A stretch of DNA of 64,000 nt from Ophelia neglecta (taxonomy: Eukaryota). How positions within the stretch are numbered: the first letter of the stretch is position 1; each line of letters starts with the position of its first letter. Below the pieces are notes generated by a model. It did not search any database. It saw nothing but the letters and a program-made list of their open reading frames with translations, and was not told the origin of the DNA. The stretch spans positions 21,142,001-21,206,000 of the forward strand of contig OZ260661.1 of NCBI GenBank assembly GCA_965285935.1, given 5' to 3'. The translations under genes were made by a program, and so were the position numbers. Positions 1 through 64,000 of this stretch are shown here, piece after piece.

Positions 1-1199
1 GAAGATCAAGGGAAGATGGTGATAGTAATTTATATTTGGTAACATTGTATGTATACATTGTTTTTTCCAAGAAATAAAATCTTTCAGTTTCAGAGCAAGT
101 TTCTTTATTATTAATTAGCTAGTATATTTATACATTATAATAGTATCCACTATCCAAGCAGTATGTGGCTGTTATGGTATCATGTTGTATAAGTCCCCCA
201 TGATTTCCCTCTCTAGTTGAGTTTTCTTAAGCTTGAGGACTTCTATTTCAAGCTGAAAATAAATTAAACCTTGATCAATGCACTATGCTAGAGATTGACC
301 TGCCAACGACCCTATATATTTAAGGGTTAGGCATGGTTGGCCATACTGTGTGAGCGACGAATGCCGCACAGCAAGGCCCATCATGACATACCACTTTGTA
401 CACTGAATGATCTGCTAAAATATATTAAAGTCTCATTTACTAAAGATTTAGGGGCAGTGTGGGAATAACCGTGCCCTCGGCTGTGATTTAAAGCATGCAT
501 GGCCTTCAGCCATCTAAATGCTCAAGTTGCATGTGGAATGTTAAAAATAATATTGAATATAAGAAGAATCCTTTTAGATGATAAATCCATCTCACACCTT
601 ATATTTGTCTTCCATTGTTTTAAATGTTTTTTCCTCCTGTGCTAATGTCTTCAATTGTTGCTCCATAACCATAACTGCAGTTGTCTGGTTAGTTGATGAA
701 CTTTTTCTTTTGGGGGAATCTAGAATGGAACAGTTGGAAATAAAAACATGGAAAAGTACCAATATTTTACATTTGAAGGGTCAAAGCAGTGCAGTCATGA
801 ACTATTTAAAGAAATCATTATTATCTGAAAATGAGCAAAGATAAAATCCTTTTTTGTTTTCACCTTTTTACATATTATAGTCTATATTAAGATCAAAACA
901 TTTTAATTAAACACACAGCTCTTGACTATTAAATATTGTGGACTCAAAAAGTTCTTAAATTTTTCAATAATTATGTGGAGTAAATAAAAGGACAGCAATA
1001 TTCTTTGATTGCATAACCCCAAGAGGAATGGGTAGAAAATAAATCAGCTGTAAAATATGCAGCTTTACATTCTTTTTAGTATATGTATAGGTATGTTTCA
1101 GAAGAAAAATACTTGACTGTTACTCACAATTGAGGCTGCTACTACTGTTTCTCTTTCTGCTGAGTGGAGTTGAAGCAAGATTTGGTGTTCCTAAAGCAG

Positions 1200-1598
1200 A
1201 TAAAATAATGTTATTAAAAAAAGATGGACCTACCAGTATGTGGGAAGGGATTGTGGCACTCACAAAATTTTTGGATGGACGGACAGATCAAAGAAACTAA
1301 TCAGCAGTATGTGTCCCCTTGAAGAGAGGTACTTACAAAATTTGAACAAAATCAAGACAATCATTGATGAGTTAATTGGTGGTCACAAGAAAGTGTTATG
1401 GACGGACGGATGGAGGGATGAACGGACAGACGGACGGACTAATTTGAAAGAATGCATACGTGGACTAGATGTAAAATTGGGTCATGCATATCAAATTATG
1501 GTATTGGAATCAGGATGGTACGGCAATATGACAAACTAACAGACAAAACAAAAACATAAGAGCCTTCGCCCACCTTTGGTGGTGGTGGCCCTAAAAAA
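1200..1598 (+). repeat. Pearl/HINE-like non-autonomous element fragment (intronic)
   Basis: ACGG/ACAG microsatellite at ~1400-1440 and a GC-rich hairpin-like end followed by an A-run at ~1560-1598. Confidence 0.4.
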
Positions 1599-2324
1599 TA
1601 TATAGAATAAAAGTGGTTTGACGACTTGACTTGAACTCAAACCCCCAGGATTGATTAATTAAAGTAACACATACTCAATACTAGATTTTCTGTAGTCAGA
1701 ACTTTTTTGCTTGATTTTTTATAGTCATGAATATCGAGTATCGAAAATCAATCTTATGAGTAAGTGGTGTTAACAGTGTCTCATTCAGAACCTACTTGGA
1801 GTCAAGTCTTCCAATGATGTTGTAGGTTTGTTTCTACTGCACATGTCTGTGGAAATGAATAATATAATTAGTATAATTTAGCAAATAACTACAAATGTGC
1901 ACAGGGGAATAGTATTCACCAAACGATTAATGCACTAGACATTTTATGGGCATGTATTGTCCAACCCATTTGACTGTGAATAGTGAGAAGGGGTACTTTA
2001 GTAGTTACATCAAAGAGCATAAGACACCATTCTTGAAGGCAAGGCATTAATAGTTAACTTTATTTAATGCCTGAACAGTAGATCTAGGGCATTAAATTAG
2101 TACATGTGCACTTGCTTTTGACATGAATTATTTGTTCTAAAACTTACTTTCATTTAACTTTAGGAATGAAAATGCAGATCTTGGCTCAGCATCTTTATTC
2201 TCAGAATTATTCTCTGAAATGCAAAGGAATCTGATTTGGTTAACAGAGTACTACATTTAATTAAAATAAAAAAATAACCCAACCCAATCTAATGATTTTT
2301 GTTGGCAAATTTATATACCCTGTG

Positions 2325-2424
2325 NNNNNNNNNNNNNNNNNNNNNNNNNNNNNNNNNNNNNNNNNNNNNNNNNNNNNNNNNNNNNNNNNNNNNNNNNNNN
2401 NNNNNNNNNNNNNNNNNNNNNNNN
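2325..2424. other. Assembly gap (100 N)
   Basis: Run of N. Confidence 1.
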
Positions 2425-4579
2425 CACAAGCCGGCTATGACATACCAGTTTGTACACTAAATAACTAGCTAAATATATATTATCACTTTGTACGCTAAAT
2501 AACCAGCAAAATATATATAAAATCTCATTTAATAAAGATTCATTATCTAAAAATGAAATTTTGGAAGGAGTGTGTGGGAACTCGCACGTGGTATGTTATA
2601 ACTTGTATGTAAGAATATTGTAGACATTGTTGACATTGTTGACATTTACTTAAAAATATCACATGTAATTTATTTGCATTTGTTGTTGCAATATGATGAT
2701 GAATTAATCATGATCATCACAACCAGGGTTGACACCTACCCTTTTCAGTATCGATTCCCATAGCTATTCCTGAGCAGGCGAGGCTGTTAAATGACGCCCA
2801 AAGGTCTTCAGATGGTGTCAGTTTTTGGGGGAATCGCCATTCCCAGTTTGCATTGCAGCATCTATTTTCTTTTTTGCTGAAATTATCAATAAGTGATTTG
2901 GAGAAAGGAGATGACAAAATATCTACATCTAAATATAAGTTATCTTCATAAGAGTATTGGGTTTCGTCATACATGCCTACATGCAAATTTGTAGGCCCAT
3001 GGCCTCACCCCCTAATTGTGGATTAATTCGAAAGTGCTTACAGTGACAAAGTTTTTATTATTCTTTTATTTATAAAATTACATATTTTTTATTATAAAAT
3101 TGGCTATTTTTTATTATAAAATCACCTATTCATTTAATATAATATGACCTACTCTCAGGTGCCTAATAAAAGGGGTGACAGAATAATAGGGGATGTCAGA
3201 ATTTTTTTGAAAAATAACTAAGAGGGGCCTGTCACAATAAAGGGGGACATTGGCAAAATTGTGGAAAAAATCAACAAAGCAAATATGAGACAATTTAGTG
3301 TAGATCTAGCTAAAATGCTTCTTCAGTAACTTTTATTAATAGCAACATCAGTTATAATTTTTCATCTGAGTCCCAATGGGTCAATGGGGGGTGGACTCAT
3401 AGGGTCCAGACAATGTCAATGGGTCCACAAAAAATGAACTGAAATAAATTTACCACTGGCAACATTAATAATATTTGGTTCTAAGAAATTCCGCTGTGCC
3501 CATTTAGAATGATCCAATACACGGGGATTGATGCACTTTTTAGAAAAATTAATAAGCAGGGGTCCCCTTTTATTATTAACTGGCTATATTAGAATGAGTG
3601 TGCACAAATTACTGCAATGATGGGGTATTGGAGAAGAACTTTATTGCCATGGACGCCATGTACAAGTACATAATGGGTGTAGGCCTATAATTAATTTTAG
3701 TGTACCATTATACTAGACCTGTATTACACTCACCACGGTTTTTTACATTTTCAAATCTTTTTTTGCACTCCTCCACAGTGCGGAACACTGCCCCTGTGCT
3801 GAAAAAATTGTAATTTAACACTTTATTAGACGGTCTTTTGGTTACATAAAAACTTTATATTTCTTTCTTTGTGACTAAAAAGTGAATATTTTTTTAATTG
3901 ATTTGGTTTAAATGAAATGAAATTTACACATGGGTGAGTGTATGCTATTTAAAAGTGCTTAGACAGGATCTATGATTTTTAATAGTTCGGCTATATATAC
4001 CATATAAATATTGTACAGATGTAGTATGATCTATGCTAAAAAACTGTCCCGCCCCTCTCTAGTGTTTACAAACACACTCACGTGTAGTAAGCTCGTAGGC
4101 TATGTTGAATCGCGCGGACGTGGTCGAAAATCAGTGACAGATGATGTCAAATAAGTATGGATTTTAATACTTTAACTAATTTAGAAAAAACCGGACCCTG
4201 ACATAACATGTCTACTAGTTTTACGGGTTTCCGTTTATCTGCTTACTAGTACGCTAAACTAGACCATACGAGTACTGACAGAAAAAAAACCGGCCGGCGA
4301 CGGGCGGTGTGGCACTTCTAGGCATACCTATTTAACGTTGCCGCCACCTCCTCCCAGGCCTCTTTCTTATCCTTTGACGTGTTCAATGTCGAGAATTTGC
4401 TCAGTAATCTATCCTTCTTATCAAAAATAATTTGAATGAGTTGAAGGCTATCTGCCTCCGACCAATTTATTGAGCGGCCCGAAGCAGACGACTCGGTTTC
4501 CGCCATTTTGAGAATACTACTTTGGTTACGCTGTTGATATATATGCGTGCGCATTTAGTTACAGCGGTAAAATACGGAC

Positions 4580-4763
4580 TGCTTAATGTAATCTGGAAAG
4601 ATAGTCAGGACTTTCACTCAAGTAGTAGTATAAATCACTCAGCTGAGTGCGGCACTTAAGTGCTTTTAAAAAACAAGTTTGAGTGACATTCCTCAGCTGA
4701 GTGAAAAATGCCGAGTTGAGTGCACTCAACAGAAAACACTTAAGTATTTTTAAAAAACCGGCC
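4580..4763. mobile_element. Terminus of the PIF/Harbinger element carrying the Myb gene (the other end is not in the window)
   Basis: Palindromic subterminal motifs (CACTCAGCTGAGTG, CACTTAAGT) end in ...AAAAAACCGGCC, followed by CAG (4764-4766). GGCC termini with a 3-bp flank fit Harbinger. Confidence 0.55.
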
Positions 4764-4766
4764 CAG

Positions 4767-5566
4767 GAGTGGGTGCCCAGCCACGTGGGCATCAAAGGCA
4801 ACAAGGCTGCCGACAATGTGCAAAAGAGGCACTGGAAGATCCCATCTTCCCAATCAAAATCCCATCTTCTGACTTCAAGAGCCCAATAACCCAGTATGGC
4901 TGGAAACAATGGCAAACCGCCTGGGATCAAGCCATCGAAAACAAACTGCACTCTATCTGCCCCACCATACCGAAATCATTTCGACAGCCTCTTGCCTCCC
5001 GGAGGGACGACTTGATCTTGTCTCGACTGCGCATCGGCCTCTCACATTTTACACATACTCACCTACTGAGAAGAGAAGACCCACCTTTTTGTGAGGGCTG
5101 CCAATGCCAGATAACCATCCAACACATTCTGTTGGAATGCAGCGATTTCGCCGAGGCTAGATACCGTTTTTATAACGTTAACAGCCCCAAAACCTTATTT
5201 GACAAGGTCTGCCCACAGCAGATCCTTGGGTTCTTGAGGTCTATAGATCTCTACTACAAAATGTAGTAGATCTTAAACGTGAAAATCATTTTAAAAATGC
5301 GAAAGTTTACGGAACTTTCTTTTATCTATTTATTAAACAACTAACCTTTTATGTTCCTTTACTAACACATTTTAGTCAGAAAAACATCTGACCCACCCAC
5401 CTATAAGTTTTTTATGAAATAGAGCTCAATAACCTCTTACTTCTTACGAATATCCCCATGTAAATAAAAATAGGCAGTACAATGAACAATAAACTATACC
5501 CAACTTAAGACACTAAATGACCCACATGGTGTCTATGTGTCGTTAAGCCCCAAAAATCCAAATCCT
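4767..5566 (+). mobile_element. 3' end of an I-group (Nimb/I-like) LINE: RNase H, C-terminal CCHC knuckle and 3' UTR
   Basis: WVPSHVGIKGNKAAD is the RNase H motif. After a frameshift come NKLHSI...LSRLRIGLSHFTH...CEGCQCQITIQHILLEC, a stop at 5266, and a tail GTCGTTAAGCCCCAAAAATCCAAATCC. Confidence 0.85.
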
Positions 5567-7116
5567 TGTACACTCACATTAAGTTCATTTTTCAACCTCG
5601 GGATCTCCAATTTGAGCTTTTCATTTTGAAGTTATAGGTTCACTGCGAACAAAGCAGTCACTTCTGCTGAGGTATATTTGACTTGTTTTACCTGTGCCGC
5701 ATTAAAAAAAATACAAAAGCTTCTGAACCTTTATATAAATACAACCATGCATTATATCCATGTTATCTTCAGTTCTAGTTTTCTTTTCGGTTTATCATTT
5801 TAAACATGTTCAAAGTAGGGGGCTTGGGGTGACAGAAGAGAGTACAAGTAATTTTAGAAGGACGGTACAATTATCCTTAATGATATTTTGTTGTTTTCAC
5901 TCCTGAGGCAGAACCAACCTAATTTTGTTTGAAACAATGGCCATAAAAATGAAAAGATACTTCTGCCAGGTAAATGTTGAAATAGTTGGCCTTAGTTGTT
6001 AACGTGGGAAATGATATTTTTCGCAGAATTATTTGAATCTTTTAAACTGAAGGGTAGTTTATAGCACTGTCAGCTTTTTTAAAGAAAGGCAGTGCTCAGA
6101 ATAGTTGTAGCCACCTTGATCCCTCCAAGTTGGCACTGAAGCCTTTAAATCACAAGGTCTTTTTTGCCATTTCACCTCCAAAATATACCTTTCAGGTGTT
6201 CGTTAGTCAACTGTATCTCAGGGGGATAAATGTTACAAGTTATGTTAAAATATTGTGAGTCCGTTACAATAGATAATTTACAGCATCTCTTTCCATTCTT
6301 AATCAAAATTAGCATTGTAAATAAAAATCTATACAGTGGAGGCACCATGTCATTATCCACACTACACTGTCACTAAAGTTGAAAGAAACTATTTTACCCA
6401 CTTTCTGGTAGCTCATAGATTAGGGTGGTCTCGCTCACGAACAAAACATGGACCTAAGTCTAAGACTTGAAAGACACAACCCCAGTTTACGCAGATGACA
6501 CAGCAAGACTTGCCGGTTGACTCGCACATGCGCAAAGGGACATTGACCAGACATAGTCACCAGGTCGCGGGGCGCAACTCTAATATAAAGAAAATATTGA
6601 TGAATCTTGTATATTTTTTCTCTTTTGAATAAAACATATTTTCGCTTCTTTGAATATGAATAGAAAATTACCTATAAAGTTTTGACTGAAAATTTGGGCA
6701 TGTCATTTATCTGTAATTATAGAGAAAAATAACATTTTTCTGCAGGAGCCAATTAGGTTGTGAGGAAAATACCAAGTTTTATGAGGAGATTCTTATGAGC
6801 CAACGAAAATTAAACCAGGGTTGTATACAAATTGTACTTAACAGAGTACCGTATTTAATCCATATATCCTTAAAAAACATGCATAGTCGATATTTTTTAA
6901 AGAAAAAGTTGATAAAATAATTTTGCCCTTTAGCTGTGAGACAATTAGCCTGTCAAGAGCCAAATGGTATGAATGCAAAAGAGCTAAAATGGTAGGAATT
7001 TTACTAATATATATATATACCATCACTATTGAGGCAAAAAGAATGGATGAAGAATTGAAACTGGATAAAATGGTAAATGTTATTACCAAACGCGACCCGT
7101 TTATAACGCTAAAGGG

Positions 7117-7322
7117 GCTTTGTGTTATTGCGAAAGCGAAAGGTGCGACGAAAGCAGAATTGGTAGCACAATAATCTATAATATCCCTTATTTTATAACC
7201 CAACCCTTACTCAAACTTCCGTTTTTTGTTCTTGTAAGGGTGGGGTTATTATTGTGATCATACTAGGTCATTTTTAAGACGCCAAGCTGCTTTTGCCGCA
7301 GCTTTCGCTTTTAACACAAATC
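7117..7322. mobile_element. Small MITE-like repeat (a related copy lies inverted at ~53640-53860)
   Basis: Imperfect terminal inverted repeats TTTGTGTTA..GCGAAAG / CTTTCGC..TAACACAAA. The internal sequence matches 53640-53860 in the opposite orientation. Confidence 0.5.
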
Positions 7323-7329
7323 TCGCAGA

Positions 7330-8124
7330 AGGACTACAAGGCAAATTTTAGAGAAAATCCCAAATGTCAACCAATCAACCAAGCAAAATCAGAAATAGGC
7401 AAGGTCAGTAAGAAAATATTAGAGAAAATCAATTATTATATAAGAAACAGCTAAAGCTTAACCAATGAAGAACAGCAAATGTTGTAGCATGGTTTAAATC
7501 GCTGGATGATAAAAGGCTATACACGTTTCTGCAATTTGATATAGTGGACTTCTATCAATCAATTTGAAATCAACTGTAAGTTAATTGATTTTGCCTCGCA
7601 AACAAATACATTAACAGATATAGAGAAAGAAACAATTTAACACAATAAAAAAGTCATGTCTTTACAAAATCAGGAGAGGCGTGGGCAAAAAAGACCGGCA
7701 TTTTTTACATAACAATGGGAAGCTTTGATGGTGCAGAAACATGCAAATTGGTAGGATTATACACATTGAGATAAATTCGGCAATGATTTCGGGCTGTACA
7801 GAGATGATGGGCTTGGTGTAAATAGAGCGACACCACAACAAGCTGACCGTATCAAAAAATAATTATGTGAAATATTCAAAAAGTATAGGCTGGGAATAAC
7901 AATAAACGCAAATAAGAGGACTGAAGAATTCCTGGACGCAACACTCAACTTGAATGGCGGCTCATTCATGCCATATGTGAAGCCATACATGTGCCGACAT
8001 ACGTCCACTTCGAAGTCAAATAACCTGAGGGCAATCATCAAGAACATACCTATCGCCATCAACAAGAGATTATCAGAAATGTCCCATGACAGAGAATTAT
8101 TTTAGAAGCCGCACCTGTATACCA
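7330..8124 (+). pseudogene. Penelope-like retroelement, RT part (decayed; Nematis-like, tentative)
   Basis: Fragments FLQFDIVDFY, ITMGSFDGAETCKLVGL, GLYRDDGL, EFLDATLNL and IPIAINKRLS...AAPVYQ, with stops and frameshifts. It continues at 29832. Confidence 0.8.
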
Positions 8125-9039
8125 ACAAGTAGGCCAGCGGGCCCACGGTCTCCCGTCGCTAAATAAATAATTGGCAAAAAAGAAGATGGACAAGAGACGT
8201 ATATTAATGGTTGCGAATCAGTATGAGCCACTGAGGTGATTAATGACTACGGGGTATATGGAAATGATATGTTCAAACTTCACACAAAGGTTCTCCATCA
8301 GCCACGGGTGTGTCTCCTCTGCGTTCAGTTACCCCAAAAGGCACAACTAGGGCCCATGTGGGATGTTCCTGTGAAGTTTGGTCACAATCGGCCCAATAGT
8401 GCGAGTGATATGCTCCAGAAAGCAAACATTGCCAAAATTACACAAATCGGGCTCCTGTTTTGCATAAAAAGTAGGCCAAAGTTCAGTGACCCCAAAAGGA
8501 ACATCTAGGGCCCATGGGGAATGCTCCTGTGCAGTTTGGTCCCAATCGGCCCAGAAGTTTCCGAGATATGCTGTGGAAATGAAGCATTGCCGAAATTGCA
8601 CAAATCTGGTCCTTGTTTTGCCAGAAGAGTAGGCCAAAGTTCAGTTACCCCAAAAGGCACAACTAGGCCCCATGGGGAATGTTCCTGTGAAGTTTGGTCG
8701 TAAGCGGCCCAGTAGTTTCCGAGATATGCTCCGGAAACGAAGCATTGGTGATATTGCACAAATCGGGCCCTATTTTCGCAAGAAAAGTAGGCCAAAGTTC
8801 AGTTACCCCAAAAGGCACAACTAGGGCCCATGGTGAATGCTCCTGTGAAGTTTGGTCCCAATCGGCGCAGTAGTTTCCGAGATATGCTCCGGAAACGAGA
8901 ATGGAACGGACAGACGGACAGACGGACAGACGGTCAGACAGACGCCTGATGCGTGTGGGACTTTCACTTGTGGGACTTTTCATTTTATTTTGTGGGACTT
9001 TTTGAATGTGATCTTACGGTTGTTGCTTGTGGGACATCC

Positions 9040-10330
9040 GAAGAAGTCCCACATGTGGTGCCCATCGATGTAGGTCCCACATGTGATGTCCATCAATAAA
9101 GTCCCATATACGATGTCCATCAATAAAGTCCCACATATGATGCCCATCAATAAAGTCCCACATACAATGTCCACCAATAAAGTCCCACATACGATGTCCG
9201 TCAATAAAGTCCCACATACGATGTCCACCAATAAAGTCCCACATACGATGTCCATCAATAAAGTCCCACATATGATGTCTATCAATAAAGTCCCACATAC
9301 GATGTCCGTCAATAAAGTCCCACATACGATGTCCACCAATAAAGTCCCACATACGATGTCCATCAATAAAGTCCCACATATGATGTCTATCAGTAAAGTC
9401 CCACATGTGATGTCCATTAATAAAGTCCCACATACGATGTCCGTCAATAAAGTCCCACATACGATGTCCACCAATAAATTCCCACATACGATGTCCATCA
9501 ATAAAGTCCCACATATGATGTCTATCAATAAAGTCCCACATACGATGTCCACAAATAAAGCCCCACATACGATGTCCACCAATAAAGTCCCACATACGAT
9601 GTCTACCAATAAAGTCCCACATGTGATGCTCACCAATTAAGTCCCACATAATATGCCCATCAATAAAGTCCCACATAATATGCTCATCAATAAAGTCCCA
9701 CATATGATGTCTATCAATAAAGTCCCACATACGATGTCCACCAATAAAGTCCCACATACGATGTCCACCAATAAAGTCCCACATACGATGTCTACCAATA
9801 AAGTCCCACATGTGATGCTCACCAATTAAGTCCCACATAATATGCTCATCAATAAAGTCCCACATTAGATGCCCATCAATAAAGTCCCACATACGATGTC
9901 CACCAATAAAGTCCCACATACGATGTCCACCAATAAAGTCCCACATACGATGTCTACCAATAAAGTCCCACGTGTGATGCTCACCAATTTAGTCCCACAT
10001 AATATGCCCATCAATAAAGTCCCACATAATATGCCCATCAATAAAGTCCCACATTAGATGCCCATCAATAAAGTCCCACATTAGATGTCAACCAATAAAG
10101 TCCCACATACATGTACGATGTCCACCAATAAAGTCCCACATACGATATCCACCAATAAAGTCCCACATGTGATGCTCACCAATTAAGTCCCACATAATAT
10201 GTCCATCAATAAAGTCCCAGATTCTGTGTCCATCAATATTGTCACAATTTTAATGGCCATAAATGAAGCCCCACATAAATGAATTCCCAACATGTGATGT
10301 CCATCAATATAGTCCCACGCCATGATTATA
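9040..10330. repeat. 21-bp subterminal tandem array (consensus CAATAAAGTCCCACATACGAT-like, about 55 units)
   Basis: Directly visible. Each unit carries AGTCCCAC, the reverse complement of the GTGGGACT motif in the termini. Confidence 0.95.
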
Positions 10331-10991
10331 AAACTATACACACTCAGCAGATACCCTTTGTCATAGATATGACACTGTTGTGTTGTGGGAATATAGCCAA
10401 TTAAATCCAACAACTGTGTTTGATATCCAATTAAGTTTATTTTATAACATCCTTATTTAAAATCAAAATCACACATTTAATAGGTTCAGCAGCAGATGAG
10501 TGGGTTCTCATTAACTTGAATAAACTCAACACCACACCTCTGTTTGGTGGGAAAGCTATAAATCCTCTACTGCTTTATAATACAAAGTACATCAATAAGA
10601 CACAATTAGAAGGTGTAATAACACACCCATTACAAAATATCAACCGCCTGAAAGAGATTGTTAGAGCATAATAAACATATAAAATAATATACGAATTTAG
10701 TTTACAATATATTTGTTTCTTCAAATTTTGTCTGTTTCTTTTCAGTAAATCTGAAAGATTATGTTTCAGAGTATCAAATTCACTTACACTAAATATTTCT
10801 CCTTAAGAAAGATTTAATGGACCAGGAACATACCTTCCTTACCACCTACTGTCTAAATAAAGTGACACATTATAATACTAGATATAACCCTTCGGGGCAG
10901 AGGCAAAATAAACATTTGAAGCAAATTTCAAACCTATTTTAGTGCCTTTAAGTGCCCTCAACCTGTTTCCAGCAGGGCAGGTTAAACCGGT

Positions 10992-13900
10992 TTAAACAAC
11001 CTGGTTTGAACCACCCTTCTGTAAACTTGCCAACCCTGCCCTATTCATATTCGATATTTTCTTGACAATGAGACTACAAGTCCTCCTACACAGTTTTCCC
11101 CCTTTGTCTTTACTTTGACTCAAAGCCTTCAAACACAACTGCTTGGAAGGACATGTTCTGGTCCTAAGACATTCACTGAAATATAGGTGAACCTCCTCCA
11201 TCTCCTTCTTGTCCCAAGGGACTCTCTTGGCTTTAACCTTTATTTTCTGTACTTCAGTAACATTTTTATCCTGGACATCATCATCATCTTCAGTCATGGC
11301 ATTCAAGTATGACAAATTGCCAATGTCATCATCCATGATGGGTGGGGAATCACTGATACTGGAAGGAAGGGATAGTGGGTCCAAACCTGGATCAACTTCT
11401 GTACCTACTTCTTCGCGCAGTCTCTTCAAAACCAGTTCTACAAAGAGATGACAATATAACATATTAACTAACACAACTTGCAATAAACAAGCAGGCTGTG
11501 AATTGCTCAGGGAGGCCACATGTAATAAATATTAGTGATAAAACATTACAGAAAAATGCATTATTACTTATGTAAATAATAATGGGATTTGTTTGAAATA
11601 AATACCCTCTGTATAAACCTAATCCGATTTTTGTAATCTTTTGTTAATAAAAAAATTCAATATTGTATGATTGCAAAAAGAGCACTGCCACGGCTCTTGA
11701 CTTCCTAGCAACAAACTTATGAGGGCTGAGGAAACCACCCTTAGGCACCAACAAGACTGGCAATTGGTCAAAGAGAACAACTGTGACATATATAAAGCAA
11801 ACATGTAAATATCTTTAATAAGACCAAAAAACAAATCTTATCAGTCATTAATTTTTCCATATTCCCCAATGTCATTGATGCATGTTTACAGGGCACAATT
11901 GAAATTATTTAAATCCCCAGTGTCTTGGGCAAAGCTACAAATATTGTAACACCCATGATAAGTCAATTTGATCAAAATATTTGTTGCTTCTAAGCTTCGA
12001 AGATAAACATTCTATTATCAAACCAAAGTTGCGTTCAGTAATCACTTACCATTCACCTTGACCTTGTTTAATTTTTCTCCTTGAAATTCCTTCGTCAGGT
12101 TGAGGTCTTCAACCAGCATAATTTTTGCGATTTCACATCTCTCCACTAAGCCACTCATCTGGCGATAGTGCGCCAAATGCACATCCTTTGAATGACCTAG
12201 GTGATCACACAAACATTGTAACTGCTGATCATTAAGGTCCAGTACCTAGAAAACAAAATATTCCTATTTTTATCAGATAATTATTAAAAAATATACTATG
12301 AAGCTTTCAGTCCCTGGAATTGTATGTAAAAGTATTGTCCCATATGTAGAGTCCATAAAATAGAATGTTTGGAAGTACAAAAAGTCTCATAATAGGTGTC
12401 CAAAAATAAGGTCCCACAAACAAATAAAAAAGTGTGTATCATAAAGAAAGTCCCACAAAATTAGGTCCCATAAAAAAAGTGTTCATTATATAGTTAGTCC
12501 CAATAGTAGAGAGTCCCAGAAATTGAGTCCAAAATTGAGGCAACATAAATAACAAGTGTCCATAATCTACTATTAAAGTCCCATGAGAAATAAGTCCCAG
12601 AAAGTGTGACACAAAATAATAAAGACCCAACATTACAGTGTCCATGATATTGAAGATCCCACAAATATACTAAGTCCCCAAAGTAGACTGCGAAACTAAT
12701 TTTTTTTTATAAATTCCCTTCATTACAGATTAAGGGAACTGTACTCAACTTATTGTGGTACAAGCATTACCAGAAAAACCAACTACAAAATTCCTCCCTG
12801 AAGTCATAAATAGTATTGATACCTCAATAAATAATGTAGGAAACAAACCTGGGAGAGGGTGGCTGTGTATTTTCGAAAGGAAACACTAGTCATTTTCTGT
12901 GGGCATTTGAGGTCTGTGCCGGAGCACACTGCTTTCACGGATTCGTAGCTTCTTGCACTGCAACGACCTACAAAGGAAATGAAAAAAATAAGGGGGGTGA
13001 ACTCTTCCCTCCAGCTCTGCTTCAGGATCTATTTCCCTACTTACTGCGACTGCTTGTGGGCATTTGCTGTTTGCAGACAATTTTAAATTGAATATGGAAT
13101 AGTTCTTGTTTGTATTAATATTGTACCTTTGCTAGGAAATAGCCAATTAGTTTCTGGGTATCCCATCCTCTTGCGCATTGTCGGATTAGATATTTCAAAC
13201 AAAGCATCCTTGGTATCTGCAGGAATCAGCACAGGCACAGGGCGACCTCTCTGAAATGGTTTAACACAACTCTTCACATATGATCATAAAGCGTGCTGAA
13301 ATAGAGGCCCCCTTCACTTTTATATCCTAAGATGTTTATTTTAACACAATTCAAAGTTATATTCTGGTATGCTGTGGTAGAAATTAGTCACTCGGGGCAT
13401 GCATCAGACACAAATATTACTAAGGTTCGCATATACTGTAGCAAGGGAAATTCTCAACGGAAGAAATATTGCAATTATTTATATTTTACACCTTACATAC
13501 AGATTGCCCATGCCTTGCCTGATGTGAAGGGTTCTATTAAAATGGGCAGCTTGAAAAATTAATATGACAAAAACAAACCTTTCCTCTGACAGTCATCATA
13601 TCCTGTCCTTCTATAAGGAATTTTTCCAATTCTGTTAGTTCTGCTACCAAAGATTTGTCGAAGTCAGACAAGCCTGTGGATCTTTCTGAATACTGCTTCA
13701 AACTACAAACAAATAATACTTAATAACCATACTAAAAATATTAATCATAATAATTATGAAGGTATTAAATTAGAAGATCCCACCAAAAATAAAGGCAAAC
13801 AAATAATAAGTGTCCATAATATTGAAAGTCCCACAAGAATAGTCCCACAAAATAAGGTCCCATAAGGAGTGTCCATAATATAGCAAGTCCCACAAGTAGA

Positions 13901-16900
13901 AAGTTACAGAAAATGCTCTTGGCAAATAATGCATTGAAATAGGACAATAATGCTTGACACCTCTGAACTGAGTAATTCTCATTTTTGTTGCTGCCAAGAG
14001 TGTATCGTCTGCAATTTACATTTACTTTTAGTTCACTTGCTTATTAAATATTGTGGCTTTTATCTATGATCAGAGCACCAGGCGATTTGAATTGCATGCA
14101 CCTCACAAAAGTAAGTGGTAGTAAGCATTTCTGCCAGTCTGTCAGTTTGACCTTGAAAAATGGGTCACAGAAAGGCTTTCAAATCGTCAGTTTGGCCTTG
14201 AAACATAGGTCACTATTTGGCTTCCAAATCACGTTTGGTCAATATTTCTACATGATGGTACAATTATCATAATTGTAATATGAAAATGTAATTATTATCA
14301 ACTGAGAGGAAATACTTGACTTACGTTATCTGATCTATTTCTCCTGCCCTTCTCTTGTTGTACAGAAGTAACCGTGTCTGAACTAGTTGGATCGCCATAC
14401 GGAATTCAGTGTCGTTGATGTTCTCCCATTCCATTTTTTTCAACTCTTTCATTACATGGAGAGTCAACTTCTCTACATCTTCAGGCGAAGGAACAGGTGA
14501 TTCTTTGTTGAATGTTCTGGTTGTCAGTATGTACCGGGCATGCCGAGTCACTCGTTCCCCCCACTCTATTTTCATCAGACGAGTGAATACATCACATTGT
14601 GTGGCCTGATTTTCATCCACCCCTGACTTGCACTTTTGGATCAAAGCCCATTTCAGGTTAAGTAGTGCCAGGATATCATACTTCAACCGTAGCACATTAG
14701 ATGGTGATTTCAAGTCTTCAATGTCATCCATGTAAGGGTATGCACACATAATAGTACCATCAACTACTTTATCAAAGAAATGAGGTACGAGGAAGTCCCA
14801 CATGGTTTTTGATGCATTTGAAGTAGACACATTAGCAGCGCCTTGGACATCTGTGTCCTCACCATCTAACTGTCGAATATTGCTCAGCAGTCGGGCCATC
14901 AATCGCATATGTTGCGAGGCATAATGCTTTGCCTTAACATTGCCGATGCTTCGCCTATACCATGACTCCCCTAAGGCCACTATAAGCACATCCTCCTTTG
15001 CTGTTTTGGACACTGCATCCCTGGTCATTATTGTGAAAACATTTTCAAGTAGTCCTTCTGATGGTTTAACTTTCAGTCTGCCACTTATTATGTCTGATTT
15101 GACCAGAAGCCCCCGCTTTGTTTGTGATTTTGGCTTTGTGCTTGTCGGCTTTGTGTGTGTGGGCGTTTTTCTTGTGGGCTTTGTCCCAGATATGCTCTGG
15201 ATGGAACCTAATGTGTTGTTAACATCGGCTGCAATATTGTCAAGGTCAGGTTTTTCGGTGCACTTTTTCTCGTGCCTCTGTATGGTGAATTCAAGCATCC
15301 ACTCAAAGCAGTGTGGACAGGGACACACATCTTTCTGGTTGAAAAACTTCTTTGGTCTTCGGCCAACAAGAAGTTCACCCTTCCCTCGACTAATAACTTG
15401 TACATTGTGGTCATGATCTCCTTTTCTTCTTAAGGCATTGAAATCTCCCAAAACAACTCCGGGTTCTGCCTTATGCACCCTTTTGAGATGTGGCTGAATG
15501 TGCAAAAATAACTTGCCGCAGTAACAGCATGCATGCTTGCTGTTGTAAACTCTATCACCTTTCTTCTTTGGTTGCTTACTGTGTCCAGTAGACTTTAATA
15601 TTTTCCTAATGAATACTTCTGGATTGTCAGCGGCTCTCAAAATGGTACTTTCATCAACCCAAACATCATCAGACATCTGAGAAGGAGAGTCATGGGTTTG
15701 TGTGGGAGATGTTGTATGTGGTGAGTTAGTTGACTGTTGTTTTGCTGCTGATCCTGGTGAGCCATCAAGAGTACTTTCATCAAGTCCAACATCATCAGAC
15801 ATCTGAGAAGGAGAGTCATGGGTTTGTGTGGGAGATGGTGTATGTGGTGAGTTAGTTGACTGTTGTTTTGCTGCTGATCCTGGTGAGCCAGTGAGGGGAG
15901 AAGATAGTGGTAACACAACTGGTGATGTGAACTCTACAGACTTTGAACGAGGAGTTAATGTTGATAATGGTGTGCTTTTTGAAGTCAATCTTCTTGTGGG
16001 GGAAACTTCTGGTGATGAGGATCCTAAAGATGAAGATCTTCCTGAACCAGACAAGGAGCTTCCTAAACAGGTAGCTAGAAAGCAAAATTCATGAAGAGTG
16101 ACATTTGATTTTCATTTGCACAAGGCGATTTCATTTTCCAGTCTACTTCTTTTATTCAAACAGAATAACCTCTTTGATGATGTACCATGGTCTTATGACA
16201 TAGCTTTCTATACTGTAAATACAATATTTCTTGGTGAATATGTAGAATAAAATCTGATTAATTATTTACTCTCAACAGATGCAAAAAATTAAAATGAGTT
16301 CTGCTAATGCAGAACAGGCAATGATTCGAGTAGTCTTCAAAAATCTTTGATAGGAAAAAAATGCATTTACACAGTTACTGGGATTGAATTTCCAATCAAA
16401 ATTCACTTCCTGCCACAGATTTCCAAATAAAATTCATGTATATTACATGCTGATACGAGAACCATTTCAGAGTTGGCAAAACCCCGGAGAAAATTACCAA
16501 ATCCACTAGTCAAACACGAGACAACACAATTGAATATTGTGTTTGAATAAACTGCCCCGTCCATCGTGGTGCAAAGCTACATTGGTGGATCCGAATCCGA
16601 TCTGAATCTATCTATTTCACTACTCGTAAATATCGGAAAATACCTATTCAAGTCACATCATGGCTGGTATATTGCAAGCAATGCATGGAGGATTCGAATA
16701 ACAGTGAAAGAATAGAGTATTAAGTACGTCAACCTGGTCCATTGATTTGTATATTTACTGAGGAAATAGATTTTTGCTTCAATACTGACTTCGAAACTAC
16801 AGTCTGTATTTTGCCACTCCTTGGCTCCGCCCAGTGTCCCACGTAGATGGCTAGCTCTAAAATTTGAATCATAAAAATCTGCCTGACGAGTAAAATTTCT

Positions 16901-19900
16901 TATCTAACCAGGTACAAAATACAAGTTTACTTACACGTATTATGTCTTTTAGGTGGCTTGTATTCATCTTCACTGTCCTCTTGTGATGAAATCTCTGATG
17001 AGCTCTCCTGCGTAGGCCTCCCCCTTTAAAATAAAATTTGAAAATTGATAGAACAGCTAGAATGAGAAATTTTGAGAGATTTATTGATAGGAAAAATTAC
17101 TTATTGAGGAGTTTAAAGTACTTAAAAGGCATGATGCAACAGTCACATTAACCATCTATTTTGGGGTCTGATAAAATATCTTTGAATTATTCAGGACAAA
17201 TAATGCACTCAATTCATATTTAATGGAGACTATAAACAAACCTCAGTCTTGAACTGCTCAGTGAAGGTAGTAACGGAATCACTGGTGAAACTGGTTGTGA
17301 AGACGGTACATAATCGCTCTCATCAGAGGAAACTGCAAACAAAAAATGAATTTCTTAAATAAATTTCTTGTCCCCTCAACACTGTAGGTTTAATAGCAAC
17401 ATCAATTCTGTTCCAAAACAACCAGTGGCACATTTCTCAGAGTGGGACTTACAATTAAATATTCATTCTGTGACTAGTCTTTCCAATGAACACATTGAAC
17501 TGTATTTCAAATAGCTACCATTTTAGAGGGCCAAAACCATGGCGACTAATAACCTTAATGTTTAAGGACAAGCTTTTTAGATAAATATTGCTAGGAGTCC
17601 GTGCAAATCCTTGTATATAAAATTAGCCTAACATCTACCAAGTAGCACTGTTAAATTGCACAAGGATTCTATAACTGTAACAACGACTTTTTTCTCTGAA
17701 ACACACCAATTTGTTCTGTAGTAGACAGTGGATCCACATCATGGTCCATGGTCTGGTTGTTGGGACTGGCCCCACTGCATCCTACACAAAAGAGATTATT
17801 CATCAATGCATTATCAATGTTTTGAATTAATAAAGTACCAAGTAGCACTGTTACATTGCACAAGGATTCTATAACTGTAACAATTGATTTTTTTCTCTGA
17901 AACACACCAATTTGTTCTGTAGTAGACAGTGGATCCACATCATGGTCCATGGTCTGGTTGTTGGGACTGGCCCCACTGCATCCTACACAAAAGAGATTAT
18001 TCATCAATGCATTATCAATGTTTTGAATTGATAAAGTAGTTTCACAAGACATATCTAACTAGGCTACTATTATGAGAAGTACAGGCCTATCTTATATAAG
18101 AGCCAGGCCAGTGTCATAAAGGAAAATTTCATAAGGGCTAGGTAGGCCTGGTCTTCAAGTTATAAAATATGTTCCTTAATTTGAGTATGTTAAATTCAAA
18201 TGAAACTGCCTTCTTATAATCACCTGATTCACCTTTTTCTGCCAATGCTTCACAATGTCCGAAATCAGCAAGAAACTTCTCCATGTGAGTAGATTTCATT
18301 TTCCTCAAATGTGCTGGAACAGAGATATAATTGGAAATGAAGATAATTATATCATCTGGAAATCAACAAGGTTTAATGTTGTACAATGTCTATATGCAGT
18401 GCTGTCACCTCCTTGCTAGCAGGCTGTACTAAGATTGTTACATCATCTCCGACTGACCCTACTCTCCTCTGATTTATTAAAAGGTAATGCAAAGGAACAC
18501 GTTTCGTATGACCTCTCTTGGGGATATTTAATGTCTTTAGCCATGTATATATATAGCTTTAACAACTAACAGTAAAATCAGTAGGGTACAAAAGTAGTGA
18601 GTCACTTATCATGTGAAATTGTTAGCAAAGTGTCAGTATTTGTGTATGTGGAGAATAAAAGTTAACTTATTTCTCATCCTTCGGGGTCAACCCCTGGAGT
18701 ACTTTAGGCCAGTCTTAAAATTATTCTTGTTGCGGGTAAGGGGCCCCAAAAAATCCATAAGGTAGGTAGTAGATAATTTTTTAATGAGTGGGTTGGCAAC
18801 ACTATAAATTTACAGCAAGTATTCACGTAGGAAGAAGTGAGAATTGCGGCTTTGCTTACAGGAAGCGGAAATAAGATCAAGAGTTAGTCTAACTGCATTT
18901 CCGTTTTCCCAACCTGTGGGCCGAACAAGCCTAGCCATTTGTTGACTGGTAGACTCGGTATTGTCAAAATCACATCCTTTATAGGACAATTTGAGCCCAA
19001 AAAAAGGTTTTTCGGAACCAGTAAAAATTATGTTTGTGCGGGGGGTTTAGGCACCATACAGCCGGGTTACCGGCAACGAGAACATTTTAAGACAGGCTGT
19101 ATACAATACAGGCATTACAACCATCTTAGCCGAACTGGTTTTGACTCGGCGTAGCACATAGCTATTGCATCGTCCGGTTGTGACGGAACAATGTAAACTT
19201 ATTGTATAATAAACTGGAAAACAAAAGGTCAAGTTAGCTGTAATAATCAATTGTGTTAGTCTGACAATCTAGATTACCGATTCCTTCATCTCTCTGGGCA
19301 AGATTGCTTCTTGCAACAAAGCTTCTCACCCTTGTGCTAGTCCTTACTTCTTCCCTGTATGTACATTTAATATCAGATGATACATGGAGGCCTAAGTGTT
19401 TTTCCATTTACAAGTAGGGAGCGGGAAGGGATAACCTATTCAAAACTCAAGAGGAGGGAGGTCAAAACAACCACACAGAATCAATGGTCAAATAATACAG
19501 AATTTAAGGGATGACATGGCCGTCCTAGGTTAAAGACTTAAATTCTTAATTTGAGTGCTCATTTCCCTTTCTGATTTAAAAGTCGGGGTTAGTTTCTGAA
19601 TTGTCATAAGGGCCTTCAGGCATGAGCATTCAGTATAGCCAAAATAATTATCTGCGTGGCACGTGATTCAATATTCTCTAATGTGGAGACTAGACTGAGT
19701 CGCCATGGCAAATTGTGATATCAGGCTTCATTCATGTGGCCGAAGCCAAGCAAATCTAAACTGTCAATTGATCTCTGCCAATTACTGATGCGTCTGAATG
19801 CTTACATCCAGCGGCCCCTAATTTTGTCAGCATGTAACTGGAAAAAAAGCATTTCTTTTTTAGGACTTCACATGTTTCCAGTATTGAATTACAATTGGTG

Positions 19901-20839
19901 ACGGGAAGGGCAAAAAAGTTTTTATTGCCAAAAACCCAACCCATGTTGTCCTGCTGCCAGCAATTTACCATAAACTTCAAACTAGTTTCAACACTGAGCT
20001 TGTTTACGGTTAAATCACTCCACATAAAACACAGAATATATATTTTGTTATGAGTGGTGTACTGAATAAGGTACAAATTATACTTACACACAATTTTCAT
20101 TGAAGAACCCAACAAACATACTGTTATCATTGACTCCGATAACTTTAGCAGGCCACCACACATTGTTGCCTGTCAGCTTCAACCAAATGGGCTCATCAAG
20201 ATTGTACTGGTCTGAAAATTGAAGATACTTTTTGGTTAGGTGCTTCATAAAAGGCAGAAATAAACTGCACATTCACAACTCAACTGAAGTACTTCCAAAT
20301 ATAGTACATATTGATGACAATCTCACCATCATTGCAGCTAAATACATGTAAATGTGTCTTATTTTATTGTTTTGGCTGATTAAATAATAAATGTCTACCA
20401 GGAATATCTGTGATCGGTTTTACTTACTTTGAATTTGCACTTAACTTAAACACTGTTACTCAATGTAAGTAGACTATTAACCCTGCGATTCATGAAAAAA
20501 AGGTTTTGGTGTTCCAGAATATGATATACACTTATCAGAATTTCACAAGAATCAAATCAGTTCTTTCTCTCAGTGAGGTCTATGGCTGTGTCAATTTTAA
20601 GAAAGATGTATGAAATGGTTTTTGAGGTATCGTGTTAACGACTAAAATCTTCAGCGGGTATGGCGGTGGCGGCTCAATAGATTCCATAATATACGCATTT
20701 CACAGATATTCACGCATAGAAGTATGGTGTATCAACGGAGAAAAAGTGATTCAAATTCATGAAACTTACATGGGTCTAGATGCTTGCTTTTAGGTGCAAG
20801 GCCTTGGCCTGCACCCCTTCTTCGCCTTTTTCTTGGCAT
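10992..20839 (-). CDS. 14-exon tyrosine recombinase (~1149 aa) with N-terminal PWWP/Tudor-like domain, Zn fingers and C-terminal Myb-like helix bundle
   Basis: Hand-spliced exons: 20770-20839, 20088-20211, 19278-19354, 18224-18313, 17908-17982, 17707-17781, 17242-17332, 16935-17023, 14325-16074, 13579-13702, 13127-13250, 12849-12967, 12050-12245, 10992-11437. All are GT-AG and phase-compatible, totalling 3450 nt. YR motifs are LLYNKRRAGE, VRGK-RGRPVPVL, TSVSFRKYTAT and CDHLGHSKDVHLAHYR. The PWWP-like segment is PIWLKLTGNNVWWPAKVIG...MFVGFF. Confidence 0.8.
12330..12690. repeat. Intronic degenerate AAGTCCCA/GTGTCCAT repeat cluster (related cluster at 13770-13900)
   Basis: Repeated AAGTCCC(A) and AGTGTCCATA motifs, inverted relative to the 21060-21550 cluster. 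Confidence 0.7.
17630..18040. repeat. 201-bp tandem duplication containing a 75-nt symmetric exon
   Basis: Two near-identical copies, each holding a phase 1-1 exon GCSGASPNNQTMDHDVDPLSTTEQI. Confidence 0.9.
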
Positions 20840-21059
20840 ATTTCCCTAATGTCTGGAAAATATCATATAAGGATCAGTGAACATGCATCAGAAGAGAATG
20901 AGTTCACTTCAAAGCCTGTGTAGGGCTTGCAATAATGTACAAAATGTTGGCAGGCATTAGTTGGCTATTTTATACCCTGACAATGTGTGTTGGGGGGGGG
21001 GGGGGGGGAGGGAGGGGGGCAACAGGCGATGAAGTTAATATTGCTGTGTTTAAGTTAAT

Positions 21060-21550
21060 ATTTTACAGGACTATGTTCTAGCGAGGTTTTCAATATTATG
21101 GACACTTATTATTTGTTGGGCCTTTGTTTTGGACAAATTTTCTGGGACTTTCTACTAGTGGATTTTTTTTATATTGTTGACAATCTGTCCAGTATTTTTG
21201 TGAGACTTTGTTCTTATGGGACTTTCAACATTATGGACACTTATTTTTTGTGGGTCCTTTGTTTTGGTCACATTTTCTGGGACTTTTTAATTGTGGATTT
21301 TTTTGTTGACAATGTGTCCAGTATTTTTTTTTTTTTTGACTATGTGTCCAGTATTTTTGTGGCACTTTGTTCTTGTGGGACTTTCAATATTATGGACACT
21401 TATTTGTGGGTCCTTTGTTTTGGTCACATTTTCTGGGACTTTCTTATTGTGGATTTTTTTTAATATTGTTAACACTGTGTCCAGTATTGATGTGAGACTT
21501 TGTTCTTGTGGCACTTTTGATATTATGGACACTTATCATTTGTGGGGCCT
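21060..21550. repeat. Degenerate ~110-120-bp tandem repeat with GGGACTTT/ATGGACAC motifs (a further copy at ~22390-22475)
   Basis: Recurrent ATTATGGACACTTAT and TTTCTGGGACTTT, from the same motif family as the Crypton termini. Confidence 0.8.
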
Positions 21551-21554
21551 TGAA

Positions 21555-21770
21555 ATGGAACTAGGCCCATCCGGACAACAAGGTATATCTAGGAATGTGG
21601 CCTATTCTTGATCGGGTAAGGGAGCCCCCTGGAAATATGAGGCAAATGTTCGATGAATCACTCCTCCGCAACTTAGCCCAGACCGAAAACAGCCCCCTCA
21701 GGTTGGATCAACTGGGACCTTGGAGGTCGGAGGCCCAGCACGCTACCACTGGACCACGGGACTCCCTGGT
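21555..21770 (-). mobile_element. Possible tRNA-derived SINE fragment
   Basis: GC-rich island. The minus strand starts GTCCCGTGGTCCAGTGGTAGCGTG (A-box-like) with a degenerate B-box GTTGATCC. Confidence 0.35.
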
Positions 21771-22853
21771 TTACTTTTTTTTTTCAGGTTAATAATAAAG
21801 TAAACTAGTTTCACTTATTCGACCACATATGAACCCAATGATAATGCAAAATAACCTCAACTATTCTTTACTGGGTTAATAATAAAGTCAACTATATAGT
21901 TAACTCATCACACTCCATATGAAATCAATAATAAGGCAAATGTTATTTTTTTCAACTAATAATAATAATCAGAATTTTACCAGAATCAAACTAGTTCTTC
22001 CTCTCAATAAGGTCTATGGCTGTGTCAAATTTATGAAAGATGTATGAGATGGTTTTTGAGTTATCATGTTAATGAGCACAGGACAAGTGGCCCCTGCAAG
22101 TTACATGCCTGTATTTTGTGTGAATAAAGATACCATGTCCTATAGTCTCTGGGGATGGCCCAGTAAATAAGAATTTTTTGTAAGGTTTGAAACAGGTACT
22201 GCATTATTGCAAATAAGTCTTAATCTTTTGTGGTGGTTGTCATTGGTGAACACCTTTTTCGGAACAGTAGAACCCTTGAATTTCACCTGACCGACAGGCA
22301 GATGTAAGTTATCACTTGCCCATGTGTACTTTTTACTCCTACAAAGTAAATAGAACATACTTACTGCCAGACCCTGTTCAGTGTGCCAGTTATTTTGTGG
22401 GACTTGGTTGTGGTTGAACTTTCTATATTATGGACACATTTATTTGTGGGGCCTTTGCTTTGGACACATTTTCTGATGCATAGTCCTGCATTCGATGTGG
22501 GCGATAAACAGAGAAGGAAGAAGCAAATTCGGACCTTGTACCATAGCTGCACTCGTTTTAACACAGTCACGGAGGGGCGAAATACGCCGCTTAAAATTGT
22601 CGGCGGACTTTAAACAGATCGAGTGAATCAGCCATGCGCCCGCCCGCTGGCGTGTGAAACGAGCGGGCCTATGTTTTTTGTATATTAAATAAACCAGTTT
22701 ACTACATATTTTATTTGTTCTTCAAAGTTTAATTGTTCGATCAATTAATGAGACCGCAGTACATATCAGTCAGTTAATCTGATTAACAGTAGATTTTTGT
22801 TCATGTGCTCCGATCCTACCGGGGACCCACCATGCACCAGCCTGTACATGGAC

Positions 22854-23374
22854 CAATGCCAGTCAACTCGGCCCTCTTCAAGCTCGGCCCCCTTCAAGCT
22901 CGGCCCCCTGCATACTCGGCCCCCTGCATACCTGCCTACTACTACAAAGTCGGCGCTTACAAATGTTTGTGCTATCAATGTTCGTAATATACATGCCTCT
23001 TGCTGCCTACCAATATAATAACTCTATTTATATCAACTCGCAGAAATATTGCTTCATTTTCCCCGATGGGCAATAAAAAGGTGCCGTTGACACATGGCGG
23101 CCTTCCTTTTGTCAGCAAACCATCATGCATGCATTTGTCAGTTTACCATGATTTTGAAATGTTATTTCCAGATTTTGATGTTAACGGCACCTATTATCGC
23201 CCATCGGGGAAAACGAAGCATTGATTCTGTGAATTGATATAAATAGAGTAATTATATAGGTATGGCAAGAGAGAGGCATGCATATTAAGAACATTCAACC
23301 AATAAACATGTGTAGGGGCCGACTTTGTAGTAGTAGGGGGCCGAGCTTGAAGGGGGCCGAGTTGACCTGTTACC
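22854..23374. mobile_element. MITE with ~200-bp imperfect inverted arms and an 8-bp TSD (Mutator-like, tentative)
   Basis: TSD ACATGGAC at 22846-22853 and 23375-23382. Arms read GTCAACTCGGCCC... / ...GGGCCGAGTTGAC. Confidence 0.8.
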
Positions 23375-24055
23375 ACATGGACGAACTGAAAATGGTGCTT
23401 GCAACCGGAAGTATACTTGTGGGACTTGGGAAAATCGTTTTTTCTTGGCTCTTTTTCTTGTAAAACATTTTAATAGCTAATCATGGAAAAGTTTGTTGTT
23501 GAATTAACTTTTCAAGATATCATTTGTTTTTGCTTTGGATTCTCTTGATTTGTGCACATTTTAGGGCGAAAACTTTATCCGGAAATCAGCGAACGTCGCG
23601 AACTTAGCATGTACCTACTGGATTGAACTATCTATAGATCTACCTCGAAACTTCTGCAAAATGTAATGAAAAGATATGTGTTAGGGCTGGAACAACCAAA
23701 CCAGTGGTTCCAGGTTAGGGTGCTCAATAAACAAATCGAACCCACTTGGATTTTACGACATAAGCCTAATTGTGACATTTGTTTATGTATATCGCTCAAA
23801 CTCGAACTGTCAAACTCGTTCACGGCAGACGGGAGGGATTTTTGTGGGACTTTTTGCACGTGTACGTGTATTATTAAAGAATCGAAATATTCCTATATGA
23901 AACCTAACATAACATCTACAGATTAATCATTTAGTCTAATTAATGGATGAACAGCAAGCAGGCACCAGATCTGCGAATATCGCCCGTCCTAGTCAGCCTA
24001 CATATTATGTTTAACGTGACTGTCAAATGTCGCAGACCTGGAGCACCTGGCCAAT

Positions 24056-24494
24056 TGTAGTAATGTAGGTAACGTCGTGGGTATAAGGTATTTCGAACGA
24101 CTTTATTCGGCTATATACAGGTGGAGATACATGTAGTATGATACAATATAATCTGCAAACAAATAAAATAAAACTTAATGTAAAATAAAAGTACAAATAA
24201 GGGGAATGAAGCAAACGTTTCTTAACGACAAGCATGCCGAAAATTATAAGACTCCGTGCTACATACATGCAGAAAATATAATACTTCATGCTCCATAATT
24301 TATATAAGTAAACAAATGAATAATCTTACCCAGTGAGGGACGGGATTAAATGTAACTTGACATAGTCGAGCCAGGCCAGGTACACACACGAGGAAGGAGG
24401 AATTGCAATCCAACGGGGATCTAATTCACTACATACATGTACGTGTGTCCTGTTCAGCTACCAGGTAAGTTATACCTTTACATTCGAAGCAGCC
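24056..24494 (-). mobile_element. Inverted partial Gypsy LTR (3' part) retaining a 177-bp GT-AG intron (24153-24329)
   Basis: 24056-24152 is the reverse complement of 29143-29239, and 24330-24494 is the reverse complement of 28978-29142; both look identical by eye. The insert reads GTAAG...TTTGTTTGCAG on the minus strand. Confidence 0.9.
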
Positions 24495-24524
24495 AATGGG
24501 CTATCAATCCCGTACGCTGGTATT

Positions 24525-27500
24525 GTGACACTTGATATTCGGGTGGGCAATGTTATTTTTCCGGATCAGGTATTTTTTCTGGAGGATGACACAAAGTTAT
24601 CCCCTGATGGACCAGGTGTGACTATCGGGTGCAATATTTTCAGACAAATGGCTAGACAGGAAGGGCTTGATTTTACCAATTTACCACCTCTATGGCAGAC
24701 CTTTGTTTCCCTGTTTGCCGAAGAAACTACCCCTGCTAGATCTAGTCTTGTCAGAGTCGGCTTTGAACCAGAGTTGATCCCTGCAAATTGTATGAGAGTG
24801 GTTCAAGGTCGTACTCGATCTTTTCCTAAGGGAAGAAAAACTCAGGGTTTAGTACAAGCCACTAGTGGTAATTATGGTTGTTTGCCACGGAACATAATAG
24901 TGATTAACTCCTTGACCAACATAGAAAAACAGAATGCAGCTGTTAGAGTTATTAATCTTAGTGATCAGGATATTTGGCTTCCAGCAAGATCAGTTATTGG
25001 TATCCTATACACTGATGCCACAGTACTAAATCCTGATAATGTAGAAGTCTCTGTCACAGATGACGTAATAGACGTGTCTGTTCGTAGGGTCAATGTAGAT
25101 TCCCCCACCGTCGCTAGTGTGATCTCCACCGAGTCGGACCGGCCTGAATGGCTGAAGGAGATTAAACTCAATGATTCCCTTGATATTGATCAGAGATTGA
25201 AGGTGCTCAATCTTCTAAATGATAATAAGGATATTTTTTCTCACGAAGGTGACCTACTTTCCCAGACACACAAGGTCACTCACGAAATACATCTTAGTGA
25301 TGACAAACCTGTCAAGTTACCTCATAGGCGAATTCCCCCTCACCTCATCCCTGAGGTGAAAGAACATATCGATGGGTTGTTGAAATCAAAGATCATCAGA
25401 CCCAGCTCAAGTCCCTATGCGTCCCCGGTTGTTTTGGTTAGAAAAAAGGACCAAAGTTTACGTTTATGTGTCGACTACAGACTTTTAAATGCCAAGACAA
25501 TCAAAGACGCATTCCCCTTACCGCGAATAGATGAAGTTTTAGAAACTTTAAAAGACTCTAAATTTTTCACTACACTTGATTTAAGTCAGGGTTACCATCA
25601 GGTACCAATGGCCCCTGGTGATATACACAAGACTGCTTTTCGTGTCGGTACTGGCAACCTCTACGAATATTTGCGAATGCCCTTTGGATTAGCCAATAGC
25701 CCCGCCACATTTTCAAGGCTTATGGAGGCTTGCTTTCATGACCAAAATTTTGAGATTCTTATTTTCTTTCTTGATGACATTTTGATCTATTCCAAAGACT
25801 TTGAGTCTCAGATTGATAGACTGCAAGTGGTTTTCGACATTCTTCGAAAAAACAACCTCAAATTGAAACTGAAAAAATGCAATTTTTTCCAAGAGGAGGC
25901 TCATTACTTGGGGCATTTGGTAAAGAATTCTGGTATTCAGCCCGACCCAAGCAAAATCAGCGTGATCAAGGATTGGCCTACCCCCCAGACAGAGGAACAA
26001 GTGCGCAGTTTTATAGGCTTGGTAGGCTTCTATCGTAAATTCGTGAAGTCCTTCGCCTCTATTGCTAAACCACTACACTCCCTCTTAGGTAAGGCCCCTC
26101 GAAAAAAAGGTTGGAAAAAGACTGAAACTCCATTGACTGGTGCTTTCAAACCCAGGTGGACCCCTGAGTGTGAAATAGCATTTAACACACTGAAAGAAAG
26201 ATTGTGCTCCGCCCCAGTCCTTGGATATCCAGATTTTTCCAAACCTTTTATCCTTGAAACTGATGCGAGTTTTTCTGGCCTGGGCGCAATTCTTAGCCAG
26301 GACCAGGAAATTGGCCGTGTCGTGATTGCGTATGCGTCTCGCTCACTAAAACCAGCTGAGCGGGACGATCACAATTACAGCTCCATGAAATTGGAGTTAC
26401 TTGCCTTGAAATGGGCAGTAACTGAAAAGTTCAGGGATTACCTGATTGGATGTCCCCACTTTTCTGTGTTTACAGACAACAATCCTCTCAGTTACCTTAA
26501 AACGGCTAAATTAGGTGCCGCAGAATCCCGGTGGGCTGCCCAACTAGGGCAGTTTAACTTTGATATCTTTTTCAAAAGTGGAAAGTCTAACGCCAATGCT
26601 GATGCATTAAGTCGTGTTCCTCGACAAGTCAGCGAATCACACATTGATGCCATTTTAGATGAATTGAATGATAGTACAAAGATTCCTATATCAGTTCAGA
26701 AATCTATTGTAGAATCTGTCCCCACTATCCCCTTTACGTGGCCCAGTGAATACTCTGCTGATGATCTCCAAGAGGCTCAGAGAGTTGACCCTTGTATTTC
26801 ACGTGTGTGCCATTTATTGGATGGAAAACACAAACCTACTAAGCGACAGTTATCCAAAGAAACTATGGATGTTCGTCGCTTATGTTCAAAATGGGAACAC
26901 TTCAAAGTACATGACAATCTCTTATTCAGAGTGGTATGCCTTAATGGCATAGAGACTTATCAGTTTGTCGTCCCCATGCCTATGCGAAAATACATATTGT
27001 CACTCTCACATGACCGCGCTGGACATCAGGGAGTAGAGCGTACATTTTCCCTCCTTAGAAAGAGGTGCTTTTGGGTGAGAATGTACAGCGATATTACCAG
27101 ATATTGTTCGATGTGTCAGCGTTGTATGATCGCAAAGGCAGGAAACACAAATCCCACAATTTCAAGTCTTGTTGCTAGAAAACCTTTAGAAATACTAGCG
27201 ATTGATTTCACCTTGATAGACAAATCCTCCAATGGTTTGGAAAATGTTCTAGTGATCACCGATGTCTTCACTAAATTCACAATAGCTATTCCATGTAAAA
27301 ATCAAAAAGCCAACACAGTGGCCAAAGTTTTAATTCGGGAATGGTTCCAACATTACGGGATTCCTAAACGTCTCCATTCCGACCAAGGTCGTAGCTTTGA
27401 AGGTCATGTTATAAAGGAACTGTGTGACTTATACAAAATAAAGAAGACTAAAACAACCCCGTATCACCCGGAAGGAAACGGTCAAACGGAACGGTTTAAC

Positions 27501-28508
27501 AGAACTTTACACGATCTGTTGAAATCCATTCCCCGTGAAGATAAGAAAAGATGGCCCAAATTATTGCCTGAGTTGACATATATTTACAATGCCACTCCGC
27601 ATAAATCTACAGGTCTTTCCCCCTTCTATCTGATGTTTGGCCGTGACCCTGTGTTGCCACTAGACATGGTGCTTGGTTCCCTAGGCCCCAGTGATTCCCT
27701 GGATCCGCACCCGAAACCTTCCTCACAGAGTGTTTCCGATGTGGACCCATGGCTCACAGAGCACCAAACAAATCTCCAGTATGCATATGAGCATGCTGCT
27801 TTAGGCACAGAAAAGCGTGCTGCTCAAAGGAGAGCCCTATACAACTCCCGACCTGGAGTAGATGACAAGCCCATCCCTGTTGGTGGTAGGGTTTTTTTGC
27901 GTAACAGGCCACTAGGCCGCAACAAAATACAAGATAGATGGTCTGATGTCCCTTATGTTGTCATAAGAAAACCCGACACTAACGTCTATACTGTAATCCC
28001 TGCCTCAGGCGAGGGAGAAGCAAAGAATGTGTCTCGGTCATCACTTCTTGATGCCCGTCCTTATTATAAGGGAAACCCTTGTTCTGAGTCGGTGGAGTCC
28101 CCATCCCCTCCAACTAACCTTCACCCGGTTAAGTCGAGGCATGGACACTCCTCTGACGATGAAAGTGACAGTGAAAATGAAGTTTCTTGGCATGAAGTGC
28201 ATGTTCCTACTGACTTCACCTCCGTGATACACCCCCCGGCAACAGAGGTCATAGAAACTAGCAAAAGTCATGAACCAGAAACTGTTATTCTAAGGCAAAA
28301 TCCTGAGCATGTACCTATTCCTAATGTGGAGGTTAGTCTGCCGACAGTTATTGTTGAACCACCTGCCACTGGAATTGCTACAGGTAATAATAACCAGATG
28401 CCTCGTAGATCGTCGAGAAGCAATCTGGGAGTACATAGTAATCCACACAATTTGCCTCGATCAGCAGTTGCATCTAGAAACTGGATAAGTTCTGAAATTT
28501 ATGTTTAA
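24525..28508 (+). CDS. Gypsy/Ty3 pol (C-terminal half of protease, RT, RNase H, integrase); gag and the protease active site are missing
   Basis: Open for 1327 aa. Motifs: SPYASPVVLVRKKD, LRLCVDYR, MPFGL, FLDD, ETDAS, LELLALKWAV, zinc-binding H-H-C-C (HDRAGH...CSMC), IDF, SDQG, GQTERFNRTL. The upstream frame reads EAANGLSIPYAG. Confidence 0.95.
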   Translation: MTLDIRVGNVIFPDQVFFLEDDTKLSPDGPGVTIGCNIFRQMARQEGLDFTNLPPLWQTFVSLFAEETTPARSSLVRVGFEPELIPANCMRVVQGRTRSFPKGRKTQGLVQATSGNYGCLPRNIIVINSLTNIEKQNAAVRVINLSDQDIWLPARSVIGILYTDATVLNPDNVEVSVTDDVIDVSVRRVNVDSPTVASVISTESDRPEWLKEIKLNDSLDIDQRLKVLNLLNDNKDIFSHEGDLLSQTHKVTHEIHLSDDKPVKLPHRRIPPHLIPEVKEHIDGLLKSKIIRPSSSPYASPVVLVRKKDQSLRLCVDYRLLNAKTIKDAFPLPRIDEVLETLKDSKFFTTLDLSQGYHQVPMAPGDIHKTAFRVGTGNLYEYLRMPFGLANSPATFSRLMEACFHDQNFEILIFFLDDILIYSKDFESQIDRLQVVFDILRKNNLKLKLKKCNFFQEEAHYLGHLVKNSGIQPDPSKISVIKDWPTPQTEEQVRSFIGLVGFYRKFVKSFASIAKPLHSLLGKAPRKKGWKKTETPLTGAFKPRWTPECEIAFNTLKERLCSAPVLGYPDFSKPFILETDASFSGLGAILSQDQEIGRVVIAYASRSLKPAERDDHNYSSMKLELLALKWAVTEKFRDYLIGCPHFSVFTDNNPLSYLKTAKLGAAESRWAAQLGQFNFDIFFKSGKSNANADALSRVPRQVSESHIDAILDELNDSTKIPISVQKSIVESVPTIPFTWPSEYSADDLQEAQRVDPCISRVCHLLDGKHKPTKRQLSKETMDVRRLCSKWEHFKVHDNLLFRVVCLNGIETYQFVVPMPMRKYILSLSHDRAGHQGVERTFSLLRKRCFWVRMYSDITRYCSMCQRCMIAKAGNTNPTISSLVARKPLEILAIDFTLIDKSSNGLENVLVITDVFTKFTIAIPCKNQKANTVAKVLIREWFQHYGIPKRLHSDQGRSFEGHVIKELCDLYKIKKTKTTPYHPEGNGQTERFNRTLHDLLKSIPREDKKRWPKLLPELTYIYNATPHKSTGLSPFYLMFGRDPVLPLDMVLGSLGPSDSLDPHPKPSSQSVSDVDPWLTEHQTNLQYAYEHAALGTEKRAAQRRALYNSRPGVDDKPIPVGGRVFLRNRPLGRNKIQDRWSDVPYVVIRKPDTNVYTVIPASGEGEAKNVSRSSLLDARPYYKGNPCSESVESPSPPTNLHPVKSRHGHSSDDESDSENEVSWHEVHVPTDFTSVIHPPATEVIETSKSHEPETVILRQNPEHVPIPNVEVSLPTVIVEPPATGIATGNNNQMPRRSSRSNLGVHSNPHNLPRSAVASRNWISSEIYV

Positions 28509-28843
28509 TTTGGTGTGTAAAATTGAAAATCCTAGGTATTGTACAATTTATGTTACTTATTGATTATTCGAGTAAGATTATTTGCATTCTAGTGTAATTA
28601 ATTAATTCTTGAATCATGTGTATACAGAGTCAACTAGACACTTCAGTGACTAAATTGCGACTTCGTCGTTAAGGCCTAAAACTAATGTAATTTGGATCCT
28701 TGTAAATATTATTTTGCCCATATAATTGAGCCATGTATTTTGGTATGAATTGTAATTGTAATATTCTGCACAATATTCATGTTTTTAAAAAAAAGTCTTC
28801 AGCATATTAATTATGAGGACATAATTTTTTAACCAGGGGAGTG

Positions 28844-29239
28844 TGTAGGCAGGTAAATCGCCCGCCTATTAGTTTTCTTTCACATCGCTAGGTGGTCTTA
28901 TTCCCGCCTTCAATAATTACCTTTGTTAGTCTGACATTCCCGCTAGGTGTCACTTAGCCATATGCTTCCCAAGCGCGGGCTGCTTCGAATGTAAAGGTAT
29001 AACTTACCTGGTAGCTGAACAGGACACACGTACATGTATGTAGTGAATTAGATCCCCGTTGGATTGCAATTCCTCCTTCCTCGTGTGTGTACCTGGCCTG
29101 GCTCGACTATGTCAAGTTACATTTAATCCCGTCCCTCACTGGATTATATTGTATCATACTACATGTATCTCCACCTGTATATAGCCGAATAAAGTCGTTC
29201 GAAATACCTTATACCCACGACGTTACCTACATTACTACA
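28844..29239 (+). mobile_element. Gypsy 3' LTR (intron-less form)
   Basis: Preceded by a purine tract AACCAGGGGAGTG. Ends are TGTAG...CTACA, with AATAAA at ~29189. Confidence 0.9.
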
Positions 29240-29379
29240 CAAGGGAAAGCACCACCATATAATATTATATAATTGTTCATTAGTTTGTAATTTTATAAAA
29301 GTTATAGTCGACAGCTGATAAAATGTGATTACCACTGAGAGGATTACTGATGGAACCACTTAAAAAATGACAGCTAACT

Positions 29380-29520
29380 TACCGTTTCCAAAGGCCAGCA
29401 GTGTTGTCCGGACACAGGATTCAGGCAGGAAGGCAAACAAATTGGCGGAATCATCACGTGAACGCATGAACAAATGTGATTGGTGGGGCATGGCATGGTA
29501 TGCTCAGTGATTGGCTGTTT
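29380..29520 (-). promoter_or_regulatory. Candidate promoter and first non-coding exon of the Crypton gene
   Basis: Two CCAAT boxes on the minus strand (GATTGG at ~29478 and ~29509), TCACGTGA at 29454-29461 and a GTAAG donor at ~29382, all near the element end. Confidence 0.3.
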
Positions 29521-29831
29521 GATTCCTATGGTGTAGACCTAAGTTATTTCAATTGGAACCAGCAGGTGGCGTCTGATACCAGTCATGTCCATGCCATGGA
29601 CACATTTTGTCCCAGAAACTGTCCAAATTTTTTGTGGGACTTCATCTCTCAAATTGTTTGGACTAGCTTCTGGGACTAAAATAAAGTGTCCATGTGATTT
29701 TGTATCTGGGACTATTTTTAAGTCCCACGAACCCAAAAAAGTCTCACGCGCATCAGTCGTAAAGACGGACAGACGGACGGACAGGGCCATTACTATGTCT
29801 CCCTTCCGCCGCTCCGCGGCGACGGGAGACA

Positions 29832-30390
29832 ACAAGCAATAGAAAGATTGGTACAAGCACAAGGTCAAGTATGGAATGCAGAGAAAGAACAGCGAAACTA
29901 AACATCGGAATAGACCCAGGTAAACATCATATGGTATAATCCATCATTCTCTACGAATGTAAAGACAAATATCGACAAGGAGTTCTTCCGTATATTAGAT
30001 GAAGAATTCCCAAAGAATTCAGAGCTACACAAAAACTTCAACAGGAATACAGTGAAACTGAGCTACAGCTTCATGAACAATTTGAAAAAACATTATAGAT
30101 GGACACAAGAACAAACTCGAAAAAGGAAGAAAGTTGCATTGTAAAAAGATGTCATTGCCAGAAAAAACATGTATGTCCATTGGACGGGAAATGCTAGAGA
30201 GAAAGTGTGATACATTAAGCGAAAATTACACCTAAATCAAGAGATATTAAACCAGAAATATACCTTGGATTAACAGAGAACAATATCAAAGTTATATATA
30301 GAAACCATAAAGCTTCAATCACAAACAAAGAAATTGTACGGAACTTAGCAAATTTATATGGAAACTAAAAGTTACCTGTGAGGATTTGAC
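29832..30390 (+). pseudogene. Penelope-like retroelement continuation (thumb, linker and GIY-YIG endonuclease), decayed
   Basis: Joining 8124 to 29832 restores YQQAIE. Downstream motifs are [42 protein letters not shown] and IYLGLTE...NHKAS. Confidence 0.8.
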
Positions 30391-33300
30391 ATTGGCCGGC
30401 AGACCCCTAAAGTCCCCGACAGCCAGTCTCCATGGTCGGCAGGCCGTATGATCATACGGTAATTTTATATTTGGCCGACAGACCTTTTCGGATCCCGGTG
30501 ATTATCAAGAAAAACAATCAGGCTGAGCTCAGTAAATACATTTTATGTATGTGTATCAATAAACATTCCTTTGAACTTGTGTTTCAACGCTCAGTGGCCA
30601 CCCAACGTCCCTGAAAGCATTACTTTTTCCATTGCAATATACACACACTAATACATACTGTAAATATTGAAGAGCCATAACTGCCCATATATGGGACACT
30701 ATCCATATACATATACTTGTCAGGCCACAACATTGTGGCATTTTCTTCAACAGGATATATAGGGTGGGGCGACAGGAATCGGGCATGGTTTACTACGGAA
30801 AGATACATTTTTCATCGCATAGTTGTGACACTCTGTGCATGTAAAATATAAATCTATACCATAGCCTATGCCACTCTCAGGCATATTTATGCCAGTTTAT
30901 TCTGTAGTTATTGCTATATTATTGTACTGGTCATATATTGTAGTAAAAGGAAAGAACAACGTGCATTTTAAGATCTAAACATGACAGGACAATTGAATTT
31001 TTTCAAACAAGAATATTTTAATGTACACTTTTGTATAGCTACAGAAAGATGTCAGGAGAATGCTGGTTAAATCGGGGTCTTCCCTATGTTCCCCGGTCCC
31101 TATGTTCCCCGGTCCCTATGTTCCCCGGTCCCTATGTTCCCCCGTCCCTATGTTCCCCGGTCCCTATATTCCCCCGTCCCTATGTTCCCCCGTCCCTATG
31201 TTCCCCCGTCCTTACATTCCCCCATCAATATTTTTGGTATGTCCAAATAAAATTATTGTTTGTTCTTTTTAAGCTTTGCTAGAGGGCGAAATCGGAAGGC
31301 AAAAGCAAAATCAAAATCAAAAACAGTGTTGTCTTTTTTAACCATGACTAAAACGGTTTGCCTCGGGTGTTAATGATTGTATCAGGCGGCTAGGTAGTAA
31401 TGTCGGGCCTATTAAATCATGTTATTGTTATAATGTATTAAAGTAATTTGTCAGTTTTGTCTACAACCTGTTTCGTGTCCGTTTAGTCATCTTTTTTGCG
31501 AGGGTGGCTGTAGTGTTCTTATGGAGACAAGAGACAGTTTTTGGGATAGCTTTTACGATAATTTTGATGTGAGAACTTTGATATCATTGCACAACCTATC
31601 AAATAATGATCTTATTTCAACCCTACTCGGAGGCGCTTATTGTGGGATTATTTTTGATTGCGAAAGCGATGTTTATAATCTTCTTTCCTTGGTACTTAAT
31701 ACGTTTGGCCCTCTGGCTAGAACCCTATTTTCCTATGAATATGTGAGCCATTGTAGTAAGTCAAAGCTACAAGCTTGCTAAATGTCCAATGTATGAGTAT
31801 CGCTTTAAATTCTTTGTTTGTGTGTTGACTAAAATGTACCGAAGCAGTGTTCTTTCGCAGTGCAGATGTGTTTTTTATGTTAAGGTGACTGTATATATAT
31901 TTCGCTCTCATTCAGTTGAGGAAAATAAAGCATCAATCAATCACTTTTTTCTCATCTGGTCACTGATGTATACTCCTCAGCATTACCATCATAACAGACA
32001 GCACTAGCCTGCACACCTAATAACAAACACTATCAATTGACTTTTTAAACTTTCAATAGGAAACAACCCTTTTAAAAGAAATAATGAATCTTTCGATATA
32101 TGTGTATTTATTACATTTTGTGTATTGTGTTTGCCAATAACACTCATATTTACACATATCTTTTTAATGATCAGCATCTGAATTTAGAGGTATCTTTTAT
32201 TATCTGCATAATGGAGGTGCTCTGTCAACCTGGTGGCGGCGGTACACTACATAACATGCTCCCTCACCCTGGCGGCGGTAAGACTTCAGGAGATGGTCTC
32301 TTGACATGGCGGCGGCGGTAAGACTTCAGGAGATGCTCTCTCGACTCTAGCGGCGGCGCCTTCTATATTTGGTCTCTCGACGACACTACAGGAGATGATC
32401 TGTTAAATTTTGTGGGAGTTACAATAAAATAACTACCCGATAAACATACAGAACACAGACGGACGTGCTACTGTTTGCGAATTATAGATCAAATTGTTTT
32501 TTGAGTTTCGTGCGTTTTTATATGGCGGGAAACGAGAGTATTTTGTTACCATGGCAGCATACATCTGGTCTTTTTTAGCCCACAGTACTTGAGGAGAGTA
32601 TTAAACGTAACATAAGGAGGGTATAGTAAATTATCATCCTGCTTTAAATTTGACTAGACCCGGGACAAAATTTTCAGACATGAAAAGTTGGTATAACTTA
32701 TTTTCAATACAGGGGATACGTACCCGTGGCCTATACACCTTTTTTCTTTAAGAACTTGTATTGCCCCATTGGACAGCTTCGCTAGGAGGGCCTCCGCGAG
32801 CACTGATTGAGTCATTATGGTAGGACCCACGGCCGGCAGAAAAGACAATGAAAACAACGTGTGTGCATCTCCAAGTACATGTAGGCCTAATGTGTATTAG
32901 ATTATGGTATGGGTCCTGAAGTTGCTTTATGTTTAAGGCTTGGGGGGGGGGGGGGGAGGGGCGTGTTTCAGATCACCCTCAAAATGTAAACTGTTCATGA
33001 CTCTTTAGCAGAGGTGCCACCCACCAATTTGCATTAAAATCCAACTAAGAATACACATGTGTTATTGTGCTCTCAAAGATTTGTGCACATATCTCCGGTG
33101 TGTAAGTAGGCCTAGTATGAGATTTTCAGGTGAAACAGTATGGCAAACTTCTTCCCACTAGGTTTACCCTGTAACCCAAAAGGCACAGGGCTTACCTCCA
33201 CGCTAACCTGGATATCTGGGGCGAATCAAAGTTCCATAATGTTTAGAACTATGGTGGGTGTTGTGTGTTTCAGATCACACTCAAAATCAAATCAGTTCAT

Positions 33301-33739
33301 GACACCCTGGCAGGGGTCCCTTTATAGAGTTTCACCAAATCCAACTGATCATTGATGAGTTATGGTGGTTACAAGAAAATGTTACGGAGGGCTAGACGGA
33401 CCGACGGACAAACGGAACTGTGAAGGAATGCGCGTGTGACGCGTATCAAATTATGGTATGGGTCCCGCGATGAACGGGCGAAAAGATGGACGGACGGACA
33501 ACCCGTAAGCATAAATAAAGTTCAACTCCAAAAGTTATTACTGCTTGCTTTTATTCCTTTTATTCGTTCATAACGGCACAGAACATTGCGCCTGTCAGTA
33601 CAGGTAAACCACCTCCGTTTGACATGATCTTCTGGTATTTAGGAATTGGGCAAGAGTTATTCCAAACTTTTAATAATAACATTAGCAGTTGTCATAGTAC
33701 ATGGCTTTTAAATCTGGCTGTCCTTCGTCTTAAAAACAC

Positions 33740-35724
33740 TTATACATAACCAATAGTGTGGCAGGCAGCCCTCCAGTATGAATTTAGAGTTCTCCCACCA
33801 TTATCATACTGGGCCTTCAGCCGCAACAATCTTGCTTCCAATAGACGCCACTTACGGCGCCTGGGTGGCGGAACTTCTCCGCGGTTTGCTGCATCGATGG
33901 AGGTTTCCACACCTGCCTGTCTGTCTTTCAGGTGCCTGATAAATGCCCAAAGAGACGGATGACGGATGTCCACCGCGTCATTGAGCGTCCTATGATAGCC
34001 TGTGCATTCAATATAGGAAAGGAACACACTCGTAAAGTGGCGAAATTTATTACAGTGCATAATCGTATTATTATTATTATTACTATTATGATTATGATTA
34101 TTATAATGGCTAAATGCCAGAAAAATTGTGTAATCAAACTATTATTATTGCCTTTGTTATTTATTATTCAAGTTATAACTACAAGTTTAGCTTACTTTCG
34201 ATGACATTGTTAGTTCGCAGATCCATATCTCTCTCGTATACATTCCACAAAGTGGTTGGAAAGGTTCCATTGATGTACGTGTTCCGGACGTAGGCGAAAA
34301 AGTCCATCAGTGCAGGGTACCTGTCCAAGTATATATTTAAGCTAACATGAAACAAGGTTACAGTAGTGCTGCTGCTAACATAACTACAAACATTACTGCA
34401 GTAATCGGTCAAGATGCTGAGCTGGGCTCACAAAAATATAAGGGATAACTCATCAAAATTGGTCTTCTTAATCTGACCCCAACCCTAAGCCAAATTCTGT
34501 CCATATTCCCATCCATAATTTAGCAGACGTTCGCACGCGAACGAGGCCGACCCATACCAGCCGATTGTACACCTGGTTGACCATTTTCAATAAATATTTT
34601 ACGATTTATTTTTCTAACGCAATGGTTTTCCCGAAACGTGACAAGTCTAGAACTACCGCTAACCACACCCGTAGCTACGCTTACCTGTTTATCAGATTAA
34701 CAGTCCTTCTGTTCGCTCGAAGCATGTTGAAGTTCATCTGAACTAGAGGTCGCGGCAGGTATCCCAGAGTCATAACCTTGCGCAAGCATCTTTTCACTCG
34801 TCTGCAGTTGCGATAAGGCCTTGTCAATCCAAGTTCTTGTATCTTCCGCCAGAGGGTTTGAGTGAAAAGAAAATAGCAGCCCCTGACTTGGGCATTGGGT
34901 AGCTCTGTTTCAACGGCGCTGACTAAGGCTTGCTCAAAGTCGCAGATCACAGTCCTTGGATGCCAGCGATGGTGTGTAACTCTGCGAACTGCTTGGCGTA
35001 TGGCTCCTAAAACTTGCCGATAGTGTCCCACTGCCCTGTTGGTCATAAGCACATTTACCAAAGGAACAGCAAAATCGTGGTATTTTCCAAGAATTGTGAA
35101 CACCTGAGTGTAAGGTGCAGGGCAGCATTTGAATGTAGCATCCATATAGACTTCTTGGCAACGCTGTAATACCCTCATGTTTTCATCGGTGGCAAAGATT
35201 GTTATGCCCCAGTTGTTGTCCTGGTAGGCCATGTACCTCTCATGGAGCCATGTTTCAGCCCATGGCCCGTCGATGACCACGTCTTCCACGGATTGTGGAA
35301 TTTCTGGCATTTCTCCTGCTTTGACCCTATTGAGGATTGACCTGAACGAGTTAAAAATATCCACCTGGGGCCGATCACCTCCCCCTTGAGCATTTCTGTG
35401 AGCCTGGGTGACAGCAGCATCATACTGTCGCTTGACTGGACATGCAGGGTTCTCTCTCACCATGTCACCCATGGTTTCTCGAAATTCAGCTCGCTGAATC
35501 ATTTCCTCATCAGGCAAGTGCGGGTGGCGTTCTTGAAACACCACTTCTATCCATGCACCTGCGTCGTCAGGAACAAATATATTCGTTTTTAGTCGAGCTC
35601 TACAATCTGACCTCCAACAGCGCCAGTTTATAGAATCCACAGTTTCACGATGCTTCTGGTAGCGAAAGCCATCGCTGACTAGGATGTGTCCGCCTCGGTT
35701 ACCAGCAATAATTCTTGGAGCCAT
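33740..35724 (-). CDS. MULE transposase with FLYWCH domain (3 exons: 34685-35724, 34196-34320, 33740-33999)
   Basis: FLYWCH-like ILVSDGFRYQKHR...WRCWRSDCRAR...HPH. The DDE residues lie in YMDATF, ICDFE and TNNVIE|SYH (across a splice junction). The CxxH position reads CYFL. Confidence 0.85.
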
Positions 35725-36019
35725 CCTGCTTGGGCCTTACCCATTGTCGATTAATGCCAATTTGTAAATTATTTTTTATTTTTGCAATTTTTTTTTCGCA
35801 ACATGACATCATCAGCTGACGACGTCATCTCTGTAACAACAGTCTAAGTATTTCACTGTGTGACGCAAAAGACATCAACTGTGACGTCACCGTTTTGCTA
35901 ATGTTGGCATCCCCTTAGAGCCATAGTTCTTCAGCTAATTTTACAATTCCAGCAACATTTTATTGTACGTTGAGCAGCTACCTCATGCGGATGGACTTTT
36001 TTATCTTGCACTTAGTTCA

Positions 36020-36500
36020 TGTTTTTTCAGGACCTCTGCTGAGGGGACACAAACTGATTAGATTTTGGGGTCCGTCTGTCCGTTCGTCAGTCCGTCCGGA
36101 TATTTTGTGGGTGCCATAACTTGTGAGCCGCTGGTCCGATTTGGTTCAAATTTTGAACGCGACTAAGGCGACATGACCTGATTAGATTTTGGCTTCGTCT
36201 GTCCGTCCGTATGTTCGTCAGTCCGTCCAAAAATTTCTTGAGCACCATAACTCGTGAACCGCTGGTCCGATTTCATTCAATTTTTTTCAGAAGGATTAGA
36301 TTTTGGTGTCCGTCTGGTCCTCAATCCGTCCGGAAATTTGTAAGACCCATATTTCGCAAGTCCGATTTTGGTCATATTTTGTGGAAAGTTCTGAGGGGAC
36401 ACGAACTGATTCGGTTTTGGGGTCCGCCCGTCAAATAAAAAAACATGCTAGCGGAGGCCCTCCTAATTGACAACTTAAGTTGTCGAATGGAGCAATCTAG
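36020..36500 (-). repeat. Pearl/HINE-like element inside the MULE (related fragments at ~32770-33510 and ~37085-37380)
   Basis: CCGT microsatellite motifs and repeated GATTAGATTTT cores. GGAGGGCCTCCGC is shared with the 32780 copy. Confidence 0.5.
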
Positions 36501-38905
36501 TTAGTCTGTTGGACATAGGCCTAATTTGCCAAGTTAGCTATAAGGATAAGTAGGCCGTTTAATAATATTAATGTTTTAAGTCATAAATAAAAATATGGAA
36601 AACTTGGTTTATTCCACTGTGTGACAGCAAGCGCCTCGGACATTATTACAGTCTCAAGATGCAGAAATAATAATACTCATCTAATAATAATAATAATAAC
36701 TATAATGATAATAACAATGAAGATAGTAACAAATTGGCCTTTTTAAGTGTTTATTTTCCTTTCTTTCATTGCATAGAACAGGCTACTATAGGACTATGAA
36801 TGGCACTGGATATTCGACATCTGTCGGTTTTGGCTTTTATCTGGCACCTCAAGAAAAGACAAAAGAACAGACAGGCAGAACTTTGTGGCGAGTTCTATCT
36901 ATATGGAGCAGACGGCGTTGATGTGTGGCATCATGGGCACTGTGGGATCAAGGGAAAAGTTGTTTCAGGGGAACATTTCTTAAATTTAATTATTTAGGCA
37001 GTATAGAGTAGCGTAAAGGAGCTCGGCGCATATAGCACAAGATTGGGAAATAATAGGTTTTTATTATACAATAAAAGGTTTTAATTGTGCCCCCATCGAA
37101 AAATGGGAGGGCAAATAGCGAACGGTTTTTCCATCCCTCCGTCCGTCCGTAAGAAACACTTCAGCCTTAACGCGATAATTAATTCACATACTTCTTATTA
37201 GGTATTCAGGTAACCCTTAGGGCCCTCTTGGATGGGTTCGATACCCAGTCACATTGACCTACTTATCGGTGGTCAAATCTAGGTCAGTGTGTCAAATCTG
37301 CGCTTCGTCGTTAACGCGATTACTCTACCTAATTCCTCCAGGTTTCTAATTCGGCATGCAGGTGAACCTTAGGGCCCTACGGAAAGAGTAGGGACGGGGG
37401 AACATAGGGACGGGGGAACATAGGGACGGGGGAATATCAATACGCTCCCGGTTAAATCTTCCTTACAAAAGTGTATCAAAAAGTAAACTACTCACTTTAT
37501 AGTGGATAGATATATTTACGTATACCGATACCCTACTTTACAAGTTTACCTCATGTGAAAGCTTTTGTTTGTTTGTAATAATATTATGTGCAGCACTTCG
37601 ATGGGGCAGATAGTTTTTTCCCTAATACACTTGGAAAAAAACCCTGTAGACAACCCAAATTTTAAGGGCTGATTCAAATTTTCCTCCAGGGGGGTTAGGT
37701 GGCACTGACTTACTTGTCCCGGAAAGGGGAGTTTAACTGAAAATACTGGTCCACCACCAGCCGACAGGAGTTTGAAAATTGTGCCATGTACTCGTGTACA
37801 CGTTTTATCATTCAGTTGACTGCTGAAAATGCTGTAGTCGTGCATCATCACATTCTTGAGAGAATTTCTTTCATAAGTAGACACACCATGACCATCTGGA
37901 CACATCTAGCAAGGCCACAACAGTGTTCTGCTTGGCATTGGCGGTAGATAAAATAATGACCAGTGGTGGGCCCTCAAGTGGTGTGCATCAAGCATCTGTT
38001 GGGTTGAATTTGCATTGCCTGTATATATTTTTATTAATGGCTTATCCCAATGATTCTGATGACCCGGTAGCCAGTTAACTGACCTCCAAGTCAAGGTGTG
38101 AGCACATTTTTGATGGCACAAGTGGCCGCCAGTATTTACAATACATGTACATGTAAAATGACATGCATGTGACATATATGGCATATGAAATCATGGTGCA
38201 CATGCACATGCAAAATACGCAATTCTGAGGATATTCCACGGCCAACTCTTGGCTCCTCGCTTCCCAGACATCTACAGTTTACATACTTTTTTTGCCCTTG
38301 GGGCAGTGTCCAGACAATAGTGTCTTGTAACCCAGGGATGTCCATGAAAAAAAACTAATAATCCCAAATTGTCAACTTTTCTGTTACTGTATGTAGTACT
38401 ACAGTGTAAAGTTTGTTGTGCTCCTCTTTGATATATTTGTATTGGAGACCAAATTATTCTGTTGGTGACCTTGTTACTTGTTTTTAAAAAAAAAATTCTC
38501 TAATTGAAATTTGAAGAATTTTTCTCACTTTTTAGTACTTTCTCGACTTTCAATATAATTTAGAATCTACATTGTTTTTAAATACTGAATACAAAAATCT
38601 GAGGTTTTTTTCTAATTCTATTAGGTACAATGAATGAACAAACTACAATATAGGCATGTACATGCCAATTACTGCAGAAAACATTAAAGAAATGAAATAT
38701 GCACATAAAATAAAAAGATTATGAATAAAAACATGCTCAAACATACATAATATTATATAGCTCTAATGTAAATTCCAATTTTCTAACGCGTTGTAGTTGT
38801 TTATAACTTGACTGAATGGGCACACTTTTGTCAAAAATGGCACACTTGTTTTAGAGAAAGTGTGCCCTCTGGGCACACCTTGCCTCTGACCCAGAATAAT
38901 CCCTG

Positions 38906-39401
38906 CTACTACTGGACGTCCCATTCACCAAAAATGGGGCTTCCGGTTAATCGAGAAACCAGCAATTTTCTACATGAAAGGACCTTAAAAAAATTTTGGA
39001 CAGAGTCGAAATTGCAGCCACATTTTTTCTTGAAATGCACGGCTCAGAGATCGAGGCAGACTGCCACTCATCCGAAGCATTCAAGCTCAAAGATCTTGCA
39101 ATTCCTTTCAAATTATACTCATTACTAATACACTACATTCTCGATGAATTTGAAATAAAATGGACAGAGTTAAAATTGCAGCCACTTTTCTCAAAATGCA
39201 TGGCTCAGAGATCGAGTCAGACTGCCACTCATCCGAGGCATTCTAGCTCAAAGATCTTGTTATTCCTTTCAAATTATACTCACTATTAATACACTACATT
39301 CACTTTTCTTGAAATGTTGGGCTTGGTCCGCACATAGAAAAGTGCTGGTTCCTCGATTAACCGGAAACCCCATTATAAGTGAATGGGACTTCCAGTAGTA
39401 G
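38906..39401. mobile_element. MITE with ~55-bp TIRs and an internal ~165-bp duplication
   Basis: CTACTACTGGACGTCCCATTCAC...CCGGTTAATCGAG at one end and its inverse CTCGATTAACCGG...GTGAATGGGACTTCCAGTAGTAG at the other. Confidence 0.75.
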
Positions 39402-39744
39402 TAGTAAACTTTGCTGTAAAATCATGTATTTTCTCTCAAATATTTGTTTTCTGGATTGATAGTTGATTTTTCGGGCAGTTTATTCATCTGGCTAACGAAT
39501 GATGCCCTAAGTTACCCCAGCAAAATAGTAAGCTTGCCAGCCATTCAATTTGTGACTAAGGAGTTTTCAATGTGGTCCGAGGCTTTGACTTATCATATCA
39601 CTTGTATGAAGGCCAATTTTCGTTTAAGACAGACCTTATATTATTGCAGCCGAGTCAGAATGTTACCCATCCTCCACGGTGCAACGTATCCAGTAAAATT
39701 AACCAGTTTATAGATTACATACGAACTTTCTCTGCAGGATGCTA

Positions 39745-40252
39745 AGGAAGATTTTGCTGAATTTCAATCCCAAGCAACTTCTTCTTGTCCTGAAGATGCA
39801 CAAAAAATGTTATGATGATATCTTCAATATTTTTCGAGTTATTGATCGGACCTTCTTTTTTCAATTGAAATATAGGTTTTTGCAATTTGACCATGAAAAA
39901 AGAGGTCAAGGTCAAATTTGACATCACCAGTAGATTCCTTGTATATGATTTCCTATAGGTGTTCAATACATTCTATGTGGCTAGGTTACACCATTCAGCC
40001 ATGGGGAGACATTGAAATTATATGATAGAAATGCGTATGGCGGCTATCTTGTTTTCCAGATTTTGCTGAATTTCAACCCAAGCAACTTTTTGTTGTCCTG
40101 AAGATGCACAAAAAGATTTATGATGATATCTTTAATATTTTTCGAGTTATTGACCGGACGTCGTTTTGTGATCACGGCTCACAGCTCACAGCGCACGGCT
40201 CACGCGAATTTTGACAAAATAAAATGTCCCCCCTCCCTCCGGGGGACATAAT
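39745..40252 (+). repeat. Pearl/HINE-like element (3' part)
   Basis: Duplicated core GATTTTGCTGAATTTCAA at ~39750 and ~40059, and a terminal hairpin ATGTCCCCC...GGGGGACAT followed by AA. Confidence 0.6.
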
Positions 40253-41869
40253 AACTTACCTTTCTCCTCAGAAGCCTCGACTGGTAGAACTGTTGGAGTT
40301 AGAACCTTGTTAGAACTTCCTATATTTACCCATCAAATGTGATAACAAAACTTACCCTTCTTCTCAGTAGCCTCGACATCACAGACGTCATCAACAGGTC
40401 CTGCAGTTTCCTGAGACTGATCGCTGGTAGAACTGTTGGAGTTAGAACCTGAAAATAGAAGAACCGATTTATAATAGATGTTTATATACGGACCAGAAAA
40501 GTCCCAGAGTCACAGTCCTATTGTGCATGGGCCTATATTCCTATTATTACCCATCACATGTGATAACATAACTTACCTTTCTCCTCAGAAGCCTCGACAT
40601 CAAAGACGTCCATGCCAGGTCCTGAAGTTTCCTGAGACTGATCGCTGGTAAAACTGTTGGAGTTAGAACCTGAAATAGAGGGACTGGTTTGTAAGAGATG
40701 TTTATATATGGACCAGAAAAGTCCCAGATTCACAGTCCCATTGTGCATGGGCCTATACTTCCTATATTTACCCATCAAATGTGATAACAAAACATACCCT
40801 TCTCCTCAGTAGCCTCGACATCACAGACGTCAACACCAGGTCCTGTAGTTTCCTGAGACTGATCGCTGGTAGAACTGTTGGAGTTAGAACCTAAAAAAAG
40901 AAGAACCGGTTTATAATAAATGTTTATATACGAACCTAAAAATTCCCAAAGTAACAGTTCCATTGTGCATGGGCCTATATTTCCTATATTTACCCATCAA
41001 ATGTGCTAACAAAATTTACCTTTCTCCTCAGAAGCCTCGACATCACAGGCATCAACACCAGGTCCTGTAGTTTCCTGAGACTGGTCGCTGGTAGAACTGT
41101 TGGAATTAGAACCTGAAAATAGAGGGACTGGATGGTAAGAGATGTTTATATATGGACCAGAAAAGTCCCAGATTCACAGTCCCATTGTGCATGGGCCTAT
41201 ACTTCCTATATTTACCCATCAAATGTGATAACAAAACTTACCCTTCTCCTCAGAAGCCTCGACATCACAGACGTCAACAACAGGTCCTGCAGTTTCCTGA
41301 GACTGATCGCTGGTAGAACTGTTGGAGTTAGAACCTAAAAATAGAGTGACTGGTTTATCAGAGGTGTTTAAATACGGACCAGGAAAGTCCCAGAGTCACA
41401 GTCCCATTGTGCATGGGCCTATATTTCCTATATTTACCCATCAAATGTGCAGGCAAATCTTACCTGTTACTAAAACAGGAAAAATGTGATGCATGATTTT
41501 AAAATTGTTTAATTTTCAAGTGCAACTGTACCTTACTTTTCTCCTCAGAAGCCTCGACATCACAGACGTCAACACCAGGTCCTGTAGTTTCCTGAGACTG
41601 ATCGCTGGTAGAACTGTTGGAGTTAGAACCTGAAAAAAGAAGAACCGGTTTATAATAGATGTTTATATACGAACCAGAAAATTCCCAAAGTAACAGTCCC
41701 ATTGTGCATGGGCCTATATTTCCTGTATTTACCCATCACATGTGATAACAAAATTTACCTTTCTCCTCAGAAGCCTCGACATCACAGACGTCAACACCAG
41801 GTCCTGTAGTTTCCTGAGGCTGGTCGCTGGTAGAACTGTTGGAATTAGAACCTGAAAATAGAGGGACTG
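40253..41869 (-). repeat. ~221-bp tandem array of a 93-nt symmetric micro-exon plus intron (7 copies and one partial)
   Basis: Each unit reads YAG|GTTCTAACTCC...GAGGAGAA(A/G)G|GTA.. and encodes GSNSNSSTSDQSQETTGPGVDVCDVEASEEK. Confidence 0.85.
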
Positions 41870-43329
41870 GGCCCGTATTCTCGAAAGGGTAACGAAATTC
41901 GTAAGCCCAATATTTGCGAAAATTCGTAAGAAAAATTCGTAAATCGGCGATTTTTCACAAGTGCTATTCTCGAAATATTTGCGATGCGAATTCTTCGTAA
42001 AACCACCTCAAAAACGTCGTAAACTTACGACACCTATTTAGGTCCCGTAACTTTGCGAATTTTGTGCAGATTGCCGCGTCCTTTGCGTGTGATCTTTCGA
42101 CTATGGCAGCAATCCTTCTGAATAGTCCACCTTTAGGCGACGTTTCCGCCGAGAACGCGTCTTTTAGATGATTTAGATGATTAAGATGACACCGAGGCGA
42201 GTTTAACCGCACTACTTACAAAATAAATATCCATTAAATGTTAATACCCGGTCCTACATATGTCCAATCACGAGGGACGGTCTGTCAACGCCACATGAGC
42301 AGGGGTCACGGCTCTCTGTCAGCACGGTCTCCACGGTATTCTACACTGACAGCAGTCAAGTGGTAAAGTAATCCCTGAGACATCCGTAAGTAGTTCTTGC
42401 TATCAAATAATGAACAATCCCGCCCACTGTCTCAGCCTGCAGCCTGCCTTCGCCACTAGGCCGGGATCACTATAAAAATTTTCCATTTTCCCAGGCTGTC
42501 ATCATTTTTAGCATTATGGACAGTCATTTTTTGCATCATGACTTATTGCTGTTTCTCGTATGGGGAGCTAGTTGAGTTGTCGTTCACACAGTGAACTATA
42601 ACTACTGTAGTACATGCGGGTGCAAGAATTATTAACCCAATACTGAAAACAATACATTTGAATTATTCAGGCATGCAGAGTAATAGTTGCATGCTGCGTT
42701 CTGAACAACATTGCGAAGAGGCGGAATGTACCAATGCCCAATGGCCCAGACACAGGACAGGATGGTCATGATGACATTAATGACAATAGTGATGTTCCAA
42801 CACAACCTACTGGAGCAGCATGTGCAGTAAGGCAGCAAATTGTAGTGGCTCACTTTTCATAAGCTGAGCCCATCCCTACCAATTGATTAGTATATTTTAT
42901 TTATATACTAAATATATGTATATATATATCATTGCTTATAAATATAATGTTATGTTATGTCTGTGCTCTTCAAAATCAGTAAAATTAGTGTTATAAATTA
43001 AGTATGTCTGATTTGGCACCAAAAGTGTCCAATTCCAGTGAATTGAAATAAAAGTGTGACAGGCAAACATCTGTTAGTAATATAAAATGATTTCTTATAA
43101 ATAGCTGTAGATGATTATAATTAAAGAATAACTGTCTGAGAATAGTTGACATTTTTTTTATTTTTGACAAATAGCATGAGCCTGTTTCATCACATTAACC
43201 CTTTTAAACGGAAGAGCCCTTAGCTTTACACTGCATTAAATAAATAAATATTAAATAATTATGAACTATACATTACATCCCTTTGGGTCAATGTTTTCAC
43301 TGTGGAGTCATTTTTCTGATTCGAATACA

Positions 43330-45955
43330 TCACCGGGTAATGAAAAGTCCTTTCTCGGTCAGTTTAGCAATTAGCAGACTCTGCCAGAGAGTATGCTTTG
43401 TTTGTTGATCTTTCAGCTTCTTTTCTTCCAGTTTGAGGTTCATTTTGGTCTGTTCTAGTACTTCTATCTGGAGCCTGGCTCTTTGGAGCTCTAACTCCAA
43501 CAGTTCTTCCCGCGAATCACTGTGTTGCCTGAAATTGAAAAAGCTATGGTCAGTGCAATATGTAAACTGAATTACAAGATGATACATACCAGCTATCAGC
43601 CCAATTTTAGCTTATTACTATAAAAACCCTCAAGTTTTGTGAGCCCTTACTTTCACGATATTTGTGATTAGGATCAAAGTGCAAGATGTGGAAGTATTGC
43701 GAGGAAATACTGTGGGTGATTCAAGAATGCAAAATTAAAGGACTACATTGTCAAGAAGTAATGGGTCAAGGGCCAGCAAGAAGTGTAAAACCCTTATATT
43801 TCGCGGCCCATAATATTCGCGGTTTTGACACTCGTCTTATTTTGCTGCCTTTTAAATTTGCGTTTTAGGGCAGCCTTCAATAGGTTCTTACAGGCCTTAA
43901 TTTTTGCGGGCCCTTTAATTTTGCTGTTTTGTCTCTGTTCGTGAAATTCGCGAAATAAAGGGCTCGGGAACATTTAAAGAGTTTTACAGTATAAGAGTTT
44001 TACAGTTCTTCATGATTTTGTGCATATTACATGGTACAGTTGGCCTATTGCCAAAGTGGCATCATTAAAAGGAGTAGGCCAGGGTGTCATATAATTATGA
44101 AGCATCCTCCCTCTTCTAGCCCAGAGGCAACATACCTTTTATTTCTCCTTCGAGGCTGCTCTGTTGATGGGTGACTGAAAATCAAAATAAAGAAATGAAA
44201 TTCCTGAAGTAAGTTCAGCAGCCTTAAAAGTGGGGTAAACTACAAAATTTCATACAACATTATACATAAATTAAGTCAACAACTGACCTTTTGATGGCAT
44301 TAACTTCTGATGTAATGACAGGGTCATCTTGCATGTCTCCAAATAGGTCTGTTTGACTGCAAGGACAAATGCTTAATAATATATATATGAAGAAGCTATA
44401 ATAGTGATATGTAAATAATAGGGCTGTCACTGTTTACTCCTTGATGACTAAATCAATGATATGCTTGGTACTGTAAAACCCTTAAATTTTGTTAGCCTTT
44501 TATTTTTATCTCATGGGTTGGACCTTACAAAATATAGCAGCATGTAGTTGTGTACTCCCCTAGGCATTTGTTTAAAGACATTAATTATCGAAATTACCTT
44601 GTTAGGCCAAGGCTTGAAATACACAAATGTATGTTGCTTTCTGCTTTCAGACTGAAAAAAAATTACGGTAGATAGGTAGACGAATAATTTTTTTTTATGG
44701 AAATAATTTGTTTATCAGTCATAATATTTATCGAGGAATAAAATGGGTAAAGCCTTTAATGTCACTTATACCTAGTTCAATGCCATAATAATCTAGCAGG
44801 ATAAGGCAGCATTCACCCCTAATGTGGGAATGCTGTGCTGTGCTATGTAAAATTATCATGATGGTGAAAGGCAACTTCCCTCCAGGAAATCAATGTGAAG
44901 ACAGGTTTTCACCCGATGAAGCCATAAAAAGTTTAGGGTAGCTAGCTTTTGTTGTAGAGAACCAACAAAATTCAGCCAAATGTATCCAGGTACACTGAAG
45001 TCGCAGAGTTTAAAAAGCAGGAATCGCATTGTCATGACTAAGTGGTTGGATACTTCACCAAATTGCATGCTTTCATTCATCACCTATATAAAGTAAAATT
45101 ACTAACTCTGCACTGGTGTCAAGCCCTTCAGGGATTCCAGATATTATACTGTTGTCTCCCCCAATGATGCTTTCAATTTTTCTGTCTACGTCACTCGGTG
45201 GAGGAGGAGGTGCACCACCACCTTAAATAGAAGTTTGCCATCATAAGTAAAGTGGTACGTAAAGGCAATGAACTATATACCAGTATACATGTAACCGATA
45301 GTGGCAATTGATTTCTTTACTGGGATATAAGCAGGTAGGGGGTTACATTTTACAATGAGAGAAACTAAAGATTGCGTTCAGGGGTAAACGAGTCTCAACA
45401 TCAACAACGGTGCTCTGTGTTCGAAATTCTAAATGTTTTGAGTGTCATCAACTGGTAGCATTTAACACACACATCAAAATTTATTATTAGAATAGTCTCC
45501 ACTGTGTGCATTATATCTACAATGATCATACCTTGCACTTATTCTACTCTTAAATTAGTGGTCAATGTACATGTATGAAACATTTTGATGAATGGTTCCT
45601 TTTTCAGTTTTTGAGAGGCATAGATTGCATGTTTGAGTGATTTATTGCATTATCAGTACCTGTTTTGCTACATTCCTTCCGATGACGAGAGAGTCTTTGA
45701 ACTCCTTTCGACTTCAGGTCGACCCACTTGTTTTCGACAGAAGAAGTCTGTCGACACTGTCCACCTACAGCATTAACCATTTCAGATATTGTTTCCAATG
45801 CCTCCTTCCTGGAAGCGGATGTGACCTTGTTTGAAAAATGTTTTTTCACTACCTGTTCTCGGTATTCCTGGACCCCATCCAGTAACGCCCACACCTCCGG
45901 GGGGGTCCAGTTTGTACTTCTTTTCTTTTCAGGTCTGAACAGCGGGCGCCAGTAG
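43330..45955 (-). CDS. Myb/SANT-like DNA-binding protein of the Harbinger element (multi-exon, 5' end disrupted)
   Basis: KRKRSTNWTPPEVWALLDGV...RKEALETISEMVNAVGGQCRQTSSVENKWVDLK...KT|GGGAPPPPPSDVDRKIESIIG...ISGIPEGLDT, and a last exon at 43330-43529 encoding a coiled coil. Confidence 0.75.
43617..43992. mobile_element. TA-flanked MITE (Tc1/mariner-like) in a Myb intron
   Basis: Imperfect TIRs TACTATAAAAACCCTC... / ...GAGTTTTACAGTA. Confidence 0.45.
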
Positions 45956-46854
45956 TGTCATTGGAGGTTTCTCTATATTATTTCGACTCCCATTCTTTAA
46001 TTTAATCAGATTGTAATGTTCGTTTTTAAAATCTATGGTGATATAATCCGTATTGATATGATCCTTTACTGTGCGACCCAAAAAAACATTCCATTCTGTT
46101 CTTCCTCTTGAAGATACTCGCACATATATCGGCATCTGGTATAGATCTGAAATAGCTAGTATTTCCGCCTCAGTGGCGTACGAACTGCCTCTTCCGTTGC
46201 TGTATCGCATATTGGCCAAATGACTTTCGAAATTGCCGTTTACTTTTGCCTCCGTAATGGTTTTATTCCATAACATAAAATCTACGATATTTTGTCTCAT
46301 TTTAACCCTTTAGTCCCTCACTTAATCTTGGATTTATCTCCTGAGCCCCCTATTAATTACTTGACCATGCCCTGTGACCTGAATTAATTTGGTAATATAT
46401 ACCAAAATTATTAATTTTGGACATGTATTATTCTTTATCTGTAAATGTTTAAATTAATATGATATATCATACATCAATAGAAAGCAAAAGAATAATTCTA
46501 TTTTTCGAACATTGTTTCAATCTGTTTCAAACTGTTACAACTTGGAAAAATGTGGTACAAATGTAACAAAGTATAACCGATCTCAAAACACTAACAATAC
46601 AGCAGTTTAAAACCCAGCAAAATCAGAAAACTTCATACTTACAGATTAACATGAACCTTATATATGTTGGGCACATTTGTATACACCATGTATTAAGATA
46701 TCCTTAATATATATCATTTATCAAATTAATATATAAGAGGTAATAGTGATTGTCGATATTCAACTTAAAAACAAGTGAAATAAAATTGCTTTAATTTTTG
46801 TCCATACGTGGCAACATGAAAGCAACACTGGTTTGTCAGTAATAAATACAATAT

Positions 46855-46945
46855 GATATGAATAAATAAAATAAGTTATGAATAAATTACATAAGTTATG
46901 AATAAATTACATAAGTTATGAATAAATTACATAAGTTAGAAATAA
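46855..46945. repeat. 20-bp tandem repeat ATAAGTTATGAATAAATTAC
   Basis: About four copies are visible. Confidence 0.8.
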
Positions 46946-47587
46946 ATCACAATATATATATTGGTTACAAATGTAAAATTGATTTAAAAAAATCACAATT
47001 TGACATGCTGCCCCTTTATATCACAGAACTAATACTGAAATGGCATAATGACACTATGATATAACATCATTCAACACACTGAATGAACACAAATTCAGCA
47101 CTTATAACATTTATACATGAGAAGGTTTTCTAGTATGTCATATCAAAATATTTGTTAAATTCATACATTCAGTAAATGCAAAATTGTTGTACATGTATAA
47201 TGAACATGTATCGCTTAGGGACAAAGTATCACTTGATATATTGTAGGTTGCATATTTTAAGGCACGAGAACAGACTGCGACACAAGGGAATACGGAGTGA
47301 TAACGAGGTTATCAGAGATGTTTCTGAAAACTGTATTGAAATTTGAAAATTTTGGTACAGGCAAATTTATCTACCAGATTATTATGACAGTGGAACTCGC
47401 GAAAATACCTGTGAAAAGAAGAACACAGTCCAAAATGTAATGTGCACTGTGTCTCCCATGGCTGAGTCATCACTTCAAACCCAACGTCAAGGAATATGTA
47501 CATACGTCCATGTATAAATCACATAAAACATTTGTATAGATGAGACCATGATACCATTCAAAGGTATGCATCACATACAGTAAATTA

Positions 47588-49350
47588 TTACCACTGTACA
47601 CGTGTGTGGTAAGCAACAAAGCAATCAGGTATGCACAAATGTTTGTCACAACTGAGACATCCAAAAAAGGTTTGGGATCGTGAAAGATCATTGTTCCTGA
47701 CATGCCGCTTCCAGCAGACATGGCACCATGAACGCTTCTCAAATTTGTGTGGCATGCACCTGTTTGTCAAACGAGTTTCCAGAGCCAATAAACTGGGACG
47801 ACCTTTACGAGCTGGGTTTCTGTAACCCCCAATCATTCCTTCAATGATATCTAAAGTAAACTGAAGGAATGTCAATGGTTTCCTGTTTGGCTGAGCCTGG
47901 TGATTTGGACTAGCCAAGTAGAGATGGTAAGCATTGAGCTTACATACTTCCAGAAGTTTGAAGAAGAGGCGTATTGTCCATTTAGTAGTTTTTCTGCCAA
48001 AACTGTAATACTGAAGAAACTGATCGGCAAGATCGACTCCACCCATGTTTGAAGTGTATGCTGCTATGGCGGAAGGACATGAAATTTCACGACGGGCCCA
48101 ACGATTATTTTCCCGAACAGTTCTTTCAACTAATACCTGTCCAGGGCCATGAATGGTTGAGATCACATACACCAGTCGCTTGTCGCGCCAAACCAAGGCT
48201 AGCAAGGGGCTATTCTGTCTGTATACGAACTCTCCCCGATCCCTGCCGAGTCCAACTGGTTTCTTACACATAATGTCTGCTGGTAGTCCTACACGGTTAA
48301 TACGAACTGTTCCACATGCAGCAGTGTCAAAATTTCGCCAGAGTTCCAAGAACAAGGAAGGTGATGTGTAAAAATAATCAGTGAATAGACGGTATCCACA
48401 TCCAGTCAGCTGAACACTTTGAAGTAGGGACATAACTACATGATGTGATAAATTGCGGTGTGCCCGCTCCTCCCTTCCTGTGTAAACATGAAGCTGGCAA
48501 ACATATCCAGTGTCGGATTCTGCCAGACACCAAGCTTTGATACCCCATTTTGTAGGTTTGGCAGGTAAGTACTGTTTAAAATGTAGCATACCTTTGAATG
48601 GAATCATGGTCTCATCTATACATATGTTTTGCTTTGGAATGTACTGTGCCGAAACTGGGAATTGATTGCATCAAGAAACCATCTTACTTTCCATAACTTG
48701 TCATTCATTGGATTGGATTTATAATCTACAAAATGTAAATACCTCATCACTTGACAAAATCGGTCCCTGGTCATGATAAGAGGGAAAAAAGGTGAGTCAA
48801 GCAATTGGTTTGTTGACCAGTACATTTTTGTTTGTGGTTTATCCACCACGCCCATCAAGAAACACAAGCCTAGAAAACCCTTTAATTCATCAATGGTGAC
48901 AGCAGTCCACTTCATTTTGTGTTTATCAGGTTCAGCTTGACGTACTTGCAGTGCATAACGGTTGGTTTCCTCCGCAATATGTAAGAGACAGTCATCATCA
49001 ATAAATAATTTAAGAAAATCCAAGGCTGTTTTCTCCGCCTCCATAAAGGTGGTTGGTCCCGGATTGCCCGGCGGAGAGAAAGCTGGCTGCTCTTGCGGCT
49101 GATAACCGGGCCGCCACTGAGGATTTCTCTCCCTTCTCCTATTATCGGCCGCTGCTGCTTCATCTTCCTCGCTAGAATGGTCAGAATCTTCCGGAAAATC
49201 CACTATAACTTCGTCATCACTCCCTATTCCCTCGTGTCGCAGTCTGTCTTCATGCCTAGCCCTTGCCAATTGTACCTCCTCCTCGTCAAAACCATAGAAA
49301 TCGTCGTCTGAAGAAGACAGCACAAACGCAGCCGCCATCTTTGTATACAC
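47588..49350 (-). pseudogene. piggyBac (PGBD4-like) transposase with a single frameshift near 48645
   Basis: Joining the frames gives QYIPKQNICIDETMIPFKG...KPTKWGIK. It also has FTDYFYTS, MGGVDLADQ and a C-terminal Cys-rich domain CHVC...CLSC..LC..CF..YH. Confidence 0.9.
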
Positions 49351-49665
49351 TAGTTACAGCTCCCGGTCAAGGTCGGGAAACTCCCTTTAGTAAGCAAATA
49401 TCTATGACAAATTACACAAAAACGTTTTCCACACTTGGGGAATTCCCTGCGGAACTTGTGTACATCAATTGTGAGACCCCCTCTAGGCCCCAATTGACCA
49501 ATACCTCGGTACTACGGTGGCCCGCCAAAATGATGCATAAATGCATCGTGCGGCGTTAGTAGGCGATGCATTTATGCATCATGCGGTGTCTGTAAGTGTT
49601 GCATTTATGCATCGTGCGCCGCAAAAGGGTTAACATGTCCATCTTCCGTTCCCCATATGTGCTTA

Positions 49666-49951
49666 GGGACGGACCATTAGATATCTAGGGGGGGGGGCAG
49701 AGAACTTGGCTCTAGTTAGGAAATTTTTTTTCATGAATAAAGTTGACAGAAAAATTTTTTTCACCACCGAATCCGCCAGATTATTTTTTTCCTCTATATA
49801 ATATATTTTTTTACTTAAAAATAATAGGCAGATTATTTTTTTTTTATGTATTTTTCTGGCAGATTATTTATTTTTGAGAAAATCAAAGCCAGAAAATTTA
49901 TTTTCATTTTTTTCTGCCCCCCCCCCCCCTAGATATCTAATGGTCCGTCCC
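49666..49951. mobile_element. PIF/Harbinger (Tourist-like) MITE, copy 1
   Basis: TIR GGGACGGACCATTAGATATCTAG(G)n with a TTA TSD on both sides. Confidence 0.92.
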
Positions 49952-50543
49952 TTAGCTATGCATCTGAAAAAACAGTTCCCATCTTTCTTGACTGGCGACA
50001 ATACTCTTTTTGTTTCTTCATTCACGGCGGATGTACAAGTATTTTCACAGTAAATAAGTTTCTTATTCTTCTGTGTCTCTAGTTCTTTCCGCTTCATAGC
50101 AGTAAAGTCAAACAGTTTATCCTGTATAGTTCTTCTTATGTGAGAGTTTTCTATTAGTTTTACCTGGTTATTGAGGGTGTCAATCTTCTTGTTGACTTCA
50201 CCGGACAGCCGTTTACTAACCGCAATCGCTTCTCCAATCAATTTGTGAGAAGTATTTGTAAGAATGTGGTCACAGTTGTTCCGTTCTTCCGTATCCGTGT
50301 CCATGCATAGGTTCCATTTCATTTTAAATCCTTTTGGTATATGCTGGTTATTCATGCATAATTCTAAAACCGTTCATGCGACTGGTATCTAATATATTTT
50401 GATGTCAACTTCTTCAGATCATTAAGTAGATTGTAATGTCTTCTTTCCATCTCGGAGTTTTCTTTGTATCATAAACACACAAGTTATTAAATAAATAGTC
50501 CAAGTAAAAGAAAAACTCAACAAAATGTACTAAAATCCAAAAA

Positions 50544-50583
50544 GACCTATATTTCAAACGGCATGCCGTCCTTCATCAGGGCT
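50544..50583 (-). ncRNA. Hammerhead ribozyme motif in the Penelope pLTR
   Basis: The minus strand reads CCCTGATGAAGGACGGCATGCCGTTTGAAATATAGGTC: CUGAUGA core, palindromic stem II, GAAA core. Confidence 0.65.
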
Positions 50584-52193
50584 ATAAAATACAAATGATC
50601 TAAATTCAATATGACGTCATAAAAATAAATTTATTATTGACGACACTTCCGTTGACAATTGACGTTATTCCCGCTTTATTTATTGACCCCTTCTGGGCAT
50701 TTGGTTTTTAGTCTGTTTATCCATCTGGCCTCAATATTTCTCCTTTCTCTTTGATCCCTACATCCAAGTTGTTCCAATCCAACAATTCTAAAGTTTTCAA
50801 TGGAATGTCCGTGTCCATTATAGTGCGCTGGCACATTCGTAAAGTCCCTCTTTTGCCTAATATGACTTAAGTGATTTAGCATTCGGGTATACAGAGAAGT
50901 TCCTGCCTCGCCAACATATACAATTTTACCACATTTTGTGCAATGTATGCCATATATACAGTTTATAGTCTTACAGTGTATAGTACCCTTGACATATATA
51001 GAAGTACCATTATGTTTGAATGTTTTAGACTCTATCATTAATTTACAAATACAACATTTCTTACTATCGAATTATCAAATGGTTCCTTGTCATGTGACGA
51101 AAAATTAAGCGTCCGCGTATATGGTAGAATGGGAGACTGAACTATTATCGAGTTGTCAAAAGGGCCCCTCTCACTATTTTAGATTTGTTGATGATGTATG
51201 GGGGCTTTGGGTTCACTCAGAGAATGATTTACTTGATTTCTGTAAATATGCGAACAGTATACACCCAAATATCAGTGTAGAACTCCGTTATGGTAAATCA
51301 ATAGAGTTCTTAGATACAAGAACAACTTTGAGAGGGGGTAAAATTGTTACCGCAGTTTATTCAAAACCAACTGATAAACATATGTATGTCAGGGCTGACT
51401 CAGATCACCCTAAACACATGAAAAAAGGACAAGCGATCCAAGTGAAGCGTATTTGCAGTGAAAAAGAAACATATAACTTAGAGAAAGGTAGAATAATTGG
51501 TAACTTGGCAGCACGTGGTTATGACAAAAAGTCTGTTGAATCATCAATGAATGAAATTGAACATATACCACGAGAAGAGTTGTTAAAATACAAGAAAAAA
51601 AACTGTTCCAAGTTTTATGCATCCCGCTTAGCGAGGTGTATCGAGTAAACCCGCAAAGTTAACTTGCTATGACTTTTTTTATAGGGGGAGATGCTGCCTA
51701 TATGTGTTGGTTTTCCAGAGTCAGGGTTTAAATAGACACATGTGTTCTATTTCGGCAAACACATGAAAGGAGTACTTTTTCGGCGACGCCTAGGCTTGAA
51801 AGGGGAGTATAGCGAGAAGTGGGATATACAGGCACGAGTCGGCATGTGGTGCATATTCAGAACGAAATTTGCACCTCCTTGTCTAAATAATATGGAGCTT
51901 ATCCCCCTCCCGAATTCATAATGGCGTGCGCAAACTTGGTCCATTTAATAGCGATTTGCTATTGGCTGCCTAGAAAGCATGTCAATGTTGATAAACACAC
52001 TCGCACATGTTCACGTTTTCATACAATTATCTATCAGTCAGATATGCTTTACATTTACTGAAGAGATAAACGAAGGGGAGTGCGCTCAAAGCAAACATTG
52101 AACACGTTTACAACCTATCACGATTATAAACTTATAGGCCTATTAGTAAAACACAATCACTGGTATTGACAAAAAATAAGCTGCATTCCTTAC

Positions 52194-52380
52194 CTGTTTA
52201 CAGTGGTGGCCAGTCCCTCCCACGCCGCCTTACGACGTCTTTTCGCTTCAACTGTATTAGACTTGTAATAGGGTTCGGACTTTTCTCTTTCAAAACCTTG
52301 TAGAAGGGCTACCTGCTCGGCCATGGAGAAAGGCTTGGTCCGCTGCCGGGTGTGCTATTCCACGGCCTAATTCTCCATCT
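52194..52380 (-). pseudogene. Decayed first exon of a third Myb/SANT-like gene
   Basis: RQRTKPFSMAEQVALLQGFERE...RRRKAAWEGLATTVNR|GTAAG, with two upstream in-frame stops. Confidence 0.6.
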
Positions 52381-52584
52381 TCAACTCTGTCTTTCACAGC
52401 AGACTACGTGCAACGTTGACCTGCGCGTGACATTGCACGTGCCAGTTTGGAAACACGCATGCGCAATGGCTATTCAGGTCAGGTCACGGTTTTAAGGAGG
52501 GTCACTGGGGTACCATTGACAAAATGGGGGAAAATTTGGGGAAAAATTGAAACATCATACAGAAAGTTTAAATGGGTAAACTTA

Positions 52585-52876
52585 GGGACGGACCATTAGA
52601 TATCTAGGGGGGGGGGGGGGGCAGAGAACTTGGCTCTAGTTAGGAAATTTTTTTTCATGAATAAAGTTGACAGAAAATTTTTTTTCACCACAGAATCTGC
52701 CAGATTATTTTTTTCCTCTATATAATATATTTTTTTACTTAAAAATAATAGGCAGATTATTTTTTTTTTATGTATTTTTCTGGCAGATTATTTATTTTTG
52801 AGAAAATCAAAGCCAGAAAATTTATTTTCATTTTTTTCTGCCCCCCCCCCCCCCTAGATATCTAATGGTCCGTCCC
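52585..52876. mobile_element. PIF/Harbinger MITE, copy 2
   Basis: Same TIR and TTA TSD; nearly identical to 49666-49951. Confidence 0.92.
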
Positions 52877-53279
52877 TTAACTGATGTTAAGAAAATTACT
52901 TTTGTGGTCTTTAATGAGAGCTTCTAGAACTAAGAAAATTTAATAAACATACATTTTGATGAAGACTTTATGCATTTGATCATGTATCACACTAGCAGGA
53001 AATAGAAATACTTACTATTACATGTAATGTGACCATTTATAATACCATCTGAACATGCTAGATCAACACTGTGATGGCTTTATTTTATTCTTATAATGAT
53101 ACATTCTCCATTTAAAAATGAAATTCATTAAACCAATGATTTCCAAAACCGATTTTTCATGACATCAAAGTGTTATGAACTTATATTGTAGTGTACGTAC
53201 CCCCTCCTACCCCTCAAACTTAGACGGTGCATAAAACTTTACCCATATATTCTTGTGCAATGTAAATACAGATTTGGAA

Positions 53280-53600
53280 CCCTGAAATGCATATGAAAAA
53301 ACGTTCATTGGGGTTCAATTACATTCATTTTTCATCATATGTGAGTGCATGTAATTTCCTTGATTGTGTGAAAATGTGGGGACCAGCCTGGTCTTGGTCA
53401 TGCTTTTCTTTCGAAGGCTTTAATGGAGAAATACTGAAAAGTGTTCATGGAAAGAGGAATGTGACTAAGCTACTGGATGTTGCAGGCACAAAAGAAAGCG
53501 GAGGCTAAAGCTCAAATATTGCCAGTAGGGCCGCTGAAAACGATCATGGATAGAATGACAGGTAAACGTAGGCCCAGTTCAGCAATGTTTCAGGCAAGGG
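53280..53600 (+). pseudogene. CACTA/EnSpm-type transposase fragment
   Basis: LDCVKMWGPAWSWSCFSFEGFNGEILKSVHG resembles the N.H...GPLW..SCF.FE..NG motif of animal CACTA-like transposases. Confidence 0.55.
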
Positions 53601-55699
53601 ACTGTTAAATTGTTGGTGTCATGATATATTGTTTCAATTGGCTGTGTTAACGGCGAACGTGAAAGCTGCGGCGAAAGCAGCTGGGCCTCTTAAAATAAGC
53701 TAGTATGATCTCAAAAATAACCCCACCCTTACCCACTTGTATCAAGAACAATGCCGAGATGTTTGGGCAAGGGTTTGGTAATTAAATGACTGATATTACA
53801 GATTATTGCTCTACCAACTCTGCTTTCGCCACAACTTTCGCTTTTGCTGTTAATTTAACACAATTGAAACAGTTCACAGGAGAAGCTGATCTACTATGCA
53901 ATACACTTGTTGCAAAAAAAGGTCATGTGTAATGATTACTTACTATATTAAAGTGATGGCAAAGTTACGAAACATAAAAGCAACACTGTTCTTTTGCATA
54001 GGTCTATTAAAAAATTAGCCAACGTTGTCAGTGTTCAAATATGCCTTGTTTCATTACCAATAAAAAGAGTATATGTAGTTTGTGTGGCTTACTGGACAGA
54101 TGGCAGTATACAAGGACTGGTTCCTCAAATACAGCAGGTGATAAGCACTTGGTAAGTTTTAGAATTTGTGTGTTTCTAACTGCAAATCAGGTGTGCATCC
54201 AATTCAATCATGTAATGGAACAATCATGCAGATCACCACATGGTTTAATTTTTAGTATGATTACCATTACTGTAGAGCATTTCATGTTTATCGACAAGCA
54301 ATTTGATGGATTTGTTCTCTCTAGATTTCTGTTGCGGCTTTTCAGAACCCAAGTTTTAATCTACAAGCAATATTGTAACCAATTTATCTGGGTGAGCAGG
54401 GATTATGTTTCTGTATTGTGTCATTGGTTGTTTCTGAGCGACGTACTTAACACTAATTTTGACTTAATTTGGTAAGAGTATAGCCTATGACCAGCCTCCA
54501 ATTGACTACATTATTGAAGATCTAGTTTTGATTTATATTTCACAGTGCATTGTGAATTTCAGATCTCTGTTTGTGTCATTGGATGTTTCTGAGCGATTTC
54601 AGATCTCTGTTTATGGTAATACTATACTTAAGAACAACTCCATAGCCACTCCACTTCTTTTAATAGAATAATAAGGGTTAACCTATTGTCAGGGTGTAAC
54701 GAAAAATATACTTCAAATATTTCTATTCTATACATGCCCATATGTCAGCTAGTAGAAATGTTGTACTGCTAGGTGGAGCAAATATGAATGTATTTTATTG
54801 CATAAAAAAGTTTAGTAAATATCATGGTAGGTTTCTTATAAATGTGACACCACAAGTTAAAAAATCTGTGTTGTATGAAACTATCGTTCTCAAAATATGC
54901 TACAGGTATTTATTTCTAGATTGGCGGTCCCAAAAGTATATTTATGTGTACTAATTGGTCTTTATGGACAATAAATTTGAATAATGAATTAGGATGACTT
55001 TTTTTGTGCATTTCATTGAGTTGCTTATTTGAAAGCATTTTATTGTGTGCTATTAGGGCGACATCATCTGAGGGTCATTTGGCGGTTTTGAAAATCTAAG
55101 CATTTTAATATAAGGGTATTACAGTAATACTCTTAAGCATTTGATTATCCTGGGTTATCTTGACCAGGATTCATAAAGAATCAGACATATCATAAGTTCC
55201 CCCATGGTCGGGTACTGTTCCAGCAGACGATTTTCTCAAATTCTATCCCGACTAGGTCAATTCTAGATAAAGTCGGCAATCCATTCTCCAATACCTCCGC
55301 AATAAAATTTATCCCAAACAGGATAGGAGTAGTATGAAAGTTTACTCGAACTGCAGCTTCGTTTTTCCCAATCAGAATTGGTGGAAAAGGCCAGCCAGTA
55401 TCATGAAATATGTTTAGAAGCATTACACACTTTTCGTGTTCCATGGGTCCAAAATAGTATATAGCTGTGTAACATATTAATGTGCATAGCAAAAAGGTGA
55501 TTTAATCAATTCTCCTACTTTTACCATGTTTGGCTAGAAATCCATTTATCATCACTAAAGTAGTAATGTAAACAGCCAAATCAAAATCAGCCAAATCAAA
55601 ATCATCCAAGGTCAAAATTTGCTCAATTCTGCAAGCTTACTGACCTTAGTTCATGCTTGAATTTTGTTAGTTGAAATTTTTCATTCCAGCAGTAGGCAG

Positions 55700-55975
55700 C
55701 AAGTCCAAAATGTTCTTACAATTTCCTACAGCATATTTTCTAAGTTCAAAATTTCTGTATAATTCCTTATGGCATATTTTCAAAGTTCATAATTTCCATA
55801 CATTTCCGTACGTCATATTTTCTTAGTTCAAAATTTGTACAATTATGTGCGACATATTTTCCAAGTTCAAAATTTCCGTACAATTCTGTACGGCATATTT
55901 GTTATGTTCAAAATGTCCATACAGTTCCGTAAAAAATATTGTCAGAGTTCAAAAATGTCCGTACAGTTCCCACTT
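55700..55975. repeat. ~39-bp degenerate tandem repeat (possibly CACTA subterminal)
   Basis: Repeated AGTTCAAAATTTCCGTACAATT..GGCATATTTT. Confidence 0.65.
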
Positions 55976-56821
55976 TTCCATTTAAATTTATGCTGTAGAA
56001 GATAAAATTCTATGGAAATTTATATGGTACGAAGTTATATCATTCTTGCAGTCGGTTATCCGCACTTCCCACAATGCACTGCGTGTAGGCTTTGCATGGC
56101 AACGGCGAAACAAACAGTGTTGGTAGTGCAGTGCTTGTGTGTAAAGATACCTGTTGCCTTGTATTTACGGACTCTTTTATTAAATTATTAAATTACGCTC
56201 ATAGCGTACTATCTACGATAGTAAAAGTGACTTAACATTCATTGTAAAACCGTCTGCATTGCCTGCCTTTATTGCCGGGATATTCGACAGACAGTCGACA
56301 GACCTACCTTAACATAGCCCCTACGTAAAAAAAAAAGACCTAACCACCCAACACTATATCGTACACTGTATAACTTGCCATACAGCAGATACCAAACTTC
56401 CCTGTTGCCTCTTGATAATCTCTCCACGACCGAGATGAGGTGGTTGCTTAGTATCCGCAGGTAATCCCGCACGATTTGCCCTAACACATTTTAGTCAGGA
56501 AAACATCTGACCCATCCACCTAGAAGATTCTTTTTTTTATAAAATAGAGCTCAATAACCGCTTACTTTGGTTGAAGTCTGAGACTTCGGTTTAATCCCCC
56601 CCGTTCACATCTCCTTCTCGCTAGGCAAGATCCAAGGCTGCCTTCACGAGACCAGCTTCGCTAGCTGTTCCACTTGTGGCTTCGCCGTCTATGTTCTACC
56701 CGTTTCCACTTCCGCGTTGCTGCTCTCGGCTCTCACCAAGCTGCCCCTTGCTCATCGCATGTATATATTTTCAGTCATATGCAAGCAAATTGGCAACTGA
56801 ATTCCTTTCAGTAAATGCATA

Positions 56822-57769
56822 ATGGCATTCGCTCGTAGCTTGACAGAGCCTGTTGTTCGTCACCGGTCGCGGATTCGTGTCCCTGTGGAGGATTTTCTGA
56901 ACTTGATGGCAGACAGCCGGGGCGACGACTTGGCGCCAACGGACCCGCCAAAACGTAAACCTGGCAGACCTAAGAAGAAAGCGGCGCATGAGTCACCACC
57001 TACACAGCCGATTGCAAACGAGATTAGCACTCTCCTAAGCCAGGTAACACAAGAACTAGACAAACTGCGCCTCGAAAGAGAAGCACTGAAACGTGAACGT
57101 GAAAATGCCTTGTCTGCCCCAAATCTGACTCGAAGCACCACCACCCCGCCTATAAACACCATAGGCGAACCGGTTACCATTGACCACATTCGCCGCAAGC
57201 TCGGACAGGCACCCGTGGCCCCTCTCCCATGGCTCGAAGAGGATGCAGTGCAGTTCCCCGATAGCCCTGGCCTCGACACAGACGGTAAGCCAATTTGGCC
57301 TCCATACAGAGCTCCTCACACCTCTAAGTCTGGTCGGTTACTCACCCGGGGGGACCGGGTGAAATGTTCTATCCAATGGCCTCATCTGTACAGTTCTGGG
57401 TCTGAATACGACTCCCTCACTTTTCCCAGCCTGATACGAGGGGTACTACACGTTCTGCTTGACAATATTAATAAGGGGGGCGACATTTCTGACCGGCTGA
57501 CCCACCTTATCAGTTTAAGTCAGGACGCAGAAACTTTCAAAGACGCCTGGCCTTCAGTCCGCAAATATCACGCTGCTATCTTAGAAGAGATAGAACAAGG
57601 ACAAAGGAAATGGACTGACGATAAAACCAGTCTCAGAGAGACCTACCTTTACCCGAATTATAAGTCGGTCAATCACCAGAATCAGCAGCAAATCACAATA
57701 TGCAGGGACTTCAACAGAGCCACATGCACTCAGCCAGACTGTAAATATCAGCACATATGTCGTCCCTAA
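56822..57769 (+). CDS. Ngaro gag-like ORF1 with an AT-hook-like motif and a C-terminal CCCH finger
   Basis: KRKPGRPKK, W.SVRKYHAAILEEIEQG..W and CRDFNRATCTQPDCKYQHIC. Confidence 0.75.
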   Translation: MAFARSLTEPVVRHRSRIRVPVEDFLNLMADSRGDDLAPTDPPKRKPGRPKKKAAHESPPTQPIANEISTLLSQVTQELDKLRLEREALKRERENALSAPNLTRSTTTPPINTIGEPVTIDHIRRKLGQAPVAPLPWLEEDAVQFPDSPGLDTDGKPIWPPYRAPHTSKSGRLLTRGDRVKCSIQWPHLYSSGSEYDSLTFPSLIRGVLHVLLDNINKGGDISDRLTHLISLSQDAETFKDAWPSVRKYHAAILEEIEQGQRKWTDDKTSLRETYLYPNYKSVNHQNQQQITICRDFNRATCTQPDCKYQHICRP

Positions 57770-57999
57770 TTTACCATCCGGCACACACAGGCACGTCACT
57801 CTGCACCCGAATGCCCCCACCGTCCTGGCGCCCAGCAAGGTGGATCTTCCAAACGCGGACAACAGCATCAGGACACAAAACAACATGAATGTGTGTACCT
57901 AGCTAGCAACCAAATACTAAATAGCTTAATCTCTTTCCAAAATTCATTGTTGTTCACATTGTTATTGTACATGATTTTGTCTCCTCCGCGGGTAGCAGC

Positions 58000-59925
58000 A
58001 GAACATCCCTGCTTGCCTACATTTTGCCCCCCGGCTACCGCTGCCCCCAACCATCCTCCCCCACAGCCACAGAAGCCTCCCAAGTTCAGCGGCAAAATTA
58101 CCAGTGCTTGTTCGTCTGCGGCCGAGAGGATATCGCCCACTACCACGGCCGTACCCCCTCCGGGCCCCTCTTCTGTAAAACCGAACAAGACACATCAGCT
58201 GTTCTCCCCCGTCGAAGACATTCCCACTCCAGGAATTAAATGGCCTCCCGTTTCCCCCCATGTCATATCTGAAGCTGCACAACGGCACAAAAAGGTCCGC
58301 GAATCCGCCGCCCCAAACTATCTGAATTGCAGAATTCAGGTCCTGTCTTCACTTGTCATCCCCAAATGGCGGGAAGAGCTGGTGGGGCACATAGACACCG
58401 AGCTGGCTGATTTCCTCGAATACGGTTGGCCGCTCGGGTATGCTTTACCAGAGGGGCCTACCACTAGTATAGGGAATTATAAATCTGCACTAGAAAATTT
58501 CCAACATGTAGACACTTATATCGAGAAAGAAGTGAGCCTTGGGGCTCTGATCGGCCCTCTTGATCATAACCCCTTATCATCCCCCCTCGCAGTCGCCCCC
58601 ATGCTTACGCGACCAAAGAAAGGTTGTGAGGAAATGAGAGTCATATCCGACCTGAGCTCCCCACAAGGCACGTCGACCAACGACGGCATTCCGAAAGGAT
58701 CGTATCTCGGGAAACCGACCAAGCTCAGATACCCGAACACCGACAGCCTGGTCGATCTTATCTGTAAGCATGGTCAAGGTTGTCTGCTCTGGAAGCGTGA
58801 TCTTAGTAGGGCTTACCGCCAGCTTCCAATCGACCCAGGGGATTACCATCTCCAGGCTTTGTACTGGCGAGGGAAGCTATATTTTGACACTGCGATGCAG
58901 TTTGGCATTAGAACAGGTAGCTTAGCAATGCAGAGAACCACCAACGGCTTTGTTTATATGATGAGCAAGAGAGGCTTTGACATCGTTGGTTATATAGACG
59001 ACAACGCCAGAGCAGACCGGGCGTGGCAGGCCTTCAATACTGCTAAGGCCTTACTAGCCGAGCTTGGTCTCACGGAATCAGAGAAAAAAGCAGTCTCGCC
59101 ATGCACCAGGATGGAATTTCTTGGCGTAATATTTGATACAATCAAGCTTACCCTTGAGGTCACACCAGAGCGACTTCAAGAGGCCTCAGATATTCTTGGC
59201 CATTGGCACACTCTCAGTGAAGCCAGCAAAACACAACTGCAGTCCCTTATTGGGAAACTACAATTCATCGCACGTTGCGTTCGCCCTGCGCGTGTTTTCA
59301 TTAGCAGACTGCTAGATACTCTGCGTACACTACCATCAAAGCAGGCAAAATTCAAAATTGCAGGCGAATTTACCAAGGACTTACTTTGGTGGGATAGATT
59401 TCTCCCTCGTTTCAATGGCATTTCAATGCTCCCATTTCAAACATGGACCGATCCAGATTCAATTCTCGCTACCGATGCCTGTTAATCGGGTTGCAGGGCA
59501 ACTGCTTTCGGAGAGTGCTTCAGCTCTCAATTCCCCAGCAGCGTGCGGGAACGATTCGGTGACAATATCAACGCATTAGAGCTTCTCACCATTGTGGCAG
59601 CTCTCAAACTATGGTCGCAGAAATTGTGTAACAAACGTCTCACAGTGCATTTCGATGACACAGCCGCCGTTCACGTAATTAACACAGGCCAGACCCGCAG
59701 TAAACAGCTCCTTCGATGTATCAGAGAGCTGTGGTGTGTGGCAGCCAGCTCGAGCATTGACATCCGAGCAGTTCATTTACGGGGCGCCGACAACCGCCTT
59801 CCAGATGCGCTTAGTCGATGGGATTCCAACCCAGAGCTCAGAGGCCCTGTTCTAGCGGCAGGCCTGAATTTTGTACCTCTGTCACACAATTATTTCTGCA
59901 TGTCAGCTAATTGGCTAATTGGTAC
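58000..59925 (+). pseudogene. Ngaro RT-RNase H (in-frame stop at 59483-59485)
   Basis: FLEYGWPLGY, RVISDLS, KRDLSRAYRQL, MQFGIR, GYIDD, EFLGV, TDAC*, INALELLTI, G..NRLPDALSR. Confidence 0.9.
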
Positions 59926-59991
59926 ATTAGTTGTAGGCTTGAGGTATATTTTGTTCCTTTCACTTCATTGCATATCGTTTGTTTATTTCAG

Positions 59992-60575
59992 GATGCACGG
60001 AACTCTTGCGCTTACGCGAGGACGTAAGCACCTGCTTGAAATACGGGTACGCGCCCAGCACTACCAAGAACTATTCATGCTGTTGGGTATCATATCAATT
60101 ATTTTGTGTTTTTTTTCAAAATCTTACCACTACCAGTCAGTGTAAGCAAGCTTGCGTATTTTCTTGTGCTGCTTCGTAGGACCGTAAACCCTGATACGCT
60201 CACAAACTATGTATCGGCATTGACGGCAATAAACTCCTTTTGTGGTTACGACGTTGACGCATTCAAACACCCAGCTGTGAAGCTGTTGTTGAATACAGCC
60301 AGACGGATTACACTTCATGCGCCAAGACAGGCCAAACCCATCACACTCCCGGTGTTGTTGGACATGTATAAAAGCCTGGATCTACGGCATCCGCTCCACC
60401 TGACCTTCTGGGTGGCAGTCTTGATTGGATTCTTTGGACTTCTACGCAAGAGCAATTTGGTTCCACCAAGCTCGTCCACCTTTGACGCTGAAAAGCACCT
60501 CACCAGAGCTGCCCTGGAACTTAGCGACTGTGGGCTCGCGATAAGGATTTCGTGGTCCAAAACACTGCAATTCAG
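59992..60575 (+). pseudogene. Ngaro tyrosine recombinase, frameshifted and C-terminally deleted
   Basis: YAPSTTKNY..W..Y..FC, a frameshift in the T-run at ~60110, then TLTNYVSAL, AKPIT, GFFGLLRKSN and SKTLQF, followed by an abrupt join to repeat B1. Confidence 0.85.
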
Positions 60576-61932
60576 ACCCGCATCGTCATCATTTTGGGGT
60601 GGGATTTGGTTGAAGTCTGAGACTTCGGTTTAATCCCCCCGTTCACATCGCCTTCTCGCTAGGCAAGATCCAAGGCTGCCTTCACGAGACCAGCTTCGCT
60701 AGCTGTTCCACTTGTGGCTTCGCCGTCTATGTTCTACCCGTTTCCACTTCCGCGTTGCTGCTCTCGGCTTTCACCAAGCTGCCCCTTGCTCACCCGCCCA
60801 CCACTCCCAATATTGTGTTACTCATCTCCGTCATTCGTTTCGTCCTGCTTGCGTCTCGCCTTACTCCTGCTCAACGGGCCTCTGCCCTGTGTTTCTGGTG
60901 TCCTACTTGTAATTCGTCTTTGTCGTTGTGTTATTGTCACTGTCTTTAACTGTCACTCATTGTGCATTAGCGATAACTTGTTCAGCATACTTAGGTGTTT
61001 TGAGTCTATATCATAATTAATAATTGTTCATGTAGGCGGCTCTAGTTTAATCACAGCATTCAGTTAATAAAATTTTCCGCCAACCCGCATCGTCATCATT
61101 TTGGGGTGGGATTCTTAATATTATCCCCATGTAAATAAAAATAAACAGTACAATAAACGATTAACTATACCCAACTTAAGACACTAAATGACCCAAATGG
61201 TGTTTATGTGTCGTTAAGCCCCAAAAATCCAAACCCTAACAGTGCCACAAGCAAGGGTGTGATGGTGCTCAAGATCCTGGAGCAATTTCACAGATGTGAA
61301 AACATTATCAAAATAATGATGGTGATTCTGATACAGGTCGGGCATTGACAAATTCATGACAACATCATATCCCAGCCCATTAGGCGACGGTGTCTGTCGC
61401 TTCCCAGTATACGCATCAAGATTACAAACGTACCCTGTCACAGCTTCTGCAAGGGTCCAGATTTTAAAGCCCCACTTTGTAGGCTTGGCAGGTAAGAACT
61501 GCTTCATAAATGAGCGCCCCTTGGAAGCAACCATGGCCTCGTCAATAGACAACTCTTGGCGAGGTTTGTAGTGATGAGCAATTCTTAAAGTGAGAGCTTC
61601 AAGTAAGGGACGAATTTTGTGCAGCGGGTCATATGCAGGACTACCTCGAGGGACAGCCATCAAGTTATCATTGACATGAAAATAATGTGAAATTTTTTGA
61701 AAGCAGGTCCGTGACATGACAGAAACCACACCGCTTACACCTTGAATAGAGAAATATTTAAATGTGTGCCATATAAATAACGTTTCATATAAAAATTATA
61801 GATTATTTTTATATCAGCCAACAGTTATAAGGTAATTAGGCAATATTATGTAAAAATTACTTACCCAACATTGGATTGGAAGACCAGTAGTGAGATATTT
61901 CAGGGAGCTGGTGTATCCTTAACATGATATTA

Positions 61933-62219
61933 GGGACGGACCATTAGATATCTAGGGGGGGGGCCAGAGAACTTGGCTCTAGTTAGGAAATTTTTTTTCA
62001 TGAATAAAGTTGACAGAAAAATTTTTTTCACCACAGAATCCGCCAGATTATTTTTTTCCTCTATATAATATATTTTTTTACTTAAAAATAATAGGCAGAT
62101 TATTTTTTTTTATGTATTTTTCTGGCAGATTATTTATTTTTGAGAAAATCAAAGCCAGAAAATTTATTTTCATTTTTTTCTGGCCCCCCCCCCCCCCTAG
62201 ATATCTAATGGTCCGTCCC
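61933..62219. mobile_element. PIF/Harbinger MITE, copy 3
   Basis: Same TIR and TTA TSD; it interrupts the piggyBac transposase. Confidence 0.92.
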
Positions 62220-63204
62220 TTAATGGCCAAAAAGGCACACATTTCCTTATAGGTGGTGTCTTCCCAAAAAGTATCCGGATGCATGGCAATTTCTTGCATA
62301 GCATAGCGATTAGTTTCTGTTACTAATTTTGAATCAAGGCAGGTTTCAGCAAGAGATGAAAAAAATCTAATTCAGACACGCAATATTCCCCCAAATGACA
62401 AGGCCCAGTATTTTCAGTAAAATTTGGAATTTCGAAATTTGGCCGAGAAATGAAGTTCCGGTACCCCCTCCCTTTCGTCCTCTGAACTGTCTATATCATC
62501 TGAATCAACATCACTAACTTCAATATCCGAGATGTTGACATTGTTGTCAAGCAGGTAGTTGTCAGAATACCTCCCACCCCTACCCATTTCAGATTTGGTA
62601 AATCCCTCAAATTCACTATCACTGGAATCGTCCATTTTGCTCACGGTGGCGCTAACAATAGTCCGTTAAATGCAATTGACAACTTTAAAGAAAAAACAGT
62701 ATTATTGCTTGAAACTTGCCTCGAAAACGTCCGAATTTTACCAAAACGCCGGCAAAGTCAATGGCTGTCATTCAGCCGGTACTAGTCCGCAGCAAACACA
62801 AAGGAATTTTGTGATTGGCTGAAAATGCCAGCGTTTTTCTGCATGCTGCTGAATGTGGGCGTCATGGTAGTGTACCGTGACGCATACAAGGGCGATGCGT
62901 TAGTATGCGATGTTAGTATAATTTCATGCCTTCCAGATGTTTGAAACCTTCGCCACTGAAACGAACAGCCTTGCGTTCAGTAAACGCAAATGTTGGCCTA
63001 TCACAGTTTCCGATACACATCTCTTTATTGAACAAATCACGAATGTTTGCTACTAGGCCCCGCCCACAAGATAACAGAACATGTGCTCACCCGTCCGCCA
63101 TTTTGGTTTTCTTGGCGCACCGCCTTCAAATACGTTTGCGATTGGTTGCAGATATGCTGCTCAGTTCCGGGCCTCACAACCGGCTAGGTCGCAGCATTCT
63201 CGGC

Positions 63205-64000
63205 TAGGTTTGTGGAGAGAAACAACAGCAAAGGAAATGCAAAGCTTCCTTGCGATGATTGTTGGGATGGGACTTACTGTCCAGGAAGATATTTCAGATT
63301 ATTTTTCAACAGATGAGGTTCTCCAGACACCATTTTTCCCCAGCGTAATGTCCAGAGATTTTACAATCTGTTGTCATTCTTCCACCTAAGTGACACCACC
63401 CAGTATGTGCCAAGAGGACAAGATGGCTACAATCAGCTTCAGAAGTTGGAAACACCGTACAGAGATATTTTGAGGAAATTTGGAGAAGCGTGTTACCCAC
63501 AGGAGGCTGTCAGTCTTGAAGAGGGTATGGTATCATTTCGTGGAAATGTGAGTCAACACCTGGGACATAAACTCTCTTAGAGCAATCTCTCCCCCCAAAC
63601 CAGCAGCTGGGGCATGCCATGTTACATTGTTCAGTTCATAATGGAAAAGTGTATACCAATTAAATTTTCAAAATATTTACAGAAAATGCCTGTACTGAAG
63701 GCGTTGTGTTTTCTACAATCATTAACTGGTGAAAATCGGTTTATTTTTATTGAAACTTTCGTATAAAATTTATAAATTCATATAGTAGAATTACAGTCAT
63801 ACCAAGCAATAATGCTTCTTTAATCCTCCTGCAGATTCACTTCAAAACATACAACCCGGACAAGCCAGAAAAATACGGCCTTAAGTGCTACCAGGTGTGT
63901 GACAGCATGAATGGCTACTGCTGCAAACTCGAAATGTACACAGGAAAAGTATCCAATGACCAAGAACAACCAATGACAGGGAAGACATATGAACTGGTTT
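63205..64000 (+). pseudogene. Third piggyBac transposase fragment (intron 63548-63834), running off the window
   Basis: TTAKEMQSFLAMIVGMG..DYFSTD..MSRD, a frameshift, then FFHLSD..VSLEEGMVSFRGN|IHFKTYNPDKPEKYGLKCYQVCDS.NGY. The first catalytic D position reads E. Confidence 0.8.

What the first reader, a model, noticed from the sequence alone, without database searches (positions are those of the whole stretch)
8940..29767. Complete giant Crypton-type tyrosine-recombinase transposon with an intact 14-exon gene
Seen: ORF fragments scattered over 10 kb splice (all GT-AG, all phases matching, 3450 nt) into one uninterrupted ~1149-aa protein. The YR catalytic positions are R (NKRRAGE), K (RGK), SxxR in place of HxxR (SFRK), H (LGH) and Y (HYR). 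Both element ends are identifiable and the empty site can be reconstructed. Established: Cryptons are eukaryotic YR DNA transposons thought to move via circles, and CryptonV is described as target-specific. Inference: this is a young, potentially functional, ~15-kb (excluding the Gypsy and MITE) site-specific integrating element in an animal, and the best candidate for an undescribed system here.
Basis: partly seen in the sequence, partly recalled or inferred. Interest (0 to 1): 0.85.

Follow-up and report, generated by a model that had tools for sequence, protein, structure and literature searches.

The report
Microsatellite-targeting tyrosine-recombinase transposon in a bivalve
A 20.8-kb mobile DNA element sits exactly inside a short microsatellite and carries one large split gene for a Cre/Xer-like recombinase; it is a real Crypton-type transposon of a poorly described lineage, but the front third of its gene model, its expression and its activity remain unproven.

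Summary
A 5-bp direct repeat AGACG flanks it. It interrupts the (ACGGACAG)n microsatellite of an abundant HINE-like repeat, and 11 of 11 paralogous repeats are uninterrupted there. Three or more other copies, 97-99% identical, lie in different flanks, and all of them are damaged.

The six 3' exons (16062-10992, minus strand) are collinear with full-length homologues from molluscs, a nemertean and a priapulid. A sister family in the same genome has matching intron positions. An AlphaFold model of a scallop homologue matches XerH at Z 14.4, and its top structural matches are all tyrosine recombinases or topoisomerase IB. R, K, R, H and Y are kept.

The 5' exons have no homology or RNA support. 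The PWWP call is weak.

No Pfam family matches, DUF3504 included, so it is not CryptonA. Its behaviour matches microsatellite-specific CryptonV, whose sequences I could not compare.

Verdict: a Crypton-class element, a new variant or member, of moderate interest.

The parts
8236..8939 (-). Host repeat, left part: 158-bp tandem units (8323-8898) followed by the (ACGGACAG)n microsatellite (8906-8939). HINE-like by architecture.
   Evidence: architecture compared with PMC7492417
8940..8944 (.). Left copy of the 5-bp terminal direct repeat AGACG (putative crossover core)
8942..8961 (+). Left 20-bp terminal arm, an imperfect inverted repeat of the right arm (17/20)
8955..9000 (+). Three subterminal GTGGGACTT motifs
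   Evidence: 52 matches in the window against 0.5 expected; all lie inside the element
9044..10238 (-). Array of 44 x 27 bp, each unit carrying the terminal GTGGGACTT motif
10992..11437 (-). Exon l: acidic linker plus conserved C-terminal helical domain; stop TAA at 10994-10992
12050..12245 (-). Exon k: the LGH and HY-R boxes (catalytic His/Trp position and the Tyr nucleophile)
12849..12967 (-). Exon j: the SFRKYTAT box (second catalytic Arg; the His of HxxR is replaced)
13127..13250 (-). Exon i: RGRPVPVLIP strand after the catalytic Lys
13579..13702 (-). Exon h: ends in VRGK (catalytic Lys)
14325..16062 (-). Exon g (1738 nt): S/T/P-rich region with an in-frame 126-bp duplication, two zinc-finger-like modules, the core-binding domain and the first catalytic Arg (NKRRAGE)
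16935..20248 (-). Putative 5' exons, unverified: f 17023-16935, e 17332-17242, d2 17781-17707, d1 17982-17908, c 18313-18233, X 19854-19806, b 19953-19872 (or b' 19953-19806), a 20248-20088 (or -20090; weak PWWP-like start)
   Evidence: no homologue match
22828..23374 (.). MITE-like piece present here and in copy C3 but absent from copy C1b
24048..29236 (+). Nested Gypsy-like element (RT, RNase H, integrase). Absent from copies C3 and C1b, so not part of the ancestral element.
29741..29760 (-). Right 20-bp terminal arm
29763..29767 (.). Right copy of the direct repeat AGACG
29768..29835 (-). Host repeat, right part: the rest of the microsatellite and the GC-rich palindromic end

Best explanation
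Window 8940-29767 is one copy of a low-copy Crypton-class DNA transposon. The ancestral element was about 15.6 kb; a 5.2-kb Gypsy-like element was inserted later.

Its single gene, on the minus strand, encodes a protein of roughly 900-1150 aa. The layout is a variable N-terminal part, two zinc-finger-like modules, a two-domain tyrosine recombinase, and a C-terminal helical domain.

Inferred mechanism:
- The recombinase excises the element as a circle.
- On the circle the two ends join into a lox/FRT-like site: two 20-bp inverted arms around a short spacer that contains AGAC.
- That site recombines with chromosomal sequence that resembles the spacer, namely the ACAGACGG units of (ACGG/ACAG)n microsatellites.
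- This leaves the shared 3-5 bp core, (A)GAC(G), at both junctions and no true target-site duplication.
- The subterminal GTGGGACTT motifs and the 44-unit array are probably accessory binding sites.

Shown: mobility, borders, empty site, target type, recombinase fold in the family, and the conserved R-K-R-H-Y residues.

Inferred: the circle, the crossover position, the role of the array, expression, and current activity.
For: - Borders and empty site. In 11/11 paralogous host repeats the microsatellite runs on uninterrupted.
- Other copies: 97-99% identical, in different flanks. Four of four informative left flanks end in an ACGG-type motif, and two of three complete copies sit in the same position of different host-repeat copies. 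Those flanks are 90-93% identical against 97-99% for the element.
- Gene: the only long ORFs are this gene and the nested Gypsy-like pol. Exons g-l are collinear with full-length homologues, and a 42-57%-identical sister family has introns at matching positions.
- Fold: the AF2 model of homologue P0013 has pLDDT 74.6. Foldseek's top hits are all tyrosine recombinases. VIA-align gives Z 14.4 to XerH over 306 residues spanning both domains, and Z 10-13 to XerA, IntI, Cre, lambda Int, Tn1549 Int and topoisomerase IB.
- Catalytic blocks: the window's exon pieces align with conserved R, K, R, H and Y.
- Ends: arms are 17/20 complementary, alignment score 40 against 19 +/- 3.7 for shuffles. The joined ends are symmetric about AAAG, and the AGACG repeat lies in the spacer.
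- Literature: Cryptons have short terminal direct repeats regarded as recombination substrates (PMC3212892). Some CryptonV families insert in microsatellites (PMC8869645).
Against: - No RNA evidence exists: no RNA run holds the stretch.
- The 5' third of the gene is unverified, so the start codon and promoter are unknown.
- The His of the canonical R-H-R-Y tetrad is missing family-wide.
- No Pfam recombinase model reaches significance. The best is one homologue at E 0.038 to Phage_integrase. A profile search of PDB sequences found nothing.
- The fold evidence comes from a homologue, not from the window's own joined protein.
- Only five left and three right ends were found in the genome. The three other copies are damaged, so the family may be extinct.
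- The core shared by the two ends is only 3 bp in copy C1b, whose right flank is not a microsatellite.
Confidence: 0.8

Rival explanations
1. The element is a genuine Crypton-type relic but this copy is no longer functional. Possible reasons are that the 5' region does not form a working gene, that the recombinase is catalytically impaired without the HxxR His, or that the nested 5.2-kb insertion, the MITE and the repeat expansions have inactivated it.
For: - The 5' exons lack any support, and one junction needs a 17-nt intron.
- The His is absent.
- All other copies are broken, and only 3-5 ends exist in 762 Mb.
- There are no non-autonomous derivatives with these ends.
Against: - Exons g-l are complete and open, and cover homologue P0008 from residue 488 to 1220 of 1226 without a gap.
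- The His substitution is family-wide across hundreds of open homologues in several phyla. That argues it is tolerated rather than a decay product.
- Clearly decayed members such as P0094 look different, having lost R, K, H and Y together.
- The nested Gypsy-like element lies outside the gene.
Confidence: 0.35
2. The termini belong to a cut-and-paste (DDE) TIR transposon with subterminal repeats. The recombinase gene is a passenger, moved in trans by a transposase encoded elsewhere.
For: - The ends carry about 20-bp imperfect inverted repeats and many subterminal GTGGGACTT motifs, an architecture that recalls CACTA/hAT-type elements.
- The literature reports no terminal repeats for animal Cryptons (PMC3212892).
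- MITE-like pieces with similar motifs lie in the introns.
Against: - The inverted arms do not start at the element's ends. The right end carries extra bases (AAAG-AC) beyond the arm, and these belong to the element in all three copies.
- No target-site duplication beyond the 3-5 bp shared with the microsatellite.
- The insertion sites are sequence-specific.
- Every copy carries the recombinase gene and no DDE ORF.
- No short derivatives with these ends were found.
Confidence: 0.07
3. It is a host (domesticated) recombinase-derived gene in a repeat-rich region, copied by segmental duplication rather than transposition.
For: - Relatives in RefSeq are annotated as ordinary 'uncharacterized protein LOC...' genes, some with several isoforms or fused to BRCT, SET or BSD domains.
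- The gene has many introns, some of them at positions shared with a distant sister family.
Against: - The copies end at the same nucleotides on both sides and lie in unrelated flanks.
- The interrupted host repeat is intact at 11/11 paralogous sites.
- The genome holds 61 or more loci of the superfamily, in several families that each have near-identical copies.
Confidence: 0.03

Closest known systems
CryptonV (microsatellite-specific Crypton DNA transposons; Kapitonov & Jurka, Repbase Reports 2012, as cited in PMC8869645)
   Same: A DNA element that encodes only a tyrosine recombinase and inserts specifically in microsatellites.
   Different: CryptonV was described from cnidarians, whereas this element is in a bivalve-type genome. 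Sequence relatedness could not be tested because no Repbase sequences are on hand. Whether CryptonV has inverted arms, a motif array, zinc fingers or a C-terminal domain is not known to me.
CryptonA / CryptonI of animals (Kojima & Jurka 2011, PMC3212892)
   Same: Animal DNA transposons with a single, intron-containing recombinase gene, no RT and low copy number.
   Different: CryptonA recombinases are the DUF3504 family. Here neither the window's exons nor 28 homologues match DUF3504. The genome's 27 DUF3504 loci are all elsewhere. Animal Cryptons were reported to lack a C-terminal domain and terminal repeats; this one has a conserved C-terminal domain, zinc fingers, 20-bp inverted arms and a 5-bp direct repeat.
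CryptonF / CryptonS of fungi and stramenopiles (Goodwin et al. 2003; PMC3212892)
   Same: Short (4-6 bp) terminal direct repeats regarded as the recombination substrate; a proposed circular intermediate; an extra C-terminal DNA-binding domain (GCR1_C in CryptonF).
   Different: Different hosts. The C-terminal domain here gives no GCR1_C match, only weak Myb-like hints. The element is far larger and has far more introns.
Cre-loxP, Flp-FRT, XerC/D-dif and lambda Int-att site-specific recombination
   Same: A two-domain recombinase fold (Z 10-14), with R, K, R, H/W and Y at the expected blocks. The predicted site consists of two inverted arms around a short spacer in which the exchange takes place.
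   Different: No detectable sequence similarity. The His of HxxR is absent. The partner site is a microsatellite sharing only about 5-6 of 8 spacer positions. Large N- and C-terminal extensions are present.

Membership tests
Crypton class (DNA transposons that encode a tyrosine recombinase) | Encodes a protein with the tyrosine-recombinase fold, the Tyr nucleophile and both catalytic Arg | tested here: met
   The fold was shown on homologue P0013, which is 37-52% identical to the window's exons. The window's exon pieces align to the conserved R, K, R, H and Y blocks. The joined window protein itself was not folded.
Crypton class (DNA transposons that encode a tyrosine recombinase) | Complete R-H-R-Y tetrad, i.e. 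the His of the HxxR box (criterion used in PMC3212892) | tested here: not met
   The residue three positions before the second Arg is V in the window and V/T/I/N/R in 14 relatives. The assignment rests on motif register, not on a structural superposition.
Crypton class (DNA transposons that encode a tyrosine recombinase) | No reverse transcriptase or other transposase in the element | tested here: met
   The only RT/integrase ORF belongs to the nested Gypsy-like element, which copies C3 and C1b lack.
Crypton class (DNA transposons that encode a tyrosine recombinase) | Dispersed copies with defined ends and short terminal direct repeats, no LTRs | tested here: met
   Four or more copies exist. 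The direct repeat is AGACG here, GACG in C3 and GAC in C1b.
Crypton class (DNA transposons that encode a tyrosine recombinase) | Movement through an excised circle | not testable with these tools
   Only assembly contigs of one DNA sample were available.
CryptonV | Insertion specifically in microsatellites | tested here: met
   Two of three complete copies lie in the (ACGG/ACAG)n tract of host repeats. Four of four informative left flanks end in an ACGG-type motif.
CryptonV | Recombinase sequence groups with the Repbase CryptonV proteins | not testable with these tools
   No Repbase sequences are available. Named homologues come from molluscs, a nemertean, a priapulid and beetles. No cnidarian was seen among the named hits.
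CryptonA (DUF3504 recombinases) | Match to Pfam DUF3504 (PF12012) | tested here: not met
   No hit for the window's exons or for 28 homologues, scanned at E up to 10 for the exon pieces and A1 members and up to 0.01 for the rest. The 27 DUF3504 loci of this genome do not coincide with any of the 61 loci of this family.
DIRS/Ngaro-type tyrosine-recombinase retroelements | RT/RNase H encoded together with the recombinase, and split or inverted long terminal repeats | tested here: not met
   The ancestral element has no RT. The arms are only 20 bp. This family's loci are not among the genome's Phage_integrase-type loci.

The most novel reading that the evidence does not exclude
This may be the first anatomically resolved member of a protostome-wide recombinase transposon lineage that current domain libraries do not recognise and that may not be in Repbase. 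The single-exon query found 1,819 homologues at E <= 0.001, and every hit that carries a source name is labelled 'uncharacterized' or 'hypothetical'.

The lineage has a non-canonical active site without the HxxR His. A lox-like site forms only on the excised circle. Targeting works through spacer homology to a microsatellite. N-terminal chromatin modules (PWWP-like, BRCT, SET, BSD) are swapped between members.

If the recombinase is active, it would be a natural animal site-specific integrase with a definable recombination site of about 48 bp.
Probability: 0.3. Interest if true: 0.75.

Novelty: new variant of a known kind. Interest (0 to 1): 0.52.

Why it matters
How Cryptons recognise their ends and targets is essentially unknown. 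The literature reports no terminal repeats for animal Cryptons, and their boundaries are called hard to define.

This copy gives nucleotide-exact ends and a directly observed empty site. It also gives a concrete, testable model: two 20-bp inverted arms around a spacer that resembles the target microsatellite unit.

The protein family is large, is annotated only as 'uncharacterized' across several phyla, and is missed by Pfam. Recombinase-encoding transposons in molluscs are therefore probably under-counted.

If the enzyme is active, it would interest people who look for eukaryotic site-specific integrases. If the family turns out to be CryptonV already in Repbase, the added value shrinks to the end and target anatomy.

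Tried and rejected
- Pfam on every exon piece and on 28 homologues gave no recombinase family. The weak hits were PWWP E 0.064 on exon a, Phage_integrase E 0.038 in one homologue, and Myb E 0.018 in two.
- A profile search of PDB sequences with alignment A1 found nothing relevant.
- The RNA check failed. The run search returned three DNA contig sets from a single sample and no RNA.
- Laying those contigs on 29200-31200 gave only fragmentary pieces from paralogous copies. It showed no joints and nothing about hemizygosity.
- A protein-atlas look-up of the C-terminal domain gave no usable hit.
- dN/dS between copies rests on too few substitutions to mean anything (4-11 per comparison).
- The ends of the sister family (C7:74.2 Mb, C7:62.5 Mb, C12:34.0 Mb) could not be resolved. 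That element is longer than 23 kb and ran off the fetched DNA. One end abuts (AT)n in one copy only, so it gives no support for general microsatellite targeting.
- Taxon names for more distant homologues were not on record.
- All searches used single exons by reference or natural homologues.
- On the nested Gypsy-like element I only observed.

Full report
SETTING. The window is G000:C1:21142001-21206000 of a 762-Mb, 223-contig animal assembly. The closest named relatives of the gene are from scallops, mussels, oysters, clams and gastropods. The repeats are of bivalve type.

BORDERS AND EMPTY SITE.
- On the left, a 3.6-unit array of 158-bp repeats (8323-8898) runs into an (ACGGACAG)n tract. After AGACG (8940-8944) new sequence starts.
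- On the right, the element ends in a second AGACG (29763-29767). The microsatellite then resumes and leads into a GC-rich palindromic 60-bp end.
- I fetched 11 other copies of that right-hand repeat end. In all 11 the tandem-repeat unit, the microsatellite and the palindromic end are contiguous.
- Removing 8945-29767 from the window gives the same structure.
- The host repeat has the architecture of bivalve HINEs (Helentron non-autonomous elements). Their microsatellite motif GTCY is the reverse complement of ACGG/ACAG (PMC7492417). This is a match by architecture only.

MOBILITY.
- The left 111 bp occur at four other places and the right 216 bp at two.
- Left and right ends co-occur in the right order and orientation at C1:19,452,669-19,478,424 and at C3:1,323,940-1,365,336.
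- A third copy on C8 has the left end and the 3' two thirds of the gene.
- Internal identity is 97-99%. The flanks are unrelated except in C3, where the element sits at the same position of another host-repeat copy. There the flanks are 90-93% identical, so this was an independent insertion.
- Four of four informative left flanks end in an ACGG-type motif.
- The bases shared by the two junctions are AGACG here, GACG in C3 and GAC in C1b.
- All other copies are damaged. C1b lacks exon l and has a 1.1-kb insertion in putative exon b. C3 has lost most exons and gained two inserts of more than 10 kb. C8 lacks everything upstream of 15764.
- Copies C3 and C1b run straight from 24047 to 29237. The Gypsy-like element at 24048-29236 is therefore a later insertion in this copy.
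- A 547-bp MITE-like piece (22828-23374) is missing from C1b.
- The ancestral element is thus about 15.6 kb.

THE GENE.
- The only long ORFs in the element are the 577-aa ORF at 16054-14321 and the nested pol.
- Downstream of that ORF, five further exons follow with GT-AG borders and matching phases.
- Full-length homologues align collinearly to exactly these six pieces. Pecten maximus P0008 is covered from residue 488 to 1220 of 1226. Mya, Tubulanus, Mizuhopecten, Littorina, Patella and Mytilus proteins behave the same way.
- A sister family in this genome, 42-57% identical, shows the same six pieces in the same order, separated by introns at matching positions. Exons g-l are therefore real coding exons with old introns.
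Exons c, d (twice, inside a 201-bp tandem repeat), e, f and g are phase-compatible. So are a and b. A 49-nt exon at 19854-19806 brings the total to 3450 nt.
- That 49-nt exon starts 17 nt after the donor of exon b, which is too short for an animal intron. Thirty-three other exon candidates satisfy the same phase.
- A simpler model (a ending at 20090, b' 19953-19806) is also open and phase-consistent.
- None of about 240 homologues matches anything between 16.1 and 20.4 kb.
- The PWWP reading rests on E 0.064 for exon a alone. It gains some plausibility from a Lottia family member with a PWWP-like N-terminus (E 0.0035; named 'PWWP domain-containing' by UniProt). Other members carry BRCT, SET or BSD domains at the N-terminus.
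- No RNA run was available.

IS IT A TYROSINE RECOMBINASE?
- Sequence libraries are silent: no Pfam family, DUF3504 included, and no PDB sequence match.
- phmmer on 1.84 billion representatives found 1,819 relatives.
- An AlphaFold2 model of the Mizuhopecten homologue P0013 (16-sequence alignment, mean pLDDT 74.6) retrieves only tyrosine recombinases and type IB topoisomerases.
- Foldseek's best hits are XerH and XerA at E of about 1e-3.
- VIA-align gives Z 14.4 to XerH, with 306 aligned residues covering both the core-binding and the catalytic domain. It gives Z 10-13 to XerA, IntI, Cre, Tre, lambda Int, Tn1549 Int and topoisomerase IB.
- The window's exon pieces, added one by one to the family alignment, carry the conserved blocks NKRR-GE, RGK, (F/M/L)RKY-AT, HLGH and HY-R. 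These give R, K, R, H and Y.
- The position of the HxxR His is V here and is variable in the family.
- One relative (P0094) has lost R, K, H and Y together, which shows what real decay looks like.

ENDS AND PROPOSED MECHANISM.
- The first 20 bp and the reverse complement of the last 20 bp before the spacer match at 17/20. The alignment score is 40, against 19 +/- 3.7 for shuffled sequence with a maximum of 32.
- The arms are not at the very tips. The right end carries AAAG-AC beyond its arm in all three copies. This is not what a cut-and-paste TIR element looks like.
- It is what a lox- or att-type site split by integration looks like. Joining the ends through the shared core gives two inverted arms symmetric about AAAG, with AGAC(G) in the spacer.
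- The spacer region AAAGACGC resembles the microsatellite unit ACAGACGG at 6 of 8 positions.
- I therefore infer excision to a circle, then recombinase-mediated exchange between the circle's site and spacer-like microsatellite units.
- GTGGGACTT, part of each arm, occurs 52 times in the window against 0.5 expected. All 52 lie inside the element. Forty-one of them lie in the left subterminal region and the 27-bp x 44 array (8955-10193). These are likely accessory binding sites.

CLASSIFICATION.
- By the operational definition the element behaves as a Crypton: recombinase only, no RT, short terminal direct repeats, dispersed copies.
- It is not CryptonA. There is no DUF3504 match, and the genome's 27 DUF3504 loci and 93 Phage_integrase-type loci are all elsewhere.
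- Its microsatellite specificity matches what is reported for CryptonV (PMC8869645). Sequence membership could not be tested.
- It differs from published descriptions of animal Cryptons ('no C-terminal domain', 'no terminal repeats', PMC3212892). The differences are the inverted arms, the zinc fingers, a conserved C-terminal helical domain and the missing His.

VERDICT. The claims 'intact 14-exon', 'potentially functional' and 'undescribed' go beyond the evidence.

Noticed in passing
window 24048-29236: The nested Gypsy-like element (RT, RNase H, integrase ORF of 1327 aa) is bounded by inverted, not direct, terminal repeats: its first ~450 bp match its last ~260 bp in reverse orientation at 98-100%. 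Compared with the empty site in copies C3 and C1b, it shows no clear target-site duplication. I observed only.
   Followed up: partly
window 8236-8939 and 29768-29835; loci L025-L035: The host repeat is very abundant (172 candidates at the first look). It consists of 158-bp tandem units, an (ACGGACAG)n tract and a GC-rich palindromic ~60-bp end. This is the architecture of Helentron-derived HINEs of bivalves.
   Followed up: partly
window 17636-18038: A 201-bp tandem repeat (2 units here, at least 5 in copy C1b) contains the putative 75-nt exon d. If that exon is real, the protein has a variable number of 25-aa repeats.
   Followed up: partly
window 15645-15890: An in-frame 126-bp (42-aa) tandem duplication in the S/T/P-rich part of exon g. 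In copies C1b and C8 the alignment skips window 15765-15974, which suggests a shorter repeat there.
   Followed up: partly
G000:C7:74206001-74236000, C7:62505001-62535000, C12:34019001-34049000 (L036-L044): A sister family with matching intron positions (recombinase exon pieces 40-64% identical). Two copies share more than 23 kb at 98-99% identity, so these elements may be even larger. One end abuts an (AT)n tract in one copy. They carry no GTGGGACTT motifs at the ends.
   Followed up: partly
proteins P0002 (2100 aa) and P0018 (2896 aa): Database proteins that hold three copies of the zinc-finger module and four of the C-terminal module of this family, without the recombinase part. The two modules therefore behave as independent domains.
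   Followed up: no
window 12300-12720, 13760-14000, 21088-21500: MITE-like pieces in introns and upstream of the gene, rich in GTGGGAC and ATGGACAC motifs like the element's own subterminal regions. They may be related non-autonomous debris.
   Followed up: no
G000, whole genome: Three separate sets of recombinase loci coexist: 61 or more of this Pfam-invisible family, 27 or more DUF3504 (CryptonA-type) and 93 or more Phage_integrase-type. Many have open frames.
   Followed up: partly
window 2325-2424: A run of 100 N (assembly gap or masked). Left untouched.
   Followed up: no

What the first reader, a model, noticed from the sequence alone, without database searches (positions are those of the whole stretch)
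8930..8965. att-like recombination site and microsatellite targeting
Seen: the left junction is CAGAC-AGACG-CCTGATGCGTGTGGGACTTT and the right junction (29738-29775) is AAAGTCTCACGCGCATCAGTCGTAA-AGACG-GACAG. Fusing the ends through the shared AGACG gives AAAGTCTCACGCGCATCAGTCG-TAAAGA-CGCCTGATGCGTGTGGGACTTT: two ~22-bp inverted arms around a 6-bp asymmetric spacer. The empty site is a clean (GACA/GACG)n tract. Established: YR core sites are inverted binding arms around a 6-8-bp spacer. Inference: this is the circle junction (attP-like), and the element targets the microsatellite carried by abundant HINEs, so it uses another transposon as a landing pad.
Basis: partly seen in the sequence, partly recalled or inferred. 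Interest (0 to 1): 0.78.

Follow-up and report, generated by a model that had tools for sequence, protein, structure and literature searches.

The report
Recombinase transposon homing to HINE microsatellites

Summary
The quoted junction letters are exactly in the window. They bound a real mobile element, 8940-29762. Other copies in this genome define the same ends.

Supported:
- The only recombinase in the about 15-kb core is a tyrosine recombinase (YR), shown by fold. Pfam does not recognise it and it gives no DUF3504 match.
- The ends are 23-bp imperfect inverted repeats (20/23).
- Three of four independent insertion sites in this genome lie in an (RGAC)n microsatellite of HINE-type repeats. 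So do single ends of related elements in a mussel-like metagenome contig, Mytilus and Lottia. Orientation relative to the repeat is the same wherever HINE sequence is seen.

Not supported as written: the shared AGACG and the 6-bp spacer hold for this copy only. Four other left ends read TGACG. The repeat found across copies is 4-bp RGAC just outside TG-ACGCC... and ...CGT-AA. Joined ends would therefore have an 8-bp spacer.

Untested: the circle itself. The only public runs are contigs of one sample.

Verdict: a Crypton-like YR transposon of an undescribed group that bears terminal inverted repeats and targets a microsatellite. It is a new variant of a known kind. The same reader had already noted the whole element separately (s1-743187).

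The parts
8121..8935 (+). Left part of the interrupted HINE-type repeat: 158-bp tandem units (8323-8898), then the start of its (GGACAGAC)n microsatellite (from 8906).
   Evidence: Tandem repeats. Homology to the flank of the C3 copy is limited to this repeat. Uninterrupted copies show the same layout. The structure fits the Cg_HINE description in PMC7492417.
8936..8939 (+). Left copy of the 4-bp direct repeat (AGAC here, RGAC in the family). It is either the proposed crossover sequence or a target duplication.
   Evidence: The flanks are AGAC/AGAC (window), GGAC/GGAC (C3 copy) and GGAC/AGAC (C1 copy).
8940..8964 (+). Left terminus: 2 nt (AG here, TG in four other left ends) plus the 23-bp arm starting ACGCCTGATGCG and ending in the GTGGGACTTT motif.
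   Evidence: 103 bases from 8941 are 99-100% identical in five left ends.
9044..10311 (-). Array of about 44 units of 27 bp, each carrying the terminal GTGGGACT motif in the orientation opposite to the three terminal copies (8955, 8970, 8992). Probable accessory protein-binding sites.
   Evidence: All 55 GTGGGACT copies in the window lie in the element core and none in the nested Gypsy. An equivalent array sits just inside the same end in Mytilus L065 and Lottia L049.
11037..20272 (-). Multi-exon tyrosine recombinase gene. The blocks supported by homology are 20087-20272 (PWWP-like N-terminus), 14303-16054 (zinc fingers and core-binding domain, ends at the RRAGE box), 13579-13719, 13131-13283, 12834-12986 (SFRKYTAT box), 12045-12245 (LGHS..H...YR box) and 11037-11333 (Myb-like tail).
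   Evidence: tblastn with bivalve and Lottia homologues, and fold of homologue P0032. The exons were examined one by one.
22827..23375 (.). Nested small inverted-repeat insertion, absent from the C1 copy. Not part of the core element.
24047..29237 (+). Nested Ty3/Gypsy-type retroelement (RT, RNase H, integrase), absent from the C1 and C3 copies. Not part of the core element.
29738..29762 (-). Right terminus: the 23-bp arm (29738-29760, reverse complement starts ACGACTGATGCG) plus 2 nt AA.
29763..29766 (+). Right copy of the 4-bp direct repeat (AGAC).
29767..29836 (+). Rest of the HINE microsatellite (to 29785) and the HINE flank with its inverted-repeat tail. The repeat ends near 29836.
   Evidence: At least 173 candidate copies of this tail in the genome, with matches ending at query position about 64-65. 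Empty copies.

Best explanation
This is a Crypton-like DNA transposon, meaning one whose only recombinase is a tyrosine recombinase. It belongs to a group not described in the literature I could search.

Anatomy:
- The core is about 15 kb.
- It carries one long multi-exon gene: PWWP-like start, zinc fingers, two-domain YR, Myb-like tail.
- It has many copies of a family-specific 8-mer (GTGGGACT) near both ends and in a 1.2-kb array.
- Each end has a 23-bp inverted site whose inner part (ACG-NN-TGAT-R-C) is shared with related families in other molluscs.

Inferred mechanism:
- The YR synapses the two ends and joins them.
- The joined ends form a core site of two inverted arms around the asymmetric 8-bp spacer AA-RGAC-TG.
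- That site recombines with an RGAC in a (GGAC/AGAC)n tract, so RGAC stands on both sides of the insert.
- Such tracts are supplied in large numbers by HINE-type Helentron derivatives, so the element lands mainly inside another transposon.

Shown: the boundaries, the inverted arms, the RGAC repeat, the target preference and its fixed orientation, the YR fold, and the absence of another transposase.

Inferred: catalysis by this YR, the circular intermediate, the exact cleavage positions, and binding of the 8-mer by the accessory domains.
For: Boundaries and copies:
- There are five left and three right ends in the 762-Mb genome, all with the same termini.
- Nested insertions differ between copies, so the copies are independent.
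- The window and C3 copies share flank homology only across the HINE (8121-8940 and 29766-29832). These are therefore separate insertions into two HINE copies.

Target:
- (RGAC) tracts of three or more units cover about 0.06% of 212 kb sampled.
- Yet three of four independent sites in this genome abut such a tract.
- So do one end each in L050, Lottia L049 and Mytilus L065.
- In the four cases where HINE sequence is seen next to the tract (window, C3, L050, L049), the end on the 3' side of the gene faces the tandem-repeat side and the end on the 5' side faces the tail.
- Six empty HINE copies give the uninterrupted tract.

Enzyme:
- An AlphaFold2 model of homologue P0032 built with a 24-sequence alignment has pLDDT 73.
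- Its top PDB matches are all tyrosine recombinases: XerA, XerH, Tn1549 Int, IntI, XerD, Cre and lambda Int. Probability is 1.0, E is 1e-4, and 350-420 columns align.
- R, K, R, H and the invariant Y are conserved in the family and readable in the window's exons.
- No DDE domain was found in any other open stretch of the core.

Architecture: terminal motif copies plus an inverted internal array at the end on the 3' side of the gene recur in Mytilus and Lottia. The terminal core letters align across families.

Literature:
- Cryptons insert by recombination between a short terminal sequence and a near-identical target: CACCG/CAYCG, observed live in Chlamydomonas (PMC9977147).
- Their direct repeats are 4-6 bp (PMC3212892).
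- YR-bearing endogenous nimaviruses home to microsatellites (PMC10871703).
Against: - No circle junction, excision footprint or empty allele of this locus was seen. The only runs are contigs of one sample and were uninformative.
- Inverted ends, subterminal repeats and a 4-bp flanking repeat are also the textbook picture of a cut-and-paste DDE transposon.
- A 4-bp exchange region is short for a YR, which usually has 6-8 bp. The letters flanking RGAC stay element-type on both sides, which an 8-bp heteroduplex does not simply explain.
- The histidine of the H-x-x-R box is not conserved in this family.
- The window copy reads AG where four other copies read TG at the left end. This is unexplained.
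- One site (C1 copy) has a single GGAC, not a microsatellite.
- One left end (C8, second) is joined to internal element sequence without RGAC.
- Copies differ by 2-3% and carry nested elements, so current activity is not shown.
- Two further loci of homologues (L051, L052) showed no such ends within reach.
Confidence: 0.6

Rival explanations
1. The element is a cut-and-paste transposon with terminal inverted repeats, moved in trans by a DDE transposase encoded elsewhere. RGAC is a true 4-bp target-site duplication made by staggered cuts. The YR is cargo or a resolvase, as in MarCry-1_FO or the ciliate Tec elements.
For: Inverted ends, subterminal repeats and a short flanking duplication are typical of DDE elements. 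MarCry-1_FO shows that a Crypton gene can ride in a mariner-type element (PMC3212892). A sesarmid nimavirus uses a Ginger2-type DDE enzyme to hit (AT)n microsatellites (PMC10871703).
Against: No DDE domain was found in the core. All ends in the genome belong to YR-bearing copies and there is no swarm of short derivatives. The link between YR gene, end type and RGAC target recurs in Lottia and Mytilus-type elements whose subterminal motifs differ. The flanking 4-mer is always RGAC, in a fixed orientation.
Confidence: 0.15
2. The circle junction is ...CAGTCG-TAAAGA-CGCCTG..., and strand exchange occurs within a shared AGACG.
For: In this copy AGACG stands at both junctions. TGACG-like units do occur in some HINE microsatellites (L044; window about 36070-36208).
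Against: Four other left ends read TGACG, in different flanks. In that register the C3 and C1 copies share only 4/5 and 3/5 letters. With the arms extended to their full 23 bp the spacer in this model is only 4 bp. The implied empty site has AGAC-AGAC, which none of six empty copies shows.
Confidence: 0.12
3. The YR catalyses integration, but not through a free excised circle. It could act by a copy-out or replicative route, or by direct attack of the ends on the target. This would explain copy-number gain, as reported for Chlamydomonas Cryptons.
For: Chlamydomonas Cryptons both excise cleanly and increase in copy number, which the authors call a complex mode of transposition (PMC9977147). The C8 locus shows a left end joined to internal element sequence, the kind of aberrant product such enzymes make.
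Against: Nothing here separates this from the circle model. Both predict the same junctions.
Confidence: 0.1
4. The similar flanks reflect segmental duplication of one insertion, not repeated targeting.
For: The window and C3 copies have near-identical sequence directly outside both ends.
Against: That homology stops at the HINE borders, the number of 158-bp units differs, and flank identity (93%) is lower than element identity (97-99%). The C1 and C8 copies have unrelated flanks. Elements in other species show the same target.
Confidence: 0.02

Closest known systems
Crypton DNA transposons (Goodwin et al. 2003; Kojima and Jurka 2011, PMC3212892; active CryptonF-1_cRei, PMC9977147)
   Same: The only transposition enzyme is a YR. 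There is no reverse transcriptase. A short (4-6 bp) direct repeat at both ends equals the target sequence. The proposed route is recombination between the element's short terminal sequence and a near-identical target.
   Different: Cryptons are described as lacking terminal inverted repeats, and animal Cryptons as lacking any terminal repeats. This element has 23-bp inverted ends, arrays of a subterminal motif, a 15-kb core and a strong microsatellite preference. Its YR gives no DUF3504 match, unlike CryptonA. Whether it equals an undescribed Repbase group such as CryptonV could not be checked.
Tyrosine recombinases of endogenous nimaviruses of crustaceans (PMC10871703)
   Same: Multi-exon YR genes with zinc-finger N-terminal parts, carried by large mobile DNA that inserts specifically into a host microsatellite (telomere repeat) or rDNA.
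   Different: Those are viral genomes of 200-580 kb in arthropods, and the target is (TAACC)n or 28S rDNA. No sequence relationship to the present YR was tested.
Integrative elements of bacteria using lambda-Int or Tn916/Tn1549-type YRs
   Same: Imperfect inverted core sites at the two ends face each other across a short spacer in the excised circle. Accessory (arm-type) sites lie near the ends. The fold search puts the protein nearest Xer, Tn1549 Int and lambda Int.
   Different: This is a eukaryotic, intron-bearing gene with PWWP-like, zinc-finger and Myb-like additions. The apparent exchange region is only 4 bp, and the target is a repeated 4-mer rather than a unique attB.
Starship elements of fungi (captain YR, DUF3435)
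   Same: Large YR-mobilised DNA elements, some with terminal inverted repeats and short direct repeats that reflect the target.
   Different: They are restricted to filamentous fungi, use a different YR family (no such Pfam hit here), are tens to hundreds of kb long and carry cargo genes.
Cg_HINE / pearl elements (non-autonomous Helentrons of bivalves, PMC7492417), for the target and not the element
   Same: The interrupted repeat has 158-bp central tandem units, a (GTCY)n microsatellite next to a flank with inverted repeats, and high copy number.
   Different: Its relation to a named Cg_HINE family was not tested by sequence.

Membership tests
Tyrosine recombinase superfamily | Two-domain fold (core-binding plus catalytic domain) | tested here: met
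   The model of homologue P0032 matches XerA, XerH, Tn1549 Int, Cre and lambda Int over 350-420 columns, with probability 1.0. The window's exons align to P0032.
Tyrosine recombinase superfamily | Catalytic residues R, K, H-x-x-R, H/W, Y | tested here: inconclusive
   R (RRAGE), K (VRGK), R (SFRKY), H (LGHS) and Y (HYR) are conserved in 24 family members and present in the window. The histidine three residues before the second arginine is not conserved. Activity is untested.
Crypton (broad sense: DNA transposon whose only recombinase is a YR) | Encodes a YR and no reverse transcriptase or DDE transposase of its own | tested here: met
   The only RT and integrase lie in a nested Gypsy that other copies lack. 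No DDE hit in the other open stretches.
Crypton (broad sense) | Short direct repeats (4-6 bp) at both ends that equal the target sequence | tested here: met
   RGAC at both sides in three complete copies (4/4, 4/4, 3/4) and next to single ends in L050 and L049.
Crypton (broad sense) | No terminal inverted repeats (descriptive feature of the published families) | tested here: not met
   23-bp inverted ends, 20/23.
Crypton (broad sense) | Moves through an excised circular intermediate | not testable with these tools
   Only contigs of one sample were available and the ends lie 20.8 kb apart.
CryptonA (animal Cryptons) | YR domain detectably similar to DUF3504 (E of 8e-12 or less in PMC3212892) | tested here: not met
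   No PF12012 hit at E up to 1 in any of 24 family members. There was one weak Phage_integrase hit, E 0.038.
DDE cut-and-paste transposon with terminal inverted repeats | Element-encoded DDE/RNase-H-fold transposase | tested here: not met
   A trans-acting enzyme encoded elsewhere was not excluded.
DDE cut-and-paste transposon with terminal inverted repeats | Target-site duplication of fixed length but variable sequence | tested here: inconclusive
   The length is fixed at 4 bp, but the sequence is always RGAC. This is compatible with either a very specific transposase or a crossover site.
DIRS / PAT / Ngaro YR retrotransposons | Reverse transcriptase and RNase H in the same element as the YR | tested here: not met
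   The RT belongs to the nested Gypsy (24047-29237), which is absent in the C1 and C3 copies.
HINE (non-autonomous Helentron), for the interrupted host repeat | Central 140-180-bp tandem repeats, a GTCY-type microsatellite beside a flank with inverted repeats, high copy number | tested here: met
   158-bp units x3.6. Microsatellite and tail in empty copies. At least 173 candidate copies. Description in PMC7492417. Sequence identity to a named Cg_HINE was not tested.

The most novel reading that the evidence does not exclude
The element may represent an unrecognised YR transposon superfamily found across several animal phyla (molluscs, nemertean, priapulid, echinoderms, fishes by protein hits). 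Its members would carry a modular att-like site: a conserved inner core (ACG-NN-TGAT-R-C arms around an RGAC-centred spacer) plus family-specific accessory 8-mers. In molluscs they would home in a fixed orientation into the RGAC microsatellite that Helentron-derived HINEs scatter through the genome. That would be one transposon using another as its safe landing pad. It would also be a natural eukaryotic site-specific integrase with a defined short target.
Probability: 0.4. Interest if true: 0.78.

Novelty: new variant of a known kind. Interest (0 to 1): 0.62.

Why it matters
Eukaryotic YR-only transposons (Cryptons) are poorly understood. Their ends are hard to define, animal families are said to have no terminal repeats, and only one family has been seen moving.

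Here both ends, a candidate core site of about 54 bp, candidate accessory sites and a short, abundant, oriented target can all be read from sequence. The same design recurs in other molluscs. That makes the mechanism directly testable: circle PCR, or a two-plasmid recombination assay with a tyrosine mutant as control.

It also adds a clear case of niche targeting, where one mobile element lives inside the microsatellite of another. This parallels what was recently described for YR-bearing nimaviruses.

The YR family is widespread in animals yet labelled only as uncharacterised or hypothetical in the public records retrieved and missed by Pfam, so genome annotations overlook it.

Tried and rejected
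1. Pfam scans of the exons and of full-length homologues gave no recombinase family. A PDB sequence search gave nothing. The fold search settled the identity.

2. I first treated 18141-20272 as a second gene. Its PWWP-like block matches the N-termini of family proteins, so it is read as the first exon of the same gene. The stretches between 16054 and 20087 were not resolved.

3. Genome-wide patterns for microsatellite plus terminal core gave three extra candidates. Two had subterminal repeats, but no YR gene and no opposite end within 30 kb. The third looked like chance. None is counted as support.

4. Loci of homologues L051 and L052 showed no such ends. L062 has only long (AGAC)n tracts. L063 and L064 have a HINE flank and microsatellite 130 bp upstream of the ORF without the terminal core. 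These are uninterpreted.

5. Reads: only three runs of one sample, kept as contigs. Laying them on 29237-30400 showed short contigs, other copies, and HINE-derived loose ends. There was no circle or empty allele.

7. An internal copy of the terminal site (a DIRS-like internal complementary region) was sought and not found.

Exons were searched one at a time and the fold was done on a database homologue.

Full report
**Observation.**
- Left junction: CAGAC is 8935-8939, AGACG is 8940-8944, and the arm runs on to 8964.
- Right junction: the arm with its TAA is 29738-29762, and AGACG is 29763-29767.
- The 23-mer at 8942-8964 and the reverse complement of 29738-29760 agree at 20 of 23 positions. 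For fixed positions this has a chance of about 7e-10.
- No other match with up to 5 mismatches exists in the 64 kb.

**The ends are real.** The window is C1:21142001-21206000 of a 762-Mb eukaryotic assembly.
- The first 103 bases inside the left end occur five times at 99-100% identity. The last 206 bases inside the right end occur three times at 96-100%.
- A degenerate search for the terminal 19-mer finds only these eight ends above background.
- Two further complete copies exist (C1:19.45 Mb, about 25.7 kb; C3:1.32 Mb, about 41 kb), plus a rearranged pair of left ends on C8.
- Aligning them with the window shows a common core of about 15 kb.
- The Gypsy-type retroelement at 24047-29237 and a small inverted-repeat element at 22827-23375 are nested insertions peculiar to this copy. 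The other copies carry different nested insertions and deletions.
- Copies differ by about 1-3%.

**The junctions compared.**
- Four left ends read TG-ACGCCTGATGCG. The window reads AG-ACGCC.
- The right ends read CATCAGTCGT-AA in the window and C1 copies. The C3 copy has TTCGT-AA.
- Directly outside these stand AGAC and AGAC (window), GGAC and GGAC (C3), GGAC and AGAC (C1), and GGAC at the first C8 left end.
It would also need a T from four different targets.
- The second C8 left end is joined to internal element sequence (window about 10093-10549). There only TG is shared, and no RGAC is present. This places the edge of the element-specific sequence at or just outside ACGCC.
- I therefore put the element at 8940-29762, flanked by a 4-bp RGAC repeat.
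- If the ends are joined with one RGAC between them, two 23-bp arms face each other across AA-RGAC-TG. That is an asymmetric 8-bp spacer, within the usual 6-8 bp range for tyrosine recombinases (as stated in PMC3212892).
- Why this copy reads A for T at 8940 is unexplained.

**The target.**
- Left of the element are 3.6 units of a 158-bp tandem repeat and an (ACGGACAG)n tract.
- Right of it, the tract continues into a 50-bp tail with an inverted repeat. The repeat ends near 29836.
- That tail has at least 173 candidate copies in the genome.
- Six uninterrupted copies all read tandem unit, (GGACAGAC)n, GGACGGACAGG, tail. The window's flanks, joined through one AGAC, reproduce that alternating pattern exactly.
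- The layout fits the Cg_HINE non-autonomous Helentrons of oysters: central 140-180-bp repeats and a (GTCY)n microsatellite beside a flank with inverted repeats (PMC7492417).
- The C3 copy sits in another copy of the same repeat. Homology between the two loci stops at the borders of the repeat, the number of tandem units differs, and the flanks are less alike (93%) than the elements. These are therefore two separate insertions.
- The first C8 left end abuts a related tract (GGAGGGACGGAC). The C1 copy sits at a single GGAC.
- Tracts of three or more RGAC units cover about 0.06% of 212 kb sampled. Three of four sites in such tracts is therefore far from chance.

**Related elements elsewhere.** Protein homologues led to loci in other organisms.
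- In a metagenome contig, L050, a (TCCG/TCTG)n tract next to a hairpin-tailed repeat directly abuts TTCACGCTCTGATAC. Repeated GTGGCT motifs follow, and their inverted copies lie at the far end of the contig.
- In Mytilus galloprovincialis, L065, a (GGAC/GAAC)n tract abuts an end with six GTGGCT copies. A 2.3-kb array of the same motif in the opposite orientation lies just inside. This is 10 kb beyond the 3' end of the gene.
- In Lottia, L049, 162-bp tandem repeats and GGACGGACGGACCGACGGAC abut GC-ACGTTTGATAC, 1.5 kb beyond the gene's stop. A 40-bp array lies just inside.
- The ends align in their inner letters.
- In the four cases where HINE sequence is seen next to the tract (window, C3, L050, L049), the end on the 3' side of the gene faces the tandem-repeat side and the end on the 5' side faces the tail. 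This fits an asymmetric crossover sequence.
- Two other loci of homologues (L051, L052) showed nothing comparable within reach.
- Three pattern hits in the window's genome were not confirmed.

**The enzyme.**
- The 577-codon open frame at 14321-16054 (minus strand) has no Pfam hit. It does have homologues in many bivalves.
- Full-length homologues map onto further blocks at 13579-13719, 13131-13283, 12834-12986, 12045-12245 and 11037-11333.
- The family extends to Lottia, a nemertean, Priapulus, sea urchin, sea cucumber and fishes. All named hits are labelled uncharacterised, hypothetical or with an unrelated automatic name, and none as a recombinase.
- The conserved boxes read like a tyrosine recombinase: RRxGE, VRGK, SxRKYxAT and LGHxxxxHxxxYR, with the tyrosine invariant.
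- An AlphaFold2 model of the Lottia member P0032, built with 24 aligned sequences, has mean pLDDT 73 and is well ordered from residue 80 to 490.
- Its best PDB matches are all tyrosine recombinases: XerA, XerH, Tn1549 integrase, integron integrase, XerD, Cre and lambda Int. Both domains are covered.
- No family member matches DUF3504, the signature of animal CryptonA proteins.
- The PWWP-like block at 20087-20272 matches the N-termini of five family members. I read it as the first exon of the same gene rather than a second gene.
The exons were searched one by one by reference, and the fold rests on a database homologue.
- No other open stretch of the core has a transposase-like domain.

**Accessory sites.**
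- All 55 copies of GTGGGACT in the 64-kb window lie in the element core. None lies in the nested Gypsy or outside.
- Three point inward at the left end. About 40 lie inverted in the 27-bp array at 9044-10311. Others lie in introns of the gene and upstream of it, and near the right end.
- The motif differs between families (GTGGCT in the mussel-type elements), whereas the innermost terminal letters are shared.
- This suggests a conserved core site for the catalytic part and family-specific sites for the zinc-finger or Myb-like parts. That is an inference.

**Mechanism and rivals.**
- The best reading is a Crypton-like element that integrates by YR-mediated recombination between its joined ends and an RGAC in the microsatellite.
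- This matches the published Crypton model of a short terminal sequence recombining with a near-identical target. In Chlamydomonas that model was seen live with CACCG and CAYCG (PMC9977147).
- It also parallels YR-bearing nimaviruses that home to a microsatellite (PMC10871703).
- The element differs from described Cryptons in having inverted ends, which those are said to lack (PMC3212892; PMC13465315). It also differs in size, in its arrays and in its target.
- The main rival is mobilisation by an unseen DDE transposase, with RGAC as a true duplication. The sequence alone cannot exclude it.
- Against that rival: the constant RGAC, the fixed orientation, the lack of any DDE gene or short derivatives, and the recurrence of gene, ends and target across families.
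- A circle was not tested.

**Prior notes of this scan.** The same reader had noted the whole element (s1-743187), the PWWP-like part (s1-743208), the array (s1-743265) and the nested Gypsy (s1-743244). Another Crypton with a joined-end design was reported elsewhere in this genome (s1-734087). I did not test that one.

**Verdict.** It is a new variant of a known kind and of moderate to high interest for transposon biology.

Noticed in passing
window 24056-24494 and 28978-29239: The nested Gypsy-type element is bounded by inverted, not direct, repeats (173 nt at 98% and 98 nt at 100%), with the two blocks in swapped order. This is an unusual structure for an LTR element.
   Followed up: no
window 17636-18038; C1 copy (L009-L011): A 201-bp tandem repeat inside the element has 2 units here but about 6-7 units in the C1 copy.
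   Followed up: partly
G000 C8:1332923-1333500 (L002/L030), compared with window 10093-10549: A second left end on C8 is joined directly to internal element sequence, with only TG shared. It is either an element-in-element insertion or an aberrant recombination product.
   Followed up: partly
window 15645-15890: A 126-bp duplication (96% identical) lies inside the large coding exon and repeats a Ser/Pro/Thr-rich segment of the protein.
   Followed up: no
window 35341-35484 (+) and 36070-36208 (-): A weak match to the catalytic part of the same YR family (E 0.07-0.4) lies outside the element. Nearby are tracts reading GGACGGACTGACGAAC, so TGAC units do occur in local microsatellites.
   Followed up: no
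L063:2353-2504 and L064:1016-1167: In two independent metagenome contigs a HINE-type flank and (AGAC/GGAC)n tract lie only 130 bp upstream of the large YR exon, without the terminal core motif. This could be a HINE inserted into the element or a truncated copy.
   Followed up: no
proteins P0057, P0059 (cichlid fishes), P0045 (Pecten): Some family members are annotated with extra domains (SET, PF00856; BRCT, PF00533). These could be fusions, domesticated copies or gene-model artefacts.
   Followed up: no
G000, list: More than 60 matches to the YR's large exon at 27-48% identity, many with long open frames. The genome holds a diverse set of paralogous families whose ends were not examined.
   Followed up: partly
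window core; L050:7001-8170: A second short motif, TGGACAC/ATGGACA, is enriched in the element core (19 of 26 TGGACAC copies in 15.6 of 64 kb). It also fills the 250-bp array of the L050 element, so it may be a site shared between families.
   Followed up: partly

What the first reader, a model, noticed from the sequence alone, without database searches (positions are those of the whole stretch)
18224..20839. PWWP/Tudor-like chromatin reader fused to a tyrosine recombinase
Seen: the first exons encode a basic NLS-like MPRKRRRRG, then YNLDEPIWLKLTGNNVWWPAKVIGVNDNSMFVGFFNENC, and a following helical segment (MEKFLADFGHCEALA). They are in frame with the YR, and an RGRP AT-hook-like motif follows. 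Established: PWWP domains have a VWAK..G.PWWPA.V...V.FF signature and bind methylated H3K36 nucleosomes, and LEDGF's PWWP tethers lentiviral integrase. Inference: the element has a built-in chromatin-targeting module on a site-specific integrase. I know of SET-linked relatives of this YR family but cannot confirm whether a PWWP fusion has been reported.
Basis: partly seen in the sequence, partly recalled or inferred. Interest (0 to 1): 0.75.

Follow-up and report, generated by a model that had tools for sequence, protein, structure and literature searches.

The report
PWWP-headed microsatellite-targeting recombinase transposon
An animal DNA transposon sits in a short tandem repeat, and its intact-looking gene joins a tyrosine recombinase to a divergent PWWP chromatin-type domain that is kept across several animal phyla but lacks part of the usual methyl-lysine pocket, so the domain likely grips nucleosomes or DNA rather than reading H3K36 methylation as host PWWP domains do.

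Summary
The fusion is real; the H3K36me-targeting reading is doubtful. A 12-exon minus-strand model (20839-10992) is open for 1,096 aa: basic N-terminus, PWWP-like domain, zinc fingers, tyrosine recombinase (YR) with R-K-R-H-Y intact. A relative's domain folds as PWWP (pLDDT 89.7; top nine structure matches are PWWP domains); Pfam misses it. The gene lies in a ~15-kb element (8945-29763, plus two nested inserts) with imperfect inverted ends, inserted in a GACG microsatellite of a host repeat; empty sites exist. The PWWP-YR layout occurs in most YR subfamilies checked here and in mussel, oyster, scallop and priapulid proteins. This element is a mosaic, with a PWWP type from a distant lineage (AU p=7e-5). 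No RNA data were available. Nothing in my paper searches describes a PWWP-YR transposon; the scan noted Crypton-like microsatellite YR elements in two other genomes, without PWWP. New variant of a known kind.

The parts
20770..20839 (-). Exon 1: ATG and basic NLS-like peptide
   Evidence: similar basic first exon with the same phase-1 donor found in 3 other subfamilies (C1d, C7, C26) and both near copies, not found in most of the other loci scanned
20088..20211 (-). Exon 2: PWWP strands 1-3 (W..WWP..FF)
   Evidence: Pfam PWWP E=0.14 only; 43 genome matches; profile of 14 copies hits PWWP/Tudor structures
19278..19354 (-).
   Evidence: Top PSSM hit, 22.5 versus 11.3 for the next; AG/GT ends, phase 2 to 1
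18233..18313 (-). Exon 4: PWWP C-terminal helices
   Evidence: in two other subfamilies this helix is in the same open frame as the YR
16935..17332 (-). Exons 5 (17332-17242) and 6 (17023-16935): Ser-rich linker; RGRP at their junction, not conserved
14325..16074 (-). Exon 7: linker repeats, two zinc-finger-like motifs, YR DNA-binding region, first catalytic Arg (R753)
   Evidence: about 40% identity to Mytilus P0001
12050..13702 (-). Exons 8-11 (13702-13579, 13250-13127, 12967-12849, 12245-12050): YR catalytic domain K802, R875, H901, Y910
   Evidence: Motif table across 15 proteins; fold of a relative matches XerH/XerD
10992..11437 (-). Exon 12: acidic linker and conserved C-terminal three-helix (Myb/homeodomain-like) domain, stop
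   Evidence: helices 749-814 in model of P0013, one homeodomain match Z 6.9
8941..8964 (+). Left end: GACG core (8941-8944) and inverted-repeat arm (8946-8964), followed by a 27-bp tandem array to about 10300
   Evidence: Five copies share the junction; array
29738..29767 (+). Right end: inverted-repeat arm (29738-29756; 17 of 19 match to the left arm) and GACG core (29764-29767)
   Evidence: Three copies; arm match read by eye
8323..8944 (+). Host repeat, left half (158-bp units and GGAC/GACA microsatellite): the target
   Evidence: joined directly to the right half at 12 of 14 other sites
29764..29835 (+). Host repeat, right half (microsatellite and terminal hairpin)
   Evidence: 88 exact matches of a 31-nt probe in the genome, 0 for the control
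22828..23380 (.). Nested MITE-like insert, absent from the C1:19.46 Mb copy, present in the C3 copy
24048..29239 (+). Nested Gypsy-type retroelement insert, absent from both near copies

Best explanation
This is a ~15-kb DNA transposon inserted in a GACG microsatellite, whose predicted 1,096-aa protein carries a divergent PWWP domain in front of a tyrosine recombinase; the recombinase likely chooses the target sequence, while the PWWP domain likely acts as a general nucleosome or DNA tether rather than a canonical H3K36me reader. Shown: gene structure, element ends, empty sites, conserved catalytic residues, PWWP-type fold in a relative, selection on the domain. Inferred by analogy with Cryptons: the YR binds the two inverted arms, excises a circle and recombines it into the microsatellite through the short GACG core. 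Inferred: the PWWP raises the recombinase's residence on chromatin, which may bias which of many identical microsatellites is hit.
For: Open 12-exon frame. Fold: AF2 of the Priapulus N-terminus, five strands and two helices, pLDDT 89.7; all 33 listed Foldseek rows are PWWP domains or proteins bearing one (best E 1.5e-4); VIA top BRPF1 PWWP Z 9.2, rmsd 2.9, 90 aligned. Linkage: 19 of 40 exon-2 hits have a YR hit within 20 kb downstream on the same strand, 1 upstream, 0 opposite; 8 of 10 further YR loci have a PWWP-like exon upstream; two subfamilies keep the last helix in the same 1,191- and 1,394-aa open frame as the YR. Selection: pS exceeds pN in 7 of 7 pairs over 34 codons. Target follows YR: the closest YR subfamily (C8:2.63 Mb, 40% identical, other PWWP type) sits in the same host repeat at the same microsatellite, while three subfamilies with this PWWP type but distant YRs are flanked by (CA/TG)n. 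Cage incomplete: W and F/Y kept in 14 of 14, first aromatic in 0 of 14; third position mostly Cys in the other type (aligned by eye).
Against: No binding data and no transcript. The fold was predicted for a relative, not for this spliced domain. This window's domain has no net positive charge (11 K+R, 11 D+E), which is weak for a DNA binder. Two cage aromatics and an acidic residue matching LEDGF E49 are kept in this subtype, and a trypanosome PWWP is reported to bind methyl-lysine but not DNA (PMC8638923, passages). A scallop homologue (P0032) has Tyr four residues before the Trp and Phe at the third position, so it may keep a full cage. The target-versus-lineage comparison rests on five subfamilies. 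The gap between the arms at a predicted circle junction would be 12 bp, longer than the 6-8 bp typical of YR sites (PMC3212892).
Confidence: 0.6

Rival explanations
1. The PWWP is a true methyl-lysine reader (H3K36me or another mark) that steers integration to marked chromatin, as LEDGF does for lentiviral integrase.
For: Trp and Phe/Tyr cage positions invariant in 14 of 14 copies of this subtype; best sequence matches include ZMYND11 and a TFIIS PWWP. Copies cluster: 18 of 30 exon-2 hits and 29 of 53 YR hits lie in two regions holding 5.3% of six chromosomes, against 3 of 70 target-repeat sites.
Against: First aromatic absent in all 14 copies and at that position in 13 outside homologues; the other subtype keeps mostly only the Trp. 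The clustered regions were chosen after seeing the data, duplicates were not collapsed, and selection or local hopping would give the same picture. No chromatin map was available.
Confidence: 0.22
2. The domain is a protein-interaction or self-regulatory module (oligomerisation, binding a host factor, evading silencing) with no role in where the element lands.
For: The most conserved parts across subtypes include the C-terminal helix. Target sequence is independent of PWWP type. Some trypanosome PWWP domains bind neither DNA nor methyl-histone (PMC8638923, passages).
Against: No partner is indicated by any search; PWWP domains are mostly chromatin binders (established knowledge).
Confidence: 0.13
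3. The PWWP exons belong to a separate transcript or to a host gene fragment that happens to lie upstream.
For: No RNA evidence. 21 of 40 exon-2 hits had no downstream YR hit, and some annotated models are PWWP-only (P0020, P0022).
Against: Exons lie inside the element's ends in three copies; phases match through 12 exons; helix and YR share one open frame in two subfamilies; fused annotated proteins in mussel, oyster, scallop and priapulid. The YR search used only 150 aa and a first-look filter, so unlinked hits include missed or broken copies.
Confidence: 0.05

Closest known systems
CryptonV, microsatellite-specific Crypton DNA transposons (Kapitonov and Jurka 2012, as cited in PMC8869645)
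   Same: YR-only DNA transposon inserted specifically in microsatellites, in animals.
   Different: This may well be CryptonV with an unnoticed N-terminal domain.
Crypton A/F/I/S (PMC3212892)
   Same: Intron-containing YR gene, no reverse transcriptase, short 4-bp direct core at the ends.
   Different: Those lack terminal inverted repeats and animal ones lack a C-terminal domain; this has inset inverted arms, zinc fingers, a C-terminal helical domain, an N-terminal PWWP, and Ser in place of the His of H-x-x-R.
Telomere- and rDNA-targeting YRs of endogenous nimaviruses (PMC10871703)
   Same: C2H2 zinc finger plus YR, incomplete catalytic set, microsatellite targets.
   Different: Those have a SAM-like N-terminus and sit in large viral genomes; this is a ~15-kb single-gene element. 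Homology was not tested directly; the viral fold library gave no match under E 0.001.
Transposons with built-in chromatin readers: chromodomain Gypsy integrases, PHD/Chromo-TE fusions (bioRxiv 10.1101/2021.11.30.470311), Tudor-Gypsy of Ectocarpus (PMC12477816)
   Same: A Royal-family or other reader domain fused to an integrating enzyme.
LEDGF/p75 PWWP tethering lentiviral integrase
   Same: PWWP fold (Z 7.3, rmsd 3.1, 79 aligned) linked to an integrating enzyme.
   Different: LEDGF is a host cofactor acting in trans with a full cage; this domain is element-encoded, in cis, and lacks the Y18 equivalent.

Membership tests
PWWP domain | Five-strand barrel followed by helices | tested here: met
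   In the Priapulus homologue; the window's spliced domain matches that family's profile over aa 29-108. The window's own domain was not folded.
PWWP domain | Pfam PF00855 above gathering score | tested here: not met
   Exon 2 alone 13-15 bits against a cut-off of 25.6; 5 of 14 copies match at E<=1; no hit in whole P0001, P0004, P0010. The spliced domain was not scanned.
PWWP domain | (P/x)WWP motif at start of strand 2 | tested here: met
   VWWP in the window; W-P invariant in 14 of 14 copies.
H3K36me-reading PWWP (LEDGF, ZMYND11, BRPF1 type) | Three-aromatic cage (LEDGF Y18, W21, F44) | tested here: not met
   Two of three; first position never aromatic in 14 copies. Sequence alignment only, cage residues from PMC10570030.
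H3K36me-reading PWWP (LEDGF, ZMYND11, BRPF1 type) | Binding to methylated nucleosomes | not testable with these tools
   Needs a binding assay.
Tyrosine recombinase | Catalytic R, K, H-x-x-R, H/W, Y | tested here: met
   R753, K802, R875, H901, Y910 present and conserved in 13-15 of 15 aligned proteins; the His of H-x-x-R is Ser or similar throughout. Residue roles assigned by motif.
Tyrosine recombinase | YR fold | tested here: met
   Model of relative P0013: top matches XerH Z 11.1, XerD catalytic domain Z 9.7, rmsd 3.2, 161 aligned; Foldseek best E 3e-3.
Crypton (sensu PMC3212892) | YR as only enzyme, no RT; short terminal direct repeats | tested here: met
   One gene; GACG at both junctions.
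Crypton (sensu PMC3212892) | No terminal inverted repeats | tested here: not met
   19-bp arms, 17 matching, set 1 and 7 bp inside the cores.
CryptonV | Insertion in microsatellites | tested here: met
   GACG-type for this and the C8:2.63 Mb subfamily; (CA/TG)n for three others.
CryptonV | Sequence/phylogenetic membership | not testable with these tools
   Repbase sequences not held.
Nimaviral telomere-type YR | Clusters with nimaviral YRs; viral context | tested here: inconclusive
   No nimaviral row among the 50 listed fold matches; no other long ORF of the element's own between its ends.
AT-hook | Conserved RGRP with basic flanks | tested here: not met

The most novel reading that the evidence does not exclude
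A cross-phylum clade of animal YR transposons uses two-tier targeting: the recombinase reads a microsatellite, and an ancestral, exchangeable PWWP module with a non-canonical pocket picks the chromatin state, so that swapping the module (as this element did) re-aims the element among identical sequence targets.
Probability: 0.25. Interest if true: 0.82.

Novelty: new variant of a known kind. Interest (0 to 1): 0.6.

Why it matters
It adds PWWP to the chromatin modules carried by transposons, on a sequence-specific recombinase rather than a DDE integrase, and shows that a widespread family annotated as 'uncharacterized protein' has a hidden conserved head. Natural pairs with the same target sequence and different PWWP types make it testable whether chromatin binding adds to sequence-specific integration, which bears on transposon niche choice and on building recombinases that work on nucleosomal DNA.

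Tried and rejected
A 32-nt micro-exon (19837-19806) gave an open frame but was wrong: it scores 7.7 bits against 19.1 for the model with exon 19354-19278. Pfam gave no PWWP or integrase hit on 19 full-length relatives. No RNA holder was listed; the three runs laid are contigs of one sample covering introns, with no splice joints: no evidence either way. Sequence search of solved structures with a whole relative found nothing useful. The first idea that the element ended near 22470 or 29400 was wrong; it runs to 29763. At the YR locus C12:34.03 Mb only the helix exon was found, not the strand exon; at C12:68.6 and C7:0.02 Mb none was found within the 20 kb fetched. The killifish chromodomain-YR model (P0019) was not counted as a reader fusion: it lacks most catalytic residues and may be a read-through annotation. 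No complex was predicted. Two papers sought were not held; the supplementary fusion table of the bioRxiv chromatin survey could not be seen and may list PWWP-transposon fusions.

Full report
Observation. The quoted peptides are on the minus strand where stated. Exon 2 ends in phase 2 and the helix exon starts in phase 1, so they cannot join directly (82 stops). My first bridge, a 32-nt micro-exon, was wrong. Divergent copies showed a 12-residue exon-3 core, and a profile of six of them picked 19354-19278 in the window (22.5 against 11.3 for the next hit). With it the 12-exon model is open for 1,096 aa. A profile of three annotated N-termini (Priapulus P0004, Mytilus P0001 and P0010) aligns to aa 29-108 at 19.1 bits; the best of 200 shuffles scored 5.2.

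The domain. Pfam PWWP is the best or second-best family but below its cut-off. A profile of 14 exon-2 copies hits 17 solved sequences at E<=10, which by their names are PWWP or Tudor proteins, best E 0.0014. The Atlas feature search puts PWWP clusters first at 0.89, a lead only. AlphaFold2 of the Priapulus domain (three-row alignment) gives five strands and two helices at pLDDT 89.7; Foldseek's best is a PWWP-ssDNA entry (E 1.5e-4) and the wide VIA search ranks 14 PWWP entries and then another PWWP first, top Z 9.2. The fold is therefore shown for a homologue and carried to the window by profile.

The recombinase. The body is 40% identical to Mytilus P0001. R753, K802, R875, H901 and Y910 are conserved; the His of H-x-x-R is replaced throughout. 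A model of relative P0013 matches XerH, XerD and Cre.

The fusion is old and general. In this genome 19 of 40 exon-2 hits have a YR hit within 20 kb downstream on the same strand, 1 upstream and 0 on the other strand (I dropped the 3 weakest of 43 exon hits and 3 second fragments of 74 YR hits). Eight of 10 further YR loci, some only 23% identical, have a PWWP-like exon upstream (E 0.013 to 2.5e-11). In two subfamilies the last helix shares one open frame with the zinc finger and first Arg. Among 19 proteins, 3 carry the whole domain and 6 its last helix. The representative search gave 13 hits, including oyster P0021 (PWWP plus YR), a scallop model with PWWP plus a YR piece, PWWP-only models from Owenia and unnamed sources, and two likely chance hits; scallop P0042 and six more oyster models also carry both parts. 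Synonymous change exceeds replacement change in 7 of 7 pairs over 34 codons. A basic first exon recurs in three other subfamilies; RGRP does not.

The element. Near copies at C1:19.45-19.48 Mb and C3:1.32-1.37 Mb (95-99%) and partial ones on C8 define ends at 8945 and 29763. Removing two nested inserts leaves about 15 kb. A 19-bp imperfect inverted repeat lies just inside a GACG core at each end. Four of 5 left junctions abut GGAC/GACG-type repeats (the fifth abuts internal sequence); 2 of 3 right junctions run into the microsatellite. The flanks are two halves of a host repeat (88 exact probe matches); in 12 of 14 other sites examined (15 of the 88 fetched, less the window's own) the halves are joined directly. 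Three other subfamilies are flanked by (CA/TG)n at the ends that pairwise alignment reached.

What the PWWP does. Using the LEDGF cage (M15, Y18, W21, F44; E49; PMC10570030, passages), the Trp and Phe/Tyr are kept in 14 of 14 exons of this subtype, the first aromatic in none. A second subtype mostly has Cys at the third position; one scallop homologue may keep a full cage. The window's YR nests (100/99) among YRs that carry the second subtype, while its exon 2 scores 88-130 against first-subtype exons and 28-53 against second-subtype ones. A single clade of first-subtype YRs is rejected (AU p=6.9e-5; 14 rows, LG+G4, one long-branch warning). So this element most likely swapped heads. Its closest YR relative checked, at C8:2.63 Mb, has the other PWWP type and the same target. 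Target sequence thus follows the recombinase. Copies cluster in two regions (six chromosomes only, the window's own site and one close neighbour left out of the control, regions chosen afterwards), which allows a chromatin bias but does not show one.

Mechanism. Most likely excision as a circle and integration through the GACG core, as proposed for Cryptons (PMC3212892, passages); the PWWP most likely tethers the enzyme to nucleosomes or DNA without a canonical H3K36me read-out (0.6). A true methyl reader (0.22), a protein-interaction role (0.13) and a separate transcript (0.05) are the rivals.

Against what is known. Microsatellite-specific YR transposons are known as CryptonV (PMC8869645, passages; PMC5753468, one table passage), and nimaviral YRs have a zinc finger, a SAM-like head and telomere targets (PMC10871703, section 10 and passages). 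Reader-transposon fusions are known mainly for PHD and Chromo (bioRxiv 10.1101/2021.11.30.470311, passages; supplements not seen), and a 2025 paper calls its Tudor-Gypsy the first transposon with a Tudor domain (PMC12477816, passages). Searches for PWWP with Crypton gave 0 papers; PWWP with tyrosine recombinase and transposon gave 4, 3 listed, of which I read passages of one (PMC11244446, unrelated use) and saw only listings of two; searches showed no such report in their listings; PMC13465315 has no PWWP. Repbase Reports and most subscription journals are outside this library, so the family itself is probably catalogued; the PWWP head appears not to be described in what I could search. The statement that PWWP domains are mostly chromatin binders and that LEDGF tethers lentiviral integrase is recalled knowledge.

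Verdict. Real, conserved and apparently overlooked architecture; function untested, and the specific H3K36me story is weakened. New variant of a known kind; interest 0.6.

Noticed in passing
window 24048-29239: Gypsy-type pol ORF (24366-28508, +) inserted in the YR element, with its two ends in inverted orientation (arms of 173 and 98 nt, 98-100% complementary) instead of direct LTRs.
   Followed up: no
window 56597-60792: DIRS/Ngaro-like element: gag-like, RT-RNase H and YR ORFs with a 158-nt direct repeat at both ends.
   Followed up: no
window 47260-49353, 61217-61795 and 34684-35736: piggyBac-like and MULE-like transposase fragments (family names from recalled motifs).
   Followed up: no
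window 8966-10300; 17636-18038: 27-bp subterminal tandem array inside the element, and a 201-bp intronic unit present twice here and about seven times in the C1:19.47 Mb copy.
   Followed up: partly
P0012, P0032, P0042: Scallop relatives add BRCT domains between head and YR (Pfam BRCT in P0012); P0032 may keep a full aromatic cage.
   Followed up: partly
P0019: Killifish MPP8 model joins a chromodomain to a YR of this family lacking most catalytic residues; domestication or read-through annotation.
   Followed up: partly
L085 and L094: Other sequences, both ending in a GTGAACAC motif, sit against the same host-repeat microsatellite: possibly another element using the same target.
   Followed up: no
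L025-L028, L050-L052, L115-L120: The linker between PWWP and zinc finger is made of unrelated tandem peptide repeats in each subfamily, up to about 2,000 aa, kept in frame.
   Followed up: no
window 18335-18441: Very high contig word depth (9,000-30,000) in DNA runs marks a short high-copy motif near the exon 4 acceptor.
   Followed up: no
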